Notes under the pieces: generated by a model
Databases searched by the model: none
Told to the model about the DNA's origin: nothing
What the model saw: only the letters and a program-made list of their open reading frames with translations
Origin: Acidobacteriota bacterium
GTDB taxonomy: Bacteria; Acidobacteriota; UBA6911; RPQK01; JAJDTT01
DNA: 64,000 bases
Direction of reading: 5' to 3'
NCBI GenBank assembly: GCA_965217775.1
Contig: CBDCJH010000002.1
Span: forward strand, 4,064,001 to 4,128,000
Shown: piece by piece, positions 1-64,000 of the stretch
Layout: every line of letters begins with the position of its first letter
Position numbering within the stretch: position 1 is the first letter of the stretch
Program-made: the position numbers and the translations under genes

Positions 1-468
1 ATGGCACTGTGGACTCTCTGCTTGAGGAATGTCGCGCCGTGGCGGACAGGGCTCGGCTCACGGCGTTGCTGGGCAGGGGATTCGCGCTGACCCAAGCCGC
101 TGGTTGCGGAAGGGATTATTGAGAAGCAAACCCGACCCGTGAGATACGTTCGTTCGACGGATCGCCTGTTTCAGGATAAACGCTCCGCCGAAACCGGCGT
201 CGACATCAATCCAATGGCAGCCGGGAAGTGACCAGCAAAACCTGCGAACACGACCGACGGTCTACCGGGCCACTGCTTCCTGACCCACCTGGAGGATCTG
301 GCGACCATCTTCCCAAATCAGGTGGTTCCCGAAATCCCCGAGTCCCCGTCCTTTTCACTCATGACGCGACCAGCCCCGTTCCTACACCAGGTGTTGGATC
401 GACTTGGAGTTCGGCGATAGCTTTAGCCGGTCGCTTCGCCGACCCAGAACCCGTACCTGGGCCTGGAA

Positions 469-1554
469 TCAGGGCACGCCTTCCCAGACCTCGGCCAAAT
501 GGCCACTCCACCCCAGGATGAACATGGCGGAGATCAGGATCACGACGGCGATGCCCATGACTTCGAGCGGTTTCCTGCCGCTCCCGGCCCATTCGCCGCT
601 GAGCGCGCCCCAGAGATTGGCGCTCAGGATTCCCATCGAGGAGAGCATGGGGAAGCCGATCACCTCACCCAGGTTGCCGATCTTCCAGGTGCCGACCCCG
701 TAAAGCAGCAGCCCCATGGGGCCCAGCAGTCCCATGCCCAGGCCGATGACGTAGTCCCGGGAGGGTGGCAGGAACAGCCCCCAGGTCTTTTTCCTGGTGA
801 TGACGTAGGCGCAGTAGGCCGCATTGACCAGGGAGCCGGCCGTCATCCCGATGGCCCAGATCACGTTCAGGGCCAGAAAGGGCAGGGTGCCGCGCTGCTC
901 GGCCAGTTCGGCCAGGGGAGCCCCGTAGGCGAAACTCAGATTGATCATGGGATTGAGGAGGCCCGAGAGAACGGCCGCGATCACGCCGTACTTGACGTGA
1001 ATGTCGAGCCGCCACTGCTTGACCTCGCCGCCCGCCGAGCCGGCCTCCGCCGGGGCCGTGTGTTTGTCCTTGAGGTGCCCGGCCCAGGAACAGAACACGA
1101 CTCCCACCACCGCCAGCAGGACGCCGCCCATGATGATCCGTCCCTGCATGGTGAAGACATCGTCGGGGTGGAGCAGCACCAGGGGAGACAGGGACCCGAC
1201 CGCCGCCCCCAACCCGGTGGCGATGGCGTAACTCAGGCCCATGCCCGCCATCTTCAAGGCGAGTCCGAAGAAGACTGCCCCGAATCCGAAACCAAAACCG
1301 AAGATGAAGACCCGGAAGATATCGAGGCCGGACGCTTCCGCCAGCACGCCCATGAAGTCGTTGACCGTGAAAAAACTCAGGATCCAGGGCATGAAGCAGA
1401 AGGAGATGACCGAATACACCATCCAGAGGTGCTCCCACCTCCAGACCCGGATCCACTTCAGGGCCAGCCCGAGCCCGCCGTCAATGAAGGCGCCCAGGGA
1501 GATCAGGGCAATGCCGATAACGATATGGGCGGAGTCTCCAAACATTTCGAACAC
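469..1554 (-). CDS. rhaT: L-rhamnose/proton symporter RhaT-family (DMT superfamily) transporter
   Basis: About 10 hydrophobic segments; W.WE.LW.VYS N-terminal motif, GMGLSYAIATG and ANLWG.L.GEW motifs typical of RhaT. Substrate not certain. Confidence 0.75.
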   Translation of the reverse strand: MFEMFGDSAHIVIGIALISLGAFIDGGLGLALKWIRVWRWEHLWMVYSVISFCFMPWILSFFTVNDFMGVLAEASGLDIFRVFIFGFGFGFGAVFFGLALKMAGMGLSYAIATGLGAAVGSLSPLVLLHPDDVFTMQGRIIMGGVLLAVVGVVFCSWAGHLKDKHTAPAEAGSAGGEVKQWRLDIHVKYGVIAAVLSGLLNPMINLSFAYGAPLAELAEQRGTLPFLALNVIWAIGMTAGSLVNAAYCAYVITRKKTWGLFLPPSRDYVIGLGMGLLGPMGLLLYGVGTWKIGNLGEVIGFPMLSSMGILSANLWGALSGEWAGSGRKPLEVMGIAVVILISAMFILGWSGHLAEVWEGVP

Positions 1555-1716
1555 CTACTTTCGGGCTCGCCCGGGAGGGGAGGGCATGGGATCGGTAACG
1601 TCGCCGCGCGGTGCAGGCGATCTCGTTGATCAGGAGTCTACATGGGGGAACGAGGAAAGAAAAAAAAGAAAAGAGGAAGGAGAGAAGGGCATCGGGGCGA
1701 AGGCCGGCACGTCCCC

Positions 1717-1742
1717 GTAGGGACACTCCTCGTGGGTGCCCT
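1717..1742 (+). repeat. GTAG-family REP-like palindrome
   Basis: GTAGGGACACTCCTCGTGGGTGCCCT; related copy on the opposite strand at 7739-7763. Confidence 0.55.
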
Positions 1743-2027
1743 CGTTCATTCACCGCGCATCTCCATTCGATTCCTGGTTCTCCGGCATAGATGCACTTTT
1801 ACTATCAATAGCGAATAACGGCTTACAATTTTCTATTGATAGTAAAAGCGGTTCAAGACAAGGAGAACAACCGAGTCGCAGTCGGCGCAGGACCTCGGCG
1901 CTTGCTCGATGATGTGTTGGGAGGTCGGGGGGTCGAAGCGTGCCACTGCAACTTCCTCGGCTTGGGGGTTTCCGATCTGCAATACTGGGGAAACCGACAA
2001 CCGGCCCGTCGCACTGGAGGACGAGGA

Positions 2028-3359
2028 TTGCGGTCCAGCCAACAATTTACACGGCGCGAATTGCTCAGACGCGGTGTCATGACCGCGGGAACGGCGGCGG
2101 CGGCGCCCTTCGTGGACAGTTGCGGGCCGGGGGGCGCGCCGGACGGCGACCCGGACCGGCTCACCCTCCGAACCTGGAGTCCGGACACCCGTGACGCGGC
2201 ACTGGCCTCGGAGAGATGGTGGCATGGCGCCTTCATGGCCGCCCATCCTCAGTTGCGGGTGGAGCAGCTGACGGTCCCCTACGACGAGGACACGGTCAAG
2301 CTCAAGGCCGCGCACCGCGCCGGGACCAGCGTCCCGGACATCCTCTGGACCTACAATCAGAACCTCTACGCCTACGGTCTCGAAGGGCTGGTCCGTCCGA
2401 TCAACGACCTCATGTCCCGGATCGGCCTGGACCGCTATCCACAGCAGGTTCTGGACGGGATCCGGGTGGACGGGACCTACTATTCCGTTCCCTTCGTCGG
2501 CTTCCCCTTTTTCATCTACTGCCGGAAGGACCTCTACGCCGCCAAGGGACTGCGTCTCCCCGAGACGCATGAGGAACTGCTGGAGAACGTGGCTGCCCTC
2601 CACGATCCGCCCGACCGCTACGGCTACCTGCTGACGAACCAGTACATCGCCGACACCTTCAACCTCAAGACGGCCATGTGGACCCACGGAGCCTATTTCT
2701 TCGACGCCGGGGACAACCTGGCGTTGGACCGGCCCCAGACACTCCAAGCCTGGGCCTTCTACAAGGAGCTGGGGAAATACTCCCCACCCGGTTCGATGGC
2801 CCAGGGCGACCTGGAGAGCCGGGAGCTGATGCTGGACGGCCGGGTCGCCCACATGTTCACCACCACCAGCTTCGCCGCCGACTTCGGCCCCGAGGACATG
2901 AACCGTCAGGGGGCGTTCGCGTACCCCATCCAGCCCGGGGCCAAGGGAGCGTCCCTGGACTTCAATGCTCTCTCCCTGCCGGCCCGGTCGAAACAACCCG
3001 AACTGGCCAAGGACATGATCGGATTCCTCCTGGAGCCGGAGAACTTCCAGGAATTTCTGACCCGGACCGTGGTGGGATGGGTTCCCATGCTGGAGGACGC
3101 CTGGACCGGCCGGTATCTGAATCATCCCCGGATCGCGGCGGTGAGGGAGTACCTGGAAGTGGGCCGAGTCTCGCAGAAGACCGGGATCGTCTCCACCGGG
3201 TATTTCGGTCCTTCCCGGCACTCCGGAGTCCTGATCGCCACCGACATCGAAAAACAGATCGGAGACCGCCTGGTGGTCTTCGACCAGAGTACCGAGGAGG
3301 TCCTGGAATGGGCCGACTCGGTGCTGCGGAAAGCACTTGCCCAGGAGTCTGCGCCGTAG
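2028..3359 (+). CDS. carbohydrate ABC transporter substrate-binding protein (Tat-type lipoprotein signal)
   Basis: TTG 2028 after GGAGG/GAGGA; TRRELL twin-arginine motif then ..DSCG lipobox-like; SBP_bac_1 motifs PDI, GTYYSVP, YCRKDL, PETHEEL; upstream of two permeases. Confidence 0.85.
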   Translation: MRSSQQFTRRELLRRGVMTAGTAAAAPFVDSCGPGGAPDGDPDRLTLRTWSPDTRDAALASERWWHGAFMAAHPQLRVEQLTVPYDEDTVKLKAAHRAGTSVPDILWTYNQNLYAYGLEGLVRPINDLMSRIGLDRYPQQVLDGIRVDGTYYSVPFVGFPFFIYCRKDLYAAKGLRLPETHEELLENVAALHDPPDRYGYLLTNQYIADTFNLKTAMWTHGAYFFDAGDNLALDRPQTLQAWAFYKELGKYSPPGSMAQGDLESRELMLDGRVAHMFTTTSFAADFGPEDMNRQGAFAYPIQPGAKGASLDFNALSLPARSKQPELAKDMIGFLLEPENFQEFLTRTVVGWVPMLEDAWTGRYLNHPRIAAVREYLEVGRVSQKTGIVSTGYFGPSRHSGVLIATDIEKQIGDRLVVFDQSTEEVLEWADSVLRKALAQESAP

Positions 3360-3506
3360 GAATGATCGTAGCGAGAAAGTGGGGAATCGAGGCCAGATTT
3401 TCTCGATTTGGAGGTGCATAGTCGTTCTATTCGCCGAGAAATCGAGGAAATATGGACCGATTCACCGCTTTCGCAGTAGATCAATTTCTGCGGCGCAGGC
3501 TCCTAG
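3341..3506. mobile_element. MITE-like element family B (about 27-bp imperfect TIRs, CTAG ends)
   Basis: Left end C(C/T)AGGAGTCTGCGCCGTAGGAATGATC is an inverted repeat of right end GATCAATTTCTGCGGCGCAGGCTCCTAG; second copy at 19407-19573. Confidence 0.8.
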
Positions 3507-3521
3507 AGTTTCGGATCCTGG

Positions 3522-4406
3522 ATGCGCGCCGCAGACTTGAAGCACAGCGTCTACGTGCAGGTCGCCGGGGTGGTCCTGACGGCTCCCGCCATTCTGCTGC
3601 TGTCGCTGGTGGTCGTGCTCCCGTTCATCACCGCGGCTTGGTGGAGCCTCTCACCCGAACCGGGTTCGGATCCGACCCTGGCCGGCTATCGCTGGCTCCT
3701 GGACCCCGCGTTCTTCGACGCCTTCAAGCACAGCCTGTACATCGGCGTGTTCTCGGTTCTCCTGGAGCTCCTGATCGCCATTCCGGCAGCGATCCTGCTC
3801 AACCAGGCCATCCCGGCGCGCGGCTTCTGCCGGGCGGCCCTGATGCTGCCCTGGGCCGTTCCCACGATTGCCGTCGCCGCCGCGTTCCTTTGGCTGGCCA
3901 ACACCAACTACGGGCTGTTCAACCAGTTGGGACTCGCGCTCGGGCTGCTGGACGCCCCCATCGCGTTTCTGGGATCTCCGGCGCTGGCGCTGCCCAGCGT
4001 GATCGTGGCGCACGCCTGGAAAGGCCTGCCGCTCGTCTTCGTCATCATTCTGTCCGCTCTCCAATCGCTCCCTCCCGAACTGATGGAAGCGGCCCGGGTG
4101 GACGGCGCCGGCCGGATGGCTCAGTTCACCCATGTGATTCTGCCTCATCTCAAGCCCTCCATCGCCTTGGCGGCGGTGCTCTCGGGGATTTACAACTTCT
4201 CCCTCTTCGACATCACCTTCCTGTTGACCAGGGGCGGACCGGCGGGCGAGACCACGACCCTTCCCCTGCTGCTCTACACCCAGGAGTTCAAGGCTCTGGA
4301 CACGGGGCGGGCGGCGGTGGTGGGAGTCTCGATCTTCGCCGCAGGACTGATGGCGCTGGCGGCACTGAGTTGGAGCTCGTTCAGCAGGGAGACCAGGGGA
4401 ACCTGA
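3522..4406 (+). CDS. carbohydrate ABC transporter permease (UgpA/MalF-like)
   Basis: Hydrophobic; EAA loop LQSLPPELMEAARVDGAG; TRGGP motif. Confidence 0.9.
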   Translation: MRAADLKHSVYVQVAGVVLTAPAILLLSLVVVLPFITAAWWSLSPEPGSDPTLAGYRWLLDPAFFDAFKHSLYIGVFSVLLELLIAIPAAILLNQAIPARGFCRAALMLPWAVPTIAVAAAFLWLANTNYGLFNQLGLALGLLDAPIAFLGSPALALPSVIVAHAWKGLPLVFVIILSALQSLPPELMEAARVDGAGRMAQFTHVILPHLKPSIALAAVLSGIYNFSLFDITFLLTRGGPAGETTTLPLLLYTQEFKALDTGRAAVVGVSIFAAGLMALAALSWSSFSRETRGT

Positions 4407-5308
4407 TGGGCGCCGATACCCGAGGAGTGCTCGACTCAGGCCCCGGACGGACGATCCCTACCGCCTCAGCCAACCGGCGGCGGCGCTCCCGCATGCTGGC
4501 GTTTCTGGCGCTGGTCATGACTCTGGCGATCCTCTTCCCGTTCCTCTGGATCGTGCTCTCCTCCTTCCGGGACCCCCAGAACTTCCTGACCTTGGATCTG
4601 CGAGATGCCCTGCCGCGAAGCCTGGACCTCTCCAGTTACCGTCTGGCCCTGGGCCGCACCGATCTCTTCCATTGGGTGGCGAACAGCCTGCTGGTGGCGG
4701 CTTCGACGACGGTTCTGTCGCTGCTGGTCTCGGCGCCGGCGGCCTTCGCCCTGAGCCGCCTCGAGTTTCGAGGCAAGGCGGCCGTGCAGTGGTTCAGCAT
4801 GATCAGCTATGCCGTGCCCTCCATCATCATCGTGGTCCCCCTGTTCCTGATCCTGGTGAAGCTGGGCCTGAACAACTCCTATGCCGGCCTGATCCTGGTC
4901 CACGCCACCTTCACCATCCCCTTCTCAACCTGGGTCCTGCGCGACTTCTACCGGTCGATTCCGCCCGACCTGGAGGAGGCGGGCTACGTGGACGGAGCCA
5001 ATCTGCTCCAGGTGCTCCGGTACATCGTCCTCCCCTTGTCGATCCCGGGCCTGCTGGCTGCGGGCGCCTACGCCTTCATCCTGTCCTGGAACGACTTCCT
5101 GTTCGCCCTTGTGATCATGGACGAAGCGGCCGCGTATACTGCCCCGGTGGGCGTGCACGCCTATTTCACCGGGCGGTTCCTGGGGGAATCGACCTGGGCC
5201 CAGTTGATGGCCGCATCCTCCATCGTCAGTCTTCCCAGTGTCCTCCTCTTCGGGTTCTTTCAGCGTTATCTGGTGTCCGGATTCCTCAGGTCGGGAGTGA
5301 AGGGATGA
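4406..5308 (+). CDS. carbohydrate ABC transporter permease (UgpE/MalG-like)
   Basis: ATG overlaps the upstream TGA; EAA loop IPPDLEEAGYVDGA; SWNDFLFAL; FQRYLVSG. Confidence 0.9.
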   Translation: MGADTRGVLDSGPGRTIPTASANRRRRSRMLAFLALVMTLAILFPFLWIVLSSFRDPQNFLTLDLRDALPRSLDLSSYRLALGRTDLFHWVANSLLVAASTTVLSLLVSAPAAFALSRLEFRGKAAVQWFSMISYAVPSIIIVVPLFLILVKLGLNNSYAGLILVHATFTIPFSTWVLRDFYRSIPPDLEEAGYVDGANLLQVLRYIVLPLSIPGLLAAGAYAFILSWNDFLFALVIMDEAAAYTAPVGVHAYFTGRFLGESTWAQLMAASSIVSLPSVLLFGFFQRYLVSGFLRSGVKG

Positions 5309-5323
5309 CGGAGGAGTCGACCG

Positions 5324-6418
5324 TTGGCTGAAGTCGGTCTGAAGGGGGTCACCAAGACCTACTCGGGAGACGTCCTCGCGGTGTCGGACCTGACCCTGCG
5401 GGTGGAGCACGGCCAGTTCGCGGTCCTCCTGGGGCCTTCCGGATGCGGCAAGTCCACGACGCTACGCTTGATCGCCGGGCTGGAGGAACCGGACCAGGGC
5501 GAGATTCTCATCGGCGGCGAGGTCGTCAATCACCTCCCTCCCCAGAAACGGGACCTGGCCATGGTGTTCCAGTCCTACGCCCTCTATCCCCACATGAACG
5601 TCGCTCGGAACATGGGATTCGGCTTGAAGATGCGCAGGGTGCCCGCGTCCGAAAGCCGGGACCGGGTCCGGGCCGCCGCCCGGCTCCTGGGCCTGGAAGA
5701 GCTGTTGGAACGCTATCCGAGCCAGCTTTCCGGGGGACAGAAGCAACGGGTGGCGCTGGGCCGCGCCATCGTGCGCAAACCGGCGGTGTTCCTGCTGGAC
5801 GAACCGCTCTCCAATCTGGATGCCCAGCTTCGGACCGAGACCCGCATCGAGTTGCTGAAGCTGCAACGGGACTTGCACGGCACCTTCATCCTCGTGACCC
5901 ACGACCAGGTGGAGGCGATGATGCTGGCGGACGTCATCGCCGTGATGAAGGACGGGACGCTGCAGCAGACGGGGACGCCGGAGGAGATCTACGCCGAACC
6001 GGCCAACCTGTTCGTGGCCGGTTTCGTCGGGTCCCCGCCCATGAACCTCGTTCCCGGGGAACTGGTGCGGGAAGACGGCGCCTGCTTCTTCCGAGGGGAG
6101 TTCTCCCTGCGCCTGTCCCGTCTGAATCGGGACCACCGCGTCCCCGAGCCGAACTCACCCATGGTCCTGGGCTTCCGTCCCGAGGCGGCGGGTGTCTCCT
6201 CCAGCGGCGACATTCGTTTGCGGGTCGAGCTGGTGGAGAACCGCGGAAGCCAGAAATTCCTCTACGGCTCCGCCGATGGTGGACAAAGGCTGAGTGTCGC
6301 CGCGGAGCCCAATTCTCCGGTCCGTTCCGGCGAGACCATTTCCATCACGATCGCTCCGGAAAGCCTCCTCTTCTTCGATGCCGCGACCGGAACACGGATC
6401 GGCCCGGAAACGGTCTGA
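5324..6418 (+). CDS. carbohydrate ABC transporter ATP-binding protein (UgpC/MalK-like)
   Basis: Walker A GPSGCGKST, LSGGQ signature, LLDEPLSNLD, VTHDQ; GGAGGAG RBS. Confidence 0.93.
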   Translation: MAEVGLKGVTKTYSGDVLAVSDLTLRVEHGQFAVLLGPSGCGKSTTLRLIAGLEEPDQGEILIGGEVVNHLPPQKRDLAMVFQSYALYPHMNVARNMGFGLKMRRVPASESRDRVRAAARLLGLEELLERYPSQLSGGQKQRVALGRAIVRKPAVFLLDEPLSNLDAQLRTETRIELLKLQRDLHGTFILVTHDQVEAMMLADVIAVMKDGTLQQTGTPEEIYAEPANLFVAGFVGSPPMNLVPGELVREDGACFFRGEFSLRLSRLNRDHRVPEPNSPMVLGFRPEAAGVSSSGDIRLRVELVENRGSQKFLYGSADGGQRLSVAAEPNSPVRSGETISITIAPESLLFFDAATGTRIGPETV

Positions 6419-6580
6419 AGCGAGCGGCACCTCATCGCCGGGGATACGGCCCCACTCCTCAAAGCCCTGGTTCGAGGTCAGCATTGTCGGTCGGTGGCGG
6501 CGGGTTGGAGGGTAGACTGACGCGGCTCTCAACTGCCCCCTTGTGGAGCCGGGATTTGGTTTGAAGAGGAGGAGACAACC

Positions 6581-6958
6581 ATGAAGGAATACAAATACCA
6601 GGGTGAGCCGTTCCAGCTCGATGATTCGAAGGGTTGCTACGTGGAAGTCACCTGCAAGTACCTGACAGGGTACTTGGGGGTGAATCTCGGAGCCCGAGCG
6701 ACCGACCAGAATCCGTATGTCTGGGACACGGACAAGAGGCCCGAATTCTATGTGACGCCCAAGGGATTGAAGTACGGTATTAGCAGCGGTGCTGCATTTG
6801 AAGAGAACCTTGATGCCCTCTGTAATCGGTTGTTGCAGGAGTTCCAACTTGAAGAGGCCGCCAAGGCGTTTGACCGCAAGAAATACTGCGCCGAACTTCA
6901 CGACCGCGTAAAGAATCTGCCGGGAAGAGAGGGGGCAAAGCTCTATAGAGTCCAATAA
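6581..6958 (+). CDS. hypothetical protein (125 aa)
   Basis: Strong RBS GAGGAGGAG, ATG start, protein-like composition, lower GC; no family recognised. Confidence 0.7.
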   Translation: MKEYKYQGEPFQLDDSKGCYVEVTCKYLTGYLGVNLGARATDQNPYVWDTDKRPEFYVTPKGLKYGISSGAAFEENLDALCNRLLQEFQLEEAAKAFDRKKYCAELHDRVKNLPGREGAKLYRVQ

Positions 6959-7119
6959 CAGCCCGTGGCAAAAGTCGTCACGGCATTCGACCGTCCCTGC
7001 ATCCCGGCGGACTGCGTTGCTATCGGCTCACATACTCCCGTTATGCTCCCTCATCGCGCCTTGTCCGGCGGGCGCAGGAACGGTCTCGGTGCTCGCGCGA
7101 CCTTCACCACGGACTGATA
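6956..7119. mobile_element. MITE-like element family A (TA duplication, net 162 bp)
   Basis: TA-N-CAGCCCGTGGCAAAAGTC ... GACCTTCACCACGGACTG-N-TA; imperfect TIR; inserted at the TA of the upstream TAA stop codon. Confidence 0.88.
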
Positions 7120-7255
7120 AAGCGCATTTATCGTACCCTGCCCCCCTGGAGGGGTCTGGCTTGGATTTTGAGAGCGGGGTCCGCCCCTGCCCCCGTGAGC
7201 GCCGCGAGCGGCGCCGACGGACTCGGGAGCATGAAAGGGAAGAGAAGGAGCGAAC

Positions 7256-7465
7256 ATGGAATATACGGCTATTGTGAAGCATCGGGGCGAGTGGTGGATC
7301 GGCTGGATTGAGGAAGTGCCCGGCGTGAATTGCCAGGAACGCACGCATGAGGAGTTGATTAATAGCCTCGCCGAAACGCTCTCCGGAGCACTTGAACTCA
7401 ACCGGCAGGATGCCCTGTCCGCTGCGGGAGACGATTACCTTGAGGAGAAGGTCGTTGTTGGATGA
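7256..7465 (+). CDS. hicB: HicB-family antitoxin
   Basis: YTAIVK..WWIGWIEEVPGVNCQERT.EEL motif of short HicB; overlaps the downstream hicA. Confidence 0.85.
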   Translation: MEYTAIVKHRGEWWIGWIEEVPGVNCQERTHEELINSLAETLSGALELNRQDALSAAGDDYLEEKVVVG

Positions 7466-7650
7466 AGCGGATTGACCTATTGAGACACCTTCGAAAGCAG
7501 GGCTGCGAACTTGTGCGTGAAGGAGGAAGACACTCTTGGTGGCGAAATGATCGCGGTGACCGGCGTTCTGCAATTCCGCGCCACCAGGAAATCGACGACA
7601 TCCTGGCTCGAAAAATCTGCCGGGATCCCGGAGTCGATCAGGTCCGATAG
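7462..7650 (+). CDS. hicA: HicA-family toxin
   Basis: MKR.DLLRHL..GC.LVREGGRH, IPRH.EI motifs. Confidence 0.88.
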   Translation: MKRIDLLRHLRKQGCELVREGGRHSWWRNDRGDRRSAIPRHQEIDDILARKICRDPGVDQVR

Positions 7651-7658
7651 AGAAATGT

Positions 7659-7679
7659 AAGAGGGGACACCTTCTCTAC
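7659..7679 (+). repeat. polar hairpin site, degenerate copy 1
   Basis: AAGAGGGGACACCTTCTCTAC (loop shortened), 9 nt after the hicA stop. Confidence 0.55.
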
Positions 7680-7738
7680 CTCGCGCCCGGGTTCAGCACA
7701 TCCCCGAGCCGAACTCACCCACCGATTCGGATCGAAGA

Positions 7739-7763
7739 GGGTGCCCACAAGGGGCGCCCCTAC
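7739..7763 (-). repeat. GTAG-family REP-like palindrome
   Basis: Reverse complement reads GTAGGGGCGCCCCTTGTGGGCACCC. Confidence 0.6.
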
Positions 7764-7813
7764 GGAAAATTCTTCGTCCATTTGCACAAGATTTTGGGAG
7801 TAACACGGACCAA

Positions 7814-7836
7814 GGAGAAGGGGACAGTTACCTTCT
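7814..7836 (+). repeat. polar hairpin site, copy 2
   Basis: GGAGAAGGGGACAGTTACCTTCT, 11 nt beyond the TonB receptor stop. Confidence 0.85.
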
Positions 7837-7847
7837 GGCGCCGTGTC

Positions 7848-10505
7848 CTACTTGCCCCAGGCGTAGCGGATGCGCACGTAGTAGTACGCGCCGTTGAAAC
7901 CCCAAGGTGTGTACTCGCTGTACTTCTCCCCGACCGACATCGCTCGCGCACTCTCGTCGGGATAGGTGTTGAGCAGGTTCTGGGCGCCGACCGCCAGCGT
8001 CACGCCCTCGGAGAGGTCGATGCTGCCCTCCACGTCGACGATCGGGCGCCCGTCGAAGAAGCCCTGCTCGATACCGGCGGACGGGATGAACGCCTGCCGG
8101 AACCCGCTGTCCCAGTCGTACCAGCCGCCATAGTAGCTCACCCGCCCGAGCAGCCGGGCACGCCCGAGGAGCTGGTTGATGCCGGCGCTCCAGCGCACCC
8201 GCGGCAGCGCGTAGGCGTACTCGGCCAGCCGCCGGTCGCTGAGCAGCCCCTTCTCGTTGTCGGTCACCTCGGTGTCGGTGTAGTTGAAGACGGCGCTGAA
8301 CACCGTGTTGCCGCGCAGCGCAATTGGCGTGTAGGTCGAGACCACGTCGATCCCCTTCGACCGCGTCGAGAACGCGTTGGTGAAGAAGCGGAAATTCTTC
8401 AGGTCGCGGGCGCTCTCGATGTCTTGCGCCAGCAGGTTCTCGATCTCGGCGTCCTGCAGGCTGAAGTTGCTCGTGATGCCGATCCGGTCGGCGACGTTGA
8501 CGAGGAAGTAGTCGGCGCTGAAGTTGAACGGCCCGGTGTCGAAGACGACGCCGGTGGTGTAGTTGACGGAGCGTTCAGGCTCCAGCGGCACGCCGCCGCG
8601 CAACGCCGCCACCGGCGAGATCGACGGGATGACGCCGTTGTTGACCAGGTCGCCGATGGCCGGGTCAAATTGGGTCGAGATGTTGAAGCCGTTCTGCTGG
8701 CCGGGTGTGGGCGCGCGGAACCCGCTGCTGACGCTGGCGCGCACGAAGGCGAAGCGGGCGGAGACCTTGCCGTTCGTGGTGGTGCCGAAGTCCTCGAAGT
8801 GCTCGACCCGCACCGCACCGCCCAGGGTCCATTCGCCGTCCACGTCGTTCATTTCGACATCGCCGTACGCCGCGACGTTGTCCCGGTTCCAGGTGCCGGC
8901 GGCGAGCGGACCGTAGCCGAAAAAGCCGTTGGAGCCGGCCGAGAATCCCTGTCCCCGGCCGTAGGGGCCGACCGTCCACGACGCCGGCTCGCCCTCGGTG
9001 GTCTGGTACTGCTCGTCGCGCCACTCCGCGCCGGCCGCGACGTTGACCCTGTCCGTCGCGGCGTAGGAGACATCGAAGTTCACCCCGAGCTCCCGCTGCC
9101 GGTTGCTGCCGAGATCGAAGGCGGTCGGAGTCTCGTAGCCGAGCGAGGCGTTGACGGTGTTGCGGATGAAGAGGTCGGTCTCGTGGGCGCCGACCGAGAC
9201 ACTCGCATCCCAGATGACGCCGGCGCCGGTGAAGCCGCGGATGCCGCCCACTATCGACATGTCCTGCGCCTCGCCGCCGAAGTTGGGCGTGAAGCCGCCG
9301 GGGAACCGCTCGTAGAGCGTGAAGCAGTTCGGATTTGCTGCGACCGCCGCGAGCGCATCGCCGTCGGGGACGTTCCCGGCTATCGGCACCGTCGGGCAGT
9401 CGCCGGCGCCGGGCATCCCGGTCTCGGCCCACAGCCGGTCGCCCACGAGCAGCGTGCTGCCGCCGTCCGGGCTGAAGACCCCGCCCCGCGTATTCGGGTT
9501 GCGGAAGAAGAAGCCGCCGGTCACCCGCTTGCTCGCATAGTTGGTGTGGCCGTACAACTGCAGGCCGGTGGAGAACGTGTAACCGAAGTTCCCGAACAGC
9601 TTCAGATCGTCGTCGACCTCCGGTGAACCCCAGATCTGCGGCGTATCCGATGCGACATGCGTGTTCCCCGCGGCGAGAAGCGCGGTGGCGTCGCTACGGG
9701 GGGCGCTCCGGTTCGTCGGATTCGAGCTGCCGTATTCCAGGCTGAGGTTGGCGAAGCCGGTGGCGCCCAGCGGCAGGCCGACATTGCCGGCGACGTTGAA
9801 GGCCTCGCCGTCCCCTTCCTGAAAGGTGCCGGTGTCGAATTCGAGACTACCGCCGGAGGTGGCATCCTTAAGTTGGAAATTCATGACGCCGGCGATGGCG
9901 TCCGAGCCGTACTGCGCCGCCGCGCCGTCGCGCAAGACTTCGACTTGGCGCAGCGCGATGGCCGGGATGGCGGAGATGTCCGGGCCCTGCGAGCCGTAGG
10001 CCACGCCGTTGCCGCCGTGCCAGTCGATGATCGACGAGCGGTGGCGTCGCTTGCCGTTCACCAGGACCAGCGTGTGGTCCGGCGCCAGGTTGCGAAGCAT
10101 CGCCGGCCGGACCACCGTCGACGCATCGCTGATCGGCTGCGTGTTGACGTTGAACGAGGGGATGACCGTGCGCAGTTGTTCCTGCAGATTGACGGCGCCC
10201 TGGTTGGTGAGGTCGGACGTCGAGAGCACGTCGACCGGCACCGGCGACTCCGCAACGGTCCGCGGCCGGGCACGGGAGCCGACGACGACGGTCTCCTCAG
10301 TAAGCCCGTCGAGCAGCACCTTGAGCTCGTCAGGGGACAGCCCCATCGCCTGGATTTCGGCCACCGAAATGCCGAGCGCGTGGCTGAGCGCTTCGTACTG
10401 TTCCGCCGTCAGGTCTTCCTGTGCGAACGCCGGAGCCGGCAAACCGGCGACGAGTGCAATGAGCAGACTCGATAAGAACACGATGAACATTGATCGATGC
10501 GTCAC
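7848..10505 (-). CDS. TonB-dependent receptor
   Basis: GTG 10505 with AGGAGG RBS; signal peptide; ETVVVGSR TonB box; plug motifs TLVLVNGKRRH and VEVLRDGAAAQYGSDAIAGV; C-terminal alternating aromatic strand. Confidence 0.93.
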   Translation of the reverse strand: MTHRSMFIVFLSSLLIALVAGLPAPAFAQEDLTAEQYEALSHALGISVAEIQAMGLSPDELKVLLDGLTEETVVVGSRARPRTVAESPVPVDVLSTSDLTNQGAVNLQEQLRTVIPSFNVNTQPISDASTVVRPAMLRNLAPDHTLVLVNGKRRHRSSIIDWHGGNGVAYGSQGPDISAIPAIALRQVEVLRDGAAAQYGSDAIAGVMNFQLKDATSGGSLEFDTGTFQEGDGEAFNVAGNVGLPLGATGFANLSLEYGSSNPTNRSAPRSDATALLAAGNTHVASDTPQIWGSPEVDDDLKLFGNFGYTFSTGLQLYGHTNYASKRVTGGFFFRNPNTRGGVFSPDGGSTLLVGDRLWAETGMPGAGDCPTVPIAGNVPDGDALAAVAANPNCFTLYERFPGGFTPNFGGEAQDMSIVGGIRGFTGAGVIWDASVSVGAHETDLFIRNTVNASLGYETPTAFDLGSNRQRELGVNFDVSYAATDRVNVAAGAEWRDEQYQTTEGEPASWTVGPYGRGQGFSAGSNGFFGYGPLAAGTWNRDNVAAYGDVEMNDVDGEWTLGGAVRVEHFEDFGTTTNGKVSARFAFVRASVSSGFRAPTPGQQNGFNISTQFDPAIGDLVNNGVIPSISPVAALRGGVPLEPERSVNYTTGVVFDTGPFNFSADYFLVNVADRIGITSNFSLQDAEIENLLAQDIESARDLKNFRFFTNAFSTRSKGIDVVSTYTPIALRGNTVFSAVFNYTDTEVTDNEKGLLSDRRLAEYAYALPRVRWSAGINQLLGRARLLGRVSYYGGWYDWDSGFRQAFIPSAGIEQGFFDGRPIVDVEGSIDLSEGVTLAVGAQNLLNTYPDESARAMSVGEKYSEYTPWGFNGAYYYVRIRYAWGK

Positions 10506-11011
10506 TTCCGGTTTCCTCCTTCGGCTTCGGCCGGAGGGCATCGCCTCCTGCCCGCTTGTGGTCTGGTTTGGGTAGACGTGAGAAAGTGGGACGAACAGAG
10601 TTGGAATTGAAAAGGACCCAAGATTATGAACCCAGATTATTCATGGGACATGTTGATACGGGCTTCCAACCCGGCGTTTTCGTGCGGTCGCAGCCCGGTT
10701 TCTCTTGAAGCTCTGTCGATTCGACTGAATCGGCTCGAAAACAGGACGATTGAACCAGTCATAAACCGTTTACCGGCCAGGGGGGGCGTCACCCGCCGAC
10801 AGGTTGACTTTCCGGTGAGAAATTCCCACCGTTTCGGTCCCTTCCACGGGCCCGATGCCTCCTCCGTCCACTATCCCGGCGCCCAGGACACCCGCGCCAG
10901 TCTCTTCCACAACCGCTTCCAGTCCGTCGCCCCTTGACTGATGACGAAAATCAATGCCACTCTTCCTTTTAGAAGACTTCCCTCAAAACACCGTATGCAC
11001 TTTCTGAATCG

Positions 11012-11075
11012 AGTATAGCAAGGATCCAGTGAAATTAGCATTAAAATAAGGGTCGATATGGTGATTATTTGGTGA
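11012..11075 (-). promoter_or_regulatory. putative activator-dependent promoter with phased TCAC boxes
   Basis: GTGA at 11029, 11061, 11072 on the + strand; TG.TATACT -10 lies 15 nt downstream of the start of the last box on the - strand. Confidence 0.5.
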
Positions 11076-11188
11076 AATCTCAACTCCTACACTGACCGTC
11101 GACTCTCTTCCCATGTGGCTGGCGCGAGATGGGAAGACATTTCTCGGCCAGGATGCAAGAGGACCTCGCGTCGGGGCACGGCGCAGTT

Positions 11189-11946
11189 CGCGACACTCCG
11201 ACGCCGTTGGGAATTCGTTATTCATTCACCGGCGACGGAGAGCCTGCCAAGCTGTCCATCGTCTTGGGCGGGCAGTGCGAGAGCGAACAGAGGGAGTAGC
11301 GTCCCCCGTCGCAGCCTCCGGCTATGAGTGTAGCCAACCGTCCTGTGGTCTATCCTCGTGACTATGGAGATCCGTCCCGCAGCACTAGCCGATCTCGAAA
11401 CCGTCGTTGAATTCAACGCGCGTCTGGCGCAGGAATCGGAAGGAGTGCATTTGGACAAGGACCGACTGAGAGCGGGGGTCGCTGCGCTGTTGCGTGACCA
11501 GACACTGGGCCTTTACTTCATAGCGGAGTCAGAGTCCGGCCCGGCCGGGCAGTTGGCGCTGACCTACGAATGGAGCGACTGGAGGAACAGCATGTTCTGG
11601 TGGCTTCAAAGTGTCTACGTGCGCCCGGAATTCCGACGCGAAGGGGTTCTACGCGCTCTTTACGGCCACGTTCTGGAGCTGGCGAAGGACCGCGGCGTGT
11701 GCGGGATCCGCCTGTATGTCGAGAAGGAAAACCGTACTGCTCAAGAGGCGTACCGACGGCTGGGAATGGCCCGGGCAGTGTTTCACATGTACGAAGTTGA
11801 TTTCGTGATCGTCCGAGAGCCCTAAGTTGTGACTCGGTGGACGGAGTGAGGTAGGCGGACGCTGCAAGAGCGCCTCCCACAGTTTCATCGCGGCATTTCC
11901 ATGCGGGCTTTCCGGCAGCAAGGAACGACGGTAGCAACGTTCAAGG
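11189..11946 (+). repeat. 758-bp segmental duplication, copy 1 (GNAT module)
   Basis: Near-identical to 19576-20333 (offset 8387). Confidence 0.95.
11358..11825 (+). CDS. GNAT-family N-acetyltransferase
   Basis: TYEWSDWRN, SVYVRPEFRREG motif A, LYVEKEN..AQ..Y..LGM. Confidence 0.9.
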   Translation: MTMEIRPAALADLETVVEFNARLAQESEGVHLDKDRLRAGVAALLRDQTLGLYFIAESESGPAGQLALTYEWSDWRNSMFWWLQSVYVRPEFRREGVLRALYGHVLELAKDRGVCGIRLYVEKENRTAQEAYRRLGMARAVFHMYEVDFVIVREP

Positions 11947-11948
11947 GC

Positions 11949-11976
11949 GGGAGAAGGGGACAGTTACCTTCTCTAC
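11949..11976 (+). repeat. polar hairpin site, copy 3
   Basis: GGGAGAAGGGGACAGTTACCTTCTCTAC; starts 3 nt after the end of the duplicated GNAT segment. Confidence 0.9.
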
Positions 11977-12047
11977 GAGTTTGTGGGGACTCAACCCCGG
12001 AAGCGGACCCGGAGCCGGCGCCCGAGCGGGTACAATTTCAACAGCGG

Positions 12048-12380
12048 ATGAGATTCCAAGCGATCCTCAAACGCAGATGTCCACGATGTTTGCGTGGGCA
12101 GGTTTTCGCCTCGGCATTTCGTATGAGGCGGAACTGCGGTGTCTGTGACCTGAGATTCGAACGTCAGGAACCAGGGTACTTTGTGGGTGCCCTGTACTTC
12201 GCCTACGGGTTGGCGGTGCTGTTGGGCGCTCCTCCTGCTGCCTATCTCTGGTGGCAGGGATTTTCGATGGGAGTTAACGCGCTTGTGATCACGGGAGAAC
12301 TGATCATTTTATCTCCCTGGATCTTTCAGTACTCTCGAATCCTGTTCCTGCACTTGGACCAGCTATTCGATCCCACGTAA
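12048..12380 (+). CDS. DUF983-family membrane zinc-ribbon protein
   Basis: RCPRC..G, C..C, EPGYFVGA, two TM segments, YSR; TACAAT -10 just upstream. Confidence 0.8.
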   Translation: MRFQAILKRRCPRCLRGQVFASAFRMRRNCGVCDLRFERQEPGYFVGALYFAYGLAVLLGAPPAAYLWWQGFSMGVNALVITGELIILSPWIFQYSRILFLHLDQLFDPT

Positions 12381-12404
12381 CCCGGGTGCGCTATTCAAGC
12401 CTCC

Positions 12405-12431
12405 CGAAGAAGGGGACAGTTGCCTTCTCTC
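12405..12431 (+). repeat. polar hairpin site, copy 4
   Basis: CGAAGAAGGGGACAGTTGCCTTCTCTC; homology to the vapC locus (41272 onward) starts right after it. Confidence 0.85.
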
Positions 12432-12471
12432 GAGCGAACTAGGAGCCGGACAGAGACTGCAAGGGTCGTGC

Positions 12472-12866
12472 TCAGCGGTTCTGAAGGAAAGGATTGACGA
12501 TCGTGAGATTTCCGATGCGACGCCCGGCTCGAAGGTCTTCTTTCACCAGGATGTCGCATCGGGCCTCGAGGGCCGAGGCAACAATCAGCGAGTCGTAGAA
12601 ACTGAAACCGTGCACTCGGGCGAGATCGACGGCTGCGGAATGAGTATTGACCGCGATGGGGCGAATGGGGCCGAGCGCTGTTTGCAGGCCGGCAACCGCT
12701 TCGGCGATCAGACTCCAATCAAGGCCGAACTTGTGGTGGAGAACAGAGGTGGACTCGTTCAGGACTTGTACGCTGACGGTGCCGCCAGCCAAGATGAGCT
12801 GGCGCGCGACCTCACTCTTGGGGCCCGTTCCTTGAGCATAGATCAGTATGTTCGTGTCGAGAAACG
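12472..12866 (-). pseudogene. vapC: VapC/PIN toxin copy lacking its start codon and antitoxin
   Basis: Colinear with 41312-41706 (FLDTNILIYA...YDSLIVASAL); first codons replaced by the hairpin site; NEF>NES and TED>KED changes. Confidence 0.85.
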
Positions 12867-12870
12867 TAGT

Positions 12871-12896
12871 GGGAGAAGGGGACAGTGACCTTTTCT
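12871..12896 (+). repeat. polar hairpin site, copy 5
   Basis: GGGAGAAGGGGACAGTGACCTTTTCT, 4 nt from the vapC truncation point. Confidence 0.88.
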
Positions 12897-12955
12897 TGTT
12901 CTCGCCGTTTTGAAAGATCGGCTCGCGGGAACGGACCATCTTCGTGTGTGACCGC

Positions 12956-15900
12956 TCAGCGCCCCGGCGGGAAACCGGGCGGCAGCCACACCGGCAGTTC
13001 GGAGATCGAGTCCCGCGCCGTCTGTGACGTCGGTACGCCCCACGCCTCGAAGAAAGGACCCAGGTTGCGGACCACATGCCGCGAGAAGTGCACCAGCCAC
13101 TGGTCGCGCTTCTCGTCGTCACTCTTCGGACGCTCATCCTCCGGCAGCGCGAGGTACGTGGCAAACACTTCCCGGTAGGCGTCCCACCCGAACGCCTCCT
13201 GCATCTGTGTATACATGATCAGGGCCAGGAACGGCTCACGCTTCCACAGCTCGAAGTCCGGATCATCGAAGTCGTAGAGCGCCATCAACTCGGCCCGGGA
13301 GCGGTGGGAGCCGCGCCAGCGCTCGGTCGGCGGGATCCCGCACAGGAACTCGTAGACATAGAGCGTGAACAGGTTGACGGTCACCTCGACCGTGCCGTCG
13401 AAGGTCCAGTCACCGTTCTGGTGGTTGTGGCCCACCTCGTGGAAGAAGCCCCAGTTGCCCTCCGAGCGCAGGTGCTCCGCACTTACCAGGTTGGCCTGCT
13501 GGTCCAAGTGGGCCATCAGGGGATATCCGGCGTGCATGTAGCCATGCGAGATCTGCCGGTCGACGACGAATCGCTCCGGACTCGAGCGGGCAGGCGAGGG
13601 CCAGGCAGCCAACTCCGCGCTCAGGTCGAGCACGCGGTCCCAGGTCTCCGCCATGGTGGCTGGGTCGTCGAGTCCGCGCACCTCGCGCGCGTCCGTCGTG
13701 ACGATCATGTTCCGCCCGGCAATCTCGGCCCACGGTCCGGGTGCATGGCGGATTTCGTCGCACCATGCGGCTAGATCCGTCTCTCCCAAGACGAAGCGAG
13801 GCGCCGCCACGGCACCTTCGATCTCGACGGTGATGCTCCCGAGGTCGGCGTCGTCCGGAACCTCGACGTAGATCAGGCCGCCGAAAGCATTGGCGACCGG
13901 AGTCGTGACCGCAGAGACGGGGAAGCGGCGGCTGATCTCGGGCATGCGCATCCACTCGGGCCGACCCCAGATACGGTCGCTGTGGGCACCCACGCGGACG
14001 TGGAAGCCTCCGGCCGCGGCGGCCGCGGCCGGCACCGTCACCGTGACCAGCTCGCCCGGCGCGGCGTAGAGGCCGGTGGAGTGCCAGCGAGGCACGGTGG
14101 TGTCGATGATGAGGCTGCGTATGAGGCGCGGAGCGGCAGCCGGAACGGAGCCGGGAAAGTCCGCGGCCGCGGGATGCGCGCGCACCGACTCGGGCGGAGT
14201 GCGGAGGTGTTCGGTCGTGAAGAGCCCGGCAGCCAAGCGGGCGCGCACGTCCGCCTTGCCCATTGGCAACTCAGCCGAGGGCCAGCGGTCTCGTGAGCTC
14301 TCGGACAGTGCGGAAAGGCGCGGCGCGAGCAGCGTGTCGTCCGAAGGCACGCAGCCGGTTCGAGCGATGTGAAATATGCTGTCGAAGGCTTGGTCGATCT
14401 CCGGTTGGGTCAGCGTGCGCGTGCCGGCCGCGTGGGCCTCGATCGCATCGAGCGCCACGCCCGCATGGGTCAGCTCATGGGGCGGTCCATCGACGGCGTA
14501 GCCCTCCGGCGACGTGCGGGCGAGGTAGTCGTAGGGGGACCATTGAATGCCGGCGGGCGCGAGCAGCCGGTTGCCGGAGTAGTCGCTGGCGAGATCCAGG
14601 TCGGGGTGCAGATAGGCCCAGCCCCAAGCGGTGGAGGCCGTGACTAGTCCCCCTCCGCCTCGCACGAACGCCGACAGCGCTTCGATCTCCGGCACGCTCT
14701 GATTCCACATTTTGAGGGCCACGACATCGACCGACGCCAGCGACTCGCGAGTCAGCGCGATTTCGACAGCATTTTGGCCAGCCTCCGTCAGCCAGATCTG
14801 AACATCGCGCGTGCCGGCCGCGCTGACGACGCCGACGCGGGGATCGGCCAGCGCGTCCTCCCCGGCAGCCCACTGCAGCACGTTCGTCATCAGCCGTCCG
14901 GTATCCGCCGTCTCGAGCGTGGCGCTTGCGAAGTAGCCATCGTGCCCCAGAGCGACGACGCGGCCGGCATCCCGACGGCCGGCGGCGACGACGGGAGCTG
15001 TGAACGCGCCCCTGGCACCGACGATCACCGGAAAGGCCTCGGGTCCATAGACGCACAAGGAAGCGGGAGCGCCCGGAGCGACGATCTCGGCCACGCCGTC
15101 GAGCAGAACGTCGAGGTCGCTTGTGACCGTTACAGCGGGCACCGCCGAGAGCGAACTCGTTCCCTTCCCGAAGCGCAGGCCGAGCGGGGCGAACGACGAG
15201 TCGCCGGCTGCGGACCGCAAATACAACAGACCCCGAAAGTCGCTGAGGAACCCGGTATCAATCCTTCCACCGAACCATTCCGGGATGGTTAGAGCCTGTT
15301 GGTGGAAGTCCCCTCGGGATACGACCCCCCCGTCCAGAGGGTCTCTCCCCTCTTCGTCTCGGAGGCGAAGCTGAATTTCAGGAGACGAGTTCGGTTTGAA
15401 GATCGCCAGTCCGGTGCCGATGGTGCTCGATTCCTCGACGAACAGCGCGAAGTGATCGCTCAACTCGACCGGTTTGACGCCGACCTCGACCCCCGTTTCC
15501 GAGTTCCTGTAGGTCAACAACCCCCGTACCGAATCCGCGTTGCTCCGGACTGCGATCCAACCGCGCCGGATCTCCGCCGTCCCGGCACTGCTCAGGACCC
15601 GGCTGCCCAAAGCGGGAAGCTCGAAGCTGGGGCCGGAGTCGAAGAACTTCGCGACGGGCTGCCCTTGCGAGTCGTAGACCTGGACCACGACCGGCGCACT
15701 CCGGACCGGATCGAGGTTGCCGAGCACGAGTTGCACGGACCACCCTTGTCCCTCCACGTAGTCGGGGAAGTAGAGCGCCGGGGAGGAACGGGGAGAGCGT
15801 CGCCCGCCTTCGTCCGGGACCGGCACCACCGGGACCGCGGAGAGCGACCCTTTCTGCTTTCCGAAGCGCAGCCCGAGCGGGGCGAACGGCGCGCCGTCCG

Positions 15901-16708
15901 CGCCCCGCAGGAACAGCAGGCCGCGAAAGTTCACGAGGACACTCTGGTCGATCCCCTGGAACCACTCCGGGAGAGTGAGCGCCTGTTGCCGGAACCCCCC
16001 CCGGGTGAGGACCTCCCCGACGGGGTCGTCACCCGCTTCGTCGCGGATTCGGAACTGGATCTCAGAGTCACCCTCCGGCTTGAACAGGGCCAGTCCGGTC
16101 CCGATCTCGCTCGACTCCTCGACGAACAGGGCGAAGCGCTCTCCCAGCCCGACGGGTTCGACCCCGACCTCGACCCCGGTCTCGGCGTTTTGATAGGTCA
16201 ACAAACCCCGGACCGAGGCCGCTTCGCTCCGGACCGCGATCCAACCCCGCCGAATCGCTCCCGCCCCGGCGCTTCTCAAGGCTTGGCTGCCCAAAGCGGG
16301 AAGCTCGAAGCTGGCGCCGGAGTCGAAGAACGCCGGGACCCGCTCGCCCTGCTGGTCGTAGACTTCGACGACGACCGGCGCGCTCCGGTTCCGGTCGAGG
16401 TTGCCGAACACCAGCTGCACGGACCAGCCGGACCCTTGCACATAGTCGGGGAAGTAGAGCGTGGACTCGGAGGACACCTCCGCCCCGGCGTTTCCCCCAC
16501 TGGCGAGACACAGACCAAAAACCAGCAGCGCAACTGCGACTGGACCCGTTGTCCGCTTGTCACGTGCCGCGCCCGTGGCACCGGCGCGTCCGTCTTGTCT
16601 CCGTCCCGGACGCAGGTTGGCGCCGCCGAGCGCGAGGCAAGTCGCCGCGTCGCCAAGCGTCCCGGAGCAGCCCTTGGACCGGAGACGTGGGAGACGATCA
16701 TGCAGCAT
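12956..16708 (-). CDS. secreted M60-family (enhancin/TCAF-like) metallopeptidase with two N-terminal ~228-aa repeats
   Basis: STGLYA.PGE, GGLIY, HAGYP, WGFFHEVGHN...EVTVN zincin motifs; duplicated LYFPDYV.G.GWSVQL domain with a 684-bp period; exact start uncertain. Confidence 0.88.
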   Translation of the reverse strand: MLHDRLPRLRSKGCSGTLGDAATCLALGGANLRPGRRQDGRAGATGAARDKRTTGPVAVALLVFGLCLASGGNAGAEVSSESTLYFPDYVQGSGWSVQLVFGNLDRNRSAPVVVEVYDQQGERVPAFFDSGASFELPALGSQALRSAGAGAIRRGWIAVRSEAASVRGLLTYQNAETGVEVGVEPVGLGERFALFVEESSEIGTGLALFKPEGDSEIQFRIRDEAGDDPVGEVLTRGGFRQQALTLPEWFQGIDQSVLVNFRGLLFLRGADGAPFAPLGLRFGKQKGSLSAVPVVPVPDEGGRRSPRSSPALYFPDYVEGQGWSVQLVLGNLDPVRSAPVVVQVYDSQGQPVAKFFDSGPSFELPALGSRVLSSAGTAEIRRGWIAVRSNADSVRGLLTYRNSETGVEVGVKPVELSDHFALFVEESSTIGTGLAIFKPNSSPEIQLRLRDEEGRDPLDGGVVSRGDFHQQALTIPEWFGGRIDTGFLSDFRGLLYLRSAAGDSSFAPLGLRFGKGTSSLSAVPAVTVTSDLDVLLDGVAEIVAPGAPASLCVYGPEAFPVIVGARGAFTAPVVAAGRRDAGRVVALGHDGYFASATLETADTGRLMTNVLQWAAGEDALADPRVGVVSAAGTRDVQIWLTEAGQNAVEIALTRESLASVDVVALKMWNQSVPEIEALSAFVRGGGGLVTASTAWGWAYLHPDLDLASDYSGNRLLAPAGIQWSPYDYLARTSPEGYAVDGPPHELTHAGVALDAIEAHAAGTRTLTQPEIDQAFDSIFHIARTGCVPSDDTLLAPRLSALSESSRDRWPSAELPMGKADVRARLAAGLFTTEHLRTPPESVRAHPAAADFPGSVPAAAPRLIRSLIIDTTVPRWHSTGLYAAPGELVTVTVPAAAAAAGGFHVRVGAHSDRIWGRPEWMRMPEISRRFPVSAVTTPVANAFGGLIYVEVPDDADLGSITVEIEGAVAAPRFVLGETDLAAWCDEIRHAPGPWAEIAGRNMIVTTDAREVRGLDDPATMAETWDRVLDLSAELAAWPSPARSSPERFVVDRQISHGYMHAGYPLMAHLDQQANLVSAEHLRSEGNWGFFHEVGHNHQNGDWTFDGTVEVTVNLFTLYVYEFLCGIPPTERWRGSHRSRAELMALYDFDDPDFELWKREPFLALIMYTQMQEAFGWDAYREVFATYLALPEDERPKSDDEKRDQWLVHFSRHVVRNLGPFFEAWGVPTSQTARDSISELPVWLPPGFPPGR

Positions 16709-16763
16709 GGTTGACGGCCTCCGTATCGGTCGGTGAAGAACCTCGGGATGAATTCCACCGTCA

Positions 16764-16826
16764 ATCTTACATAACTAACGTGAAAACTAAGTGAATATAT
16801 GAATGTATATGGTGAAATTATGGTGA
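16764..16826 (-). promoter_or_regulatory. putative activator-dependent promoter with four phased TCAC boxes
   Basis: GTGA at 16780, 16791, 16812, 16823 (11/21/11 spacing); TAAGAT -10 lies 14 nt from the start of the last box, facing the M60 gene. Confidence 0.55.
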
Positions 16827-17110
16827 TAATTTCTTCGATCGATTATTTTTCTTGGCGGGTGACCCCAAAACGGATCACGATCCGGGGTCCGACGAAGATG
16901 TGAGAGGGAGGAGCACCGAAGCCCCGGTTCGATGGAATCAAGTGCCAGGGCGGCGCAGCTTCAGGCTGAGTGCGGACGGAACAAGGCCGGGGGCCACCGG
17001 TTCGGAGGTTCTTTCGTCAGATCTGTGTCACCGAACGAGCCAGGCGATGAGCCGCCCAGTTTTGGCGGTCGTATTGCTCCCGGCTCTGATCCGGTTCACA
17101 ACTGAGCGAG

Positions 17111-17136
17111 GGGAGAACAGGACAGTCACCTTCTCT
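17111..17136 (+). repeat. polar hairpin site, copy 6
   Basis: GGGAGAACAGGACAGTCACCTTCTCT inside the 5' end of the amine oxidase gene. Confidence 0.7.
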
Positions 17137-17229
17137 GCGCGTTTCCAGAACGTGAGCGGTCCCCAGTTCGAGCCCCCAAAAAACGAGGTTCTGGCGTGGC
17201 ATCCCGGCTCCGTGATGCCGCGCAAGGCC

Positions 17230-17393
17230 TACCAGCCCGTGGCAAAAGTCATCACGGCATTCGACCGTCCCTGCATCCCGGCGGACGGCGTTGCGATTCG
17301 GGCACATACTCCCGGTATGCACCCGAATCGCGCCTTGTCCGGCGGGCGCAGGAACGGTCTCGGTGCTCGCGGGACTTTCACCACGGACTGCTA
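17230..17393. mobile_element. MITE family A inserted in-frame in the amine oxidase gene
   Basis: TA at 17230 and 17392 (162 apart); removal restores RKAYAIVRRG. Confidence 0.92.
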
Positions 17394-19160
17394 CGCCATA
17401 GTGCGCCGCGGCAAGCACGCGTTCGAGGCGATCGTCGATCTCACCGCGGACCAGGTTGCATCCTGGTCACCGCTGACGGACGTCCAGCCGAACTGGACTG
17501 AAAAGGATTTCAAAGCTGTAGTCGACAAAGTGCTGGAACACCCGGACTTCATCTCCGGGCTCGCGGCTCGCGGAATCACCGACCCTACGTTCCTCGACTG
17601 CAGCACGGGACCGCCGGGCTACTTCGGAACGGAGGAAGAGCGCGGTCGGCGCATTGGCAACGTCCGGTGCTCCGAGCCCCGCGGAGTCCGAAACACTTGG
17701 ACGCGGCAGGTCGAGGGCCTGTCTGCGGTGGTCGATCTCGACTCGGAGGAGGTGCTGCGGGTCGTGGACGACGGTCCCGTCCCGATCACCAGCACCGACG
17801 GCGACTTCGACCGCACGACGCTCAAACGCCCCCGCGAGGTTCCGGGCCCGCTCGACACGCGTCAGCCGCTCGGTCCCGGATTCGAACTCGACGGGTACCG
17901 GGTACGTTGGCAGAACTGGCGATTCCACCTGCGGCCCGACCAACGCGTCGGTGCGGTCCTCTCACTGGTGAGCTACCAGGAAAAACCCGGGGGACCAGCC
18001 CGATCAGTGTTGTACCAAGGGCATTTGTCAGAAATATTCGTTCCTTATATGGACCCCTCGTTCGGATGGTACCGACGTAACTTCCTCGACGCCGGCGAAT
18101 TCATGGCCAGCGGGTTGGCGAAGGCTCTACTTCGCGGCCGTGACTGTCCCGACTACGCCGCGGATCTCGACACCGTGATCAGCAACGAGAAGGGCCGCCC
18201 GCGAACAGTGCCGGACACGATTTGTGTTTTCGAGAGGGAAACGGGTGATCCTGCTTGGCGCCATTGGTCTTCCGAGCTGCCGGACAGTCGGCGGAGCCGC
18301 GACCTCGTCGTGCGCGTTGGCGCCGTAGTCGGCAACTACGATTATCTGCTCGACTGGATCTTCCGCCAGGACGGTGCGATCGAGGTGCGCGTGGGTGCCA
18401 CCGGTATCCTGGAAGTAAAGGCAACCGAGGCGGAGAACGCATCGCAGGCAGAACCGGGCGCCGATGCCTATGGCCGATTCGTGGATCGCAATATAGTGAC
18501 GGTGAATCACGACCACTACTTCAGCTACCGCCTCGACCTGGACGTCGACGGAACCAATAACCGCTTCGTCACCGACCGCCTGGTCACGCGGCGGCTGCCC
18601 GAAGGGCACCCCCGCCGCAGCCTGTGGGTCCGGTAGGAGCAGGTCCCGGCCAGCGAGCACGACGCGCGCCTCGACATCGACTTTGAACGTCCGGCTCTGT
18701 GGCGTGTTCTCAGCAACGACCGGCGAAACTCCTCCGGCTATCCAACGAGCTTCCAGGTGTTTCCCGGCAGGAACGCCAACGCGCTACTGTCGGAAGACGA
18801 CTACCCGCGTCGGCGCGCCGGCTTCATCGATCACCACCTCTGGGTAACGCCGCAGCGGGACGGGGAACGTCATGCCGCCGGCGATCACCCGACCTTGAGC
18901 GAGCCCGGCCAAGGGCTGCCCGCGTGGACGGCAGCCGACCGGCCGATCCGTGACACGGACATTGTCGTCTGGCACACCATCGGCATGCATCATCTACCGC
19001 GCTCCGAGGACTGGCCGGTTATGCCGACGATGTGGTACGGCTTCGAGCTTCGGCCCTTCGACTTCTTTGACCGCAACCCTGCGCTCGACCTCCCCTGAGC
19101 GCTGAAGTGCCGGCCATTCCCCGCTCGTCCGCAAGCTCCGACGATACCGGCTCCGATGCG

Positions 19161-19316
19161 CGGCAGAAGGGGACGGCAGAAGGGGACGGGGACGGCAGAA
19201 GGGGACGGGGACGGCAGAAGGGGACAGTTACGTTCTCTACTCTGGCCCGACTCTCTGAGGGGACGGGGACGGCAGAAGGGGACAGTTACGTTCTCTACTC
19301 TGGCCCGACTCTCTGA
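19161..19316 (+). repeat. stuttered cluster of hairpin-site half-sites plus a 58-bp tandem duplication
   Basis: Iterated GGCAGAAGGGGAC/GGGGAC units; 19201-19258 equals 19259-19316, each with AGAAGGGGACAGTTACGTTCTCTACTCT. Confidence 0.9.
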
Positions 19317-19406
19317 GAAGGGCAATGGATCGAAATCAAGACCCGGGGAGGAGCCGTTTTGTGGGCGGACGCCGTCGAGGTGGTCCACCGCGTCGCGGAG
19401 ACTGTC

Positions 19407-19573
19407 CTAGGAGTCTGCGCGGTAGAAATGATCGTAGCGAGAAAGTGGGGAATCGAGGCCAGATTTTCTCGATTTGGAGGTGCATGGTTGTTCTATTCGC
19501 CGAGAAATCGGGGAAATCCGGACCGATTCTACCGCTTTCGCAGTAGATCAATTTCTGCGGCGCAGGCTCCTCG
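19407..19573. mobile_element. MITE-like element family B, copy 2
   Basis: Colinear with 3341-3506; CTAGGAGTCTGCGC...GCGCAGGCTCCT. Confidence 0.85.
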
Positions 19574-19575
19574 TC

Positions 19576-20333
19576 CGCGACACCCCGACGCCGTTGGGAA
19601 TTCGTTATTCATTCACTGGCGACGGAGAGCCTGCCAAGCTGTCCATCGTCTTGGGCGGGCAGTGCGAGAGCAAACAGAGGGAGTAGCGTCCCCAGTCGCA
19701 GCCTACGGCTATGAGTGTAGCCAACCGTCCTGTGGTCTATCCTCGTGACTATGGAGATCCGTCCCGCAGCACTAGCCGATCTCGAAACCGTCGTTGAATT
19801 CAACGCGCGTCTGGCGCAGGAATCGGAAGGAGTGCATTTGGACAAGGACCGACTGAGAGCGGGGGTCGCTGCGCTGTTGCGTGAGCAGACACTGGGCCTT
19901 TACTTCATAGCGGAGTCAGAGTCCGGCCCGGCCGGGCAGTTGGCGCTGACCTACGAATGGAGCGACTGGAGGAACGGCATGTTCTGGTGGCTTCAAAGTG
20001 TCTACGTGCGCCCGGAATTCCGACGCGAAGGGGTTCTACGCGCTCTTTACGGCCACATTCTGGAGCTGGCGAAGGACCGCGGCGTGTGCGGGATCCGCCT
20101 GTATGTCGAGAAGGAAAACCGCACTGCTCAAGAGGCGTACCGACGGCTGGGAATGGCCCGGGCAGTGTTTCACATGTACGAAGTTGATTTCGTGATCGTC
20201 CGAGAGCACTAAGTTGTGACTCGATGGACGGAGTGAGGTAGGCGGACGCTGCAAGGGCGCCGCCCACAGTTTCATCGCGGCATTTCCATGCGGGCTTTCC
20301 GGCAGCAACGGACGACGGTAGCAACGTTCAAGG
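19576..20333 (+). repeat. 758-bp segmental duplication, copy 2 (GNAT module)
   Basis: Near-identical to 11189-11946; left end abuts MITE-B. Confidence 0.95.
19745..20212 (+). CDS. GNAT-family N-acetyltransferase (duplicate)
   Basis: Differs from 11358-11825 at 4 of 155 residues. Confidence 0.9.
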   Translation: MTMEIRPAALADLETVVEFNARLAQESEGVHLDKDRLRAGVAALLREQTLGLYFIAESESGPAGQLALTYEWSDWRNGMFWWLQSVYVRPEFRREGVLRALYGHILELAKDRGVCGIRLYVEKENRTAQEAYRRLGMARAVFHMYEVDFVIVREH

Positions 20334-20408
20334 CCGGGCTGGGATCCGTTCTTCACGCTGCCGATCCATAACTATTGATTATATCTCGGGCTCCATCCCG
20401 GAGTTCAT

Positions 20409-22076
20409 CTACTCATCTTCGTCTGAAGCGTCGCTATCGGCAATGGTCGCTGCCGTCCGCTCCGTCGGCAACTTTACATTCTGTGCTCTCATAAATGTCC
20501 GCTCACCATCAATTAGGGTCTCCAGCCGATCTCGGATTAGACCCACTCGGTCGCCGTTTCGTAACAAATGGACTGCTTCCGCTGGGAAGCCATGTCTGGG
20601 TAGTAGCTCCATCAGAACGTCGTCACTCAAGCCAGCCAGGGCGCCGAACGCTTGACCAACGTGGCCACTGTCGAGGAACATGCGATTCGCGGGGCTACTA
20701 AAAAGTTCCCCGATTATCCGCGAGCTGGAAAACACATATCCCACAGCCTTAGTTCCTAAGGTAGAAAGCAGCTGACCCGGATCGAGGTTGCCCTCACCAC
20801 TAAGCGCACGAGGCTGAAGCGACGCAAGGTAGAGCAAAAAGGCACGTACGCGGGCGCTTCGACCATCGAAGCGATCGGGAAACGGCCGAGCCGGTGCGTC
20901 GAAGTCTACAACTCTGAACCCAGTCCCCTTGCCCCTGGCAAGGTTTCGGATCTCGCTCAACGCTTGAGTAGCTTGCGCAGTGTTGACTCCTCCAAACCAG
21001 CCGGTGAATGACGTCACCCAGAACCAGCGGTTCAGCAACTTGACCACTTCGGCGGACGGCGTTGGGCACCACCGGAAAAACTCACCGAGCAGCACAAGCT
21101 GGAGCCCATAGGGCAGCAATCGATCGGATGTAACGCCTAGGTCCTTGAGAAAGATCAGCGCACCTCTGATTCCTTTCGCCGCGATGTCGAAGGCTTCTGG
21201 AAGCTTCGTCCGGACCTCCGGCTTGACCATGAGGTCTGCCCAGTCTTTCGCGTAGATATCTCGGTCGAGGGCTGCAAGCACCGACCTGAGAAGGAGGACA
21301 CGATCGAGATTTCCAAACCCCTTTCTGTCGAGCTCTTCCTTGAACTCGTCCAGCTTCTCGGCAAGATGGAACTCCCCTTCTCGGTAGGTCAGCGCGGAGA
21401 CCATCTCGTCGGCCGTCATCTTGCGCCCCTTGCGGTTGAGTCGGGCGAAGACTGTGACGGCACTGTCGAGGTCCGCCTCGCGGATATGAATAAGTGGGAG
21501 TTGATAGTCTCGAAACGCGTTCGCGAGGCGATCTGCCTCGTTGAGCCAGCGTAGTATCCGTATGTTGGAAACTCCCGATTCGATGATGCGGCGGCACGCG
21601 GCAAAGAATCCGACGGTGTTGAGCAGGCTCCCCATCGGGAAATGCTGTGGCTCGACCCCACCCGTGGGTGCTCGGAGGAACTCCTGGTTTTCGAGGTCGC
21701 AGTACACGCGCCAGTCAACTTGATCCACGATCGATTCCGCCTTTTCAGGTAACCGCAGCGTGCCTACGAGGGTCGACACGCGCTGCTGACCGTCGAGCAG
21801 GTAGCCAACGAGCCCATCCGGGCGAGGACTGATGTCGATCGGCCCGACGCGCTGGTTGGTCTCGATAGTTTCCTCTGTGTCCCAGACGAGGATAGAGCCG
21901 ATCGGAAAACCGCGCAAAACGCTGTCGAGCAACGCGTGCAGGTCTGGTTGCTTCCACACGAAAGCACGTTGGAACCTCGGCACGCGGATTTTTCCAGCCG
22001 CTATGCGTTCCACGAGTTTGCCCAGAAAAACAACTTCTGGGACAACCTCGGTGCGAGCCTGCCTACCGTTGGACAT
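20409..22076 (-). CDS. DUF262 (ParB-like, GmrSD-type) domain protein
   Basis: VPRFQRAFVW, DS..RGFPIGS, LLDGQQR..T, F.RLN..G motifs. Confidence 0.88.
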   Translation of the reverse strand: MSNGRQARTEVVPEVVFLGKLVERIAAGKIRVPRFQRAFVWKQPDLHALLDSVLRGFPIGSILVWDTEETIETNQRVGPIDISPRPDGLVGYLLDGQQRVSTLVGTLRLPEKAESIVDQVDWRVYCDLENQEFLRAPTGGVEPQHFPMGSLLNTVGFFAACRRIIESGVSNIRILRWLNEADRLANAFRDYQLPLIHIREADLDSAVTVFARLNRKGRKMTADEMVSALTYREGEFHLAEKLDEFKEELDRKGFGNLDRVLLLRSVLAALDRDIYAKDWADLMVKPEVRTKLPEAFDIAAKGIRGALIFLKDLGVTSDRLLPYGLQLVLLGEFFRWCPTPSAEVVKLLNRWFWVTSFTGWFGGVNTAQATQALSEIRNLARGKGTGFRVVDFDAPARPFPDRFDGRSARVRAFLLYLASLQPRALSGEGNLDPGQLLSTLGTKAVGYVFSSSRIIGELFSSPANRMFLDSGHVGQAFGALAGLSDDVLMELLPRHGFPAEAVHLLRNGDRVGLIRDRLETLIDGERTFMRAQNVKLPTERTAATIADSDASDEDE

Positions 22077-22080
22077 GAGG

Positions 22081-23043
22081 CTAGACTTCCTTCCGAATCA
22101 GGGAGATGCCACGCTCAAGGTCACCTTGTCCGCGGCTAAGAAGTTCAATCTTGGCCTGCACGTTGCAGAGATTCCAGCACTTGTACACATTCCGTCCAAA
22201 CCCACGAGAGAGGAGCGTTTGGACGGCCGAGCACAGTCCCTGAAACAGTGTCTTCTCAATCGCAGAGGGCGTTTCGGGCAAGCCATGCTTCATGTCGAAG
22301 AAGTTCTTCTGATCGTCGTTGAGACTGTCCCATGCTTCAACCAACCGGCCATGGTCTGCGCCTGCGTTCTCCCGCTCACTGAGGAGGATTCGCGGGAGGT
22401 AGTTCTCGGCCTCCCGTTTGGCCAGAACCCAGCAGGACAGACCTAGCTTCCCGCATACATGACGCAACCTTCGAGCTGTTGCGCTGCTCGTAGCGGCGGG
22501 ATCCTTCCTGCCGCTATCGATGATGGCCACCAACCGTGGGCGAAACGGGATCCCCTGCACCCGACGTTTGATCTCCTCCAGCATTTGTCCCTGGCCGCCC
22601 AAGCTGTCAATTCGGATAGGATCTCCATTCTGATTCCACAGGCGAAAAAGGACTTTGTCGAGCTCCTTCACGACGCGCTTCACGAACGCACCATCACTGA
22701 TCCGATTCTCGACCAGAATCACGAACGGTTCCTCGGCAAGGCGGGTAGCGTTCTCTGGCTCAAGTTCATCCCCAGCAGCTGGATCTGCCGTTACGCGTAC
22801 GCGTCTCCCGTGCGGGGCCAAGGTCCAGGCACTACGCCGGATCGATGCGACGAGTAATTGGCGCACCCAATCGCCTTGGGTTCCACGGTCACCAATCCAC
22901 GTCGTGGCCTGGAAGGCATTGGGATCCAACTGACACGTTGTGTCCCACACGTGCCAGCCATCTTCGATCTTGTACAGAATACGATCCAACCAACTGTGGG
23001 CATCCGGATCATTCGCTGCGCTGAAGTCGATCTCGATGCGCAT
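22081..23043 (-). CDS. putative TOPRIM-like nuclease/effector
   Basis: ILVEN..SD, GG.G, IIDSG (DxD-like) and REAENYLP motifs resembling OLD/DUF4435-type TOPRIM domains; tightly linked to both neighbours. Confidence 0.6.
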   Translation of the reverse strand: MRIEIDFSAANDPDAHSWLDRILYKIEDGWHVWDTTCQLDPNAFQATTWIGDRGTQGDWVRQLLVASIRRSAWTLAPHGRRVRVTADPAAGDELEPENATRLAEEPFVILVENRISDGAFVKRVVKELDKVLFRLWNQNGDPIRIDSLGGQGQMLEEIKRRVQGIPFRPRLVAIIDSGRKDPAATSSATARRLRHVCGKLGLSCWVLAKREAENYLPRILLSERENAGADHGRLVEAWDSLNDDQKNFFDMKHGLPETPSAIEKTLFQGLCSAVQTLLSRGFGRNVYKCWNLCNVQAKIELLSRGQGDLERGISLIRKEV

Positions 23044-23048
23044 CGAGT

Positions 23049-24281
23049 TTATCCCGCTGGCCGAGCGGCGCGCCGAATGGCCAGGATCTCCTCATAGTCC
23101 TCGATGAAGACGCCATCCGGCCAGCTGTCCAATTCACCACTCTCGCTCATTCTGATTTTCCGCAGAATTGATCCACGCCCTGGCTCCGTGCGAACCCAGT
23201 AAACAATGATATTTTCGGCCGGCAGTCGCCCCTCCGCAATCCAGCGTCTCGCGCGGAGTAGGAACATCTCCGAGTGAGTCTCGACGACCAGAGGCCGGGC
23301 GGGTCCTGCGAGGTTATCGAGCAAAAGCTCCGCGATATCCGCGTGGGCTGCTGGATGGAGCTCAGCCTCCGGATGCTCGATGATGTCGACACCCGGCCCT
23401 GCCTTGCGGGCCGTCAGTGCCGTCACCACGACCGGCAGAACATGCGAGAGCCCCTGGCCCGATTGCACGAGTCGCACGTTGGCGTCGCGGGCCGGCGCTC
23501 CAACCACTAGTTCAGAGTAGATGCCCTGCGCCACAACATCGATACTCACCCCGAAGGTCCTGCGATACCATTCCCGAACGGATTTTCTCAGCTCATCGTC
23601 CGCCGCCAGCGCCAGGGGCGTATCCTGCCCGTTCGGCCCAAGAACCCTAGGCGAGTGTTCTACCCTGGTGAACGGCGACGCGAGAAGGCTACGTGGGCAC
23701 TGCAAATAGCGAACGCCGCGGGCCCAAGCTCTGAGGGCATCGACTTGCGCACCGGCCCAGTTCGCAAGATTGCCCGGATGGCCGGGGATCAGCCCTCGCC
23801 AACCGATCTGCCGCGGGGCCTGCTCCGCTCCCGAGACACAAACTTGGTAGGGGGATCGTTCGTCGAACCCTTGCCGTTGCACCACGATCTCATCGCCGCC
23901 TCTCCTGAGGCTCCAGTGCGAAATCTGGCGCTCGGATGGCCGGGCCGGCGCTACCACATTCCGAACGGTGGCCGAGAGCGATAACTCGCTGCTCCCGTCC
24001 GCTAGGCCGGCGGACAATCTCAGCCGACCATGCACGGTGCGCCCGGTCACTAAGTCCTCGAACGTCTCCCCGTGGCGGATTCCACCAGACTCCAGCGGAA
24101 GCGGCTCCAAGGTGTCCTCCCCTAAAGGGGCCAAGCCGCCCGCTAACAACTGAATCGCCTGAGCCAGAGCCGTTTTACCCGAATTATTGGATCCCACCAG
24201 GATGGTCAGAGGAGCGAGTTCCACCTTGGCCAACTCAGCGTAGCCCTTATAACGTTCGACACTGAACTCTCGGAGTTCCAT
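23049..24281 (-). CDS. AAA_15/AAA_21 ABC-type ATPase with C-terminal DUF3696
   Basis: Walker A GSNNSGKT, SGQG signature, IEHPEAELHP, VETHSE, terminal GELDSWPDGVF. Confidence 0.88.
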   Translation of the reverse strand: MELREFSVERYKGYAELAKVELAPLTILVGSNNSGKTALAQAIQLLAGGLAPLGEDTLEPLPLESGGIRHGETFEDLVTGRTVHGRLRLSAGLADGSSELSLSATVRNVVAPARPSERQISHWSLRRGGDEIVVQRQGFDERSPYQVCVSGAEQAPRQIGWRGLIPGHPGNLANWAGAQVDALRAWARGVRYLQCPRSLLASPFTRVEHSPRVLGPNGQDTPLALAADDELRKSVREWYRRTFGVSIDVVAQGIYSELVVGAPARDANVRLVQSGQGLSHVLPVVVTALTARKAGPGVDIIEHPEAELHPAAHADIAELLLDNLAGPARPLVVETHSEMFLLRARRWIAEGRLPAENIIVYWVRTEPGRGSILRKIRMSESGELDSWPDGVFIEDYEEILAIRRAARPAG

Positions 24282-24587
24282 TGCCGAATTACCATAGCAA
24301 CTCGTGGCAGAAGGGGCCAACTGTAAGGTGTCGGCTGTCGCCGCGTTTGTCACGCAGGGTTTGCAGCTGTACCTCATCGCTCTGGGGCCAATGGGAGCTC
24401 CACGACCTATAGGAGGGGCTCACCGCATACGTGAAAGCCGCCCGGACCGATCAAGACTCCAAAGCCACGCGACTGTTCCAGGCCGCCTCGAACAGCCGGC
24501 ACCAGCGCGTCACCCGCAACATCGTCGATCGAATCTCGGTCTGAGGGTGTGGTTTGGACCCCAAGGGGGAGGGGGGAAGATTTCCCG

Positions 24588-24870
24588 ATGGGGAACGTGG
24601 AGGATTCCAACACTCCGTATCAGGAACGGGGGCAGCGGCTGTACCAGGTCCTGTTCGGTCCTGGATGGAAACGGGTTCTCCGCAGCACGGCCTGCTTCAA
24701 CGTGTGCCTCTTTCGCACCCGCAGCGCCCAGGATCTGGTGGCCATGGTCAGTGGTACGTGAAGATCCTGTTGCACCTGGCCCCCATGCTCATTATCTGCA
24801 GCGGAAATGGGCTGGGTCGGTCCCCCTGGGCAGTGATCCAACGCTACTTCAGGATGGAAATTGTGCGTGA
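24588..24870 (+). pseudogene. frameshifted gene remnant, possibly uracil-DNA-glycosylase-like fold
   Basis: Protein-like segments in two frames (PYQER..ACFNVCLFRTRSAQDL / LAPMLIICSGNG..SPW); weak. Confidence 0.25.
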
Positions 24871-25123
24871 GCGGAGAGTGGATACGGGGGCCCGGGGCTC
24901 ACGCCAAGTCAAGGAAGGCCGCCTGCAGCGAGCGAGCCCCGCTGGCCGGGACCCGGGTGTGGGGGTGCCTTCCCTTAGTCCTCAGCAGGCCTTCCTGTGG
25001 AAGAACGAGGCGCAACGGTCGCTGCTTCGTGAGATCTGAACTCAAAGCCCGTGGCTCCGCCTCTCTGAGGGGGAGTGACCCGCCCCGGCCATCCGGGCAC
25101 GGGATCCTCAAAGAGGCAGTGTT

Positions 25124-28100
25124 TCAGCCGTCCAGGATGTCTTTCAACATCTTGCCGGCTGGTGATTTGTCCGCCGGCATTATGAACTCCGGAGGAGTAA
25201 ACAGGGGGTTGCCCGGTGACCAGAGTTCCAGGCTTTCGGCATGCGCCTCATAGTATGCCGGATCGGTCGCCACCCGGACGGGTTTGTCCATGCCCGGTTT
25301 GAGCACACTGTATTCGCGCTTCCCCAGCCGTTGAACCTCGAAGCCGGGCGGCATGAGATCGGGCGATCTGATCACCCGGTCGAGGTCTTCCATGGTCACC
25401 GGTGACGGCGCTTGTTTTGGCACCGTGAGGTCGCTTTCCGTCACCGCGTCGATATCGAATCCCCGGCTCTCGGCTGTCTCCGCCTGGTGCTTGATGGCGT
25501 CCACGACATTAGCGCGGGACCGAGCATTCCGGTTTTCTCCGGACAACACGGTTCGCGAAATCATCTGCGGCAATCGCGCCAGAATCGGCTGCAAGCGGCC
25601 GACCACTGACTCGAACAGGCCGATCCGGCTCCTGAGTGCCCGGTAAACGTCAGTTTCGACCGTGCCCTCGTAGTGCAGATTGACAATCCGGATGATCTTG
25701 TGCCGTTGGCCCAGGCGATCGATGCGGCCAATGCGCTGTTCCACCCGCATGGGATTCCACGGCATGTCGTAGTTGATAAGGGTGCCGCAGAACTGGAAGT
25801 TCAAGCCTTCGGCGGCGGCGTCCGTACACAACAGGATGTCGGCCTCACCGGCGCGGAACCGCCGCTTGGCTTCGTCGCGGTCGATCCCGCGCCAGCTACC
25901 GTCGGCGGTGGGGATTTCCCCTCCCCGTCCCGAAAAGCACATCAACCTCAAATCGGCGTTCTTCAGAAGTTCTTCACGCAGGAAATCCATGGTGTCAGTG
26001 TATTGGGTGAAGACCATTGTCTGGCGGTATCCGTCTTGGCGCAGCTCATGAAGGATGTCTTTCAGGCTATGGAGCTTGCTATCCGGCGGCAGTCCGCCGA
26101 TGCGTCCAAGGAGTTGCTGAATGTCGGCCTCCTCCTCGGCGGCGAGAGCTTGGCGCGTCAGCTCTTCGACCTCATCGGCATCCGGGACGTCATCCAGGCC
26201 TTCATCCTCCGTTGCGTCTTCATCCAGACCCATCAATTGCACCTGCTCGGCGGCGGCAATGGCGTCGAGATGGTTCTGAAGCGTCTTGTGCAGGGCGTTG
26301 AAACTGCTGGCGAGCCGGCGGCGGTAGATGGTCATGACGAACCCCACCGCGGAGCGCTTTTTGGCGCTGGCCTGATTGTAGGTGCTGGCAATGTAGTCCT
26401 CGACGCCGTCATAGAGTGCCCGCTCCTCCGACGTCATCTCCAGGAAGCGATCCTCGACCTTCCGCTCGGCGATCGGTGTGGTCAACAGGCCGGCCTTGAA
26501 ATACCGCCGCAGCAGGTCGCGAGTGTGCCGTGAAAGCAGTTTGCCAAGCGCAGTGTTTGCCCGCACGATCTTGACTGCCGCCTGCCGTTCCTTCGTTTCC
26601 AACTGACGGCGTGGAATGCTGGCGTCGTCACGCAACGCGCGGAGCACCTTGTTGACCTTCAGACGTGACAGGGCGACGAGGTCTTGCGCTTTCTCTGTCG
26701 TGGTTTCGCCAAAGAAACGTTCGATCGACTGAAACAGCCGCGCCATGCGCTCCAACGCATCCGAGGCCGGGTTCACTCGCTCAATGTCGTCGAAAAATCC
26801 GAGGAACGCCTCGGCGGTCCACTCCGGCGGCAGGCCCAGCAGGTGCACCAGATCCCAGACTTCGATGGGATGAACCTGCATCGGCGTCGCTGTCAGCAAT
26901 ACCAAGCCTTGCGTGCGGTCCTTCAGTCCCTGCATCAGCCGGAGCAGCGCGTTTGGCCCGCCCTGCTGCGGGCTTCCCGCGGCTCGGCGGCGAGCATGGT
27001 GGGCTTCGTCGAGCACCACCAGATCCCAAGGCTCGGTTTCCTCCAGAAGCGCCGCCGCGCGGTCGCGCCGGCGCACCAGGTGACTTGACGCAATCACCAC
27101 CGGTTGGCGATGCCAAGCGTGCCGGTCGACATTGCACTCGTTCTTCCCACGGTACGCCGGGGAGGGATACCAAGTCAGTTTGCGGCCATCGTAGATGGGC
27201 CAATTGAGATTGAATTTTTCGCGGAGTTCAACTTGCCATTGTTTGAGGATGGCCTTGGGTGCCAGGATCAGGATCCGCTTGGCGCGCCCGGCAAGCCACG
27301 CTTGGCGCAGCAGCATGCCGGCCTGGATGGTCTTTCCGAGGCCGACCTCGTCGGCAATCAGCAAACGAGGCGGCCAATCACGGTAGAGGCGTTCAAACGC
27401 TCTCACCTGGTGCGGCCAGGGGATGATCGTCGAGGTGGCTTCGCCGACGCGCGCCCCTCCCTGCGGCAGTGAAGGCGCCCGCTGGATGAAAGACCAGACG
27501 CGGCTTCTCAGATCGCCGCCGGGCGATTCCATCGGTTTTGTAGGCGGCTTCGCCTCGGGCTCCGGATTCTCCGGAGAAGGCTTGGCGGACTTTGGTTCGG
27601 GCTTCTTGAGGCGGGCGGGTAGATCACTCGCCGGCATGAACCGCATCAGGTCCTGGCGCACGGCATCGGGCACGTCGAGCACGATCACACGGTGCGCTTT
27701 GTTGGCCCAGATCTGTGCGAAGTTGGCCTCCTCATCGGCGACCCTCCGGGGTTCCGACCCCCAGCTCGTGTAGACGTTGATGCTCTCCCAGTTGTCCCGC
27801 CAGCCGGCCGCCGTCTCATTCAGGCTGCCGTTCCAGGCGATCTTGTCGCTGACCCGATCCTCAATGATGCCGGCCTTCTCATGAAAGATGCCGTCGGCCG
27901 GGATCGGCTTCCGGTTCGGATCGCAAGGGACGGCCACCTTCACGTCCAAATAGCCTCGTGCGACCATCCAGGCCAGCAGTTCCAACGCATCCGATGATGC
28001 CGGATCCGGCGGGGCCAGGGGGAGGCTCGTCAAACGCCGTTCGACCAGGTCGCGAAGCTGCTCGCCTTTTTCGATCGCCTCGATCTCGGGCGGCTGCAGG

Positions 28101-28306
28101 GTGCATCCCGCCACGAGCCGCATGCGGCCGTCGTTTCGGACCAGCCCCTCGATTCCGCGCGCGGCCAAGGCCAGGGCTTGGGCATTGAAGTATCCGGTCA
28201 GCCGATCGTAGCGCTCAGCATCCTCCAGCGCAGGGATGTAGAACAGCTTGACGAGGTTTCCGTCATCAAGCGTATATTTGAGCTGCCACGTGCGATCGGC
28301 GAGCAT
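25124..28306 (-). CDS. PLD-nuclease / SNF2 helicase fusion
   Basis: FHEK..IIED and GSLNET PLD motifs; LIADEVGLGKT, DEAH, TATP, EGLNFQ, WNPMRVEQRIGRIDR. Confidence 0.92.
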   Translation of the reverse strand: MLADRTWQLKYTLDDGNLVKLFYIPALEDAERYDRLTGYFNAQALALAARGIEGLVRNDGRMRLVAGCTLQPPEIEAIEKGEQLRDLVERRLTSLPLAPPDPASSDALELLAWMVARGYLDVKVAVPCDPNRKPIPADGIFHEKAGIIEDRVSDKIAWNGSLNETAAGWRDNWESINVYTSWGSEPRRVADEEANFAQIWANKAHRVIVLDVPDAVRQDLMRFMPASDLPARLKKPEPKSAKPSPENPEPEAKPPTKPMESPGGDLRSRVWSFIQRAPSLPQGGARVGEATSTIIPWPHQVRAFERLYRDWPPRLLIADEVGLGKTIQAGMLLRQAWLAGRAKRILILAPKAILKQWQVELREKFNLNWPIYDGRKLTWYPSPAYRGKNECNVDRHAWHRQPVVIASSHLVRRRDRAAALLEETEPWDLVVLDEAHHARRRAAGSPQQGGPNALLRLMQGLKDRTQGLVLLTATPMQVHPIEVWDLVHLLGLPPEWTAEAFLGFFDDIERVNPASDALERMARLFQSIERFFGETTTEKAQDLVALSRLKVNKVLRALRDDASIPRRQLETKERQAAVKIVRANTALGKLLSRHTRDLLRRYFKAGLLTTPIAERKVEDRFLEMTSEERALYDGVEDYIASTYNQASAKKRSAVGFVMTIYRRRLASSFNALHKTLQNHLDAIAAAEQVQLMGLDEDATEDEGLDDVPDADEVEELTRQALAAEEEADIQQLLGRIGGLPPDSKLHSLKDILHELRQDGYRQTMVFTQYTDTMDFLREELLKNADLRLMCFSGRGGEIPTADGSWRGIDRDEAKRRFRAGEADILLCTDAAAEGLNFQFCGTLINYDMPWNPMRVEQRIGRIDRLGQRHKIIRIVNLHYEGTVETDVYRALRSRIGLFESVVGRLQPILARLPQMISRTVLSGENRNARSRANVVDAIKHQAETAESRGFDIDAVTESDLTVPKQAPSPVTMEDLDRVIRSPDLMPPGFEVQRLGKREYSVLKPGMDKPVRVATDPAYYEAHAESLELWSPGNPLFTPPEFIMPADKSPAGKMLKDILDG

Positions 28307-28318
28307 GATCAGAGATCA

Positions 28319-31255
28319 TCAATCTTGCCACAGCTTCAGTTGCTGGGGCTCGTCGATCTCGTCGCTATAGGCGAGACGGGAGAGGTTGTAGAGCGCCTCG
28401 AAGTCGCTCCCTGAGGCCGCCACGTCGCCTTCGAGCTCGATGCCGCTGAAGGCCTTGGACACCGGTAGGACCTCGAGCACCGCTTCAAGCGCTGCGAAGA
28501 AGCTCGGCTCCTGGTCCACTCGTGCGTTGGCGAGCAATTCCTGGGCGGCCGACAGGGTGCGCACCCGGGCCATGTGAGCGGCATGGTGGATGGCGTCGAT
28601 CATGCCTCGGGAGCCATCCACCGGGCCCAGTGTCCCCTTGGCGGCCCGGCGGGCACTATCCCAGAGGAGGATATAGGCGCCCTTTTTCCCAGCGAGCCGG
28701 CCAACGATGTCACTATCGAGATCGATCCCGACAGCACGGGACAGCCTCAATGCCTCGTCGTAGGAGAACATCGGCGCCTTGAAGGCGTCCCACGCCAGGA
28801 CGAGGAACGCCGTGGCCGGGTCGAGATCGGCGTTGGCCTCGAGATGTGTCAATTGCTCCAGACGCCACCGCTTGACCTCGCGTCGCGCCGCGCCGAGCGC
28901 GTCCTCCGGTGTCGCGGCGTAAGGATCCCATTCCTCTTCAAACAGAATCTGCTGGCGCCGGCGCCGCCGCTCCTCCGGAGCCTCGCGTGGGGTGCCGCGC
29001 TTCAAAGGCCAGTGGCGTGAGAATTCCTCCAGCGCAGGGCCGAAGGAGGCGAGATAGAGATCGACTCCGGCAATGCCCGCCTCCTGGAATTCCTCGACTC
29101 GCTTTCGCACGGCCCGAGCGACGCGGGGCTCCACATCCTCCCAATACAGATTCTGTTCGGCCTTCGAATCCTCGTCCCGTGGTCGGCACACCAGAAAGAT
29201 CGTGCTTTTGGCGGCAGCCTTGTTCTTGATGTGGAGACTGCCTACGGCCTCGGTATTGATGGGCCATGACGCTGTGATGATGAAGCCCGCCTCCATCAGC
29301 CCCTTCGTGAGAGCGTCCCAGGCGCCGGTGGCCTTGTGAGTGAACATCAAGGTCATGACGCCCTCAGGCTTCAGGACCCGGCGGCACTCGGCAAAGATGG
29401 ACGCCATCCGTTCCTGGTAGTCTCGCCCTGCGAGCGCCCTGGCGCCCTTCTGGCCCTGGAACCTGGTCGGATTGGCGACAGCTTCGTTGTCCTTGTCGGT
29501 CAGGTGTCGGCGGAACAACTCGGGGAAGACATGACCGGCGGTGCGCTTGAGCCAGACATAGAAGAAGTCCGACAGCTCGGCATACATGACGTTGTCGTAA
29601 TAGGGCGGGTCCATGACCACTGCATCGACGCTGCCCTCGGCGATGTGGTCCAGGCTGTCGCCCGGCTTGCAGGTGATAGTGAGGGGTGGCGGAGTGTATT
29701 CCACTGCGTCGGCATCGTCGAACAGGCCGCCACTGGCGCCTTTCCCTTCCGGGCGAACCAGCCCGACGAGTTCCTTGATGCATTTGGCGGTCTGGTTGAT
29801 AGCCCAGTCATAGCCGAGGCCGACAATGAGAGGGGCCATTTCGGCATAGGACCATCTGAAAGAGAAGTCATGGCGCTGAAAAGTATGCGCCATGCGTAGC
29901 TTTCCCGTTTCCCACGTACAGCTTCGCGAATTCCAGTCCACCAATCGGTCTATGCTAAGCGCCAAGTACCCATATCCTGCTTGCCGAACCTCGTTTAACT
30001 TTCCTTCCGCCCGGTCCGCGTCGAGCATTTCGCGAAAGACCTCGACGCTCGTACCGTGGCAAAGAAGCTGGCGCGGCGAGAACAGATCCCGCCACAATGG
30101 CATGCCATATTGAATGGGACGATCATCGTTGCTGACCTCTGGAAATTTCTCGCTTGGAACGAAATCGAATGCCTCCCATTCGGGAAGTTTCCTGGCAAGT
30201 CTTGCCTGAATTTCAGCACCGTTGTCGTCCTCGGGCCGCGGCGCCCGGTAGCCTCGAACCCATTTGTCCTTTCCGCGCTTTCCCGACTTGAGGATCTTTA
30301 TGACGCGTTGCTTGTAAACGACCGCGAAGAGCTGGTCGCCCATTTGACCCGCCTGAGCTTGGCGCTTGATTTCGTCGCCGTCGACCACCCGCCCGCAATC
30401 AGGATAGGGACAGGTGCCGGCCCCTCGCGCTACAGTCCCGGAGGACTGCTCCTTCGCAGTCCGGACGATCTCGAACGAGCAGATTCGACCATCGGAACCC
30501 GGCCCGGATCCAAGTTCAGGCCTCAACCGAACGCCAGTTCCATCGGGTGTCAGCCGCCAGTTGGGCGATAACGGCACAAGGCCGTCGCAATAGGGACAGG
30601 TGATCGTGTGTGCCCAGAGATAAGTCAGGTCGACGCGGTCTGGCAGGTCCCTCTGGGGAAAGTACGCGCCGAGGCGAGCTTCAATACGCCGGCGCCACTC
30701 GGCAGCCAACTTATCGAATCGGCCTCTGACATCGTGGGAGTAAGCCGACGGCCACTCGACTGTGGCCTTCATGATCAAGGCAGCTACAGGATTCAGGTCG
30801 TTTGCAAGTGGCGCAATACCCATGCGTATCGTTTCGAATGGAATGCTTCCGCCACCTGCGGTCGGATCAAGGACGGTAAGATCTTTTATTGAATCGTCGA
30901 GCGTGGATCTCAGCCACGCTCTGTCAGTTTGCTCCAACAGGTACCCGAAGGCGCGGCCGTAGCCGTAAGGATTATTCACCCGGATTCCGGTCCTTCGCGC
31001 TCGGTCAATTACGTTTCGAGCCGCCACCGGATCGCCATGAATTCCGAGCACATGCAGGAACTTCTCCCGGTCGGCATCCGCGGGCAGAAGAGAGGCGAGA
31101 ACAGCCGCCCGCGAGGCCACCAACGGCCGGCGCGCCCACCAGACGTGGAGGCGGTTCGGCGCGGGGAACGGCGTCATAGGAGTCCGTTCTCGTACGCTTT
31201 CTACTCCAAGAGCCGCGATCGGCATCCAGCGTTCGATCAAGCGGGTATCAGGCAT
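28319..31255 (-). CDS. DUF1156 amino-DNA methyltransferase
   Basis: LHVWWARRPL, DPTAGGGSIP (motif I), DPPYYDN (motif IV), CPYC/CPYPDC zinc ribbon. Confidence 0.92.
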   Translation of the reverse strand: MPDTRLIERWMPIAALGVESVRERTPMTPFPAPNRLHVWWARRPLVASRAAVLASLLPADADREKFLHVLGIHGDPVAARNVIDRARRTGIRVNNPYGYGRAFGYLLEQTDRAWLRSTLDDSIKDLTVLDPTAGGGSIPFETIRMGIAPLANDLNPVAALIMKATVEWPSAYSHDVRGRFDKLAAEWRRRIEARLGAYFPQRDLPDRVDLTYLWAHTITCPYCDGLVPLSPNWRLTPDGTGVRLRPELGSGPGSDGRICSFEIVRTAKEQSSGTVARGAGTCPYPDCGRVVDGDEIKRQAQAGQMGDQLFAVVYKQRVIKILKSGKRGKDKWVRGYRAPRPEDDNGAEIQARLARKLPEWEAFDFVPSEKFPEVSNDDRPIQYGMPLWRDLFSPRQLLCHGTSVEVFREMLDADRAEGKLNEVRQAGYGYLALSIDRLVDWNSRSCTWETGKLRMAHTFQRHDFSFRWSYAEMAPLIVGLGYDWAINQTAKCIKELVGLVRPEGKGASGGLFDDADAVEYTPPPLTITCKPGDSLDHIAEGSVDAVVMDPPYYDNVMYAELSDFFYVWLKRTAGHVFPELFRRHLTDKDNEAVANPTRFQGQKGARALAGRDYQERMASIFAECRRVLKPEGVMTLMFTHKATGAWDALTKGLMEAGFIITASWPINTEAVGSLHIKNKAAAKSTIFLVCRPRDEDSKAEQNLYWEDVEPRVARAVRKRVEEFQEAGIAGVDLYLASFGPALEEFSRHWPLKRGTPREAPEERRRRRQQILFEEEWDPYAATPEDALGAARREVKRWRLEQLTHLEANADLDPATAFLVLAWDAFKAPMFSYDEALRLSRAVGIDLDSDIVGRLAGKKGAYILLWDSARRAAKGTLGPVDGSRGMIDAIHHAAHMARVRTLSAAQELLANARVDQEPSFFAALEAVLEVLPVSKAFSGIELEGDVAASGSDFEALYNLSRLAYSDEIDEPQQLKLWQD

Positions 31256-31336
31256 CGGTTCAGTTCCATGCTGGATCGTGTTCCAGGTCGAGTCGGTCGA
31301 TGGTCCTGAAATTCTCGATTCCCACGTAATCCAGCT

Positions 31337-31831
31337 TCACGACCGGCCCCTTTCTGTCCGCGGCTCGGTCAGAAGAAACCGCAGCGCCGCAAGCACTCGG
31401 CGCGGGTGCTTGCGATGCATCGCCATGCCAAGCCAATAAGCGGCTTCCTCGTGCCCCATGGCCTCGACCCCCTCGGCCACCGCCCTCATGTTGGCACGGC
31501 TTCGCATCGGGGCCAGCACACGGAACAGCAGGCCCAATGTCAACGCCAAATCTTCCGTGAGAGCATAGCCACGCTTTCTGGTGTCCGCGTTCCGTGAGGG
31601 CTTGATGCCGGATTGCGAAAGCCGCTTCAACACTCGGTGCTCGACCAGTTCGAGGTTCCGACCCCGAAGCCCGGCGACGCGCAAAGGCGACGTCACCTGC
31701 GGTGTGGCGGTGGCGGGCATCTGCCAGATTTCATACTCGGTGCCGACCGGCCCGTGGCGGCGTGCCCGCAACTCGTACCGGGGCGCGGATTCCGGCGTCT
31801 CGATCTGGGCGATTCTCTCCAGGCGCGCCAC
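31337..31831 (-). CDS. small accessory protein of the DUF499/DUF1156 system (DUF3780-position protein)
   Basis: GTG 2 nt after the DUF499 stop; L.EDLAL.LGLLFR, M..EEAAYW, ALRFLL pattern. Confidence 0.75.
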   Translation of the reverse strand: MARLERIAQIETPESAPRYELRARRHGPVGTEYEIWQMPATATPQVTSPLRVAGLRGRNLELVEHRVLKRLSQSGIKPSRNADTRKRGYALTEDLALTLGLLFRVLAPMRSRANMRAVAEGVEAMGHEEAAYWLGMAMHRKHPRRVLAALRFLLTEPRTERGRS

Positions 31832-31832
31832 C

Positions 31833-34800
31833 TTAAGCCTTGGCCTCCGCCTTGGCCGACACATAGGCGGCACCACTCGCGAACCGCGCCAGGCGCTCGG
31901 AGAGTTTCTCCCCCGCTTCCCCTTGCATGGAAAGCCCGTTGGCAAAGGTCAACTGGAACCCCGTCTCGATACTCTTGGAACTTGCGTCCCGAAGCTGAGC
32001 TTGCAAAAACTCCCTCACCGGCTGAGCGTCCGGGACCGGGCCTCGGAACTCCAGCTCGAAGGATCCACCCTCGCGGGTTTCATAACCGCCCATGATCGTG
32101 ACGATCTTGTCCGCCCCGGATACGGCGCCCACGGCGCCGAAGAGCCGGAAGGCGTCGCCTGCCTCGAACATGCGGATGGTCAAGACTTCGATGCTCTCCA
32201 CCTTCTTCGCCCGTGCCTGCTCCCACAACCGGATCAGGGCCTCCTTGAGAATGCCTTCCGCGATAAAAGACTGAGTCGCTGCTCCGGGCGGATCGCTTCC
32301 ACCCTGCTCTGAGACGGAGCCTATACCTCCCCCCCCCACATACGTCCCGGCTGATCCTCCCGGTTTCGTCCCCCCCGGTTCATCGGCCTTCTTCCTTGGC
32401 CAGATGCCGGCATTCTTCGCATAGGCCATGGTGAAGATCACGGATTGCTCATCGATCATGATGCCGGCCGCCGGATCGCCCGGTCCGAACAGCAACTCTC
32501 CGCGCCGATAGACGTATTCGCTCTGCTCGACGCCGCGCCGCACGCCACGAATGAAGACGTTGTCGCCAATCAGGATCGGGAGCGCGGGATCGAGCCTGAA
32601 CTCGTCCCGCAACGCCAGCGTGGTGATCTGACCCTTTTTGAGCGGTGTCCGGTCGCGCACATAAGCGGGGGAGTCCGGCTCGTCCTCGGACAGGCGCAGC
32701 TTGTTGAGATCGCGTAATGCCCGCACGATCTGCTGCTGGCCCGCTCCCGGCTGATCGGAGGTGGAATGGATGTCGATCGCCGTGTGGGCCAGATCGACCC
32801 TACTCGCGCCGACCCGGTTGCGGGATGGATAGAACACGTGCCGGTAACACTGTTGAATGGCGATCGCGAGTTCCTGCTCGGATCGGGCTTCCAGCTCGCG
32901 CACCTTGGCCTGCTGGTGCTCCGCCAGATCGATGAGGCGTTCCGGCTTTTTCAGTTCCCGCAGCGCCAGACGATGATAGGTCTTGCGGCGCATCTCCGCC
33001 TTGCGGGCTCCGTCCGCGACCACGAACACCACATGGTTCCGAAGCCTCCTCAAGGCCGAACCTTCCGAGCCTTTCCGAGTGTAGATCCGCTCGATCAAAT
33101 CGGGCACGTTCTCAACCGAGCTGCCGATGGTCAAGCCGTCATAGGACAGAACGATGAGCTTCGGCCGGCCGTCGCCGACCTCGTCGGGAACATCGAACGG
33201 CCCTCCCGGAAAGGACACCGTCTCGAACCTCTCCCCCCCGAATATCTGGCGGATGCGGTCGTTGAGCTCGGCGCGGGCTTCCCCGGCATCCACATGGCGC
33301 TCCTCGCGACGGATGATCTGGCGCAGATTGGCCTCGGCCAGAAAGCGCATCGGCGCGCCGGGGCGGTCGTCAAGGTAGGCGGAATCGGTGATGAACTTCT
33401 CGCGCGCCCCCTCGATAAAGCTGATGTCCGTCTTGGGACTCAGGATCGAATAGCGCAGCTGCTCCGGAGAAATCCCCTTGAGCGGATCGTTGAAGGCCAG
33501 CGTGTGCATGAAGATGGTGCGGGCGACATAGACTGCATACGGCGGCAGGCCACCGTGATTAAGGGCGTCGATCTCCTGCGCCAGCGCCTTCTTCCCGGCC
33601 AAACCGGCAGCAACGTCGTTGGTGATGGCCGGCAGGTAGGCGGACTGCCCGAGGCGTGTCACGATCTCCTGGCGGACGGGTTCGTAGCCGGGATCGATAT
33701 GGTGAAGATGAATCGCCGTCGCGTCCGCGGGCTGCTCCTCCCAAAGATGCGAGATGGTCCGCGCCAACAACCGCAGCATGCCGCGAACTCGCTGAAAATT
33801 GCCCAGTGTCGCCGTCTTTCCGGTCAGGGTCTCCAGCACTTCCGGATGCAGCGGGTAACTCGAGCGGAAGGTCTCCACCGTCTCCGCGCGGCCGGCCTCC
33901 TCCGACAAGGACTCCTTGTTGGCTCTCCACCGCGCCCGGTAGGCCTCCGTAACAGCGGGAATCTTGGTCTCGTCGATGAATTCGAACAGACGGCGGCGGA
34001 GCACCTGAACCGTCTCGTCCTCCTCTGTGGGGTTCAAAAGCGTCGCCTTGCGAGCCGAGACGCTTTCCGCTTCGGCCATGTGATCGGCGATGAACTGAGT
34101 TTCTTCATTGTAGGCGTCGGTGGCTCGGCCGTCCTTGCCGATCGCCAGGGTGTAGACGAGGGCGGCGTTGGGCGCGCTCTCGACAGCCTTGAACAATGAG
34201 GTCAGAAACGCCGTCAACTGATCGCGAGCATCCTCAAGGTTGCGCACCTTGCGCAGGTAAACCGAAAGTTCGTCGAGCAGAATCAGGGTCGGCTCGTCGC
34301 CGAACAACTCGCGCAGGGTCTCGGCACCCGGTGCGATGCAACTTTCGTCGCTCCTGCGAACCCGCTCGTAGCCCGCTCGCCCGGCAAGCGCATGGGCAAG
34401 CTCGCCCCAGGGAGTATAGGCGAGAAGACCTCCTTCCATCCTCCGGCCATTGGCCGGATCAGCGTTCTCACCATCGAATGCCGCAACGCGGACATGGCTT
34501 CGAGGCAAAAGGGCCGGATCGACAAACTCCGCAATGTTCGAGACGCTCTGCATTCCGTGTGCGGCATGGCACAAGGCGATCAGCCCGTGGGTCTTGCCGC
34601 CGCCGTAAGAGGTGTCGAGCCGGATAATCGACGCGATCTCCCCCCCCGCACCGGTCAGCCGCCGACACACATTGGCGAGCAGGTTCTTGAGGCCCCTGGT
34701 GGGATAGGTGTTGGCGAAGAAACGGACCGGGTCACGATATTCGGCATTTCCCGAGCCGGTCTTGATGATGACTTGGGCTAGATCCGCCGCGAAATCGGAT

Positions 34801-34868
34801 TCAGTAATCGCTCCCTTGAGAACGTCCGCTCGCGGCCGGCAGATCTCGAATAGGGTCGGGATGGTCAT
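31833..34868 (-). CDS. DUF499 AAA+ ATPase
   Basis: FAADL, FF..TYPT.GL, Walker A TSYGGGKTH, LILLDEL, SYPLHPE, FQRVRG.LRL. Confidence 0.92.
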   Translation of the reverse strand: MTIPTLFEICRPRADVLKGAITESDFAADLAQVIIKTGSGNAEYRDPVRFFANTYPTRGLKNLLANVCRRLTGAGGEIASIIRLDTSYGGGKTHGLIALCHAAHGMQSVSNIAEFVDPALLPRSHVRVAAFDGENADPANGRRMEGGLLAYTPWGELAHALAGRAGYERVRRSDESCIAPGAETLRELFGDEPTLILLDELSVYLRKVRNLEDARDQLTAFLTSLFKAVESAPNAALVYTLAIGKDGRATDAYNEETQFIADHMAEAESVSARKATLLNPTEEDETVQVLRRRLFEFIDETKIPAVTEAYRARWRANKESLSEEAGRAETVETFRSSYPLHPEVLETLTGKTATLGNFQRVRGMLRLLARTISHLWEEQPADATAIHLHHIDPGYEPVRQEIVTRLGQSAYLPAITNDVAAGLAGKKALAQEIDALNHGGLPPYAVYVARTIFMHTLAFNDPLKGISPEQLRYSILSPKTDISFIEGAREKFITDSAYLDDRPGAPMRFLAEANLRQIIRREERHVDAGEARAELNDRIRQIFGGERFETVSFPGGPFDVPDEVGDGRPKLIVLSYDGLTIGSSVENVPDLIERIYTRKGSEGSALRRLRNHVVFVVADGARKAEMRRKTYHRLALRELKKPERLIDLAEHQQAKVRELEARSEQELAIAIQQCYRHVFYPSRNRVGASRVDLAHTAIDIHSTSDQPGAGQQQIVRALRDLNKLRLSEDEPDSPAYVRDRTPLKKGQITTLALRDEFRLDPALPILIGDNVFIRGVRRGVEQSEYVYRRGELLFGPGDPAAGIMIDEQSVIFTMAYAKNAGIWPRKKADEPGGTKPGGSAGTYVGGGGIGSVSEQGGSDPPGAATQSFIAEGILKEALIRLWEQARAKKVESIEVLTIRMFEAGDAFRLFGAVGAVSGADKIVTIMGGYETREGGSFELEFRGPVPDAQPVREFLQAQLRDASSKSIETGFQLTFANGLSMQGEAGEKLSERLARFASGAAYVSAKAEAKA

Positions 34869-35151
34869 GGTTCTCACTCTACCTGACTTTCTGAAATTCT
34901 GGCTCCGCGACGATTGGTTCCAGCCAATCCCGCCCGGCGTGCCGCAGGGGCAACGCCTGGGGGCCTATAGCTTACTCATGGTCTAAGGAAGATCATCGAT
35001 CCTGGGGCCTCTGACGGCCGCGAATTTACCATGGTCCCACGATAATTCTGCTTGACGGCGCTCAGGCGACATTTTGGTGGTTGGTGGCCTCAGCCGCGAT
35101 CCAGGCCAGCCTCCGTGGGCAGTCCTTCCTGCGGCGATTTCTACCATTAGA

Positions 35152-36150
35152 TTAATTAAATTTTCTCCCTCGGACCTGCCGAGTTCTCGTTCTTCTTCGG
35201 GAACCCGGCGAATCGAAAGACGGCTCCTCCTCCCCATTCAGCCACGCTTTCATTCCCAAGAAGACTCTCGGCAGTGTCGTGCCATGGTTTGCGAATTCCG
35301 AACTCAACGCTTCCCCAAACGTGGGGAACTCACTGCGGATCAGACGATCATGTATCTCCTCCCCGAATTTGTCCGCCAAGTATTTCAGAATGAAACTGTC
35401 GCCAAAGTAAACGTCCCCGCATGTAATCTCAGGATGATTGCCGGTGAGTGACTCGCAACAGCCGATTTTTGATCCGGCATTTCTGCGTACTTCTTCCAAT
35501 AGTTTTTCGAGCCCCTGCATCCGGTTGGACTCAGTCGTGTTGAACAACCCCTCGTATTCTGCCAAGCCCTCCGCGATCCATGGCGCTGGCGCTTTATAGA
35601 AATAGCCCCAAATGCTCAGTTCGGCCGCATGAGTGATTTCGTGGACCAAGTTCTTGGCATGATAATCGATGGGCGGAAGCTGGAGCCGACCCCAGGCCGG
35701 CCGTGTCTGCCACTCAGGATGGGACGGTGCAAGATATGGAATCCATGCGAAATAGCTTCCATCGTCTTCTTGGGAGCAGCACTTGAATGATGTCAGGCTC
35801 GTCTTGGCATCGTCGTTTGGATCGGGGACGAGGACGATGAAAAGGTGGAGGGGTGCGGTGAGATACCCTCTACCCTCTTCGTACCGTACCGCAGTGAATT
35901 CCGATACGGAATATTTGTCTTGCATGACTTGGAGTCCATGGTCAATCCAATCCGCAACGAATGGGACATCCTGTTCAAACTCTGTCGTGTAGCAAATCGA
36001 GTATCGTTCGTAATCCGATCTCAACCAATCGACATGATCGTAGGAAGATTTGTTGTAAGTGAGATTATCGCATCCGGCATCGACCCGACTGACGACCACG
36101 GCTGAGAGAATGGGAAAGACGCATAATACTAACGACCATCGAATTCTAAC
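35152..36150 (-). CDS. secreted HEXXH metallopeptidase-like protein; natural start codon apparently lost at the hairpin site
   Basis: Signal-like RIRWSLVLCVFPILSAVVV, LVHEITH...WIAEGLAEY gluzincin motif; no ATG/GTG between the site and the signal peptide; low GC. Confidence 0.65.
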   Translation of the reverse strand, partial: VRIRWSLVLCVFPILSAVVVSRVDAGCDNLTYNKSSYDHVDWLRSDYERYSICYTTEFEQDVPFVADWIDHGLQVMQDKYSVSEFTAVRYEEGRGYLTAPLHLFIVLVPDPNDDAKTSLTSFKCCSQEDDGSYFAWIPYLAPSHPEWQTRPAWGRLQLPPIDYHAKNLVHEITHAAELSIWGYFYKAPAPWIAEGLAEYEGLFNTTESNRMQGLEKLLEEVRRNAGSKIGCCESLTGNHPEITCGDVYFGDSFILKYLADKFGEEIHDRLIRSEFPTFGEALSSEFANHGTTLPRVFLGMKAWLNGEEEPSFDSPGSRRRTRTRQVRGRKFN

Positions 36151-36182
36151 CGGGAGAAGGGGACAGTTACCTTCTCTACTCT
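36151..36182 (+). repeat. polar hairpin site
   Basis: CGGGAGAAGGGGACAGTTACCTTCTCTACTCT. Confidence 0.9.
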
Positions 36183-36275
36183 GACCGGTCAGAACGTGCC
36201 GCTCAAGGACGTCCATTACCTGGCTGGACACGCCCACCCCGCACCACCCAGAGATCTACGATCGGCGAGCCTGGG
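36181..36275 (+). pseudogene. tyrosine recombinase C-terminal remnant
   Basis: QNVPLKDVHYLAGHAHP then frameshifted TTQ / IYDRR, i.e. box II His and catalytic Tyr. Confidence 0.65.
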
Positions 36276-36334
36276 ACCTCTCACGGGCTCGTTTTTCAGG
36301 ATCTCGGGGAATTTTCGCCACAAGCGGTTCAACG

Positions 36335-37033
36335 TTAACATGCTGTCAGAGTTCTCCTTCGGCCGTCCCTTCTCCGCAGGTTCAAGGAGTTCTGGCGCAC
36401 GAAGCTGTCCCAAGACTCGTAGCATCGAATCGAAGCCTTCTTCAGATGCGGCGCACCGGGAGTACGCTTCAGCTTTCCGGTCAATAGGAACATGCTCTCG
36501 TTGATCCTCCTCGTAATCGGGTAGGGTTCGCGGTTGGGAATAAACTTTGGGTCAAGAAACCCCTTCTCGATATTTCTGGGAGTATGTTTGTTGTTGGCTT
36601 TCCAGAACTCTCTCTCCCTTGGCCCAATCGGGATGATCTCACCTTGTTCGAATGCCTTTGACCACCGGCGGAATTCCTCTTTCAACTTCTCAAACAAATC
36701 CTTCGATACGATGAACACATCCAAATCGGAACATGTGACCGAAAATTTTTTGCCTAGCTTCTTCGGAGCTAGCGACGCTCCAACACGACCGCTGCCCACA
36801 ATGCCAATTTCCTTTGCATGCACATCCAGAAAGAAACTCAGCCAAGAGCGGATGGACTCGTAGATCGCCGGACACTCTCGGAATGCGTAAGGGATACCCT
36901 CCGACAGCCAGAGGCGAACGAGCGCTATCCGTGCCGGCTCTCCACCTCGCTCTGCAGCATCCAATACAAAACATGGGTTCGGGTATGGACCAGTGAGATT
37001 TCTCAGTGGGTCCGGAATGCTAAATGGTTCCAT
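36335..37033 (-). CDS. Pol-beta superfamily nucleotidyltransferase-like protein
   Basis: IGIVGSGRVG.S...SDLDVFIVS hG[GS]..DxD motif; overlaps the upstream gene by 31 nt. Confidence 0.7.
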   Translation of the reverse strand: MEPFSIPDPLRNLTGPYPNPCFVLDAAERGGEPARIALVRLWLSEGIPYAFRECPAIYESIRSWLSFFLDVHAKEIGIVGSGRVGASLAPKKLGKKFSVTCSDLDVFIVSKDLFEKLKEEFRRWSKAFEQGEIIPIGPREREFWKANNKHTPRNIEKGFLDPKFIPNREPYPITRRINESMFLLTGKLKRTPGAPHLKKASIRCYESWDSFVRQNSLNLRRRDGRRRTLTAC

Positions 37034-37701
37034 CTTCGATTGTTCTCCCCGGCATCTTTCAACGACATCAAATGGTCAGCACGACGTTGAATCTTCCGCT
37101 TGTGCTCAAGGCTCAAGGTTTGTGGTTCAGGGTACTTGAGTCGAGCAACAAGCATTGCCGATTTGAGTTCGCTTGCCGAACTCGGGTCGATGTGACCTCG
37201 AAGACAAGCCTGCCTGAAGCTGTTCATCTGCCAGCCATAGTATGCGACCCAGAGATAAAGAGCAGGCAGCCGGATGCGGCCAATGTGGCGCGTCACGCGA
37301 ACAGCGAGAATCATTTCGCTCAGCTTGCGCCGACAGGTTATCTCGTAGCGCCCCGTCACGGTGCGCACGAGCTGCATCGCAATTGTTGATCCTCCTTGCC
37401 GTTGGCCGCAGAAGATCGTCTTCCATACGGCTCTACACATTGCTATGGGATCCACGCCTGGATGGTGATGGAACCGACGATCTTCCCCGGCGACTAAAAA
37501 CTGACACATCTGATGAGTGGGCTTCGGAGCGTCAGCGGAATCCATCTCTGCGACGATTTGGTCCACCTTGTTTTGGAGCTTTCCCCATTCCCCCTGTGCG
37601 ATCCTCTGCCAGAATCTAGGCAGCGCGACAAGGATCACTCCGACCAAAACAACTCCCACTGGAAACGCTACAGTCAGGACGCTGATGTGCTCGACACCCA
37701 T
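37003..37701 (-). CDS. short monofunctional GT51 transglycosylase-domain protein with N-terminal TM
   Basis: EDRRFHHHPGVD (motif 1 with catalytic Glu), QGGSTIAMQL (motif 2), RKLSE (motif 3); motif 4 degenerate. Confidence 0.85.
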   Translation of the reverse strand: MGVEHISVLTVAFPVGVVLVGVILVALPRFWQRIAQGEWGKLQNKVDQIVAEMDSADAPKPTHQMCQFLVAGEDRRFHHHPGVDPIAMCRAVWKTIFCGQRQGGSTIAMQLVRTVTGRYEITCRRKLSEMILAVRVTRHIGRIRLPALYLWVAYYGWQMNSFRQACLRGHIDPSSASELKSAMLVARLKYPEPQTLSLEHKRKIQRRADHLMSLKDAGENNRRWNHLAFRTH

Positions 37702-37907
37702 GCTTCAACCTGCTCTGTCCATTCTCCCAGGTCTGCCATGGTCTCCGTTCACATCTCGGGCGGGGCGGGCGAACTCGAACCACAGCTTACGCCAAATCCG
37801 TCGCCGACGATGTATTGGTCTCGGCCTCGGGCTCCTGTTATGGTTCGGCGTGCCGGCCAACTGGCCCTGGAAACAGGCCACAAAGGGCGGCTCCCTGGGA
37901 GAAATCC

Positions 37908-38786
37908 ATGCCCGCCGACCCTACGAGCTTTAAAGATCTAGCTCATCGTGTGAACTACGCGCACAAAAACACCCAACGCCAATACGACAAGTATCCCCCG
38001 AACGACGACATGGTGCCTATCGCCGCCGCCATCAATGCCTGGACGCTTGTCTGCGGCTGCTATATGGGCATCGAGCAGACGATGAAGCTCCTGATTCGGA
38101 TGCGCGGCGGAGTCTCGGAGAACAAACTCAGGGGAACCCACGACCTAGCGTGCCTCTATTCGCTCCTCGACGCTTCGGAGCGGGCCGTAGTCACTAGCTA
38201 CTACCGTGTCTACCGCAGCCTTCACAACTTCGACACCGGCAGTATTGCCCTGGACACCGCTGACGAGTTCATCCGGCACATAGGCGATGGCTACACAAAG
38301 TGGCGCTACATCTTGGTCGAAAATCCCGAGCCGCCCAAGACACACTTGGGATTGATGCTCGAAACCTGGCGGGCATTGGCCCATCTCGCTGTACACCGCG
38401 TATGGGGTCGCGCATTTCACACTCTGGCAGACTACCTGGAAAGCTACATCATGCAGTCCCTCTGCCATGCCGCAGAAAACGATACCGACTGGCAGAAGGC
38501 AGCCTTGGACGAGAACAGTGGAGTCGGGTTCCGCGAATTGCGTGATTGGTTTCACCACCAGAGAAGACCCCTGGTGGCGGGCATCGAACTCTTAAACCGT
38601 TATGCTCAGGGGACTGGAAGCTCCGTACGAGCCTCACCGCTGGCACGCCGCGTCCTACTCCGTGCAGCAGACAAGGCGGTGCGCGGCCCCTATCCAAACT
38701 ACAGGCGGGACGACATCACAATGTTCCATCGCCGAATCCGAGGCAGTGGATTAGCCTGGAACGCCGACAAAGAAGTATTCGAGTAG
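37908..38786 (+). CDS. HEPN-like domain protein
   Basis: IEQTMKLL, THDL..LY, KWRY pattern of HEPN helical bundles; GGGAGA RBS. Confidence 0.55.
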   Translation: MPADPTSFKDLAHRVNYAHKNTQRQYDKYPPNDDMVPIAAAINAWTLVCGCYMGIEQTMKLLIRMRGGVSENKLRGTHDLACLYSLLDASERAVVTSYYRVYRSLHNFDTGSIALDTADEFIRHIGDGYTKWRYILVENPEPPKTHLGLMLETWRALAHLAVHRVWGRAFHTLADYLESYIMQSLCHAAENDTDWQKAALDENSGVGFRELRDWFHHQRRPLVAGIELLNRYAQGTGSSVRASPLARRVLLRAADKAVRGPYPNYRRDDITMFHRRIRGSGLAWNADKEVFE

Positions 38787-38850
38787 TTAATGTGGACCTT
38801 GATCAGATCTTCCATAGAATCCAGCCCCTTAAGCGACCATACAGGACAAC

Positions 38851-38882
38851 CGGGAGAAGGGGACAGTTACCTCCTCTACTCT
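38851..38882 (+). repeat. polar hairpin site
   Basis: CGGGAGAAGGGGACAGTTACCTCCTCTACTCT. Confidence 0.9.
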
Positions 38883-38961
38883 GCAGATTTTGTAGTCGAC
38901 GACGCACGGTGCGAGTATGGACGCCGGTTGAGCCGTCTCCTGTAATCGTAAAAAATGGGCC

Positions 38962-39483
38962 ATGCTGACCGATTTCCTCATCCGGCCTGAGATGGTCGGC
39001 GACCGGGAGGGCATCGCAGGACTTCTGCTCGCGGCTTTCCCCACTTCTTCCGAAGCCCGCCTCGTTCAGCAACTCCGCGAGGACGGCGATGTCGTGTTCT
39101 CGCTGGTCGCCGTGGAGGCTTCGGATGTCATCGGCCATGCTCTTTTCTCAAGACTGCGCGCTCCGGACGCGGCGCTCTCCCTGGCGCCGGTCGCAGTGGC
39201 GGCAAGCCGCCGTCGTCGGGGGATTGCCGCTGCAATGATCGAGGCTGGACTTGAACGGGCAAGGGCGGAGTGCTGGGCGGCAGTCGTCGTACTCGGGGAT
39301 CCGGCCTATTACCGGCGCTTCGGTTTTAGCCAGGAGACTGTGCGGGGCATGTCATGCCGATATGCCGGGCCGGCTCTGATGGGCCTCGCCCTCTCCGGCG
39401 CCGGCCTGCAAGGACCGCGGATCGAACATGCGTCCGCCTTCTCATCGACCCGGGATTCGAACTCAGACACTCCCCTCGGGTGA
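38962..39483 (+). CDS. GNAT N-acetyltransferase (YhbS-like)
   Basis: EA.LV..LR, LAPVAV...RRRGI, VLGDPAYYRRFGF. Confidence 0.9.
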   Translation: MLTDFLIRPEMVGDREGIAGLLLAAFPTSSEARLVQQLREDGDVVFSLVAVEASDVIGHALFSRLRAPDAALSLAPVAVAASRRRRGIAAAMIEAGLERARAECWAAVVVLGDPAYYRRFGFSQETVRGMSCRYAGPALMGLALSGAGLQGPRIEHASAFSSTRDSNSDTPLG

Positions 39484-39578
39484 GAATGCTGACCGCGTCC
39501 CGCAACCAAGGGATCCCGGTGGATCGTGCCCATCCGCCCCGGAGGGGGAATGTCCTCGTCAAGTTGACCCCAGGTTTG

Positions 39579-40034
39579 TCAACTCCGCCGGTCAATTTCA
39601 AACGTTACTGAAGTGCGGACCGAGTTGGCGATGAAACACTCTTTGTGGGCAAGTTCGTGGATCTTCTCCAACCCTTCGGGAGATGGTGGCAGGGACCCAA
39701 AGGAGACCTTGGGATGGAGAACCACACGAGTCACGGCCAACTTCCCATCCCCGTTCTTCTCCAGGAACCCTACCGCTGCATCCCGGTAGTGATCCACGAC
39801 CAGCCGCTTACGAGCAGCGATGGCGAGAAAAGTGAGCATATGACAGCTCGCGAGTGCCGCAACATATGCCTTTTCGGGATCGACCAGGTTCGGATTCCCC
39901 AGGTACTCGGGTGCTGAGGACGCACTGACTCGAACCCCACCCTCAAACTTCCAAGTGTGATCGCGGGAGTAGGACCGATACTTGAATTCGGCAGAGCCCC
40001 TTTCCCATTCCACTGTCGCGTGATGCTCCGACAT
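39579..40034 (-). CDS. OsmC-family protein
   Basis: YSRDH.W, DPE...AAL.SCHMLTFL, AHKECFIANSV. Confidence 0.9.
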   Translation of the reverse strand: MSEHHATVEWERGSAEFKYRSYSRDHTWKFEGGVRVSASSAPEYLGNPNLVDPEKAYVAALASCHMLTFLAIAARKRLVVDHYRDAAVGFLEKNGDGKLAVTRVVLHPKVSFGSLPPSPEGLEKIHELAHKECFIANSVRTSVTFEIDRRS

Positions 40035-40223
40035 GTCTCGATTCCTCTGATCTCTGGTGAAATTTCTCTTTCCCTCCTCCAGGGCCGATTTCGGCTCGGA
40101 GCCCGAAAAGGCGACCTTGTCAAACGCGATGACAAGGACGAGGCCAGGGGCCGGCAGCGTACCCCGCGCCCCAGAGGGATCGACTCATGCAACGCGGCCG
40201 CAAGCTACGGGCACCGTAGTCCA

Positions 40224-41009
40224 TCAATAGCACCAACCGGATGCCATCTCGACCCCGCCGGACCCCATCGAAAAAACTCCAACTGCATGGTCCGGAGGGG
40301 ACGCCTCCGAGCATCCGATCTCGCTCACCGAATAGGTTGCGTCTTGGTCTTCAAACCAGAAGATCCGATGCGCACAAACGCCGGTGCCTTCGATGTCTGA
40401 CCGCCCGGAAAGGAGTTCCAGGTCCGGGGGCTCATTGATCGGGCGAGGCGTATTCCAGGAGCGAAAGCGGAAAGAGCCGTCAGCTCTTCGATCGACGACA
40501 CTTCTGAATTCGGTTGTCCGGCAAACAAACCTGACACCTGGGAATCTACCGGTTGCGGCGTCAGGCAGGTTAACCGAATAAATCTCCAATCGTTCCGCAT
40601 CACCGTCCCTTCGAACGCCGGCCCACAGAAGACCGTTGCCGTAACCGATTCCACCGCTATTGCAGATAACGTCCGTGGGGTCGGTATCCAGCACTCGGCT
40701 TCGCAAGACCTCTGGGAAGACGGCGTCCACCTTGCTGTACAAGGTCGCTGCATCTGCGATGTCAATCCTGACCCCGCCGTCGTTAACTCGCAGAGGATAG
40801 CGGGAAAGAAGCGTCAAGTATGTAGGATCCTCAGCCGCCAAGGCTAACCGTAACTCATGGTGAAAAGTGAGAATCGTCTCTTCTTCGGAAGCCCCGGTGG
40901 CCGTGAGGCACTGGCTGAGCAGTTGTTCCTGAGCGGAGGCGGCCACAGTACCGGGACCAATGCAGACGAGCAAAATGGCAATCAATGCGTGCTTTGGAAA
41001 GTGGCCCAT
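40224..41009 (-). CDS. hypothetical secreted protein
   Basis: Signal peptide (HALIAILLVCIG..ASA), YPLRVN, paired Cys, EGTGVC. Confidence 0.7.
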   Translation of the reverse strand: MGHFPKHALIAILLVCIGPGTVAASAQEQLLSQCLTATGASEEETILTFHHELRLALAAEDPTYLTLLSRYPLRVNDGGVRIDIADAATLYSKVDAVFPEVLRSRVLDTDPTDVICNSGGIGYGNGLLWAGVRRDGDAERLEIYSVNLPDAATGRFPGVRFVCRTTEFRSVVDRRADGSFRFRSWNTPRPINEPPDLELLSGRSDIEGTGVCAHRIFWFEDQDATYSVSEIGCSEASPPDHAVGVFSMGSGGVEMASGWCY

Positions 41010-41190
41010 TCGCGTGCTCCACTCAGCTTGCAGGGTGAACCTCCAGGCCGAAGATCTCGCCATCGACCCCGCTGTGAATCGGTCCCCGGCGGCGCACCGG
41101 CCTCACCGTCCTCGAGACGCTGGATTTCGTAGCCCATGTTGAACCCTTGAAGCACCGCGCACCCTCACTTTGTCCGGTCGTTACGCAAAC

Positions 41191-41216
41191 CGGAGAAGGG
41201 GACAGTACCCTTCTCT
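41191..41216 (+). repeat. polar hairpin site
   Basis: CGGAGAAGGGGACAGTACCCTTCTCT. Confidence 0.85.
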
Positions 41217-41311
41217 TTCAGTGATGATCCTATCCAAATTCGGCCACCGGAGATTCGATCTCCAATTTCACCAGCGAATTTGGAGCCGGACAGGGACAGC
41301 AAAGGTAGTGT

Positions 41312-41713
41312 TCAGCCGTTCTGAAGGAAAGGATTGACGATCGTAAGATTCCCGATACGACGCCCTGCCTGAAGGTCTTCCGTCAACAGGATATCGCATC
41401 CGGCTTCGAGGGCCGAGGCAACAATCAGCGAGTCGTAGAAGCTGAAACGGTGCACTCGAGCGAGGTCGACGGCTGCGGAATGGATTTCGACGCCGATGGG
41501 CCGAACGGGGCCGAGCGCCGTTTGCAAATCGGCAACCGCCTCGGCGATCACACCCCAATCAAGCCCGAACTTGCGGTGGAGAACAGACGTGAATTCGTTC
41601 AGGACTTGTACACTGATCGTGCCGCCAGCCAGGATGAGCTGACGGGCGATCTCACTCTTGGGACCCGTTCCTTGGGCATAGATCAGTATGTTCGTGTCGA
41701 GAAACGCGGTCAC
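41312..41713 (-). CDS. vapC: VapC-family PIN-domain toxin
   Basis: FLDTNILIY, QVLNEF, YDSLIVASAL, LTEDL acidic tetrad. Confidence 0.92.
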   Translation of the reverse strand: MTAFLDTNILIYAQGTGPKSEIARQLILAGGTISVQVLNEFTSVLHRKFGLDWGVIAEAVADLQTALGPVRPIGVEIHSAAVDLARVHRFSFYDSLIVASALEAGCDILLTEDLQAGRRIGNLTIVNPFLQNG

Positions 41714-41940
41714 CTGGCGTTGGCTTCATTTCGATCAAAGGTATAGCCATCGGGCAGGGTCCAAGCGCGCTCTTTCATCCGCTCGACCGCCCTCGCTCGG
41801 CGCTCATCCCGCGCGAGGGCAATCCGCGTGGGCGCCGCGGACACCACTTCCAACTCGTCTCCGGGTTTCAGGCCAAGGTCCTCAACTAATGCCTTGGGCA
41901 ACCGTACAGCGAGACTATTGCCCCATTTGGAGACACGCAT
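41710..41940 (-). CDS. vapB: AbrB/MazE-type antitoxin
   Basis: VSKWGNSLAVRLP..L...GD; 4-nt overlap with vapC. Confidence 0.9.
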   Translation of the reverse strand: MRVSKWGNSLAVRLPKALVEDLGLKPGDELEVVSAAPTRIALARDERRARAVERMKERAWTLPDGYTFDRNEANAR

Positions 41941-42169
41941 GATCTACCCTATGATATCCTTAAACTCCCGGATATCATAAGCGTTGCCAATTGTAGTGTC
42001 AAATCTGAGGAGTCTTGCCTCCGAGTCCTCAGCGTCGTCTCGGACTCGCTGAAGTCGGGCGTTTTGACGCCGAGTGGACTCAGGCTCTCAGACGAAAACT
42101 CTTTCAACAGAAAAGGTCTCGACCTTCCCTCTCCTCGGCCCGTTCCCGCCGGCGCGACGCTGCCAGCGC

Positions 42170-42195
42170 GGAGAAGGGGCCAGTCACCTTACTCT
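42170..42195 (+). repeat. polar hairpin site
   Basis: GGAGAAGGGGCCAGTCACCTTACTCT, followed by the same flank as the copy at 11949. Confidence 0.8.
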
Positions 42196-42196
42196 C

Positions 42197-42282
42197 GTTT
42201 GTGGGGAATCAACCCCGGGAGCGGACCCGGAGCCGGCGCTCGAGCGGATACAATTTCAACAGCGGATGAGATTCAAAGCGAT
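42197..42282 (+). pseudogene. duplicated promoter and first codons of the DUF983 gene
   Basis: Matches about 11979-12064 (GTTTGTGGGGA..TACAATTTCAACAGCGGATGAGATTC); truncated just before MITE-A. Confidence 0.8.
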
Positions 42283-42301
42283 TTCGTAGATCTCCTTGAC
42301 C

Positions 42302-42465
42302 TATCAGCCCGTGGCAAAAGTCGTCACGGCATTCGACCGTCCGTGCATCCCGGCGGACGGCGTTGCGATTCGCTCACATACTCCCGGTATGCTCCCGAAT
42401 CGCGCCTTGTCCGGCGGGCGCAGGACCGGTCTCGGTGCTCGCGCGACTTTCACCACGGACTGCTA
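42302..42465. mobile_element. MITE family A
   Basis: TA at 42302 and 42464 (162 apart), same TIRs. Confidence 0.9.
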
Positions 42466-42520
42466 TGCAGCGCGAAGCCTCCCGAAGACCAGGAGACCAC
42501 CAACAACCCAGGGGCGACGC

Positions 42521-44869
42521 TTACAGGTCGCTTGGCCGGGCCATGTGGTAGCCGACCTGGCGGACGTTGAAGATGTAGGCAGGCTTGGCCGCATCGTCGC
42601 CCAGCTTGCGGCGGAGGTTCTTCACGACAGAGCGAATCGGCCGGGGATCTCCGGAGTCCCGCCGTCCCCACACCTGGCGAAACAAGGAAGCGTACGTTAT
42701 GACGTGTCCCGAGTTGACCGAGAGCAATCGGAGCAACTCGTATTCGGTGGCCGTCAGCGTCAACTGGCGATCGGCCACGGTCACCCGACGGTCCTCGTAG
42801 TCGATGACCATGTCCCCCAGCCGGAACGGTTCCGGCGACTCGTGGTTCCGGCGCAAGGCCGCCCGTACTCTCGCCACCAGTTCCGTCTGGGAGAAGGGCT
42901 TGACGATGTAATCGGCGGCCCCATTGTCGAGGGCACGGGCGATGGTCTCGTCCCTTCCATAGGCTGAGATGAAGATGACCGGGCGATCGGCCATCTCAGG
43001 GACGGACTCCATCAGCTCGATTCCATCGGTTCCGGGCAGCATCAAGTCCAGCAGGACCAACTGGGGCTTCTTCGTCCTGACCAAGTGGGCCACCTCCCGA
43101 GGGTCACCCGTCACGAGCGAGGAATAGCCGGCCGCCGCCAGCGTGTCCCGAACATACCGGAGCGTCTGCGGATCATCGTCCACCACCAGGATGGCCGCTT
43201 GCTCCCGCCCTTCACGAGACGGGCGCGAAGCTCCCCGCCCGAAGCCGGCCGCGTCGCGGGCCGCAGGCTCTTCAGCCACCGGAATCGTGAAGGTGAACCG
43301 CGCACCCAGGCCCTCGCCGGCACTCTCGGCCTGGATACGCCCCCCGTGGGCCTCCACCAGACCCTTGCAGATGGCCAGACCCAGGCCGGACCCCCGGATC
43401 CCGCCATCCCCCAGACGCACGTGCTTCCGGAACAGATGCGGCAACAGGTCCGGAGGCACCCCCCGGCCTTCGTCCGAGACCGCGATCGCCACATAAATAC
43501 CATCGAGCGCCGCGCCGACCCGAATGGGGGAGGACTCGGGCGAGTACCGGGCGGCGTTGGACAACAGGTTGTTCAAGACCTGGACGATGCGCTGCCGGTC
43601 AGCCATCACCCGGGGCAGGTCCAGCGGCAGATCGAAGTGGACGGTGTGCCGGCCACCGCCACTAAGGAAGGTGTTCCTGGCCTGATCCACCAGCCTGGCC
43701 ACCTCCGAGGGCTCGGGGATAACCGACAACGTGCCCGTCTCGATATGCCCCGCATCCAATAGATCGCTGATCAGCCCCAGCATGTGATCGGCCTGTTCGT
43801 CGATGATGCGGACGAACTGGTGCGTCTCGGCCGGGGACGAAGTGGCGCTCAATACGGCAGCGGCGGAGCCCTTGATCGAAGTTAGCGGGGCCCGCAATTC
43901 GTGGCTCACCAAGCCCAGGAACTCGGCCCGCAACCGCTCCGTCTCCTTCACCATCTCCATATCCTGCAGGGTGACCACCAGGGACTCGACCGTGCCGTCC
44001 TCGGTACGGATCGGCGTAGCGTTGATCAGCGTCGTGACGCTCCGGCCGTCGGGAACCTGCAAGACGATCTCTTCGGCGCGCACCGGCGCGGCATCGGCCA
44101 GCGCCTGCGTCAGGGGGAACTCTTCGAAGGTCATCTCCCGGCCATCGGCGCGCCGGCACGTGATCACCTCCAACAGTTGTGCTGGGGCGCGGTCCGGGAT
44201 GCTCAGGCGCCCGCCAATCCGTTTTGCCTCTTGATTGAGCAACACCATATTGCCGGTCCTGGCGTCGAAGACCGCGACCCCCACCGGCGAGGTGTCGACC
44301 AGGGCCACCAGACCGGCCCGGGCCCGCTGCTCGTCACGGTAGATACGGGCGTTGGCGATGGCCACGGCCGCCTGGGACGCGAACAGCACGAGAATCTCTT
44401 CGTCCTCGCTCGTGAACTCCCGGCCGCCTTCCCTTCCGCCGAGGAAGAAGTTTCCGACATGGACGCCCTGATGATGCATCGGCGTGCCCTGGCAGGTCGT
44501 CGCCCACCAAAACAAGTCCGTGGAAAAGCCGAGCGAACGGATATGGCTGGAAAAGTCTCGCAGCCTAAACGCTCCCGGAAGGTTCCGAAAATGCTTGAAG
44601 AGGCGCGGTCCGTCGGGCCAAGCCACCAACTGCCGATGTTCTTCCGGAGCTAAGCCGGAAGAGACGAAGTCCTCGACCTCCCCCGAGTCGTCGACGGTCG
44701 TGATCATGCCGAAGTCGGCTCCCGTCAGCGCCCGGGCGCCTTCCACGATCTCGCGCAGCACGGTGTCGACGTCGAGGCTTTCGCTGATGCGCAGGCTGGC
44801 TGCGGTGAGCCTGGAGATGCGGTCCCGTAGTATTTCGATCTCTCGTCTCAGTTCGTCGGGATTTTTCAA
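42521..44869 (-). CDS. cytoplasmic GAF-PAS-histidine kinase-receiver-OmpR winged-helix fusion
   Basis: TTG 44869 with GAGGT RBS; SHELRAPL H box, N/G boxes, ILVVDDD/LLDL/KPF receiver, LTATEYELL..VW..LRRKL..VGY wHTH; no TM. Confidence 0.92.
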   Translation of the reverse strand: MKNPDELRREIEILRDRISRLTAASLRISESLDVDTVLREIVEGARALTGADFGMITTVDDSGEVEDFVSSGLAPEEHRQLVAWPDGPRLFKHFRNLPGAFRLRDFSSHIRSLGFSTDLFWWATTCQGTPMHHQGVHVGNFFLGGREGGREFTSEDEEILVLFASQAAVAIANARIYRDEQRARAGLVALVDTSPVGVAVFDARTGNMVLLNQEAKRIGGRLSIPDRAPAQLLEVITCRRADGREMTFEEFPLTQALADAAPVRAEEIVLQVPDGRSVTTLINATPIRTEDGTVESLVVTLQDMEMVKETERLRAEFLGLVSHELRAPLTSIKGSAAAVLSATSSPAETHQFVRIIDEQADHMLGLISDLLDAGHIETGTLSVIPEPSEVARLVDQARNTFLSGGGRHTVHFDLPLDLPRVMADRQRIVQVLNNLLSNAARYSPESSPIRVGAALDGIYVAIAVSDEGRGVPPDLLPHLFRKHVRLGDGGIRGSGLGLAICKGLVEAHGGRIQAESAGEGLGARFTFTIPVAEEPAARDAAGFGRGASRPSREGREQAAILVVDDDPQTLRYVRDTLAAAGYSSLVTGDPREVAHLVRTKKPQLVLLDLMLPGTDGIELMESVPEMADRPVIFISAYGRDETIARALDNGAADYIVKPFSQTELVARVRAALRRNHESPEPFRLGDMVIDYEDRRVTVADRQLTLTATEYELLRLLSVNSGHVITYASLFRQVWGRRDSGDPRPIRSVVKNLRRKLGDDAAKPAYIFNVRQVGYHMARPSDL

Positions 44870-45009
44870 TGGCCCAACCTCGCCGAATCCTGTAGCGAGG
44901 CCCGATTCATTGGCGCCAAGAACCGGCTCAAACGGGGAGCCGGGTTCAAGATGCGCCACGCCTCGCAGACGCCCATCATAAATTATGCTGCCACAAAATC
45001 AGCATAACC

Positions 45010-45072
45010 TCACCTACTTATCACGCTATCCGCCACCTGCCTCACTCTTTAATCACTCGCGGCGTCTATGTT
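45010..45072 (+). promoter_or_regulatory. putative activator-dependent promoter with four phased TCAC boxes, divergent from the kinase gene
   Basis: TCAC at 45010, 45021, 45042, 45053 (11/21/11); TATGTT at 45067. Confidence 0.5.
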
Positions 45073-45213
45073 TTCAGGCAGCTTGCGACCTTCCGGAGCG
45101 CGTCAGCGTAACGAATGGCCAGTGACCGGCGAAGATCAGGCCATGGATTCTGTCAGGATTTCAGACGGAGGCCTCCGAGACGACGAGTCCTCGTCGAGTT
45201 GACGCCGCGCCTG

Positions 45214-45587
45214 TCAACTCCCCCAGTCGATCTCGAACGTTTCTGAAGTGCGGACGGAGTTGGCGACAAAACACTCCTTGTGCGCAAGTTCGTGGATCTT
45301 CTCCAAGCCTTCGGGAGATGGCGGTGTGGAACCAAAGGAAACCTTGGGATGGAGAACCGCACGGGTCACGGCCAGCTTCCCATCCGCATTCTTCTTGAGA
45401 AATCCTACGGCTGCATCCCGGTAGTGATCCACGACCAGCCGCTTTCAAGCAGCGATGGCGAGAAACGTGAGCATATGACAGCTCGCGAGTGCCGCAACCT
45501 ATCAGCCCGTGGCAAAAGTCGTCACGGCATTCGACCGTCCCTGCATCCCGGCGGACTGCGTTGCGACTCGGTCACATGCTCCGACAT
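45214..45587 (-). pseudogene. OsmC paralog, inactivated
   Basis: Colinear with 39579-40034; in-frame TGA near 45445, MITE-A insertion at 45500 and deletion of most of the 5' part. Confidence 0.88.
45500..45582. mobile_element. MITE family A, left half only
   Basis: TATCAGCCCGTGGCAAAAGTC... ends at CACATGCTCC, where the osmC 5' sequence resumes. Confidence 0.85.
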
Positions 45588-45762
45588 GTCTCGAATCCTC
45601 TGATCTGTGGTGTAACCAGGTTACTCCTCCTCCCGAGCCATTATGGCTCGGAGCCCGACAAGGAAACCTCTTCAACCGCGATGACAGATGCAAGGCCAGG
45701 GATCCATACACTACTCGCCGCCCGGCTTGCAGCCCTCGGCCATCCGGCGCATCATGATCGCC

Positions 45763-48700
45763 ATGAGACAGATTTCCCTTTCCCGCATTCAATCCTCTGC
45801 GATTCAGCCTCAGAAAGTCGAACCCGCGAATCGGAGCAGGCTCCGCGGGATACTGATGCTCACTACACTTCTTTTGCCTCTCGCCTGCGCGACCGGCCCC
45901 GATGAGGAACAGGAAGAGTGGCGGCGGATCACCGATATCTCCAGAAATCCGGAACAGCTCCGCGAGTACCTGAAACCGATACCGGCGCTGGATCCGGCCG
46001 AATCCCTGCAGGCCATCGAGGCCGCCGAGGGCTTCCGGGTGGAGCTGGCGGCCCACGAGCCTGAGGTGGTGGAACCGTTGTCCGCCACCTTCGACGAGAA
46101 CGGGCGCATGTACGTGGCCGAGTTCTACGGCTACCCGCGCCAGCCGCGGCCCGGCGAGGCCGGCACGGGCCGGATTCGGATGTTGGAGGACCGGGACGAA
46201 GACGGCTACTACGAAACGGCCCAAGTCTTCGCCGACAAGCTGGTCTGGCCCACCGGCGTGGCGGTCTGGAAAGGGGGGCTCTTCGTCTCGGCGCCGCCGG
46301 ACCTCCTCTACTTCAAGGACACGGACGGCGACGGCCGCGCCGACGTCCGGAAGCAGATCTACACCGGGTTCGGCGTCACCAACGAGCAGCAGATGCTCAA
46401 CAACATCATGTGGGGCGTGGACCACAAGATCTACGCCTCCACCGGCGGCAACGGGGGCTACATTCGTCCCGGAGGCCAGCCCGAGGCCGAGCCCGTCTCC
46501 GTCTACAACCGGGACTTCCGCTTCAGTCCGGTGAGCTTGGAGATGGAGCTCACCAACCAGACCTTTCAGTTCGGATACAGCTTCGACGAGTGGTTCAACC
46601 GCTACGTCTGCCGGGCGGGATCCTTCGGGCGGCACGTGGTCATGCCGCACGGATACCTGGAGCGGAACCCCTACCTCTTCTTCGACCTGCACGGGTACCT
46701 GACCATGGGTTCCATGGAGGTCAACCCGCTGACCCAGGGACGGCTCGCCATCTACCGGAGCAGCCCCATCGAACGCTGGCGCAAGATTCGCGAGGCCCGG
46801 CGGATCTTCGCGGGAAGAATCGCCCGGCTCGAAGAGGGCGGCCGGGAGAACTACCAGGAGTTTGCCGCCGCTTGGGCGGGAGTGAAGGTCTACACCGGAC
46901 ACGCGTATCCGGAGGAGTACCGGGGCAATATCTTCACCGGAGCCGCCACCGCCAATCTGTTCCACCGGCGCGTCCTGGAACCCGACGGCGTCACCTTCAA
47001 GGCGGTCCGCCGCGAACCCGAAGGCAAGGAATTCCTGCGTTCCAGCCACAACTGGTTCCGCCCCATCAACTCGGTCAACGCACCCGACGGGACTCTCTAC
47101 GTGCTGGACATGTGCCGGGAACTCGTGGAACACGGCCACGTCCCGGAACGGGTTCTCGCACATCTGGATTTCTCGCGAGGCTCGGAACATGGGCGGATCT
47201 ACCGGGTGGCGCCCCTCGATTTCAAGACGCCTCCGGCACCGCGGCTGGGCGAGGCCAACATCCAGGAACTGGTGGGGCACCTGGAGCATCCCGGCGGCTG
47301 GTGGCGGGAGACGGCGCACCGGCTCATCTTCGAGCGTCAGGACAAAGCCGCGGCGCCGCTGCTGCGGCGCCTGCTGAAGGAGAGCGAGCGCCCCCTGGCC
47401 CGGATGCACGCCCTCTGGTCGCTGCACGGGTTGGGCGCTCTGAGAGACCAGGACGTGGTCCGGGCGTTGTCCGATTCCTCCCCCGGGGTCCGGGAGCACG
47501 CGGTGCCGCACGCAGAGCAGCGGATGAAGCGCTCCGGACGGCTCTTCCGGAAGATCCTGGAGCTGGCCGGGGACGAGAATCCGCGCGTGCGGCTGCGAGT
47601 CGCCCTGGCTCTGGGCGAGGTCGGAGACCGGCGGGTTCTTCCGGCTCTGGTGAAGCTTGCCCGAAGCGACGGTGGAGACCGCTGGATCCGAAACTCGGTC
47701 CTGAGCTCCAGCACCCGCCTGGCCGACCGCCTCTTCACGAAGCTGGCGGCATTGGAAGAGTTTCAGCAGGAGCCGCTGGCGGGGCAGTGGCTGCCCCCGC
47801 TGGCCCGCGTCGTCGGGGGCCGGAGCAACACCTCGGAACTCCGTCGCCTGACCCGCGCCGCGGCCACCCATGAGGCGCTGGCCTCACAGCCGGATCTGCA
47901 ACTGGCCATCGTGACCAGCCTGGCCGAGGGACTGGCCATCGAAGGCCGGACTTTCACCCGCCTCAACAACCTCCATCCGGCAGCCACCCGCATGATCCGC
48001 ACCCATTTCGAGGCCGCCCTCACGGCGGCTGCCGACACTGAACTCCCGGAGAAAAAACGCCTGGCGGCGATTCGACTGATCCGGCACGCCACTCTGGAAG
48101 AGGTCCGGGAGGCCCTGACGAATCTGATCGATCCTCAGCAGCCCCAGGCGGTGCAGCTCGCCGCCATCGCGGCTCTGGCCGGCTACGAGGAACCGGAGAT
48201 CGCCCCGCTGCTGCTGGAGTCGTGGGGTACCCAGACGCCCAACGTGCGAGGCGGTGTCCTGTCGGGAGTGCTGTCCCGGGCGGAATGGACCCGCGCCCTG
48301 CTGGACGCCATCGAGTCCGAGACGGTTCCGGTCCACCAGATCGACGCCAAACGCCGCGAGCTCCTGATGAACCACGACGACCAGGGGATCCGCGACCGGT
48401 CTCTGAAACTCTTCGAGGCCTCCACGCCCGGGGACCGGCTGGAGGTCCTGGCCAACTACCAGGCCGCGTTGACGCTGCCGGGGGACCGGGAACTCGGCGA
48501 AAAGGTCTACCGCCGCGAATGCATCAAGTGCCATCGGTTGGGCAGCACCCGGCATCTGGTCGGTCCCAATCTTATCGTGGCCGGCTACCAGGACCGGGAT
48601 ACGCTCCTGACCAGTATCCTGGATCCGAACCGGGTCGTGGAGCCCCAGTTCACCCAGTACGTGGTGACCGATCGGAAGGGCCGTCTCTACACCGGCCTCA

Positions 48701-48975
48701 TGGCTCAGGAGACGGCGGCCAGCATCACGCTGGTGGAGAGCGAGGAGTTGCAGAACACGCTGCTGAGGAAGGACATCCAGGAGATTCGAGCCACCGTGCA
48801 GTCCCTGATGCCGGAGGGACTGGAAGAGACCATCTCGGAACAGGAGATGGCGGACGTGATGACCTTCATCCTGGACTACCAGTACGATATCGGCGCAGAG
48901 GGTGGAGGATACGGTCCCGGGGAGGAGGTCTACGGAGTGCCCTTGGAAACCCGCCGTTTCACCGCGGGGCCGTGA
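45763..48975 (+). CDS. PVC-type heme-binding membrane-associated dehydrogenase-like protein (beta-propeller, HEAT repeats, cytochrome c)
   Basis: GFRVEL.A.EP.V..P, DTDGDGRAD, WFRP....APDG.LYV.DM, W.RETA.RL, CIKCH, GPNL, SLMPEGLE; lipobox-like LLPLAC; start uncertain. Confidence 0.88.
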   Translation: MRQISLSRIQSSAIQPQKVEPANRSRLRGILMLTTLLLPLACATGPDEEQEEWRRITDISRNPEQLREYLKPIPALDPAESLQAIEAAEGFRVELAAHEPEVVEPLSATFDENGRMYVAEFYGYPRQPRPGEAGTGRIRMLEDRDEDGYYETAQVFADKLVWPTGVAVWKGGLFVSAPPDLLYFKDTDGDGRADVRKQIYTGFGVTNEQQMLNNIMWGVDHKIYASTGGNGGYIRPGGQPEAEPVSVYNRDFRFSPVSLEMELTNQTFQFGYSFDEWFNRYVCRAGSFGRHVVMPHGYLERNPYLFFDLHGYLTMGSMEVNPLTQGRLAIYRSSPIERWRKIREARRIFAGRIARLEEGGRENYQEFAAAWAGVKVYTGHAYPEEYRGNIFTGAATANLFHRRVLEPDGVTFKAVRREPEGKEFLRSSHNWFRPINSVNAPDGTLYVLDMCRELVEHGHVPERVLAHLDFSRGSEHGRIYRVAPLDFKTPPAPRLGEANIQELVGHLEHPGGWWRETAHRLIFERQDKAAAPLLRRLLKESERPLARMHALWSLHGLGALRDQDVVRALSDSSPGVREHAVPHAEQRMKRSGRLFRKILELAGDENPRVRLRVALALGEVGDRRVLPALVKLARSDGGDRWIRNSVLSSSTRLADRLFTKLAALEEFQQEPLAGQWLPPLARVVGGRSNTSELRRLTRAAATHEALASQPDLQLAIVTSLAEGLAIEGRTFTRLNNLHPAATRMIRTHFEAALTAAADTELPEKKRLAAIRLIRHATLEEVREALTNLIDPQQPQAVQLAAIAALAGYEEPEIAPLLLESWGTQTPNVRGGVLSGVLSRAEWTRALLDAIESETVPVHQIDAKRRELLMNHDDQGIRDRSLKLFEASTPGDRLEVLANYQAALTLPGDRELGEKVYRRECIKCHRLGSTRHLVGPNLIVAGYQDRDTLLTSILDPNRVVEPQFTQYVVTDRKGRLYTGLMAQETAASITLVESEELQNTLLRKDIQEIRATVQSLMPEGLEETISEQEMADVMTFILDYQYDIGAEGGGYGPGEEVYGVPLETRRFTAGP

Positions 48976-48992
48976 CATTAAGACGAGCGCTG

Positions 48993-49081
48993 GGAGCGGC
49001 GGTTTTCAACCCCCGATTGGGAGCGGCGGTTTCCAACCGCCGATTCTTAGGTTCATGGGGGACAAGAATGTCCCCCCTCCC
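48993..49081 (+). repeat. GGAG-type REP cluster
   Basis: Two GGAGCGGCGGTTT.CAACC.CCGA units 27 bp apart plus a GGGGGACAAGAATGTCCCCC hairpin. Confidence 0.7.
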
Positions 49082-49169
49082 AGGGGATCCTGAACAAATT
49101 TCGCGCTACAAATTTACGGAGAGCGAGATGCGATTTCCTAAGAGGCCGACCGCCGGTCGCTGACGATTT

Positions 49170-51932
49170 ATGAAGACGATCACCACCCTCCGGATCCTGC
49201 TGCCGTTTCTCGTCACCTTGGAATTCGCTCAAGGCACCGAGTACAAGATCGTGCATGAGGGCTTCGAGAGCTTTTCCACGGGCAGCTTCGAGCACGCGGG
49301 ACAGGACATCTACGTCTCCCGCAAGGGCCGCCTCCAATTGATTCGCCGTTGGGACCTGAACAACGACGGCTACTACGACCTCCCCTTCGCCAGCACCCAC
49401 AACGTCATGGTGGGCAGCGTCGACGCGCTGGGCTACCTGCAGACGAACCGCGGTTACCGGTCGGTCCTGTCGCCCCTGCACCGGTCCCTGGCCCTGTACG
49501 ACCTGTGGCTGCAGGAGGAGAAGAGCCGTTCCAGCACCCTCCGGCTTCCGGCGGACCGCCCCAGCGCCGTCCTGTTCAGCGACGTGGACCAGGACGGCTA
49601 CCCCGACATCGTCTTCGCTTCCTCGGGGCTGGGGGACACCCCCTTCTCCGACAGCCTCATCTACTGGGGGTCTGAATTCGGCTACCGGAGCGAGTCCCGC
49701 ACGGCACTTCCCACGGCGGGCGCCCGGGACGTGACCATGGGAGACCTGAACCAGGACGGCCGGCAGGACGTGGTCTTCGCCAACCGGACAGGCCCGGGCC
49801 GGGCGAATCCGGGGTCCTACATCTACTGGGGGTCCAACGATTTCTATGGGGAACGTCATCGTAGCGCCGTGCCCACCGGGGGCGCCGTCGGCTGCCGGAT
49901 CGCCGATCTGGACGCAGACGGCCACCCTGACCTGGTCTTCGCCACCGCCGGCGAAGAGGGAGGACTCGAGATCTACTGGGGACGCGAGAAGGGGCCCGAT
50001 CCGGAGTCGCCGGCCCGGTTTCAGATCCCCGGTCTGGTATCGCTGGAGACCGCCCGGACCGGGAATCGGACCACGGTGCTGGCAGCGCTGTCGCAGAAGA
50101 AGCTGCAACTCTTCGAGTTCCAGTCCCGCCGGCCGGTCCTGCGGAAGACCGTGAACCGGGGCGGAGCGAGGGTCCGTCTGGCGGACCTGGACGGGGACGG
50201 CAGGCTGGAGGTCATCCTGGCCGGCGGGAACGCCTCGGCCGTCATCTGGGGCAAGGATGGCTCGGAAACCTCCGTACCGACACTCAACGCCAGGGACGTG
50301 GCCGTCTCCGACCTCAACCAGGACGGCTTTCCCGAACTCATCTTCGCCAACTACTCGGAGGGCACCTACGGCAACCTGGACGTCTCGTCCTATGTCTATT
50401 GGGGAAGCGTTCACGGGTACGGCGACGCGCGCCGGACCGATCTGCAGACCTTCGGCGCCGCGGCCGTGGCCGTGGGCGACCTGAACGGCGACAACCGGCA
50501 GGACCTGCTCTTCGGAAACACCGGGAGCGGGATCTCCGGAGGCAAGGACGAGTTCGTCTACGTCTACTGGGGACGGCCTCACCGCGGCTATTCTCCCGCC
50601 TTCGTCTCCCGCTACCCCTGCGTCATGGCCATGGGTGTCGCCATGGTCGATCTGGATGACGACGACCATGCGGAGTTGCTGGTGGCCAACTCGGGACGTC
50701 ACTACTCGGGCCTGCCCGGTGCCAGCTACCTCTACTGGGGGACTCCCGGCGGACCCGCGGTGGAGAAACGCAGCGAATTCGACCTCAACGAGAACGGTTC
50801 CTGGGAGATCGCCGACCTGAATCGGGACGGTTACCTGGACATCGTCGGATTCGATTTCGACACCCTTTTCCTCGCCTGGGGAGGGCCCCGGAAATTCTCG
50901 GATCCCGACCGCCAAATCCGGATTCCCGGCGTGGCCCATCTGGGCCAGAACTGCCGGCTGCTGGATATCGACCGGGACGGCTGGCTGGACATTCTGGCCG
51001 CCGACATCGGAAGTTCCTACAGCAAGATTCTGCTGGGCGGACCCGAAGGCTATTCGTCCGAACGCGTCCAACTGTTGAAGGAGCCGGGGATCGGCAACGT
51101 GGAGGTGGCGGACCTGGACGCCGACGGCTGGCTGGACCTGGTCCTGCTGCGACCGTATTCCAGGGACAACGGGGTGGACCGGGCCGACTCCTGGATCAAG
51201 ATCTACCATGGGAACGACCGCGGGCTGGAGGCCGAACCCAGGTTCGAGTTTCCCACCGTGGGGGCCATCGACGTGGTGGCGGCGGACTTGAACGGGGACG
51301 ACCGCCTCGATCTGGCGGTCTCCCAATACGAGTCCCGCAGCCACCGGAAGCTTCCGGTCCTGCTGTTCTGGAACGACGAGCAAGAGGGATACTCGGCGCG
51401 GCGCCGCACCGACCTGCCGGGCGAGTCCCCTTCGGCTCTGATGGCGGCGGACATGGACTACGACGGGCACACCGATCTGCTGGTGGTGAACCACAAGCTC
51501 TCGGTCGGCGAAGACAACCACAGCGTCGAGAGCTATCTCTACTGGGGCGCTCAGGACGGATTCTCGGTCGCGAATCGGAGCTACTTGCCGGCACCGGGAC
51601 CGCATTTTCTACAGAACGTGGACGTGGGCAACCTGGCGACCCGGAAACCCGAGGCGTCCTTCACCTCGCCGGCGCTCGATCTTTCCTCCTGGCCGAAAGA
51701 GGTCGAGCTGACTTCGCAGGGAGAGACCCCCCGAGGATCCCGGATCCGCCTTCTGGCCCGTTTTGCACCCGACCGCGGCGCCCTTGAGAACGCCGCTTGG
51801 AAAGCAGTCCCGGAATCGGGCCGGCTCTCGCGGGGGGACGGTGACTCCTGGCTCCAGTACCGGGCCACGCTGATCGCCGGCATGGGGTACGCCTCCCCCT
51901 ATCTGACCCGGGTGACGATTCGGGCCGACTAG
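49170..51932 (+). CDS. secreted FG-GAP/VCBS-repeat protein
   Basis: Signal peptide; many D.N/D.DG..D repeats and S.IYWG motifs. Confidence 0.88.
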   Translation: MKTITTLRILLPFLVTLEFAQGTEYKIVHEGFESFSTGSFEHAGQDIYVSRKGRLQLIRRWDLNNDGYYDLPFASTHNVMVGSVDALGYLQTNRGYRSVLSPLHRSLALYDLWLQEEKSRSSTLRLPADRPSAVLFSDVDQDGYPDIVFASSGLGDTPFSDSLIYWGSEFGYRSESRTALPTAGARDVTMGDLNQDGRQDVVFANRTGPGRANPGSYIYWGSNDFYGERHRSAVPTGGAVGCRIADLDADGHPDLVFATAGEEGGLEIYWGREKGPDPESPARFQIPGLVSLETARTGNRTTVLAALSQKKLQLFEFQSRRPVLRKTVNRGGARVRLADLDGDGRLEVILAGGNASAVIWGKDGSETSVPTLNARDVAVSDLNQDGFPELIFANYSEGTYGNLDVSSYVYWGSVHGYGDARRTDLQTFGAAAVAVGDLNGDNRQDLLFGNTGSGISGGKDEFVYVYWGRPHRGYSPAFVSRYPCVMAMGVAMVDLDDDDHAELLVANSGRHYSGLPGASYLYWGTPGGPAVEKRSEFDLNENGSWEIADLNRDGYLDIVGFDFDTLFLAWGGPRKFSDPDRQIRIPGVAHLGQNCRLLDIDRDGWLDILAADIGSSYSKILLGGPEGYSSERVQLLKEPGIGNVEVADLDADGWLDLVLLRPYSRDNGVDRADSWIKIYHGNDRGLEAEPRFEFPTVGAIDVVAADLNGDDRLDLAVSQYESRSHRKLPVLLFWNDEQEGYSARRRTDLPGESPSALMAADMDYDGHTDLLVVNHKLSVGEDNHSVESYLYWGAQDGFSVANRSYLPAPGPHFLQNVDVGNLATRKPEASFTSPALDLSSWPKEVELTSQGETPRGSRIRLLARFAPDRGALENAAWKAVPESGRLSRGDGDSWLQYRATLIAGMGYASPYLTRVTIRAD

Positions 51933-51952
51933 CGACTCCAGGAGAGGCAGAT

Positions 51953-53323
51953 ATGTCCGACAGTTGGCTGCCAGTCTACGTCGAGCGGGGTCCCAGAAGC
52001 CGGGAACTGTTCGAGCAGGCGAAGCGTAATACCGCCGGTGGCGTCGGTCACGACCTGCGATTTTCGTTTCCCTTCCCCCGCTATATCGATCACGCCGTGG
52101 GGTCCCGAATGTGGGACGCCGATGGAAACGCGTACATCGACTACGGCATGGGAAACGCGGCCTGTCTGCTGGGCCACTCCCCTCCCGAAGTGCTGGACGC
52201 CGTCCGGGAAGTGATCGGCAACGGACTCCACTTCGGAATGGACCATCCGGTCCAGGTCGAGTGGGCGGGTCTGATCCAGCAGTTGATTCCCTCAGCCGAG
52301 CGGGTCCGTTTCGTCAACTCCGGGACGGAAGGTTCGATGCTGGCGTTGCGAGTCGCCCGGGCCTTTACCCGGCGCACCAAGGTGCTCCGCTTCGAGGGAC
52401 ATTTCAGCGGCTGGCACGACTACGTGGGCAAGGGCGCCATGCCTCCGTTCGACAAATCCATCTCAGCCGGCATCCCACCCGCCACCCTGGACACCATCGT
52501 GGTGATTCCGGCCGACCTTGACCTGGTCGAGGAGACCTTCCGCGGCGATCCCGACATTGCCGCCGTGATGCTGGAACCGTCCGGCGCGTCGTGGGGCCGG
52601 GTCCCTCTGAGTCCCGATTTCAACCGCGAGCTGCGCCGCCTGACCGCGGATCATGGGGTGCTGTTGATCTACGACGAAGTCATCACCGGCTTTCGGTACA
52701 GTCCGGGCGGCTACCAGGAACTCGTGGGAATCACACCCGACATGAGCGTTCTGGGAAAGATCATGGCCGGTGGACTCCCCGGCGGAGCCCTCGTGGGCCG
52801 CGCCGACATCATGAGCCTGTTCGATTTCACGGGAGATCCCCGGCACGATCGGCACGAGAGGATCCAGCATCTGGGCACCTTCAACGCCAACCCCCTTTCG
52901 GCGGCAGCCGGGATCGCCACCCTGAAACAGGTCGCGACCGGCCGGCCCCAGGCCCGGGCCGACCGCATGGCCGCACTGCTTCGCGAAGGCATGGAGGAGA
53001 TTCTGGAAAGGGAGCGGGTGGCCGGTTACGCCTACGGAGACTCTTCCGGCTTCCATGTCTACCTGGAAGCTCACCCCGGTTCCAGCGCCACGGATCGCGC
53101 TGCAGTTCGAACCACCGACGCCACCCGCCTGAAGGGGATACCCGGAAGGGTCATCACCGCCTTCCAAAAAAACTTTCAAATCAGAGGTGTCGAGGTGCTC
53201 TCCTTCATGGCAGGCGTGACCTCCGCCGCCCATTCGAAGGAAGACATCGGGGAGACCCTCAACGTCTTTCAGGACACCATCCGGACGCTGCTCCGCGACC
53301 AGATCATCGCCCAACTGGCCTGA
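51953..53323 (+). CDS. class III aminotransferase (glutamate-1-semialdehyde aminomutase-like)
   Basis: WDADGN.YIDY, FVNSGTE, DEVITGFR, GKIMAGGLP PLP-lysine, GTFNANP. Confidence 0.9.
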   Translation: MSDSWLPVYVERGPRSRELFEQAKRNTAGGVGHDLRFSFPFPRYIDHAVGSRMWDADGNAYIDYGMGNAACLLGHSPPEVLDAVREVIGNGLHFGMDHPVQVEWAGLIQQLIPSAERVRFVNSGTEGSMLALRVARAFTRRTKVLRFEGHFSGWHDYVGKGAMPPFDKSISAGIPPATLDTIVVIPADLDLVEETFRGDPDIAAVMLEPSGASWGRVPLSPDFNRELRRLTADHGVLLIYDEVITGFRYSPGGYQELVGITPDMSVLGKIMAGGLPGGALVGRADIMSLFDFTGDPRHDRHERIQHLGTFNANPLSAAAGIATLKQVATGRPQARADRMAALLREGMEEILERERVAGYAYGDSSGFHVYLEAHPGSSATDRAAVRTTDATRLKGIPGRVITAFQKNFQIRGVEVLSFMAGVTSAAHSKEDIGETLNVFQDTIRTLLRDQIIAQLA

Positions 53324-53362
53324 CAAGAAGTTGCCATTGGAGCGCGACGTGGAGCGGCGACT

Positions 53363-53422
53363 TGGAGCGGCGGTATCCTTGCCGCCGATTGGGGGGTCAA
53401 GGGGGGCGACAGCCCCCCTCCG
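53363..53422 (+). repeat. REP-like hairpins / possible terminator
   Basis: GGAGCGGCGGTATCCTTGCCGCCGA and GGGGGGCGACAGCCCCCC after the aminotransferase stop. Confidence 0.5.
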
Positions 53423-53581
53423 CGCTTCCTTCACGCGATCCATGTTTCCGCACGAATAAAGGAACCATCGTCAGCTTCAAATATGCTGGGAAGAAGGAGG
53501 CAAAAAATGACCCACCCTAGCAAGCACCAGAGGCCGGACCCTCGAGATTCGGTGTTTCCCGCTATAGCCGGCCAGCGACGA

Positions 53582-55372
53582 ATGAAACCGGGCTCAGCCG
53601 CCCTGTTCCTGGCGGCCATCCTGACCGGACCGGTCTCCGCCCAACGCATCCTCCCCCTTCCGGGAGACAACCTGCTGTCGGGCAAGGAGGCAACTTTCTC
53701 CGTTCCACCGAACTGCAGCCACTGCGGCACCGCCGACAAATCCGACCTGACCGACGGAAAACTCTGGCAATCGCACAGCGGGACGAACTTCTGGGACCAC
53801 GAGGGATCCGTCGGATGGGACCTCGGCTCCCTACCCGGAGTGATGATCGAGTTCGACCTGGGAACGGTTCAACCGATCGAAACCCTGGGACTCCACACCG
53901 CGTCGGGAAACCCGGACGTCAAAATCCCAACCGCCCTACTGGCCTACGTGTCGGACGACGGCGAGACCTGGCGCTACGTCACCGACCTGATCAACGAAAT
54001 CGTCCCTGAAGGAGCTTCCGTTCGCCGCCGTTTCGTGTCGGGAGACTACTGGACCGGAGGCCTGCGAGTCGGCGGACGATATCTGGCCTTCTACGCCGTC
54101 AATGGCGGCGGCCGCACCTTCATCGACGAGATCGAAGCCCTCCGGGGCAGCCGAGACCCCGCGGAAGCGATCTTCGACTCCGCCGTCATCGCCAAGGACC
54201 AGCTCGAAGCCGACGCCCTGAGCCGGGCCAGTGGTGCAACATCCCAGGCGGGTTCATTCCGTCACATGAGCACCTGGATCCGGAAGAGCTACTCCGACGC
54301 GATTCTGCAGACGAAGCCGGCTCAAGAGCGAAGAATGGACAACCTGGAACGGTACGTGGCCATCGACAACAAGGGCAACTGGCCCAACCTGACGCTCATG
54401 CCGGACGGTTCCATCGTGGCGACGGTCTTCGGCGAACCCGCCCACGGCTTGTGGGAAGGCAGCACCGAGTGCTGGATCAGCCGGGACGGCGGCAAGACCT
54501 GGTCCTTTTTGAGCGTGGCGGCGCCCCACGCACCCGGGACCAACCACATGATCTACGGAGCCGGCCTGACTCACGGCGGCGCCCTGGTCGTCCTGGCCGG
54601 CGGCTGGGGCAACGTCCCGTCCCGAGGGGGCGAACCGCCCGTTCCCAACAAGAAGAGATTCCTTCTGACGCCCAGAATCTGCCGTTCCGAGGACGGCGGC
54701 AGGACCTGGACCCGCACGGAGATGAAGGTGCCGGCTCAAACGGAGGACCCGATTCCCTACGGCGATATCGTCATGCTTCCGCGCGGGCGACTCGCCATCG
54801 CGTTTTATTCCCACGGTCCCGGCGATCTCGCCAGGAATACGGCCTGGATCTTCTTCAGCGACGATGACGGACGGACCTGGGGCAACCCTCGCCTGATCGC
54901 CGCGGACAGCTACAACGAAACGGCACTGTTGCCTCTGGACGGAGCGAAGATGCTCGCCGCCAGCCGCACCATCCGATGGGGCGGGATGAAGGATGAGCAT
55001 CTGGAGCTGTTCGCCTCCGGCGACGGCGGGCAGACCTGGAAGGGACGCGGACCCGTTTCCTTGCCGAAGGAGATTCCGGCGGACCTGTTGAGACTGCGGG
55101 ACGGCTCGATCCTTCTCTCCTACGGCTCGCGCCTTCGGGGCGCCCTCGGGGTCCATGCGCGCATCAGCCGGGACGGCGGACTCACCTGGGACGCTCCCCG
55201 GATCCTCTTCAAGACAGCCGCTCACGTCTCCAGCAGCGGAGCCGGCGGAGTCGACGGCGGGTACCCGTCAAGCATCCAACTGGAAGACGGCTCCATCCTC
55301 ACCGCCTACTACTGTTCCCGCCTCCCCTGGCACCAGCGGTATCACATGGGCGTGGTCTTCTGGCAGGACTGA
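53582..55372 (+). CDS. discoidin-like N-terminus fused to a BNR/Asp-box sialidase-family domain
   Basis: Signal peptide, DLTDG/IEFDLG/FIDEIE; five S.DGG.TW Asp boxes and GYPS; possible internal start ATG 54335. Confidence 0.75.
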   Translation: MKPGSAALFLAAILTGPVSAQRILPLPGDNLLSGKEATFSVPPNCSHCGTADKSDLTDGKLWQSHSGTNFWDHEGSVGWDLGSLPGVMIEFDLGTVQPIETLGLHTASGNPDVKIPTALLAYVSDDGETWRYVTDLINEIVPEGASVRRRFVSGDYWTGGLRVGGRYLAFYAVNGGGRTFIDEIEALRGSRDPAEAIFDSAVIAKDQLEADALSRASGATSQAGSFRHMSTWIRKSYSDAILQTKPAQERRMDNLERYVAIDNKGNWPNLTLMPDGSIVATVFGEPAHGLWEGSTECWISRDGGKTWSFLSVAAPHAPGTNHMIYGAGLTHGGALVVLAGGWGNVPSRGGEPPVPNKKRFLLTPRICRSEDGGRTWTRTEMKVPAQTEDPIPYGDIVMLPRGRLAIAFYSHGPGDLARNTAWIFFSDDDGRTWGNPRLIAADSYNETALLPLDGAKMLAASRTIRWGGMKDEHLELFASGDGGQTWKGRGPVSLPKEIPADLLRLRDGSILLSYGSRLRGALGVHARISRDGGLTWDAPRILFKTAAHVSSSGAGGVDGGYPSSIQLEDGSILTAYYCSRLPWHQRYHMGVVFWQD

Positions 55373-55382
55373 AGGTCTACTG

Positions 55383-57005
55383 CCCGAAGGGTGGCACCTG
55401 GGCAGGTACGGAAAATACGGTCCCCTGACCCACGGTTTCGACGAGTTTCTGGGATTCCGGGACGGCATGATCGACGATTATTTCGACACCGCCCTGGAGC
55501 ACAACGGCCTTCCGGTGCGGATCAGCAACTACATCACCGACGCCTTGACCGACGCCGCCCTCCGTTTCGTCGAGTCCAACCGGAGCCGTCCCTTCTTCCT
55601 CTTCCTGTCCTACAACGCTCCCCACATTCCCAACCAGGTCCCCCTGAAGTACGAGCAGGAATACACCGAGAAGGGCCTGTCTCCGCACCTGGCCAAGGTT
55701 TACGGCATGATCACCTGCCTGGACGATGGGATCGGCCGTGTCCTGGAGGCCCTGGAAAAGCTGGGCCTGGAGGAAAACACGATCGTCGTGTTCCTGTCGG
55801 ACAACGGCCCCCAGATGGAGAGCAGCCGCCAGATGCAGCAATTCCGGTCCCGGGAGTGGCACCAGATGGACGCCATGTGGAAGGGGGCCGGCCGCTACAA
55901 CGCGAACCTGCGGGGAGAAAAGGCCACCGTCTATGAGGGAGGGATCCGTTCGCCGTTTTTCGCACGCTGGGTGGGCCAGCTCCCGGCGGGGAAGACTCTG
56001 GAGGTGGCGGCGTCCCATATCGACCTGCTTCCGACCCTTCTGGATCTCTGTGAAGTTCCGCTCCCGGAAGGGCCGGCATTGGACGGCCGGAGCCTGGCTC
56101 CGTTTCTTAACAGCCCGTGGCAAAAGTCATCACGGCATTCGACCGTCCCTGCATCCCGGCGGACGGCGTTGCTATCGGCTCACATACTCCCGGTATGCAC
56201 CCGAATCGCGCCTTGTCCGGCGGGCGCAGGAACGGTCTCGGTGCTCGCGGGACTTTCACCACGGACTGTTAAGGCAGGACGCGGGGATCCGCCGGACCGG
56301 ACCCTGTTCTTCTGGAGTGACGCACCGAAGACGGGGGTCGGCCCTCGTCTGGGCCTCAACCGCCGGAACTACGCGGTCCGAAGGGGGCCCTGGAAGCTGG
56401 TCGGCGGCCAGGAGTTGTTCGACCTGAGCCGCGATCCCTACGAGCAGAAGAATCTGGCGGAGCGCCAGCCCGGGAGGGTGAAAGAGCTTCAGGAAGCCTT
56501 CGACCGATGGTCGCAGGAGGTGGTCCCGAAGGAGGACCTGGTGCGGCTTCCCATCCCCGTCAGCGGCGAGGACACCCCGTCGATCATGTCGAATATGTTC
56601 CGGGGAGGGACCGTGATCGACATCGCCTGGGCCCGCCTGCACGGACAGGGCCTCCAATACGGATACGACAAGCTGATCCGGGACAAGATCACGGGCTGGG
56701 AGGACCCGAACGATTTCATCCGCTGGCACCTCGACGTCGGGCGTGCCGGGAGATACGAGGTGATCCTCCAATACGGCTGCGGGGTGGCCGACGCGGGCTC
56801 CCGGATCCGGATCGCCTCGGGAGATGCGCGTGTCGAGTTCGCGGTCGAGCCCACGTCGGCCGTGGACGTTTGGCGAACTCAGGGCGTCGGATTCCTGGAC
56901 CTCAAGCGGGGACTCTCGACGATGGAGATCCGGGTCCTTTCCAAGCCCGGGAAACGCGTGATGGACCTTCACGAGGTCCGGTTGAGGCGGGTCGGAGATA
57001 TCTAG
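55383..57005 (+). pseudogene. arylsulfatase, 5'-truncated, with in-frame MITE
   Basis: Begins at G.WHLG; GFDEF.G, PFFL..SYNAPH, SDNG, YEGGIR, DGRSL present; no CxPxR motif or start; C-terminal jelly-roll. Confidence 0.8.
56108..56271. mobile_element. MITE family A inserted in-frame in the sulfatase gene
   Basis: TA at 56108 and 56270 (162 apart); removal restores DGRSLAPFLKAGRGDPPDRTLFF. Confidence 0.92.
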
Positions 57006-57026
57006 CCAACACCTCGTAAGAAAAAG

Positions 57027-57097
57027 GAGGAGCGATTTCCAATCGCCCATTTCTCCATGCACTACCGGAGTTCGGCGGTTGGAAACCGCCGCTCCCA
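57027..57097. repeat. inverted GGAG-type REP pair between convergent genes
   Basis: GGAGCGATTTCCAATCGCCC and TCGGCGGTTGGAAACCGCCGCTCC. Confidence 0.65.
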
Positions 57098-57099
57098 TC

Positions 57100-58875
57100 T
57101 CACCAGTAGGCGATGGCCTCGGCCACTTCGCCCAGTCTCTTCCCGTCCCAGTCCACGTCGGCCAGGATCGGCAGGGAATGGGTCGAAAACTCCCGGGGAA
57201 AGCGGACCCGGACCACGACCTCCTTCGTCTCTCCCCCACCCAGGACCAGTTCCTTCTCCACAGGATCGATGGAAACGCCTTCCAGTGAGCGGAACCGCAC
57301 CCGGCAGGTTTTTTCATCCTCTGCGTGGTTCTTGACGTAGAGTCGAAAGTCCACGGCGTCGCCGGGGCGGATCCGGACCTTGTAGGGTCGGAACTCGATC
57401 CAGTGAGGGTCCATGGCCATGTCGGGATGGGGGGCTTGGACCACGCCGGTGAAGAGTGACTGCCAGCGGTCCATCCACTGGGTCCAGCGATCGATCCGGG
57501 TTTGTTCGAACTCCACTCCGCCGCCGTGTCCTGTCAGTATCACGTCCGGACGCCGCTCCGCGATCTTGCGCGGTATGGACCCATAGGCAGAAAGGGGGGT
57601 TCGATTCTTGGGAATGAAGGAATGGATGTAGTCCCGCTCTTCCCGGAAGCTGAGTCCCGAGATCGCGTCTCCGATGGCCAGGAAGCGGCGCCCGTCGACC
57701 TGGAACGTGATGTGGTGGTCGTACCAGGTCTGTCCCGGGAACTGCTCGATCCGGAAGTCGATCCCCCGCCAGTGGAAGCTTTCCCCACGGGCTACGACCC
57801 GGTCGACCCGCATCCCGTCCGGCACCATGCAGGGCATGTCGTAGCGCTCCGGGTGTTCGAGCAGCTCCTGCAGTTCCGGCGCGGCGGCCACCTTGGTGCC
57901 GTAGCGCGCTCGGAGCATGGGGTATCCGGCCAAGTGATCGTCGTGGAAGTGGGTCGGCAGGAAGTATTCCACCGTCTCGACTCCCAGCTCGCTGCGCAAC
58001 CGCGGGGTCAGGTGGTCGATGTAGCGGTGCGGGTTGGCCGTGATGGGTGCCCCCGAGACGTAGCCGCAGTCGATGAGAACCGCGTGGCCGGCGTCGTCCT
58101 TGACCACGTAGGAGTTGGCCATGGAGTTGACCTCGTAGACGTGGGGTGACAGGCGGCGGAACTCCACCTGGAACGGAGTGTAGGGCTGGTCTAAGAACAT
58201 CCCGTGGAGCTGGGCGAGCCGTTCGCTCAGTTCGTCGATGCGGGCTTCCTCCCGGGTGAAGGGCGCCCCATGCCCCGGCAGCATGAGATCCCACTCCAAT
58301 TCGGCGGCGTGGGCCAGGCTTTCGAGCTGGTTGACGTGCCCCTGGAAGTCCATGTAGCTCCATTGCAGCCAGTGGTAGTCGCCGAGGCGGCCCGGCGCCG
58401 CCATCAGGTCGCCGCAGGCCAGGACGCGCCGGCCGTCGATCTCGAAAAGGTACCCGGTGGCACCGAAGGTGTGGCCCGGCAGCGGCACCACCTCGAAGTG
58501 GATCCCCTGCCATTCGATGGTTTCGTAGTCTCGGGCGATCCTGGCTCCGCGCACGTCTTGCAAGGGGCCGTATCCCGGATAGTAGGCGGTGTAGTTGTCG
58601 TAGACGTAATACGCCGCCCGCTGCAGGTCCGCCTCCTGCAAGAAGTGCCGTTCGGCGGCGGGGATGTAGACCTCGGCGCCCTGCGCCTGCCAGTGGGCGG
58701 CCCCGGAACACTGGTCGCGGTGAAAATGGGTGAGCAGGATCCGGTCGACCGGTCCCACGGCCTGGGACCGCAGGTCGGTCCCGCAATCGATCAACAGAGT
58801 CCTGCCGCCCGCCCGGACGCCGTAGACGCTGCAGGTGTCCTCCACCTGGAACAGGTTTTCACTGAGATGATTCAC
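57100..58875 (-). CDS. tandem MBL-fold metallo-hydrolase
   Basis: GTG with GGGAGG RBS; two domains LIDCG..THFHRDQ..PGHT..GD..PGHG and LIDCG..THFHDDH..GD..GH. Confidence 0.88.
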   Translation of the reverse strand: MNHLSENLFQVEDTCSVYGVRAGGRTLLIDCGTDLRSQAVGPVDRILLTHFHRDQCSGAAHWQAQGAEVYIPAAERHFLQEADLQRAAYYVYDNYTAYYPGYGPLQDVRGARIARDYETIEWQGIHFEVVPLPGHTFGATGYLFEIDGRRVLACGDLMAAPGRLGDYHWLQWSYMDFQGHVNQLESLAHAAELEWDLMLPGHGAPFTREEARIDELSERLAQLHGMFLDQPYTPFQVEFRRLSPHVYEVNSMANSYVVKDDAGHAVLIDCGYVSGAPITANPHRYIDHLTPRLRSELGVETVEYFLPTHFHDDHLAGYPMLRARYGTKVAAAPELQELLEHPERYDMPCMVPDGMRVDRVVARGESFHWRGIDFRIEQFPGQTWYDHHITFQVDGRRFLAIGDAISGLSFREERDYIHSFIPKNRTPLSAYGSIPRKIAERRPDVILTGHGGGVEFEQTRIDRWTQWMDRWQSLFTGVVQAPHPDMAMDPHWIEFRPYKVRIRPGDAVDFRLYVKNHAEDEKTCRVRFRSLEGVSIDPVEKELVLGGGETKEVVVRVRFPREFSTHSLPILADVDWDGKRLGEVAEAIAYW

Positions 58876-58936
58876 GTCGACCTCCCAGGAGGGGGGACTT
58901 GTAGTCCCCCATAGGCGCGGGGACATCCCTGTCCCC

Positions 58937-60076
58937 TCAAGAATCGGCGGCTGGAAACCGCCGCTCCAATTCGGCGGCTGGAAACCGCCGCTCCGATTCG
59001 GCGGCTGGAAACCGCCGCTCCGATTCGGCGGTTGGAAACCGCCGCTCCAGGGCGGCGGTCAGCTCCGACCCATAGGCGAAGATCGCCGGCGTTCCGCCGG
59101 TGTGCATCAGCAGGAACGAGCGCCCCGGACCGCTGCTCCGGGCCCGGTGGATCAGGCCCGCCATGGTCTTGCCGGTGTAGACCGGATCCAGGATCAGGCC
59201 CTCCAGGCTGCCGGCCATCCGGAGGGCTTCCAGCGTGGGCGGGTTCAACCGCCCGTACCCCGGCGCCAGGAAATCGTCGATCACGCGGATGTCCTTGTCG
59301 GTCACCGGGTTTGCCGTTTCCAACAGCTCGGCGATCTCCCGGCAGCGGGCCCGGATCCGCTCCTTCTGCGGTCCGGCGTTCCGGCGCACGCAGACGCCGG
59401 TCACCCGCACGCGCGAGCCCAGCGCCCGCAGTCCGACCAGCAATCCGCCGTGGGTGTGGCCGCTCCCGGAGGGGACCACCACCTCGTCGATTGAGAGTTG
59501 CCGGGATACGGCCTGCTCCAACAACTCCTGGGCCGCCACCACGTATCCCAGGGCGCCCAGCGGCGGGTGTCCCGGGCCGAGGGGGATGATGTAGGGACGT
59601 CTTCCCTGCCCTTTCAGCTCCTCGGCGATCTCCGACACCCGGCGGTCCGCCCCCTCCTCGTCTTCGCCCTCGGGATAGGAATAGAGAGTCGCCCCCAGAA
59701 TCCGATCCAGCAGCACGTTCCCCGAGTTTCGATAGAGGGGGTCGTCCCTGGGGACTCGCTCTTCCAACTGAATATGACAGTCCATGCCCGACTTGCGGGC
59801 GGCCGCGGCGGCGAGACGGACGAAGTTGGATTGGACGGCGCCCGTGATCAGAATCGTGTCGGCGTCCTGGAGCCGGGCCTCGCCCAGGTAGAACTCCAGT
59901 TGGCGAACCTTGTTGCCGCCGAACGCCAGATCGGTGCAGTCGTCCCGCTTGACGTAGACTCCCGCCCCGCCCAACGCCTCGCCCAGGTTCGGCATCGCCT
60001 CCAAGGGGGTGGGCAGGCGGCAGAGCCTCAGCCGCGGAAACTCGCCCAAGGTTCCCAGCCCCGATTTTGCCGCCAT
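58937..60076 (-). CDS. D-cysteine desulfhydrase / ACC deaminase family PLP enzyme
   Basis: PTPL, KRDD, GGNKVR, QSN, SGSG.T, LDPVYTGK, HTGG. Confidence 0.9.
   Translation of the reverse strand: MAAKSGLGTLGEFPRLRLCRLPTPLEAMPNLGEALGGAGVYVKRDDCTDLAFGGNKVRQLEFYLGEARLQDADTILITGAVQSNFVRLAAAAARKSGMDCHIQLEERVPRDDPLYRNSGNVLLDRILGATLYSYPEGEDEEGADRRVSEIAEELKGQGRRPYIIPLGPGHPPLGALGYVVAAQELLEQAVSRQLSIDEVVVPSGSGHTHGGLLVGLRALGSRVRVTGVCVRRNAGPQKERIRARCREIAELLETANPVTDKDIRVIDDFLAPGYGRLNPPTLEALRMAGSLEGLILDPVYTGKTMAGLIHRARSSGPGRSFLLMHTGGTPAIFAYGSELTAALERRFPTAESERRFPAAESERRFPAAELERRFPAADS
58944..59048 (-). repeat. 4 x 27-bp tandem REP units inside the 3' end of a CDS
   Basis: TCGGCGG(C/T)TGGAAACCGCCGCTCC at 58944, 58971, 58998, 59025; encodes ERRFP.A(E/D)(S/L) x4. 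Confidence 0.9.
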
Positions 60077-60138
60077 ATGGAACTCCCTGAAATCAGAAAC
60101 GGAAAGAGGACAAGTACGCCGGAGAACTCGGCTCCCGG

Positions 60139-61239
60139 TCAGAGTTGCTCTTCAAACCACTTGGCCATCCAGTTGAAGTATTTCACCCGGAAGACGTGGC
60201 CGTCGTCGGGACGATGGACCTGAAACAGATGGGACCGGCCTGCTTCCCGGTAGACGGGCGAAACCAGATCCAATAGCTGATCCACGCCGGACGCGGCCAT
60301 GTCGGGGTCCCGCAGTGGCGCCAGAATCATCAACGGCCGGGGCGCGATGCAGTCCGCCACGATCTCGGGATGGTCGAAGTGACGGAGGAGTCCCGGGATG
60401 TAATGGCAGGAACTGTGCCGTTCCGGCTGCCCCTCGTGAATGTCGCGCGCCAGACTGCCCAGTCCCCCGCAGAGAATGGCCGCGGTCGCAATCGACGGGT
60501 CGCAGGCCATGGCCCACCAGGAAGCGTACGACCCCAGTGAGAATCCGGTGAGACCGACCCGGGCGGGGTCCACCTGCTCCTGGGCTCCCAGGACCCGGGC
60601 CGCCCGCAAGGCTTCCTCGGCCAGGATCCCCATCTGGGGACGCCCGTAGGGGGCCAGGAGCTTGGCTTCGGTCTCCCAATCCTCCAGCGCTCGGCGCCGG
60701 GACAGAGTCCCCTTCAAGGTGATGGAGAGGGTCGCAAAACCCCGTCTCGACAGCTCCCGGGCCCATCCCCGAAGCGGTCCCGTGTCCGGATGTTCCCGAT
60801 GAAACCGCTCCTCGGTCAATCGTCCGGCGTCGCCGCTGGTCCCCGGCATGCAGACGACTCCCGCCAGCGATCCGGCGCCGGCCCCGGCGGGAATGAGGAG
60901 GATTCCCGGAACCGTTTCCCCCAGGGAATTGACGAAACTCAGGGGCGTCCTCAGGAGTCCGTCTTCAGTCCGCATGGTCTCACCCATCGAGAACGGGATT
61001 TCCTTCGGGGGGATGGCATCCATCCCCATCAGTTCGATCACCTTGGAACGGACGGCCTCACCTCGGATGGGGTGTGGGAATGCGGGCCGGACGTCGGCGG
61101 GGACGACCGCCGAATCGGGCTCGTTTTTGGCAGGCGGACCGGTATTCACGAGGCCGAAAATGAAGGAGCCCGCCAGCAACGTGAGGGCGGTCCCCAGGCG
61201 GATGCGGGACGAACCGGGCAGTTTGAGTCGAATGGCCAT
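60139..61239 (-). CDS. alpha/beta hydrolase (dienelactone hydrolase-like), exported or anchored
   Basis: GFSLG nucleophile elbow, IAPRP...D, GH.F; N-terminal hydrophobic segment. Confidence 0.82.
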   Translation of the reverse strand: MAIRLKLPGSSRIRLGTALTLLAGSFIFGLVNTGPPAKNEPDSAVVPADVRPAFPHPIRGEAVRSKVIELMGMDAIPPKEIPFSMGETMRTEDGLLRTPLSFVNSLGETVPGILLIPAGAGAGSLAGVVCMPGTSGDAGRLTEERFHREHPDTGPLRGWARELSRRGFATLSITLKGTLSRRRALEDWETEAKLLAPYGRPQMGILAEEALRAARVLGAQEQVDPARVGLTGFSLGSYASWWAMACDPSIATAAILCGGLGSLARDIHEGQPERHSSCHYIPGLLRHFDHPEIVADCIAPRPLMILAPLRDPDMAASGVDQLLDLVSPVYREAGRSHLFQVHRPDDGHVFRVKYFNWMAKWFEEQL

Positions 61240-61444
61240 GAGAAAACCCCGCCGGGATCGAGTTTGGTCCGTTGATGCGAACCGGGCAAGTCTAGCTTCT
61301 CCCCGGCGGGCGAACAACTTGCCGGTAGGGGATTCTTAGTCCCGACTGCCCCACCGTCAACAACTACCGAAAGTTAACGTTCTTAGTCATTTTCCGGGTT
61401 CTTCGCCGAATCGGTAAAGTGGGTGTCATTGACCATCCCTCACC

Positions 61445-61900
61445 GTGGAGGCGATCTGGGAGGCCCACTTGGAGGCGGACCAATTCCTTACGGACGCTGG
61501 CGTAGATATCCGACAAGTCGAGGGAGATCGGGCGTACTACCGTCTGAGCGCCGATGAGATCGTCCTGCCGAAGTGGGAGCAGTTTTCCTCGGCTAACCAT
61601 TACTACCAGACGGCGCTTCACAAGATGGGACACGCCACGGAACACCCCGAGCGCATGAACCGCGAGTCGTTGATCGAGGGGCTCAAGGCGGGTTTTGGTT
61701 CCGAGGCCTATGCCCGCGAGGAGTTGCGGGCAGAAATCAGCGCCATGATGACGGGCGAGACATCAGGATCGGTCACGGCCCCAGCCGGGTCAACTATGCC
61801 GAGAGTTGGATCGAGGTCTTGGAAAAGGATACCCCGGAAATCCGCCGGGCGGCGGCCGATCAGCAGAAGATCTCCGACTGCGTTCTAGTTCGGAACCGGC
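61445..61900 (+). pseudogene. ardC: ArdC-type zincin (MPTase) domain remnant
   Basis: GDRAYY...DEI.LP..QF, ALHKMGH (HEXXH mutated), FGSEAYAREELRAE; frameshift near 61760; N-terminal domain absent. Confidence 0.75.
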
Positions 61901-62056
61901 AGCGGGCGGGACGGAGAGAGCAACAAGCCGCCAAGAGCGCTCCCTCTCGGACCCCACCGAATGCAGCCACCCTGCTACCGCGAGCCCGACCGAAGAAATC
62001 CTGGCAGGTCCATGGAGCGGATTTCTCGAGGGTCCGTCTCCCGCATTGCGGTATCC

Positions 62057-62644
62057 CTAAAGCCAACCCTTCTTTCTCCATTTGAGCAACGTGTCTCGAT
62101 CAACCCCCACCTTCCTTGCCACAGCGGCCCAACTCATGCCTTTGTCTCGGAGGGACACCACCAAAGCCTTCCTCTCGAGAGTGAACTTGGTCTTCCCGCG
62201 GCCGGGTTCCACCGGCGGCGATGCCAACTCCTCCAGAGTCAACTTCCGTCCAGATCGAATCCACCTTTGAAGGTGTGTGTTACACATCCCATGAGAGTCG
62301 TGATCCCGATCGCAACCGACGACGTCGCAGGTCCGATTGAGCATCGGATCCGCAAAGTGGAAATACCCTTTGGCCTTCCATGACCTCACCGTAGGCCAGC
62401 TCACGCCCAGATGTTTAGCGATCTGCTTCATGCTTAGACCGCGAGCATTGAGGGACTCCACGAGAACCTTTGTTTCCGGGTGCAGTCTCCCACGATTCGG
62501 CTTGAATGCCGCCAACTCCTCCAGAGTCATCGTCCATCCTGAACGGCGGAGCTTCGAGTAGTGGGAGATGCACAGACCCTTATATACCGCCTCCGATTCA
62601 CATCCACGGACAGCGCACTTGCACACTACTCCCCCCTTACACAT
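62057..62644 (-). CDS. protein with duplicated Cys/His zinc-finger-like + helix-turn-helix modules
   Basis: C-x4-C...G.C..H twice, TLEELA linker twice, HTH segments IAKHLGVSWPTVRSW and VARKVGVDRDTLLKW. Confidence 0.65.
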   Translation of the reverse strand: MCKGGVVCKCAVRGCESEAVYKGLCISHYSKLRRSGWTMTLEELAAFKPNRGRLHPETKVLVESLNARGLSMKQIAKHLGVSWPTVRSWKAKGYFHFADPMLNRTCDVVGCDRDHDSHGMCNTHLQRWIRSGRKLTLEELASPPVEPGRGKTKFTLERKALVVSLRDKGMSWAAVARKVGVDRDTLLKWRKKGWL

Positions 62645-62696
62645 CCGTCTGGAGGGTCGAAGTCGTTCGATCAGCGAGAAGAAAAGGATATGAGGC

Positions 62697-62729
62697 GGGA
62701 GGAGGCTGGCCAAATGGCCGCCTCCTCCC
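62697..62729 (-). terminator. GC-rich stem-loop downstream of the repeat-domain gene
   Basis: GGGAGGAGGCTGGCCA-AA-TGGCCGCCTCCTCCC with a T-rich tract following on the - strand. Confidence 0.5.
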
Positions 62730-62771
62730 ATCAGGCAAAGAGGGTGGTCCGCGTTCACTCCCCTGAGGCAA

Positions 62772-64000
62772 TCACCGCACAGGAACTACCGGGAGGGTGG
62801 TGAAGATCCGGTTGTTGAAATCCATCTCCAGGGCAACACCGGTGAACATGGACCCCGCCGGCGCGGTGCAGTGGACCGAGCCTTCGAAGTCGTCCGTATC
62901 GGCGTCCATGAAGATCTCGTTGATGAACATGGAACTCTGGCCGTTGCCGGCCAAGTCGATCGTCTCCTCGCCCATCCTCATCCTTTGGCCGTCTGCCATC
63001 AACCTGCATGTCACCGTCGTGGCTTCCGAATCGAGGTTGCGGATGGCGACGCCGGTGTTGATTCCGCCGGCCATGCGGCGGGCCGGGAAGATGGCCGCGT
63101 TGACGGCCTCGCTGGCCCCGACTCCGGCGACACCGATGTTCGGGCTGTCGAAGCGGAGGACTCCGCCGATGGGTCCGTCGGAGACGACTCTCACCGAGCC
63201 GCGCATGCCGTCGCCCATGCCACTGGTCGAGATCGTCATCTCGCCCATGGGCGGAATCTCGTCCATGACCATCAGAGCGCCGTCTTCGTCGACCTCGACA
63301 CCGTCCATCATCGCGTCTACGACCATATCGGCGTCGATCATGTTGCCGTCTCGATCGTAGAAGTAGATGACAGGATCCACGGCCGTGTTGGCTACGTTCA
63401 CGAACACCAAGTCGGACGTGATCGGCACACCGCCGAATTCACCGTTGGCGAAGTGTGCAAAGTTCAGCATCGACATTCCGTCGTCGGACACGACCGCATC
63501 GTAGGGCACCACCGGGAGGGTAGTGAAGATCTGGCCGCCAAAGAGATCCATCTCCACGGCCACGCCGGTGAACATCCCACCTTCGGGAGCCATGCAGCGC
63601 ACAGACCCAACGAAGGCGGTCGTATTCGAACCCGGAAACATCTGGTCAATGAACTCGGAACTGTGGCCGTTTCCGGCCAGGTCGACCATCTTCGCATCCA
63701 TCATCCTGCCGTCCTTCATCAGGTGACAGGTCACGATCATAGGCTCGGCACTGAGGTTGCGGACCGCCGCACCGGTGTTGATTCCGCCCTCTATCCGACG
63801 TGCGGGGAAGATGGCGTCGTTGACGGGCTTGCTGGCTCCCACGCCGGCAACGCCTATGGCTGGGATGTCGAAACGCAGCACACCGCCTATGCGGCCGCTG
63901 GCGAACACCCTCACCGACCCGACCACGAGCGAGCCTTCGCCGTTGGTCGAAATCGTGATTTCGCCTCGGCCCCGGATCCCCATGGGAACGGTCAGGGCGC
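62772..64000 (-). CDS. repeat-domain putative surface protein, 5' part outside the window
   Basis: Two copies of GSVRV..GGVLRFD.P.IGVAGVGAS..AIFPARR..GINTG..FTTLPVVP; LNFAHFANG domain start. Confidence 0.8.
   Translation of the reverse strand, partial: ALTVPMGIRGRGEITISTNGEGSLVVGSVRVFASGRIGGVLRFDIPAIGVAGVGASKPVNDAIFPARRIEGGINTGAAVRNLSAEPMIVTCHLMKDGRMMDAKMVDLAGNGHSSEFIDQMFPGSNTTAFVGSVRCMAPEGGMFTGVAVEMDLFGGQIFTTLPVVPYDAVVSDDGMSMLNFAHFANGEFGGVPITSDLVFVNVANTAVDPVIYFYDRDGNMIDADMVVDAMMDGVEVDEDGALMVMDEIPPMGEMTISTSGMGDGMRGSVRVVSDGPIGGVLRFDSPNIGVAGVGASEAVNAAIFPARRMAGGINTGVAIRNLDSEATTVTCRLMADGQRMRMGEETIDLAGNGQSSMFINEIFMDADTDDFEGSVHCTAPAGSMFTGVALEMDFNNRIFTTLPVVPVR

Follow-up and report, generated by a model that had tools for sequence, protein, structure and literature searches.

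The repeat that punctuates an accessory region of this acidobacterial contig is cognate to a lineage-specific Y1-HUH tyrosine transposase of the RAYT/TIRYT type. Comparison with sister genomes shows that the right-hand flank mostly remains joined to the repeat, while the left-hand flank changes. We put at about one half the probability that the transposase shuffles the modules led by the repeat through cutting and joining at that site. The system belongs to the RAYT/TIRYT repeat world as a member or variant, and not to the novel kind for which the first-pass annotation had taken the array.

In the window (the whole 64-kb stretch that was analysed), ten matches to GAGAAGGGGACAGTTACCTTCTC are found at up to three mismatches, all on the + strand; 100 dinucleotide-preserving shuffles yield none. 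The repeat is 25–26 nt long and polar: purines dominate its left arm and pyrimidines its right arm, with the core AAGGGGACAGTC between them. A position weight matrix trained on 176 genomic repeat copies places copies at 7814, 11950, 12406, 12872, 17112, 19214, 19272, 36153, 38853, 41192 and 42170, the last of which is weaker (score 19.9). At scores of 10 or more, minus-strand hits are just lower-scoring shadows of the + strand sites, and the scan places no repeat outside 7814–42195. The co-oriented sites of the first-pass annotation hold: ten are solid and one is decayed, all lie on the + strand, and none is expected by chance; the site that it gave at 7659 is the decayed one (7650–7680, +), recognised from its sequence, with a core internally deleted by about 4 nt and a matrix score of 2.7. 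The hairpin of its description is weak: the best copies form a modest stem-loop (−5.6 to −6 kcal/mol, z about −2 to −3). Neither decayed copies nor the variants that flank transposase genes fold better than shuffles, a test for covariation among repeat copies gives the hairpin no support, and the arms of one repeat pair barely better than arms of different repeats (4.13 vs 3.89 ± 0.07 bp).

Genes were called with a rough caller of our own making. On its left the variable region is bordered by a copy of MITE-A (6956–7119, +; further copies at 17230–17393, 42302–42465 and 56108–56271, with 215 in the genome), inside which synteny with genome G007 stops, at 6959. A module at 7237–7653, present in G001, G004 and G005, ends just short of the decayed repeat. 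The repeat at 7814–7839 (+; located by pattern and matrix, as are those at 11950, 12872, 17112, 36153 and 38853) lies 9 nt past the stop codon of a TonB-dependent receptor gene (7848–10490, −; Pfam Plug and TonB_dep_Rec_b-barrel), the cargo of a repeat-led module. This module (7815–10630) is 96–97% identical in G006 and G007 and has a different left-hand context in each; it begins at repeat 7814 in G007 and lies within a different array in G006. Its right bound is a 325-nt multi-copy element (10631–10955, +) with 13 near-full-length genomic copies at 95–100% identity and many copies in relatives. A GNAT segment (11186–11949, +; self-BLAST, Pfam Acetyltransf_1) is the first copy of a 766-nt duplication (11186–11951 and 19573–20338, 97.8% identical) and is ended by the first bases of the next repeat (11950–11975, +). 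That repeat heads the DUF983 module (11976–12405, +; a weak Pfam match), whose homology with G007 spans 11943–12405 and halts at the next repeat. The same repeat with its right flank recurs, next to unrelated left flanks, in G006 (L064, 10641), in G007 (L063, 13088) and at 42170 in the window, where self-BLAST aligns 11950–12064 with 42170–42282 from the repeat onward.

A PIN/VapC segment (12433–12866, −; Pfam PIN domain) lies between two co-oriented repeats, one on its left (12406–12431, +; pattern, matrix and self-BLAST) and one in the interval between vapC and an M60 peptidase gene (12872–12897, +). The segment is 88% identical to 41273–41706 and is found at other places in G002, G003 and G007. 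The repeat at 17112–17137 (+) stands upstream of a copper amine oxidase gene that is split into two ORFs (17062–18636 and 18757–19098) and truncated at its 5′ end, as had been noticed earlier; its N2 domain is matched at profile positions 60–86 of 87 only. At 19161–19297 (+) the repeat appears as about four 5′ half copies and, after them, two full ones (19214, 19272); the full copies form a perfect 58-nt tandem, and half copies and tandem together span 19161–19317. A copy of MITE-B (19406–19571, +; second copy at 3340–3504, 51 in the genome) abuts the start of the second GNAT copy. GmrSD, a gene without assignment and an AAA_15/21 ATPase constitute one module (20346–24357, −; Pfam), 99% identical in G006, where its end precedes a repeat by 10 nt. 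An 11.8-kb repeat-free block (24358–36152, −) encoding an SNF2-PLD helicase, a DUF1156 methylase, DUF7680 and DUF499 is missing from the G006 locus and ends at an exact consensus copy of the repeat (36153–36178, +). Homology with G006 and G003 begins at 38883, 5 nt past the copy at 38853–38878 (+). The near-palindromic copy at 41192–41217 (+; score 27.1 on the + strand, 19.6 on the −) lies upstream of a vapBC pair with PIN and MazE-like Pfam matches, and the weaker copy at 42170–42195 (+; matrix and self-BLAST) heads the second DUF983 leader copy (42197–42282). Self-BLAST thus confirms the reported breakpoints at repeats of the GNAT duplication, the vapC copy and the DUF983 leader. The reported toxin–antitoxin, defence and host-interaction cargo is also recovered (PIN/VapC, GmrSD, the AAA_15/21 ATPase, DUF1156 methylase, DUF499, SNF2-PLD helicase, M60 peptidase and TonB receptor). 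Pfam and NCBIfam give no match in support of the supposed peptidase (35152–36237) or integrase remnant (36181–36504), and neither is confirmed.

Genome-wide, about 258 repeat copies form 62 clusters. Both strands are used overall, yet the copies are clustered rather than evenly dispersed, and the polarity first noticed in the window extends to the genome: 129 of 152 adjacent non-transposase pairs lie on the same strand (77 ± 6 in permutations, maximum 99 in 10,000), as do 57 of the 71 pairs more than 1 kb apart (36 ± 4.2 expected). MITE-A, taken as a control, has no orientation bias (44/95 same-strand pairs, 47.3 expected), and only 23 of its 215 copies have a repeat within 3 kb. The majority orientation of an array is independent of replichore (two plus and two minus in R1, four plus and five minus in R2). 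Repeats that lie away from transposase genes are single copies arranged in co-oriented arrays, within variable hot spots rich in defence and toxin–antitoxin genes. Amplification of the core extends to all six same-genus genomes in which it was counted (183 in G000, the genome of the window, and 102–167 in G001, G002, G003, G005 and G006, with controls at 7 or fewer) and to G023 (98 vs 4), but not to the sister genus (13 vs 23).

The enzyme linked to the repeat is a Y1-HUH transposase of the RAYT type, 311–313 aa long, with 11 full copies and one fragment in the genome. It matches Pfam Y1_Tnp at 37.3 bits (cut-off 23) and NCBIfam REP_Tyr_transpos at E 1.7e-13 over profile positions 3–144 of 146. 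Across an alignment of 21 sequences, with identity down to 52%, residues H63, H65, Y162 and N166 do not vary, and some homologues carry the JGI name RayT. The first-pass annotation had proposed looking for a Y1-HUH/RAYT gene beside motif copies, and these 11 genes, flanked by inverted copies of the motif, supply it. Both flanks carry inverted repeats at the seven transposase loci examined in G000. In related genomes, repeats lie upstream at 48/48 transposase loci (89/92 on +) and downstream at 45/48 (88/100 on −), and the bracketing repeats face outward with their 5′ edges. Some homologues at merely 44–58% identity are still flanked by the 10-mer, L157 for one on both sides. The core GGGGACAG fits GGGGWSAS, the published repeat consensus of TIRYT/TIRtron elements, which the annotation had rightly named. 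None of the 11 transposase genes lies in the window; about 156 kb separates the window start from the end of the nearest RAYT gene upstream. Window-type repeats (GACAGT[CT]AC) account for none of the 51 transposase-proximal copies in G000, so the array repeats could be orphans; in relatives they are a minority of the transposase-flanking copies (11/100 downstream, 1/92 upstream). At least three transposase copies occupy orthologous positions in G000 and G006, and the transposase genes themselves are therefore not very mobile.

The window's locus is a variable hot spot in sister genomes. Junctions in two arrays were compared between G000 and G006 over 23 homology blocks. For nine blocks the start is no more than 10 nt from the 5′ edge of a repeat (seven of these in both genomes), five more begin at a 3′ edge, and ten finish at a repeat edge. 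Against a chance of about 1–2% per boundary, the block starts give a binomial p of 3e-10, a value obtained with no matched intergenic-point or MITE control, from relatives' loci selected for being repeat-rich and with BLAST, which runs through any shared repeat and draws block ends towards repeat edges. With that qualification, synteny breaks are enriched at the motif relative to chance, and in sister genomes modules are gained, lost and reordered with breaks at the site, as the first-pass annotation had envisaged. In a third array the module order is a,c,b,d as against a,b,c,d, and it is inside this array that the window's TonB module lies in G006. Both flanks are still adjacent in G000 for 6 of 113 relatives' repeats (again with no matched intergenic-point or MITE control), and flank fates differ in 71, with the right flank only found for 33, the left only for 20 and both at different places for 18.

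Flank of 60 nt or more is shared by 46 repeat pairs, on the right alone in 37 of them, on the left alone in 4 and on both sides in 5; manual grouping of the one-sided pairs leaves about 18 right and 4 left independent families (p = 0.004). The skew is smaller in the whole-genome flank test (33 vs 20) than in this pair test. Clean cassette exchange would give equal left-only and right-only pair counts. Right-only pairs have the whole repeat in common (arm identity 0.84/0.88 vs 0.62/0.52 in random pairs), and in about 14 of the 37 the right-hand homology halts at the next repeat. A truncated module copy adjoins the 5′ edge of the next repeat, and 5′ edges are also the exact positions of a filler insertion of 64 nt and of several stutters of half-repeats. 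Breakpoints are nonetheless scattered and mark no single phosphodiester bond: some coincide with the 5′ edge, others lie at −17, within the repeat or on its 3′ side (+2 to +8). Of the site of cutting and joining that had been postulated, the link to an enzyme encoded elsewhere is supported. No circle, excision or cleavage was seen, and apparent repeat joints in short contigs of public runs have 26-nt sides that are the repeat itself.

Selfish repeats, spread by the transposase or amplified in tandem, could also pile up where insertions are tolerated (e.g., at accessory-island junctions) while MITEs or insertion sequences, phage or island integrases and illegitimate recombination move the modules, with co-orientation resulting from local copying. 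This is a possible account, which we hold to be clearly less probable than shuffling by the transposase. Most repeats are intergenic (234/258, 91%), adjacent pairs within arrays are more alike than random pairs (arm identity 0.77/0.73 vs 0.62/0.52), and sub-variants are array-specific, both of which fit local copying. There are tandems and stutters of half copies, same-strand repeats stand in dense, gene-free blocks at 30–200 nt spacing in G023, two other arrays contain integrase fragments, and several window junctions also hold the two MITE families and the 325-nt element. Against this account, no site that differs by the presence of the repeat alone, with both flanks conserved, is found among the 113 repeats, where two "empty sites" look artefactual. 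Homology that starts at the repeat's first base in several independent contexts and the right/left asymmetry of shared flanks also argue against passive accumulation, as does MITE-A, which is similarly abundant and neither clustered nor co-oriented.

An unlikely alternative is that the 25-nt repeats are mere patches of identity between which host homologous or microhomology recombination deletes, duplicates and translocates modules, with no site-specific enzyme. It would suit breakpoints that fall at the repeat yet not at one nucleotide, as well as hybrid-looking repeats with mismatched arms (e.g., G000 4393831), and in Salmonella REPs mark the joints of tandem duplications. A mismatched stretch of 25 nt is, however, a poor RecA substrate. 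Such recombination is strand-blind and should use inverted copies, whereas the arrays are about 85% co-oriented; it should give symmetric left and right outcomes, whereas the skew is towards right-flank linkage; and the outer 5′ edge, with filler or half-copy stutters, is the place of many junctions, which do not fall within shared sequence.

It is very improbable that the repeat is a gene's own signal, moving along with it as a transcription terminator, a hairpin that stabilises mRNA or a binding site for a protein. The right-hand gene points towards the repeat in 67/105 cases (p = 0.006), array 3 repeats lie 34–50 nt past stop codons, and E. coli REPs have been discussed as 3′UTR elements; all four gene-orientation classes are nevertheless present (47, 27, 20 and 11), no T-run follows the repeat, its folding energy is weak or absent, it has no Rfam match, and the link to transposase genes and the changing left flanks would be left unexplained. 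Co-oriented sites between short gene modules, often at ORF 3′ ends, recall cassettes served by an integrase, but a genuine integron, or a site for some other tyrosine or serine recombinase, has next to no probability, being contradicted by the placement of PF00589 (26 matches in a six-frame genome search, none in the window and none consistently beside arrays) and by the Y1-HUH protein as the enzyme consistently linked to the site, a 25-nt sequence in whose logo no GTTRRRY/RYYYAAC core pair is seen.

Shuffling of repeat-led modules by the transposase would proceed on a single DNA strand. The enzyme would nick at the 5′ edge of a repeat, sometimes a few nucleotides 3′ of it, and would remain bound to the 5′ phosphate of the repeat. 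This phosphate could then be joined to the 3′-OH of another nick, usually beside another same-strand repeat, and modules composed of a repeat and its right flank would be deleted, copied or moved. Within this proposal, arrays would stay co-oriented because the active form exists on one strand only. The positions of the nicks are modelled on known RAYTs: TnpAREP is described as cleaving 5′ or 3′ of REPs and performing strand transfer (PMC8266576). Nunvar (2010) proposed that, when a RAYT dimer cuts two top-strand REPs, the module lying between them could be circularised. The outcome would resemble an integron cassette array, and of the integron-like array without attC first suggested, the polar array stands, no integrase or attC is involved, and the enzymatic joining is probable to the degree given at the outset. 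Unlike that of an integron, the chemistry here would be that of an HUH enzyme, and neither attC nor IntI takes part.

The repeat that punctuates the window is a polar element with a conserved unit of 25-26 nt, consisting of a purine-rich arm, the core AAGGGGACAGTC, and a pyrimidine-rich arm. The window contains ten consensus matches at no more than 3 mismatches, all on the + strand, versus none in 100 shuffles. A weight matrix built from the 176 exact-core copies in the genome places repeats, likewise on the + strand, at 7814, 11950, 12406, 12872, 17112, 19214, 19272, 36153, 38853, 41192, and 42170; apart from weaker reverse-strand shadows of these sites, nothing else in the 64-kb window scores 10 or above. 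The first-pass annotation had described a motif confined to this strand, which the scan confirms, and had listed a copy at 7659, which proves to be decayed (matrix score 2.7). From 19161 to 19317, half copies are followed by a perfect 58-nt tandem that holds two full repeats. Several breakpoints that had been proposed by inspection reappear when the window is compared with itself: the GNAT duplication stops at the repeat at 11950, the vapC copy is flanked by the repeats at 12406 and 12872, and the second DUF983 leader opens with the repeat at 42170. Searches lent no support to the “peptidase” and “integrase remnant” labels attached to the region near 36150-36500. Rfam returns no match across the entire window at the gathering threshold and, at E of 1 or less over 6900-7900, a single match to a lncRNA that is spurious. 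No tRNA genes were found in the window, and thus there is no tRNA-linked island border.

The cargo and the other small elements of the window are varied. A copper amine oxidase gene (17062-18636 and 18757-19098) is 5'-truncated and split into two ORFs, likely a pseudogene, and its former 5' end is now occupied by a repeat and a copy of the element MITE-A. Four genes on the minus strand at 25124-34877 (an SNF2 helicase with a PLD domain, a DUF1156 methylase-like protein, DUF7680, and DUF499) look like a DISARM- or BREX-related defence system; the block lies within an 11.8-kb repeat-free stretch that is missing at the corresponding locus of the sister genome, G006. MITE-A is 164 nt long with terminal inverted repeats and is found at 6956-7119, 17230-17393, 42302-42465, and 56108-56271, with a partial copy at 45500-45582. 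The genome holds 215 near-full-length MITE-A copies (112 +, 103 -) in a near-uniform spread; elsewhere in the family the element is found at 90-98% identity, and it has a very high summed depth in the metagenome contigs examined. The MITE-like MITE-B (166 nt, inverted ends; 3340-3504 and 19406-19571) has 51 genome copies and, even in the sister genus (G009-G014), is found at about 89-95% identity. A 325-nt element (10631-10955, and 10628-11187) is present in 13 genome copies at 95-100% identity and in many copies in the relatives G002 and G006; it has no match in Pfam.

Genome-wide, the repeat is abundant and its sequence is conserved mainly in the core. The 6.43-Mb genome (two contigs, C1 and C2; 62% G+C) carries 258 copies at a matrix score of at least 14 (139 minus, 119 plus, double calls removed) in 62 clusters, whereas a block-shuffled chromosome gave 4. 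In the sequence logo the core GGGGACAG is invariant or almost so, and among the 115 copies of the logo there is neither conservation outside the 25-26-mer nor a conserved target or flanking motif. The consensus forms a 7-bp stem of -5.6 to -6 kcal/mol, and perfect window copies fold at the same energies with z of about -2 to -3; decayed copies and the variants flanking the transposase fold no differently from shuffles. Covariation in the stem was not detected, as pair columns match no better than shuffled partners, and arms within one repeat pair over 4.13 bp versus 3.89±0.07 for cross-paired arms, a slight gain. Beside many genomic repeats lie half-repeat duplications (e.g., window 19161-19213 and C2 1202973, 1818605, and 1813687), in which 5' halves that end in GGGGAC immediately precede the repeat, 3' halves that begin with GTCAC immediately follow it, and some form short tandem arrays together with a few flanking bases. 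Such half-copies may point to a break or a slippage point halfway along the core. A crossover in the loop, between GGGGAC and AGTC, is likewise suggested by the half-copy stutters, yet pairs of repeats that share only their right flank share both repeat halves equally, and such a crossover is unproven.

The repeats show polarity and clustering. At a distance from transposase genes, neighbouring copies (no more than 15 kb apart) lie on the same strand in 129 of 152 cases, compared with 77±6 after permutation and a maximum of 99 in 10,000 permutations; the genome scan thus agrees with the polarity and clustering claimed from the window. The bias persists at spacings above 1 kb (57 of 71 pairs versus 36±4.2), and close pairs within 200 nt are direct in 30 cases and inverted in 5. 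As an internal control, MITE-A has 44 of 95 neighbouring pairs on the same strand, where 47.3 are expected. Same-strand runs of repeats are also present in the sister genome and in the distant G023, a genome of another family. GC skew places the origin near 4.97 Mb and the terminus near 1.65 Mb, and a replication-strand rule was rejected as the cause of co-orientation: copy counts are weakly biased, and the majority orientation of arrays shows no bias by replichore. One array of the window's genome (C2 2109500-2126500) has 12 repeats, all minus, among genes that are mostly plus, and its repeats sit 34-50 nt past stop codons. Among its cargo are two paralogous GFO_IDH_MocA oxidoreductases, a ThsB-like TIR protein, and fragments of an integrase and of DUF1156. 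Across the genome, a fixed position of the repeat relative to genes was rejected; the only tendency is for the right-hand gene to face the repeat.

The repeat and a transposase are linked. Small ++-- clusters of repeats surround a recurring gene of 311-313 aa in the window's genome, which has 11 full copies and 1 fragment that are 83-90% identical to the query (tblastn). The protein matches Pfam Y1_Tnp (PF01797; 37.3 bits, cut-off 23) and, over the full model, NCBIfam NF047646 “REP-associated tyrosine transposase” (E 1.7e-13), but with 50.7 bits against a cut-off of 80. An alignment of 21 sequences with identities down to 52% shows no variation at H63, H65, Y162, and N166, the residues of the HUH and Tyr...Asn motifs, and some sources name some of the homologues RayT. 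The AF2 model is poor (pLDDT 57), and PDB searches by sequence and by profile returned nothing relevant. Inverted repeats bracket the gene at seven loci in the window's genome. In relatives, repeats lie upstream at 48 of 48 loci (89 of 92 co-oriented, +) and downstream at 45 of 48 (88 of 100 inverted, -). A Y1-HUH/RAYT gene, which had been suggested as something to look for beside copies of the motif, thus exists, in many copies and with inverted repeats on both sides. The 10-mer also adjoins a few transposase homologues of just 44-58% identity.

The distribution of the transposase is narrow, and that of the amplified core is patchy. The family is nearly confined to Acidobacteriota MAGs: 78 of 79 homologue loci have Acidobacteriota-lineage titles (one labelled Thermoanaerobaculia, a class of that phylum), the sole exception is a Saprospiraceae MAG, and no cultured Acidobacteria are among them. 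The core is amplified only in genomes of the window's genus (102-183 matches versus controls of at most 7) and in G023 (98 versus 4); in the sister genus there is no amplification, and background levels prevail in the rest of the order. Of the 98 core copies of G023, about three quarters fall in one 70-kb region of its 3.4-Mb genome (C1 1,420,538-1,489,814), where transposase genes are surrounded by dense same-strand repeat blocks (e.g., 18 copies in 2.2 kb). Some copies of the transposase occupy conserved positions in different species. In the window's genome, array-type repeats (GACAGT[CT]AC, the type found in the window) flank no transposase gene.

Judged by alignment, the repeats mark module borders in several genomes. 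Between conserved flanks (window about 440-6429, and from 45713 onward), the locus is variable in all five genomes compared, spanning about 5 kb in G003, 18 kb in G002 and G006, and 39 kb in the window's genome (that of G007 is cut by a contig end). Every one of these genomes has a co-oriented repeat array at the locus, with overlapping modules in different order. The TonB module opens at a repeat in the window's genome and in G007 and sits in another array in G006; the DUF983 module opens with the repeat's first base in each of four contexts that have unrelated left flanks; and in G006 the GNAT and DUF983 repeats are separated by a 1.7-kb insert that includes one more repeat. At C2 4.38-4.44 Mb, a second array aligns colinearly with G006 except for additional repeat-bounded modules, and a truncated module copy in it stops at the 5' edge of the next repeat. 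In a third array, module order is swapped between genomes. Module gain and reordering in relatives thus break at repeat edges, as the first-pass annotation had expected. Segments of the small replicon C1 (a 144-kb contig) at 66-68 kb and 117-131 kb are duplicated at C2 5.225-5.227 Mb and 5.164-5.177 Mb; these repeat-rich duplicates are 87-99% identical, with the differences located at repeats, which points to exchange between the replicons.

Counts of homology-block boundaries follow the same pattern. Across two arrays, 9 of 23 blocks start within 10 nt of a repeat's 5' edge (7 of these in both genomes), 5 more start at a 3' edge, and 10 of 23 end at a repeat edge, against a random expectation of about 1-2% per boundary and with some inflation of the coincidence by BLAST extension through shared repeats. 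When 113 repeats of relatives, from loci chosen for their richness in repeats, were compared with the whole genome of the window, 6 kept both flanks adjacent with the repeat, 6 were colinear with a larger gap, 18 had both flanks in different places, 33 matched on the right only, 20 on the left only, and 28 on neither side; 2 apparent empty sites look like artefacts. A rough yardstick for this count is that sequence of the window's genome covers 24-99% of these loci. Breakpoints do not fall at one nucleotide, and a minority of the junctions are displaced from the repeat by 2-8 nt on its 3' side. MITEs, too, adjoin junctions in the window. Eight public sequencing runs from five studies contain part of the stretch; the four examined consist of short contigs, and joint sides of 26 nt, the repeat itself, are uninformative on circles, deletions, and spanning reads. 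A passive accumulation of repeats, in regions whose modules are moved by other drivers, is a possible but less likely account of these borders.

The two flanks of the repeat are not equivalent. Pooling of 369 repeats gave 46 pairs with a common ungapped flank of at least 60 nt, which lies on the right only in 37, on the left only in 4, and on both sides in 5. Grouped by hand into families, with four families that contain small indels or stutters moved to “both,” about 18 are right-only (two of them transposase flanks) and 4 left-only (binomial p = 0.004). Right-only pairs share the entire repeat, and in about 14 of the 37 the right-hand homology reaches the next repeat and then stops. The repeats around transposase genes have this geometry too, their 5' edges pointing outward. 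Filler DNA and half-repeat stutters gather at the 5' edge of the repeat. Plain homology-driven recombination, in which the repeats serve as stretches of shared sequence, is an unlikely source of the arrays.

The reading preferred here is an enzymatic shuffling of modules at the repeats. RAYTs cut single-stranded REPs 5' or 3' and transfer strands via a 5'-phosphotyrosine link, according to PMC8266576, and circularisation between two same-strand REPs is an existing model (Nunvar 2010, PMC2817692). RAYT chemistry at the 5' edge of the repeat would join the repeat and its right flank to new left partners, which would mostly lie beside other repeats, and such joining would yield co-oriented, cassette-like arrays. 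Because of the skew toward right-flank linkage and the truncated module copy, the process may be one-ended copying over variable lengths and not a clean exchange of cassettes. The probability of enzymatic shuffling is put at about 0.5, since the array-type repeats lack a neighbouring transposase gene in the window's genome, breakpoints spread over several nucleotides, BLAST inflates the edge coincidence, and the relatives' loci were picked as repeat-rich; in addition, MITEs occur at window junctions, some transposase copies keep their positions, and no event has been caught in the act, the public runs having given short contigs only. That the repeat is instead a gene-linked signal is very improbable, even with the tendency of right-hand genes to face it. 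A true integron can be dismissed almost entirely: of the 26 genomic matches to PF00589 in a six-frame search, none falls in the window and those in two other arrays are just fragments, and the conserved site measures 25-26 nt, compared with 57-141 nt for attC sites with their R''/L''-L'/R' and GTTRRRY cores; its flanks are not conserved, and its logo, on inspection, contains no GTTRRRY.

A broader form of enzymatic shuffling is entertained more tentatively. The RAYT/TIRYT enzyme and its polar repeat may possibly constitute an HUH-based counterpart of the integron, in which modules tagged by a single repeat assemble and reshuffle co-oriented islands. The repeat and the gene or genes on its right would be lifted as single strands, or copied one-endedly, and re-joined 5' of other repeats, in islands that carry defence, toxin-antitoxin (TA), and accessory genes, and this would proceed without attC and without a tyrosine recombinase. 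If so, “domesticated” RAYT-type transposases would gain a concrete genome-building role.

The mechanisms of REP dissemination are described as poorly understood (PMC8266576), and this lineage could bear both on the spread of REP-type repeats and on the benefit or harm that RAYT-type transposases bring to the cells carrying them. It is a natural experiment, with several closed genomes at about 90% identity, 100-180 polar repeats in each, many transposase copies, and repeats that border gene modules differing from species to species. Should the enzyme make the joints, there would be a second route to cassette-like defence and TA islands, by a chemistry unrelated to that of integrons, and the same genome data set could also yield the rules of cleavage. 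If it does not, there is still a clear repeat family that marks recombination hot spots, useful for reading synteny and assembly breaks in uncultured Acidobacteriota.

The motif is a member of an already known class of elements, that of TIRYT/RAYT repeat systems. The first-pass annotation had proposed a candidate gene-cassette system; what holds of it is an enzyme-linked, polar repeat that marks borders, and the system itself is of an established type. TIRtrons, as described by Di Nocera et al. 2013 (PMC3733652), consist of a gene for a RAYT-like HUH/Tyr enzyme, termed TIRYT, flanked by inverted repeats in species without GTAG REPs; several of their repeats share GGGGWSAS, the sharpest subgroup is from Acidobacteria, and the repeat families can be moderately abundant, in dimers or clusters. 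The core GGGGACAG fits this published consensus, and the earlier annotation was right that such a core had been reported beside some Y1-HUH genes; no GTAG-tagged REP is present. The likeness is drawn from the published description. In contrast to TIRtrons as that account presents them, there are here about 258 copies and 11 transposase genes in one genome, the copies are mostly single and co-oriented among genes in variable islands, and genome comparison places module breakpoints at repeat edges.

The system shares with the REPtrons of Proteobacteria, in the descriptions available (Nunvar 2010, PMC2817692; Ton-Hoang 2012; Corneloup 2021, PMC8266576), a Y1-HUH enzyme with a Y...N motif, a gene between inverted repeats, and extragenic copies in the hundreds. 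Unlike classical REPs of the GTAG super-family, the repeat has no GT(A/G)G head 5' of the palindrome, its conserved part is the “loop” rather than the foot, and the palindrome is weak. RAYTs are typically single-copy (PMC5581495), and the 11 full copies and 1 fragment here differ from the single-copy domesticated RAYT of Bertels 2017. The excess of direct over inverted close pairs (30 versus 5) sets the repeats apart from the inverted doublets of REPINs and BIMEs. Strain-specific islands of Pseudomonas are reported as “REP deserts” (PMC3390384), whereas the repeats here are concentrated in variable islands.

As in integron arrays, co-oriented recombination sites separate short, often promoter-less modules that relatives reorder, the site is often just 3' of an ORF, and the substrate would be single-stranded and strand-specific. 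Unlike integrons, there is no IntI, attI, or attC, the linked enzyme is an HUH nuclease encoded elsewhere, the modules include multi-gene blocks and gene fragments, and there are many arrays per genome. The IS200/IS605 elements (e.g., IS608) also have a Y1-HUH enzyme and both ends read on one strand; IS608 cuts 5' of its left-end and 3' of its right-end structure, which mirrors the two classes of breakpoint seen here. They differ in that the enzyme gene here is not part of the moved units, a conserved target tetranucleotide is not apparent, and the Y motif is of RAYT type (N, not Q). The one-ended rolling-circle elements IS91/ISCR use HUH chemistry with one fixed and one variable end and carry adjacent DNA; their enzyme is of the Y2 Rep-like class, and the ISCR gene lies next to its own origin. 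The chemistry is shared, and the truncated module copy in the second array matches variable-end carriage, but the enzyme class differs and there is no sign of replication-coupled transfer. The literature searched yielded no description of repeat-bounded gene modules shuffled at RAYT/TIRYT repeats, and the nearest published statement in the text available is of REP clusters reiterated in tandem with variable-length flanking DNA. What is unusual in this lineage is the combination of co-oriented, single-copy arrays at variable defence and TA islands with breakpoint evidence.
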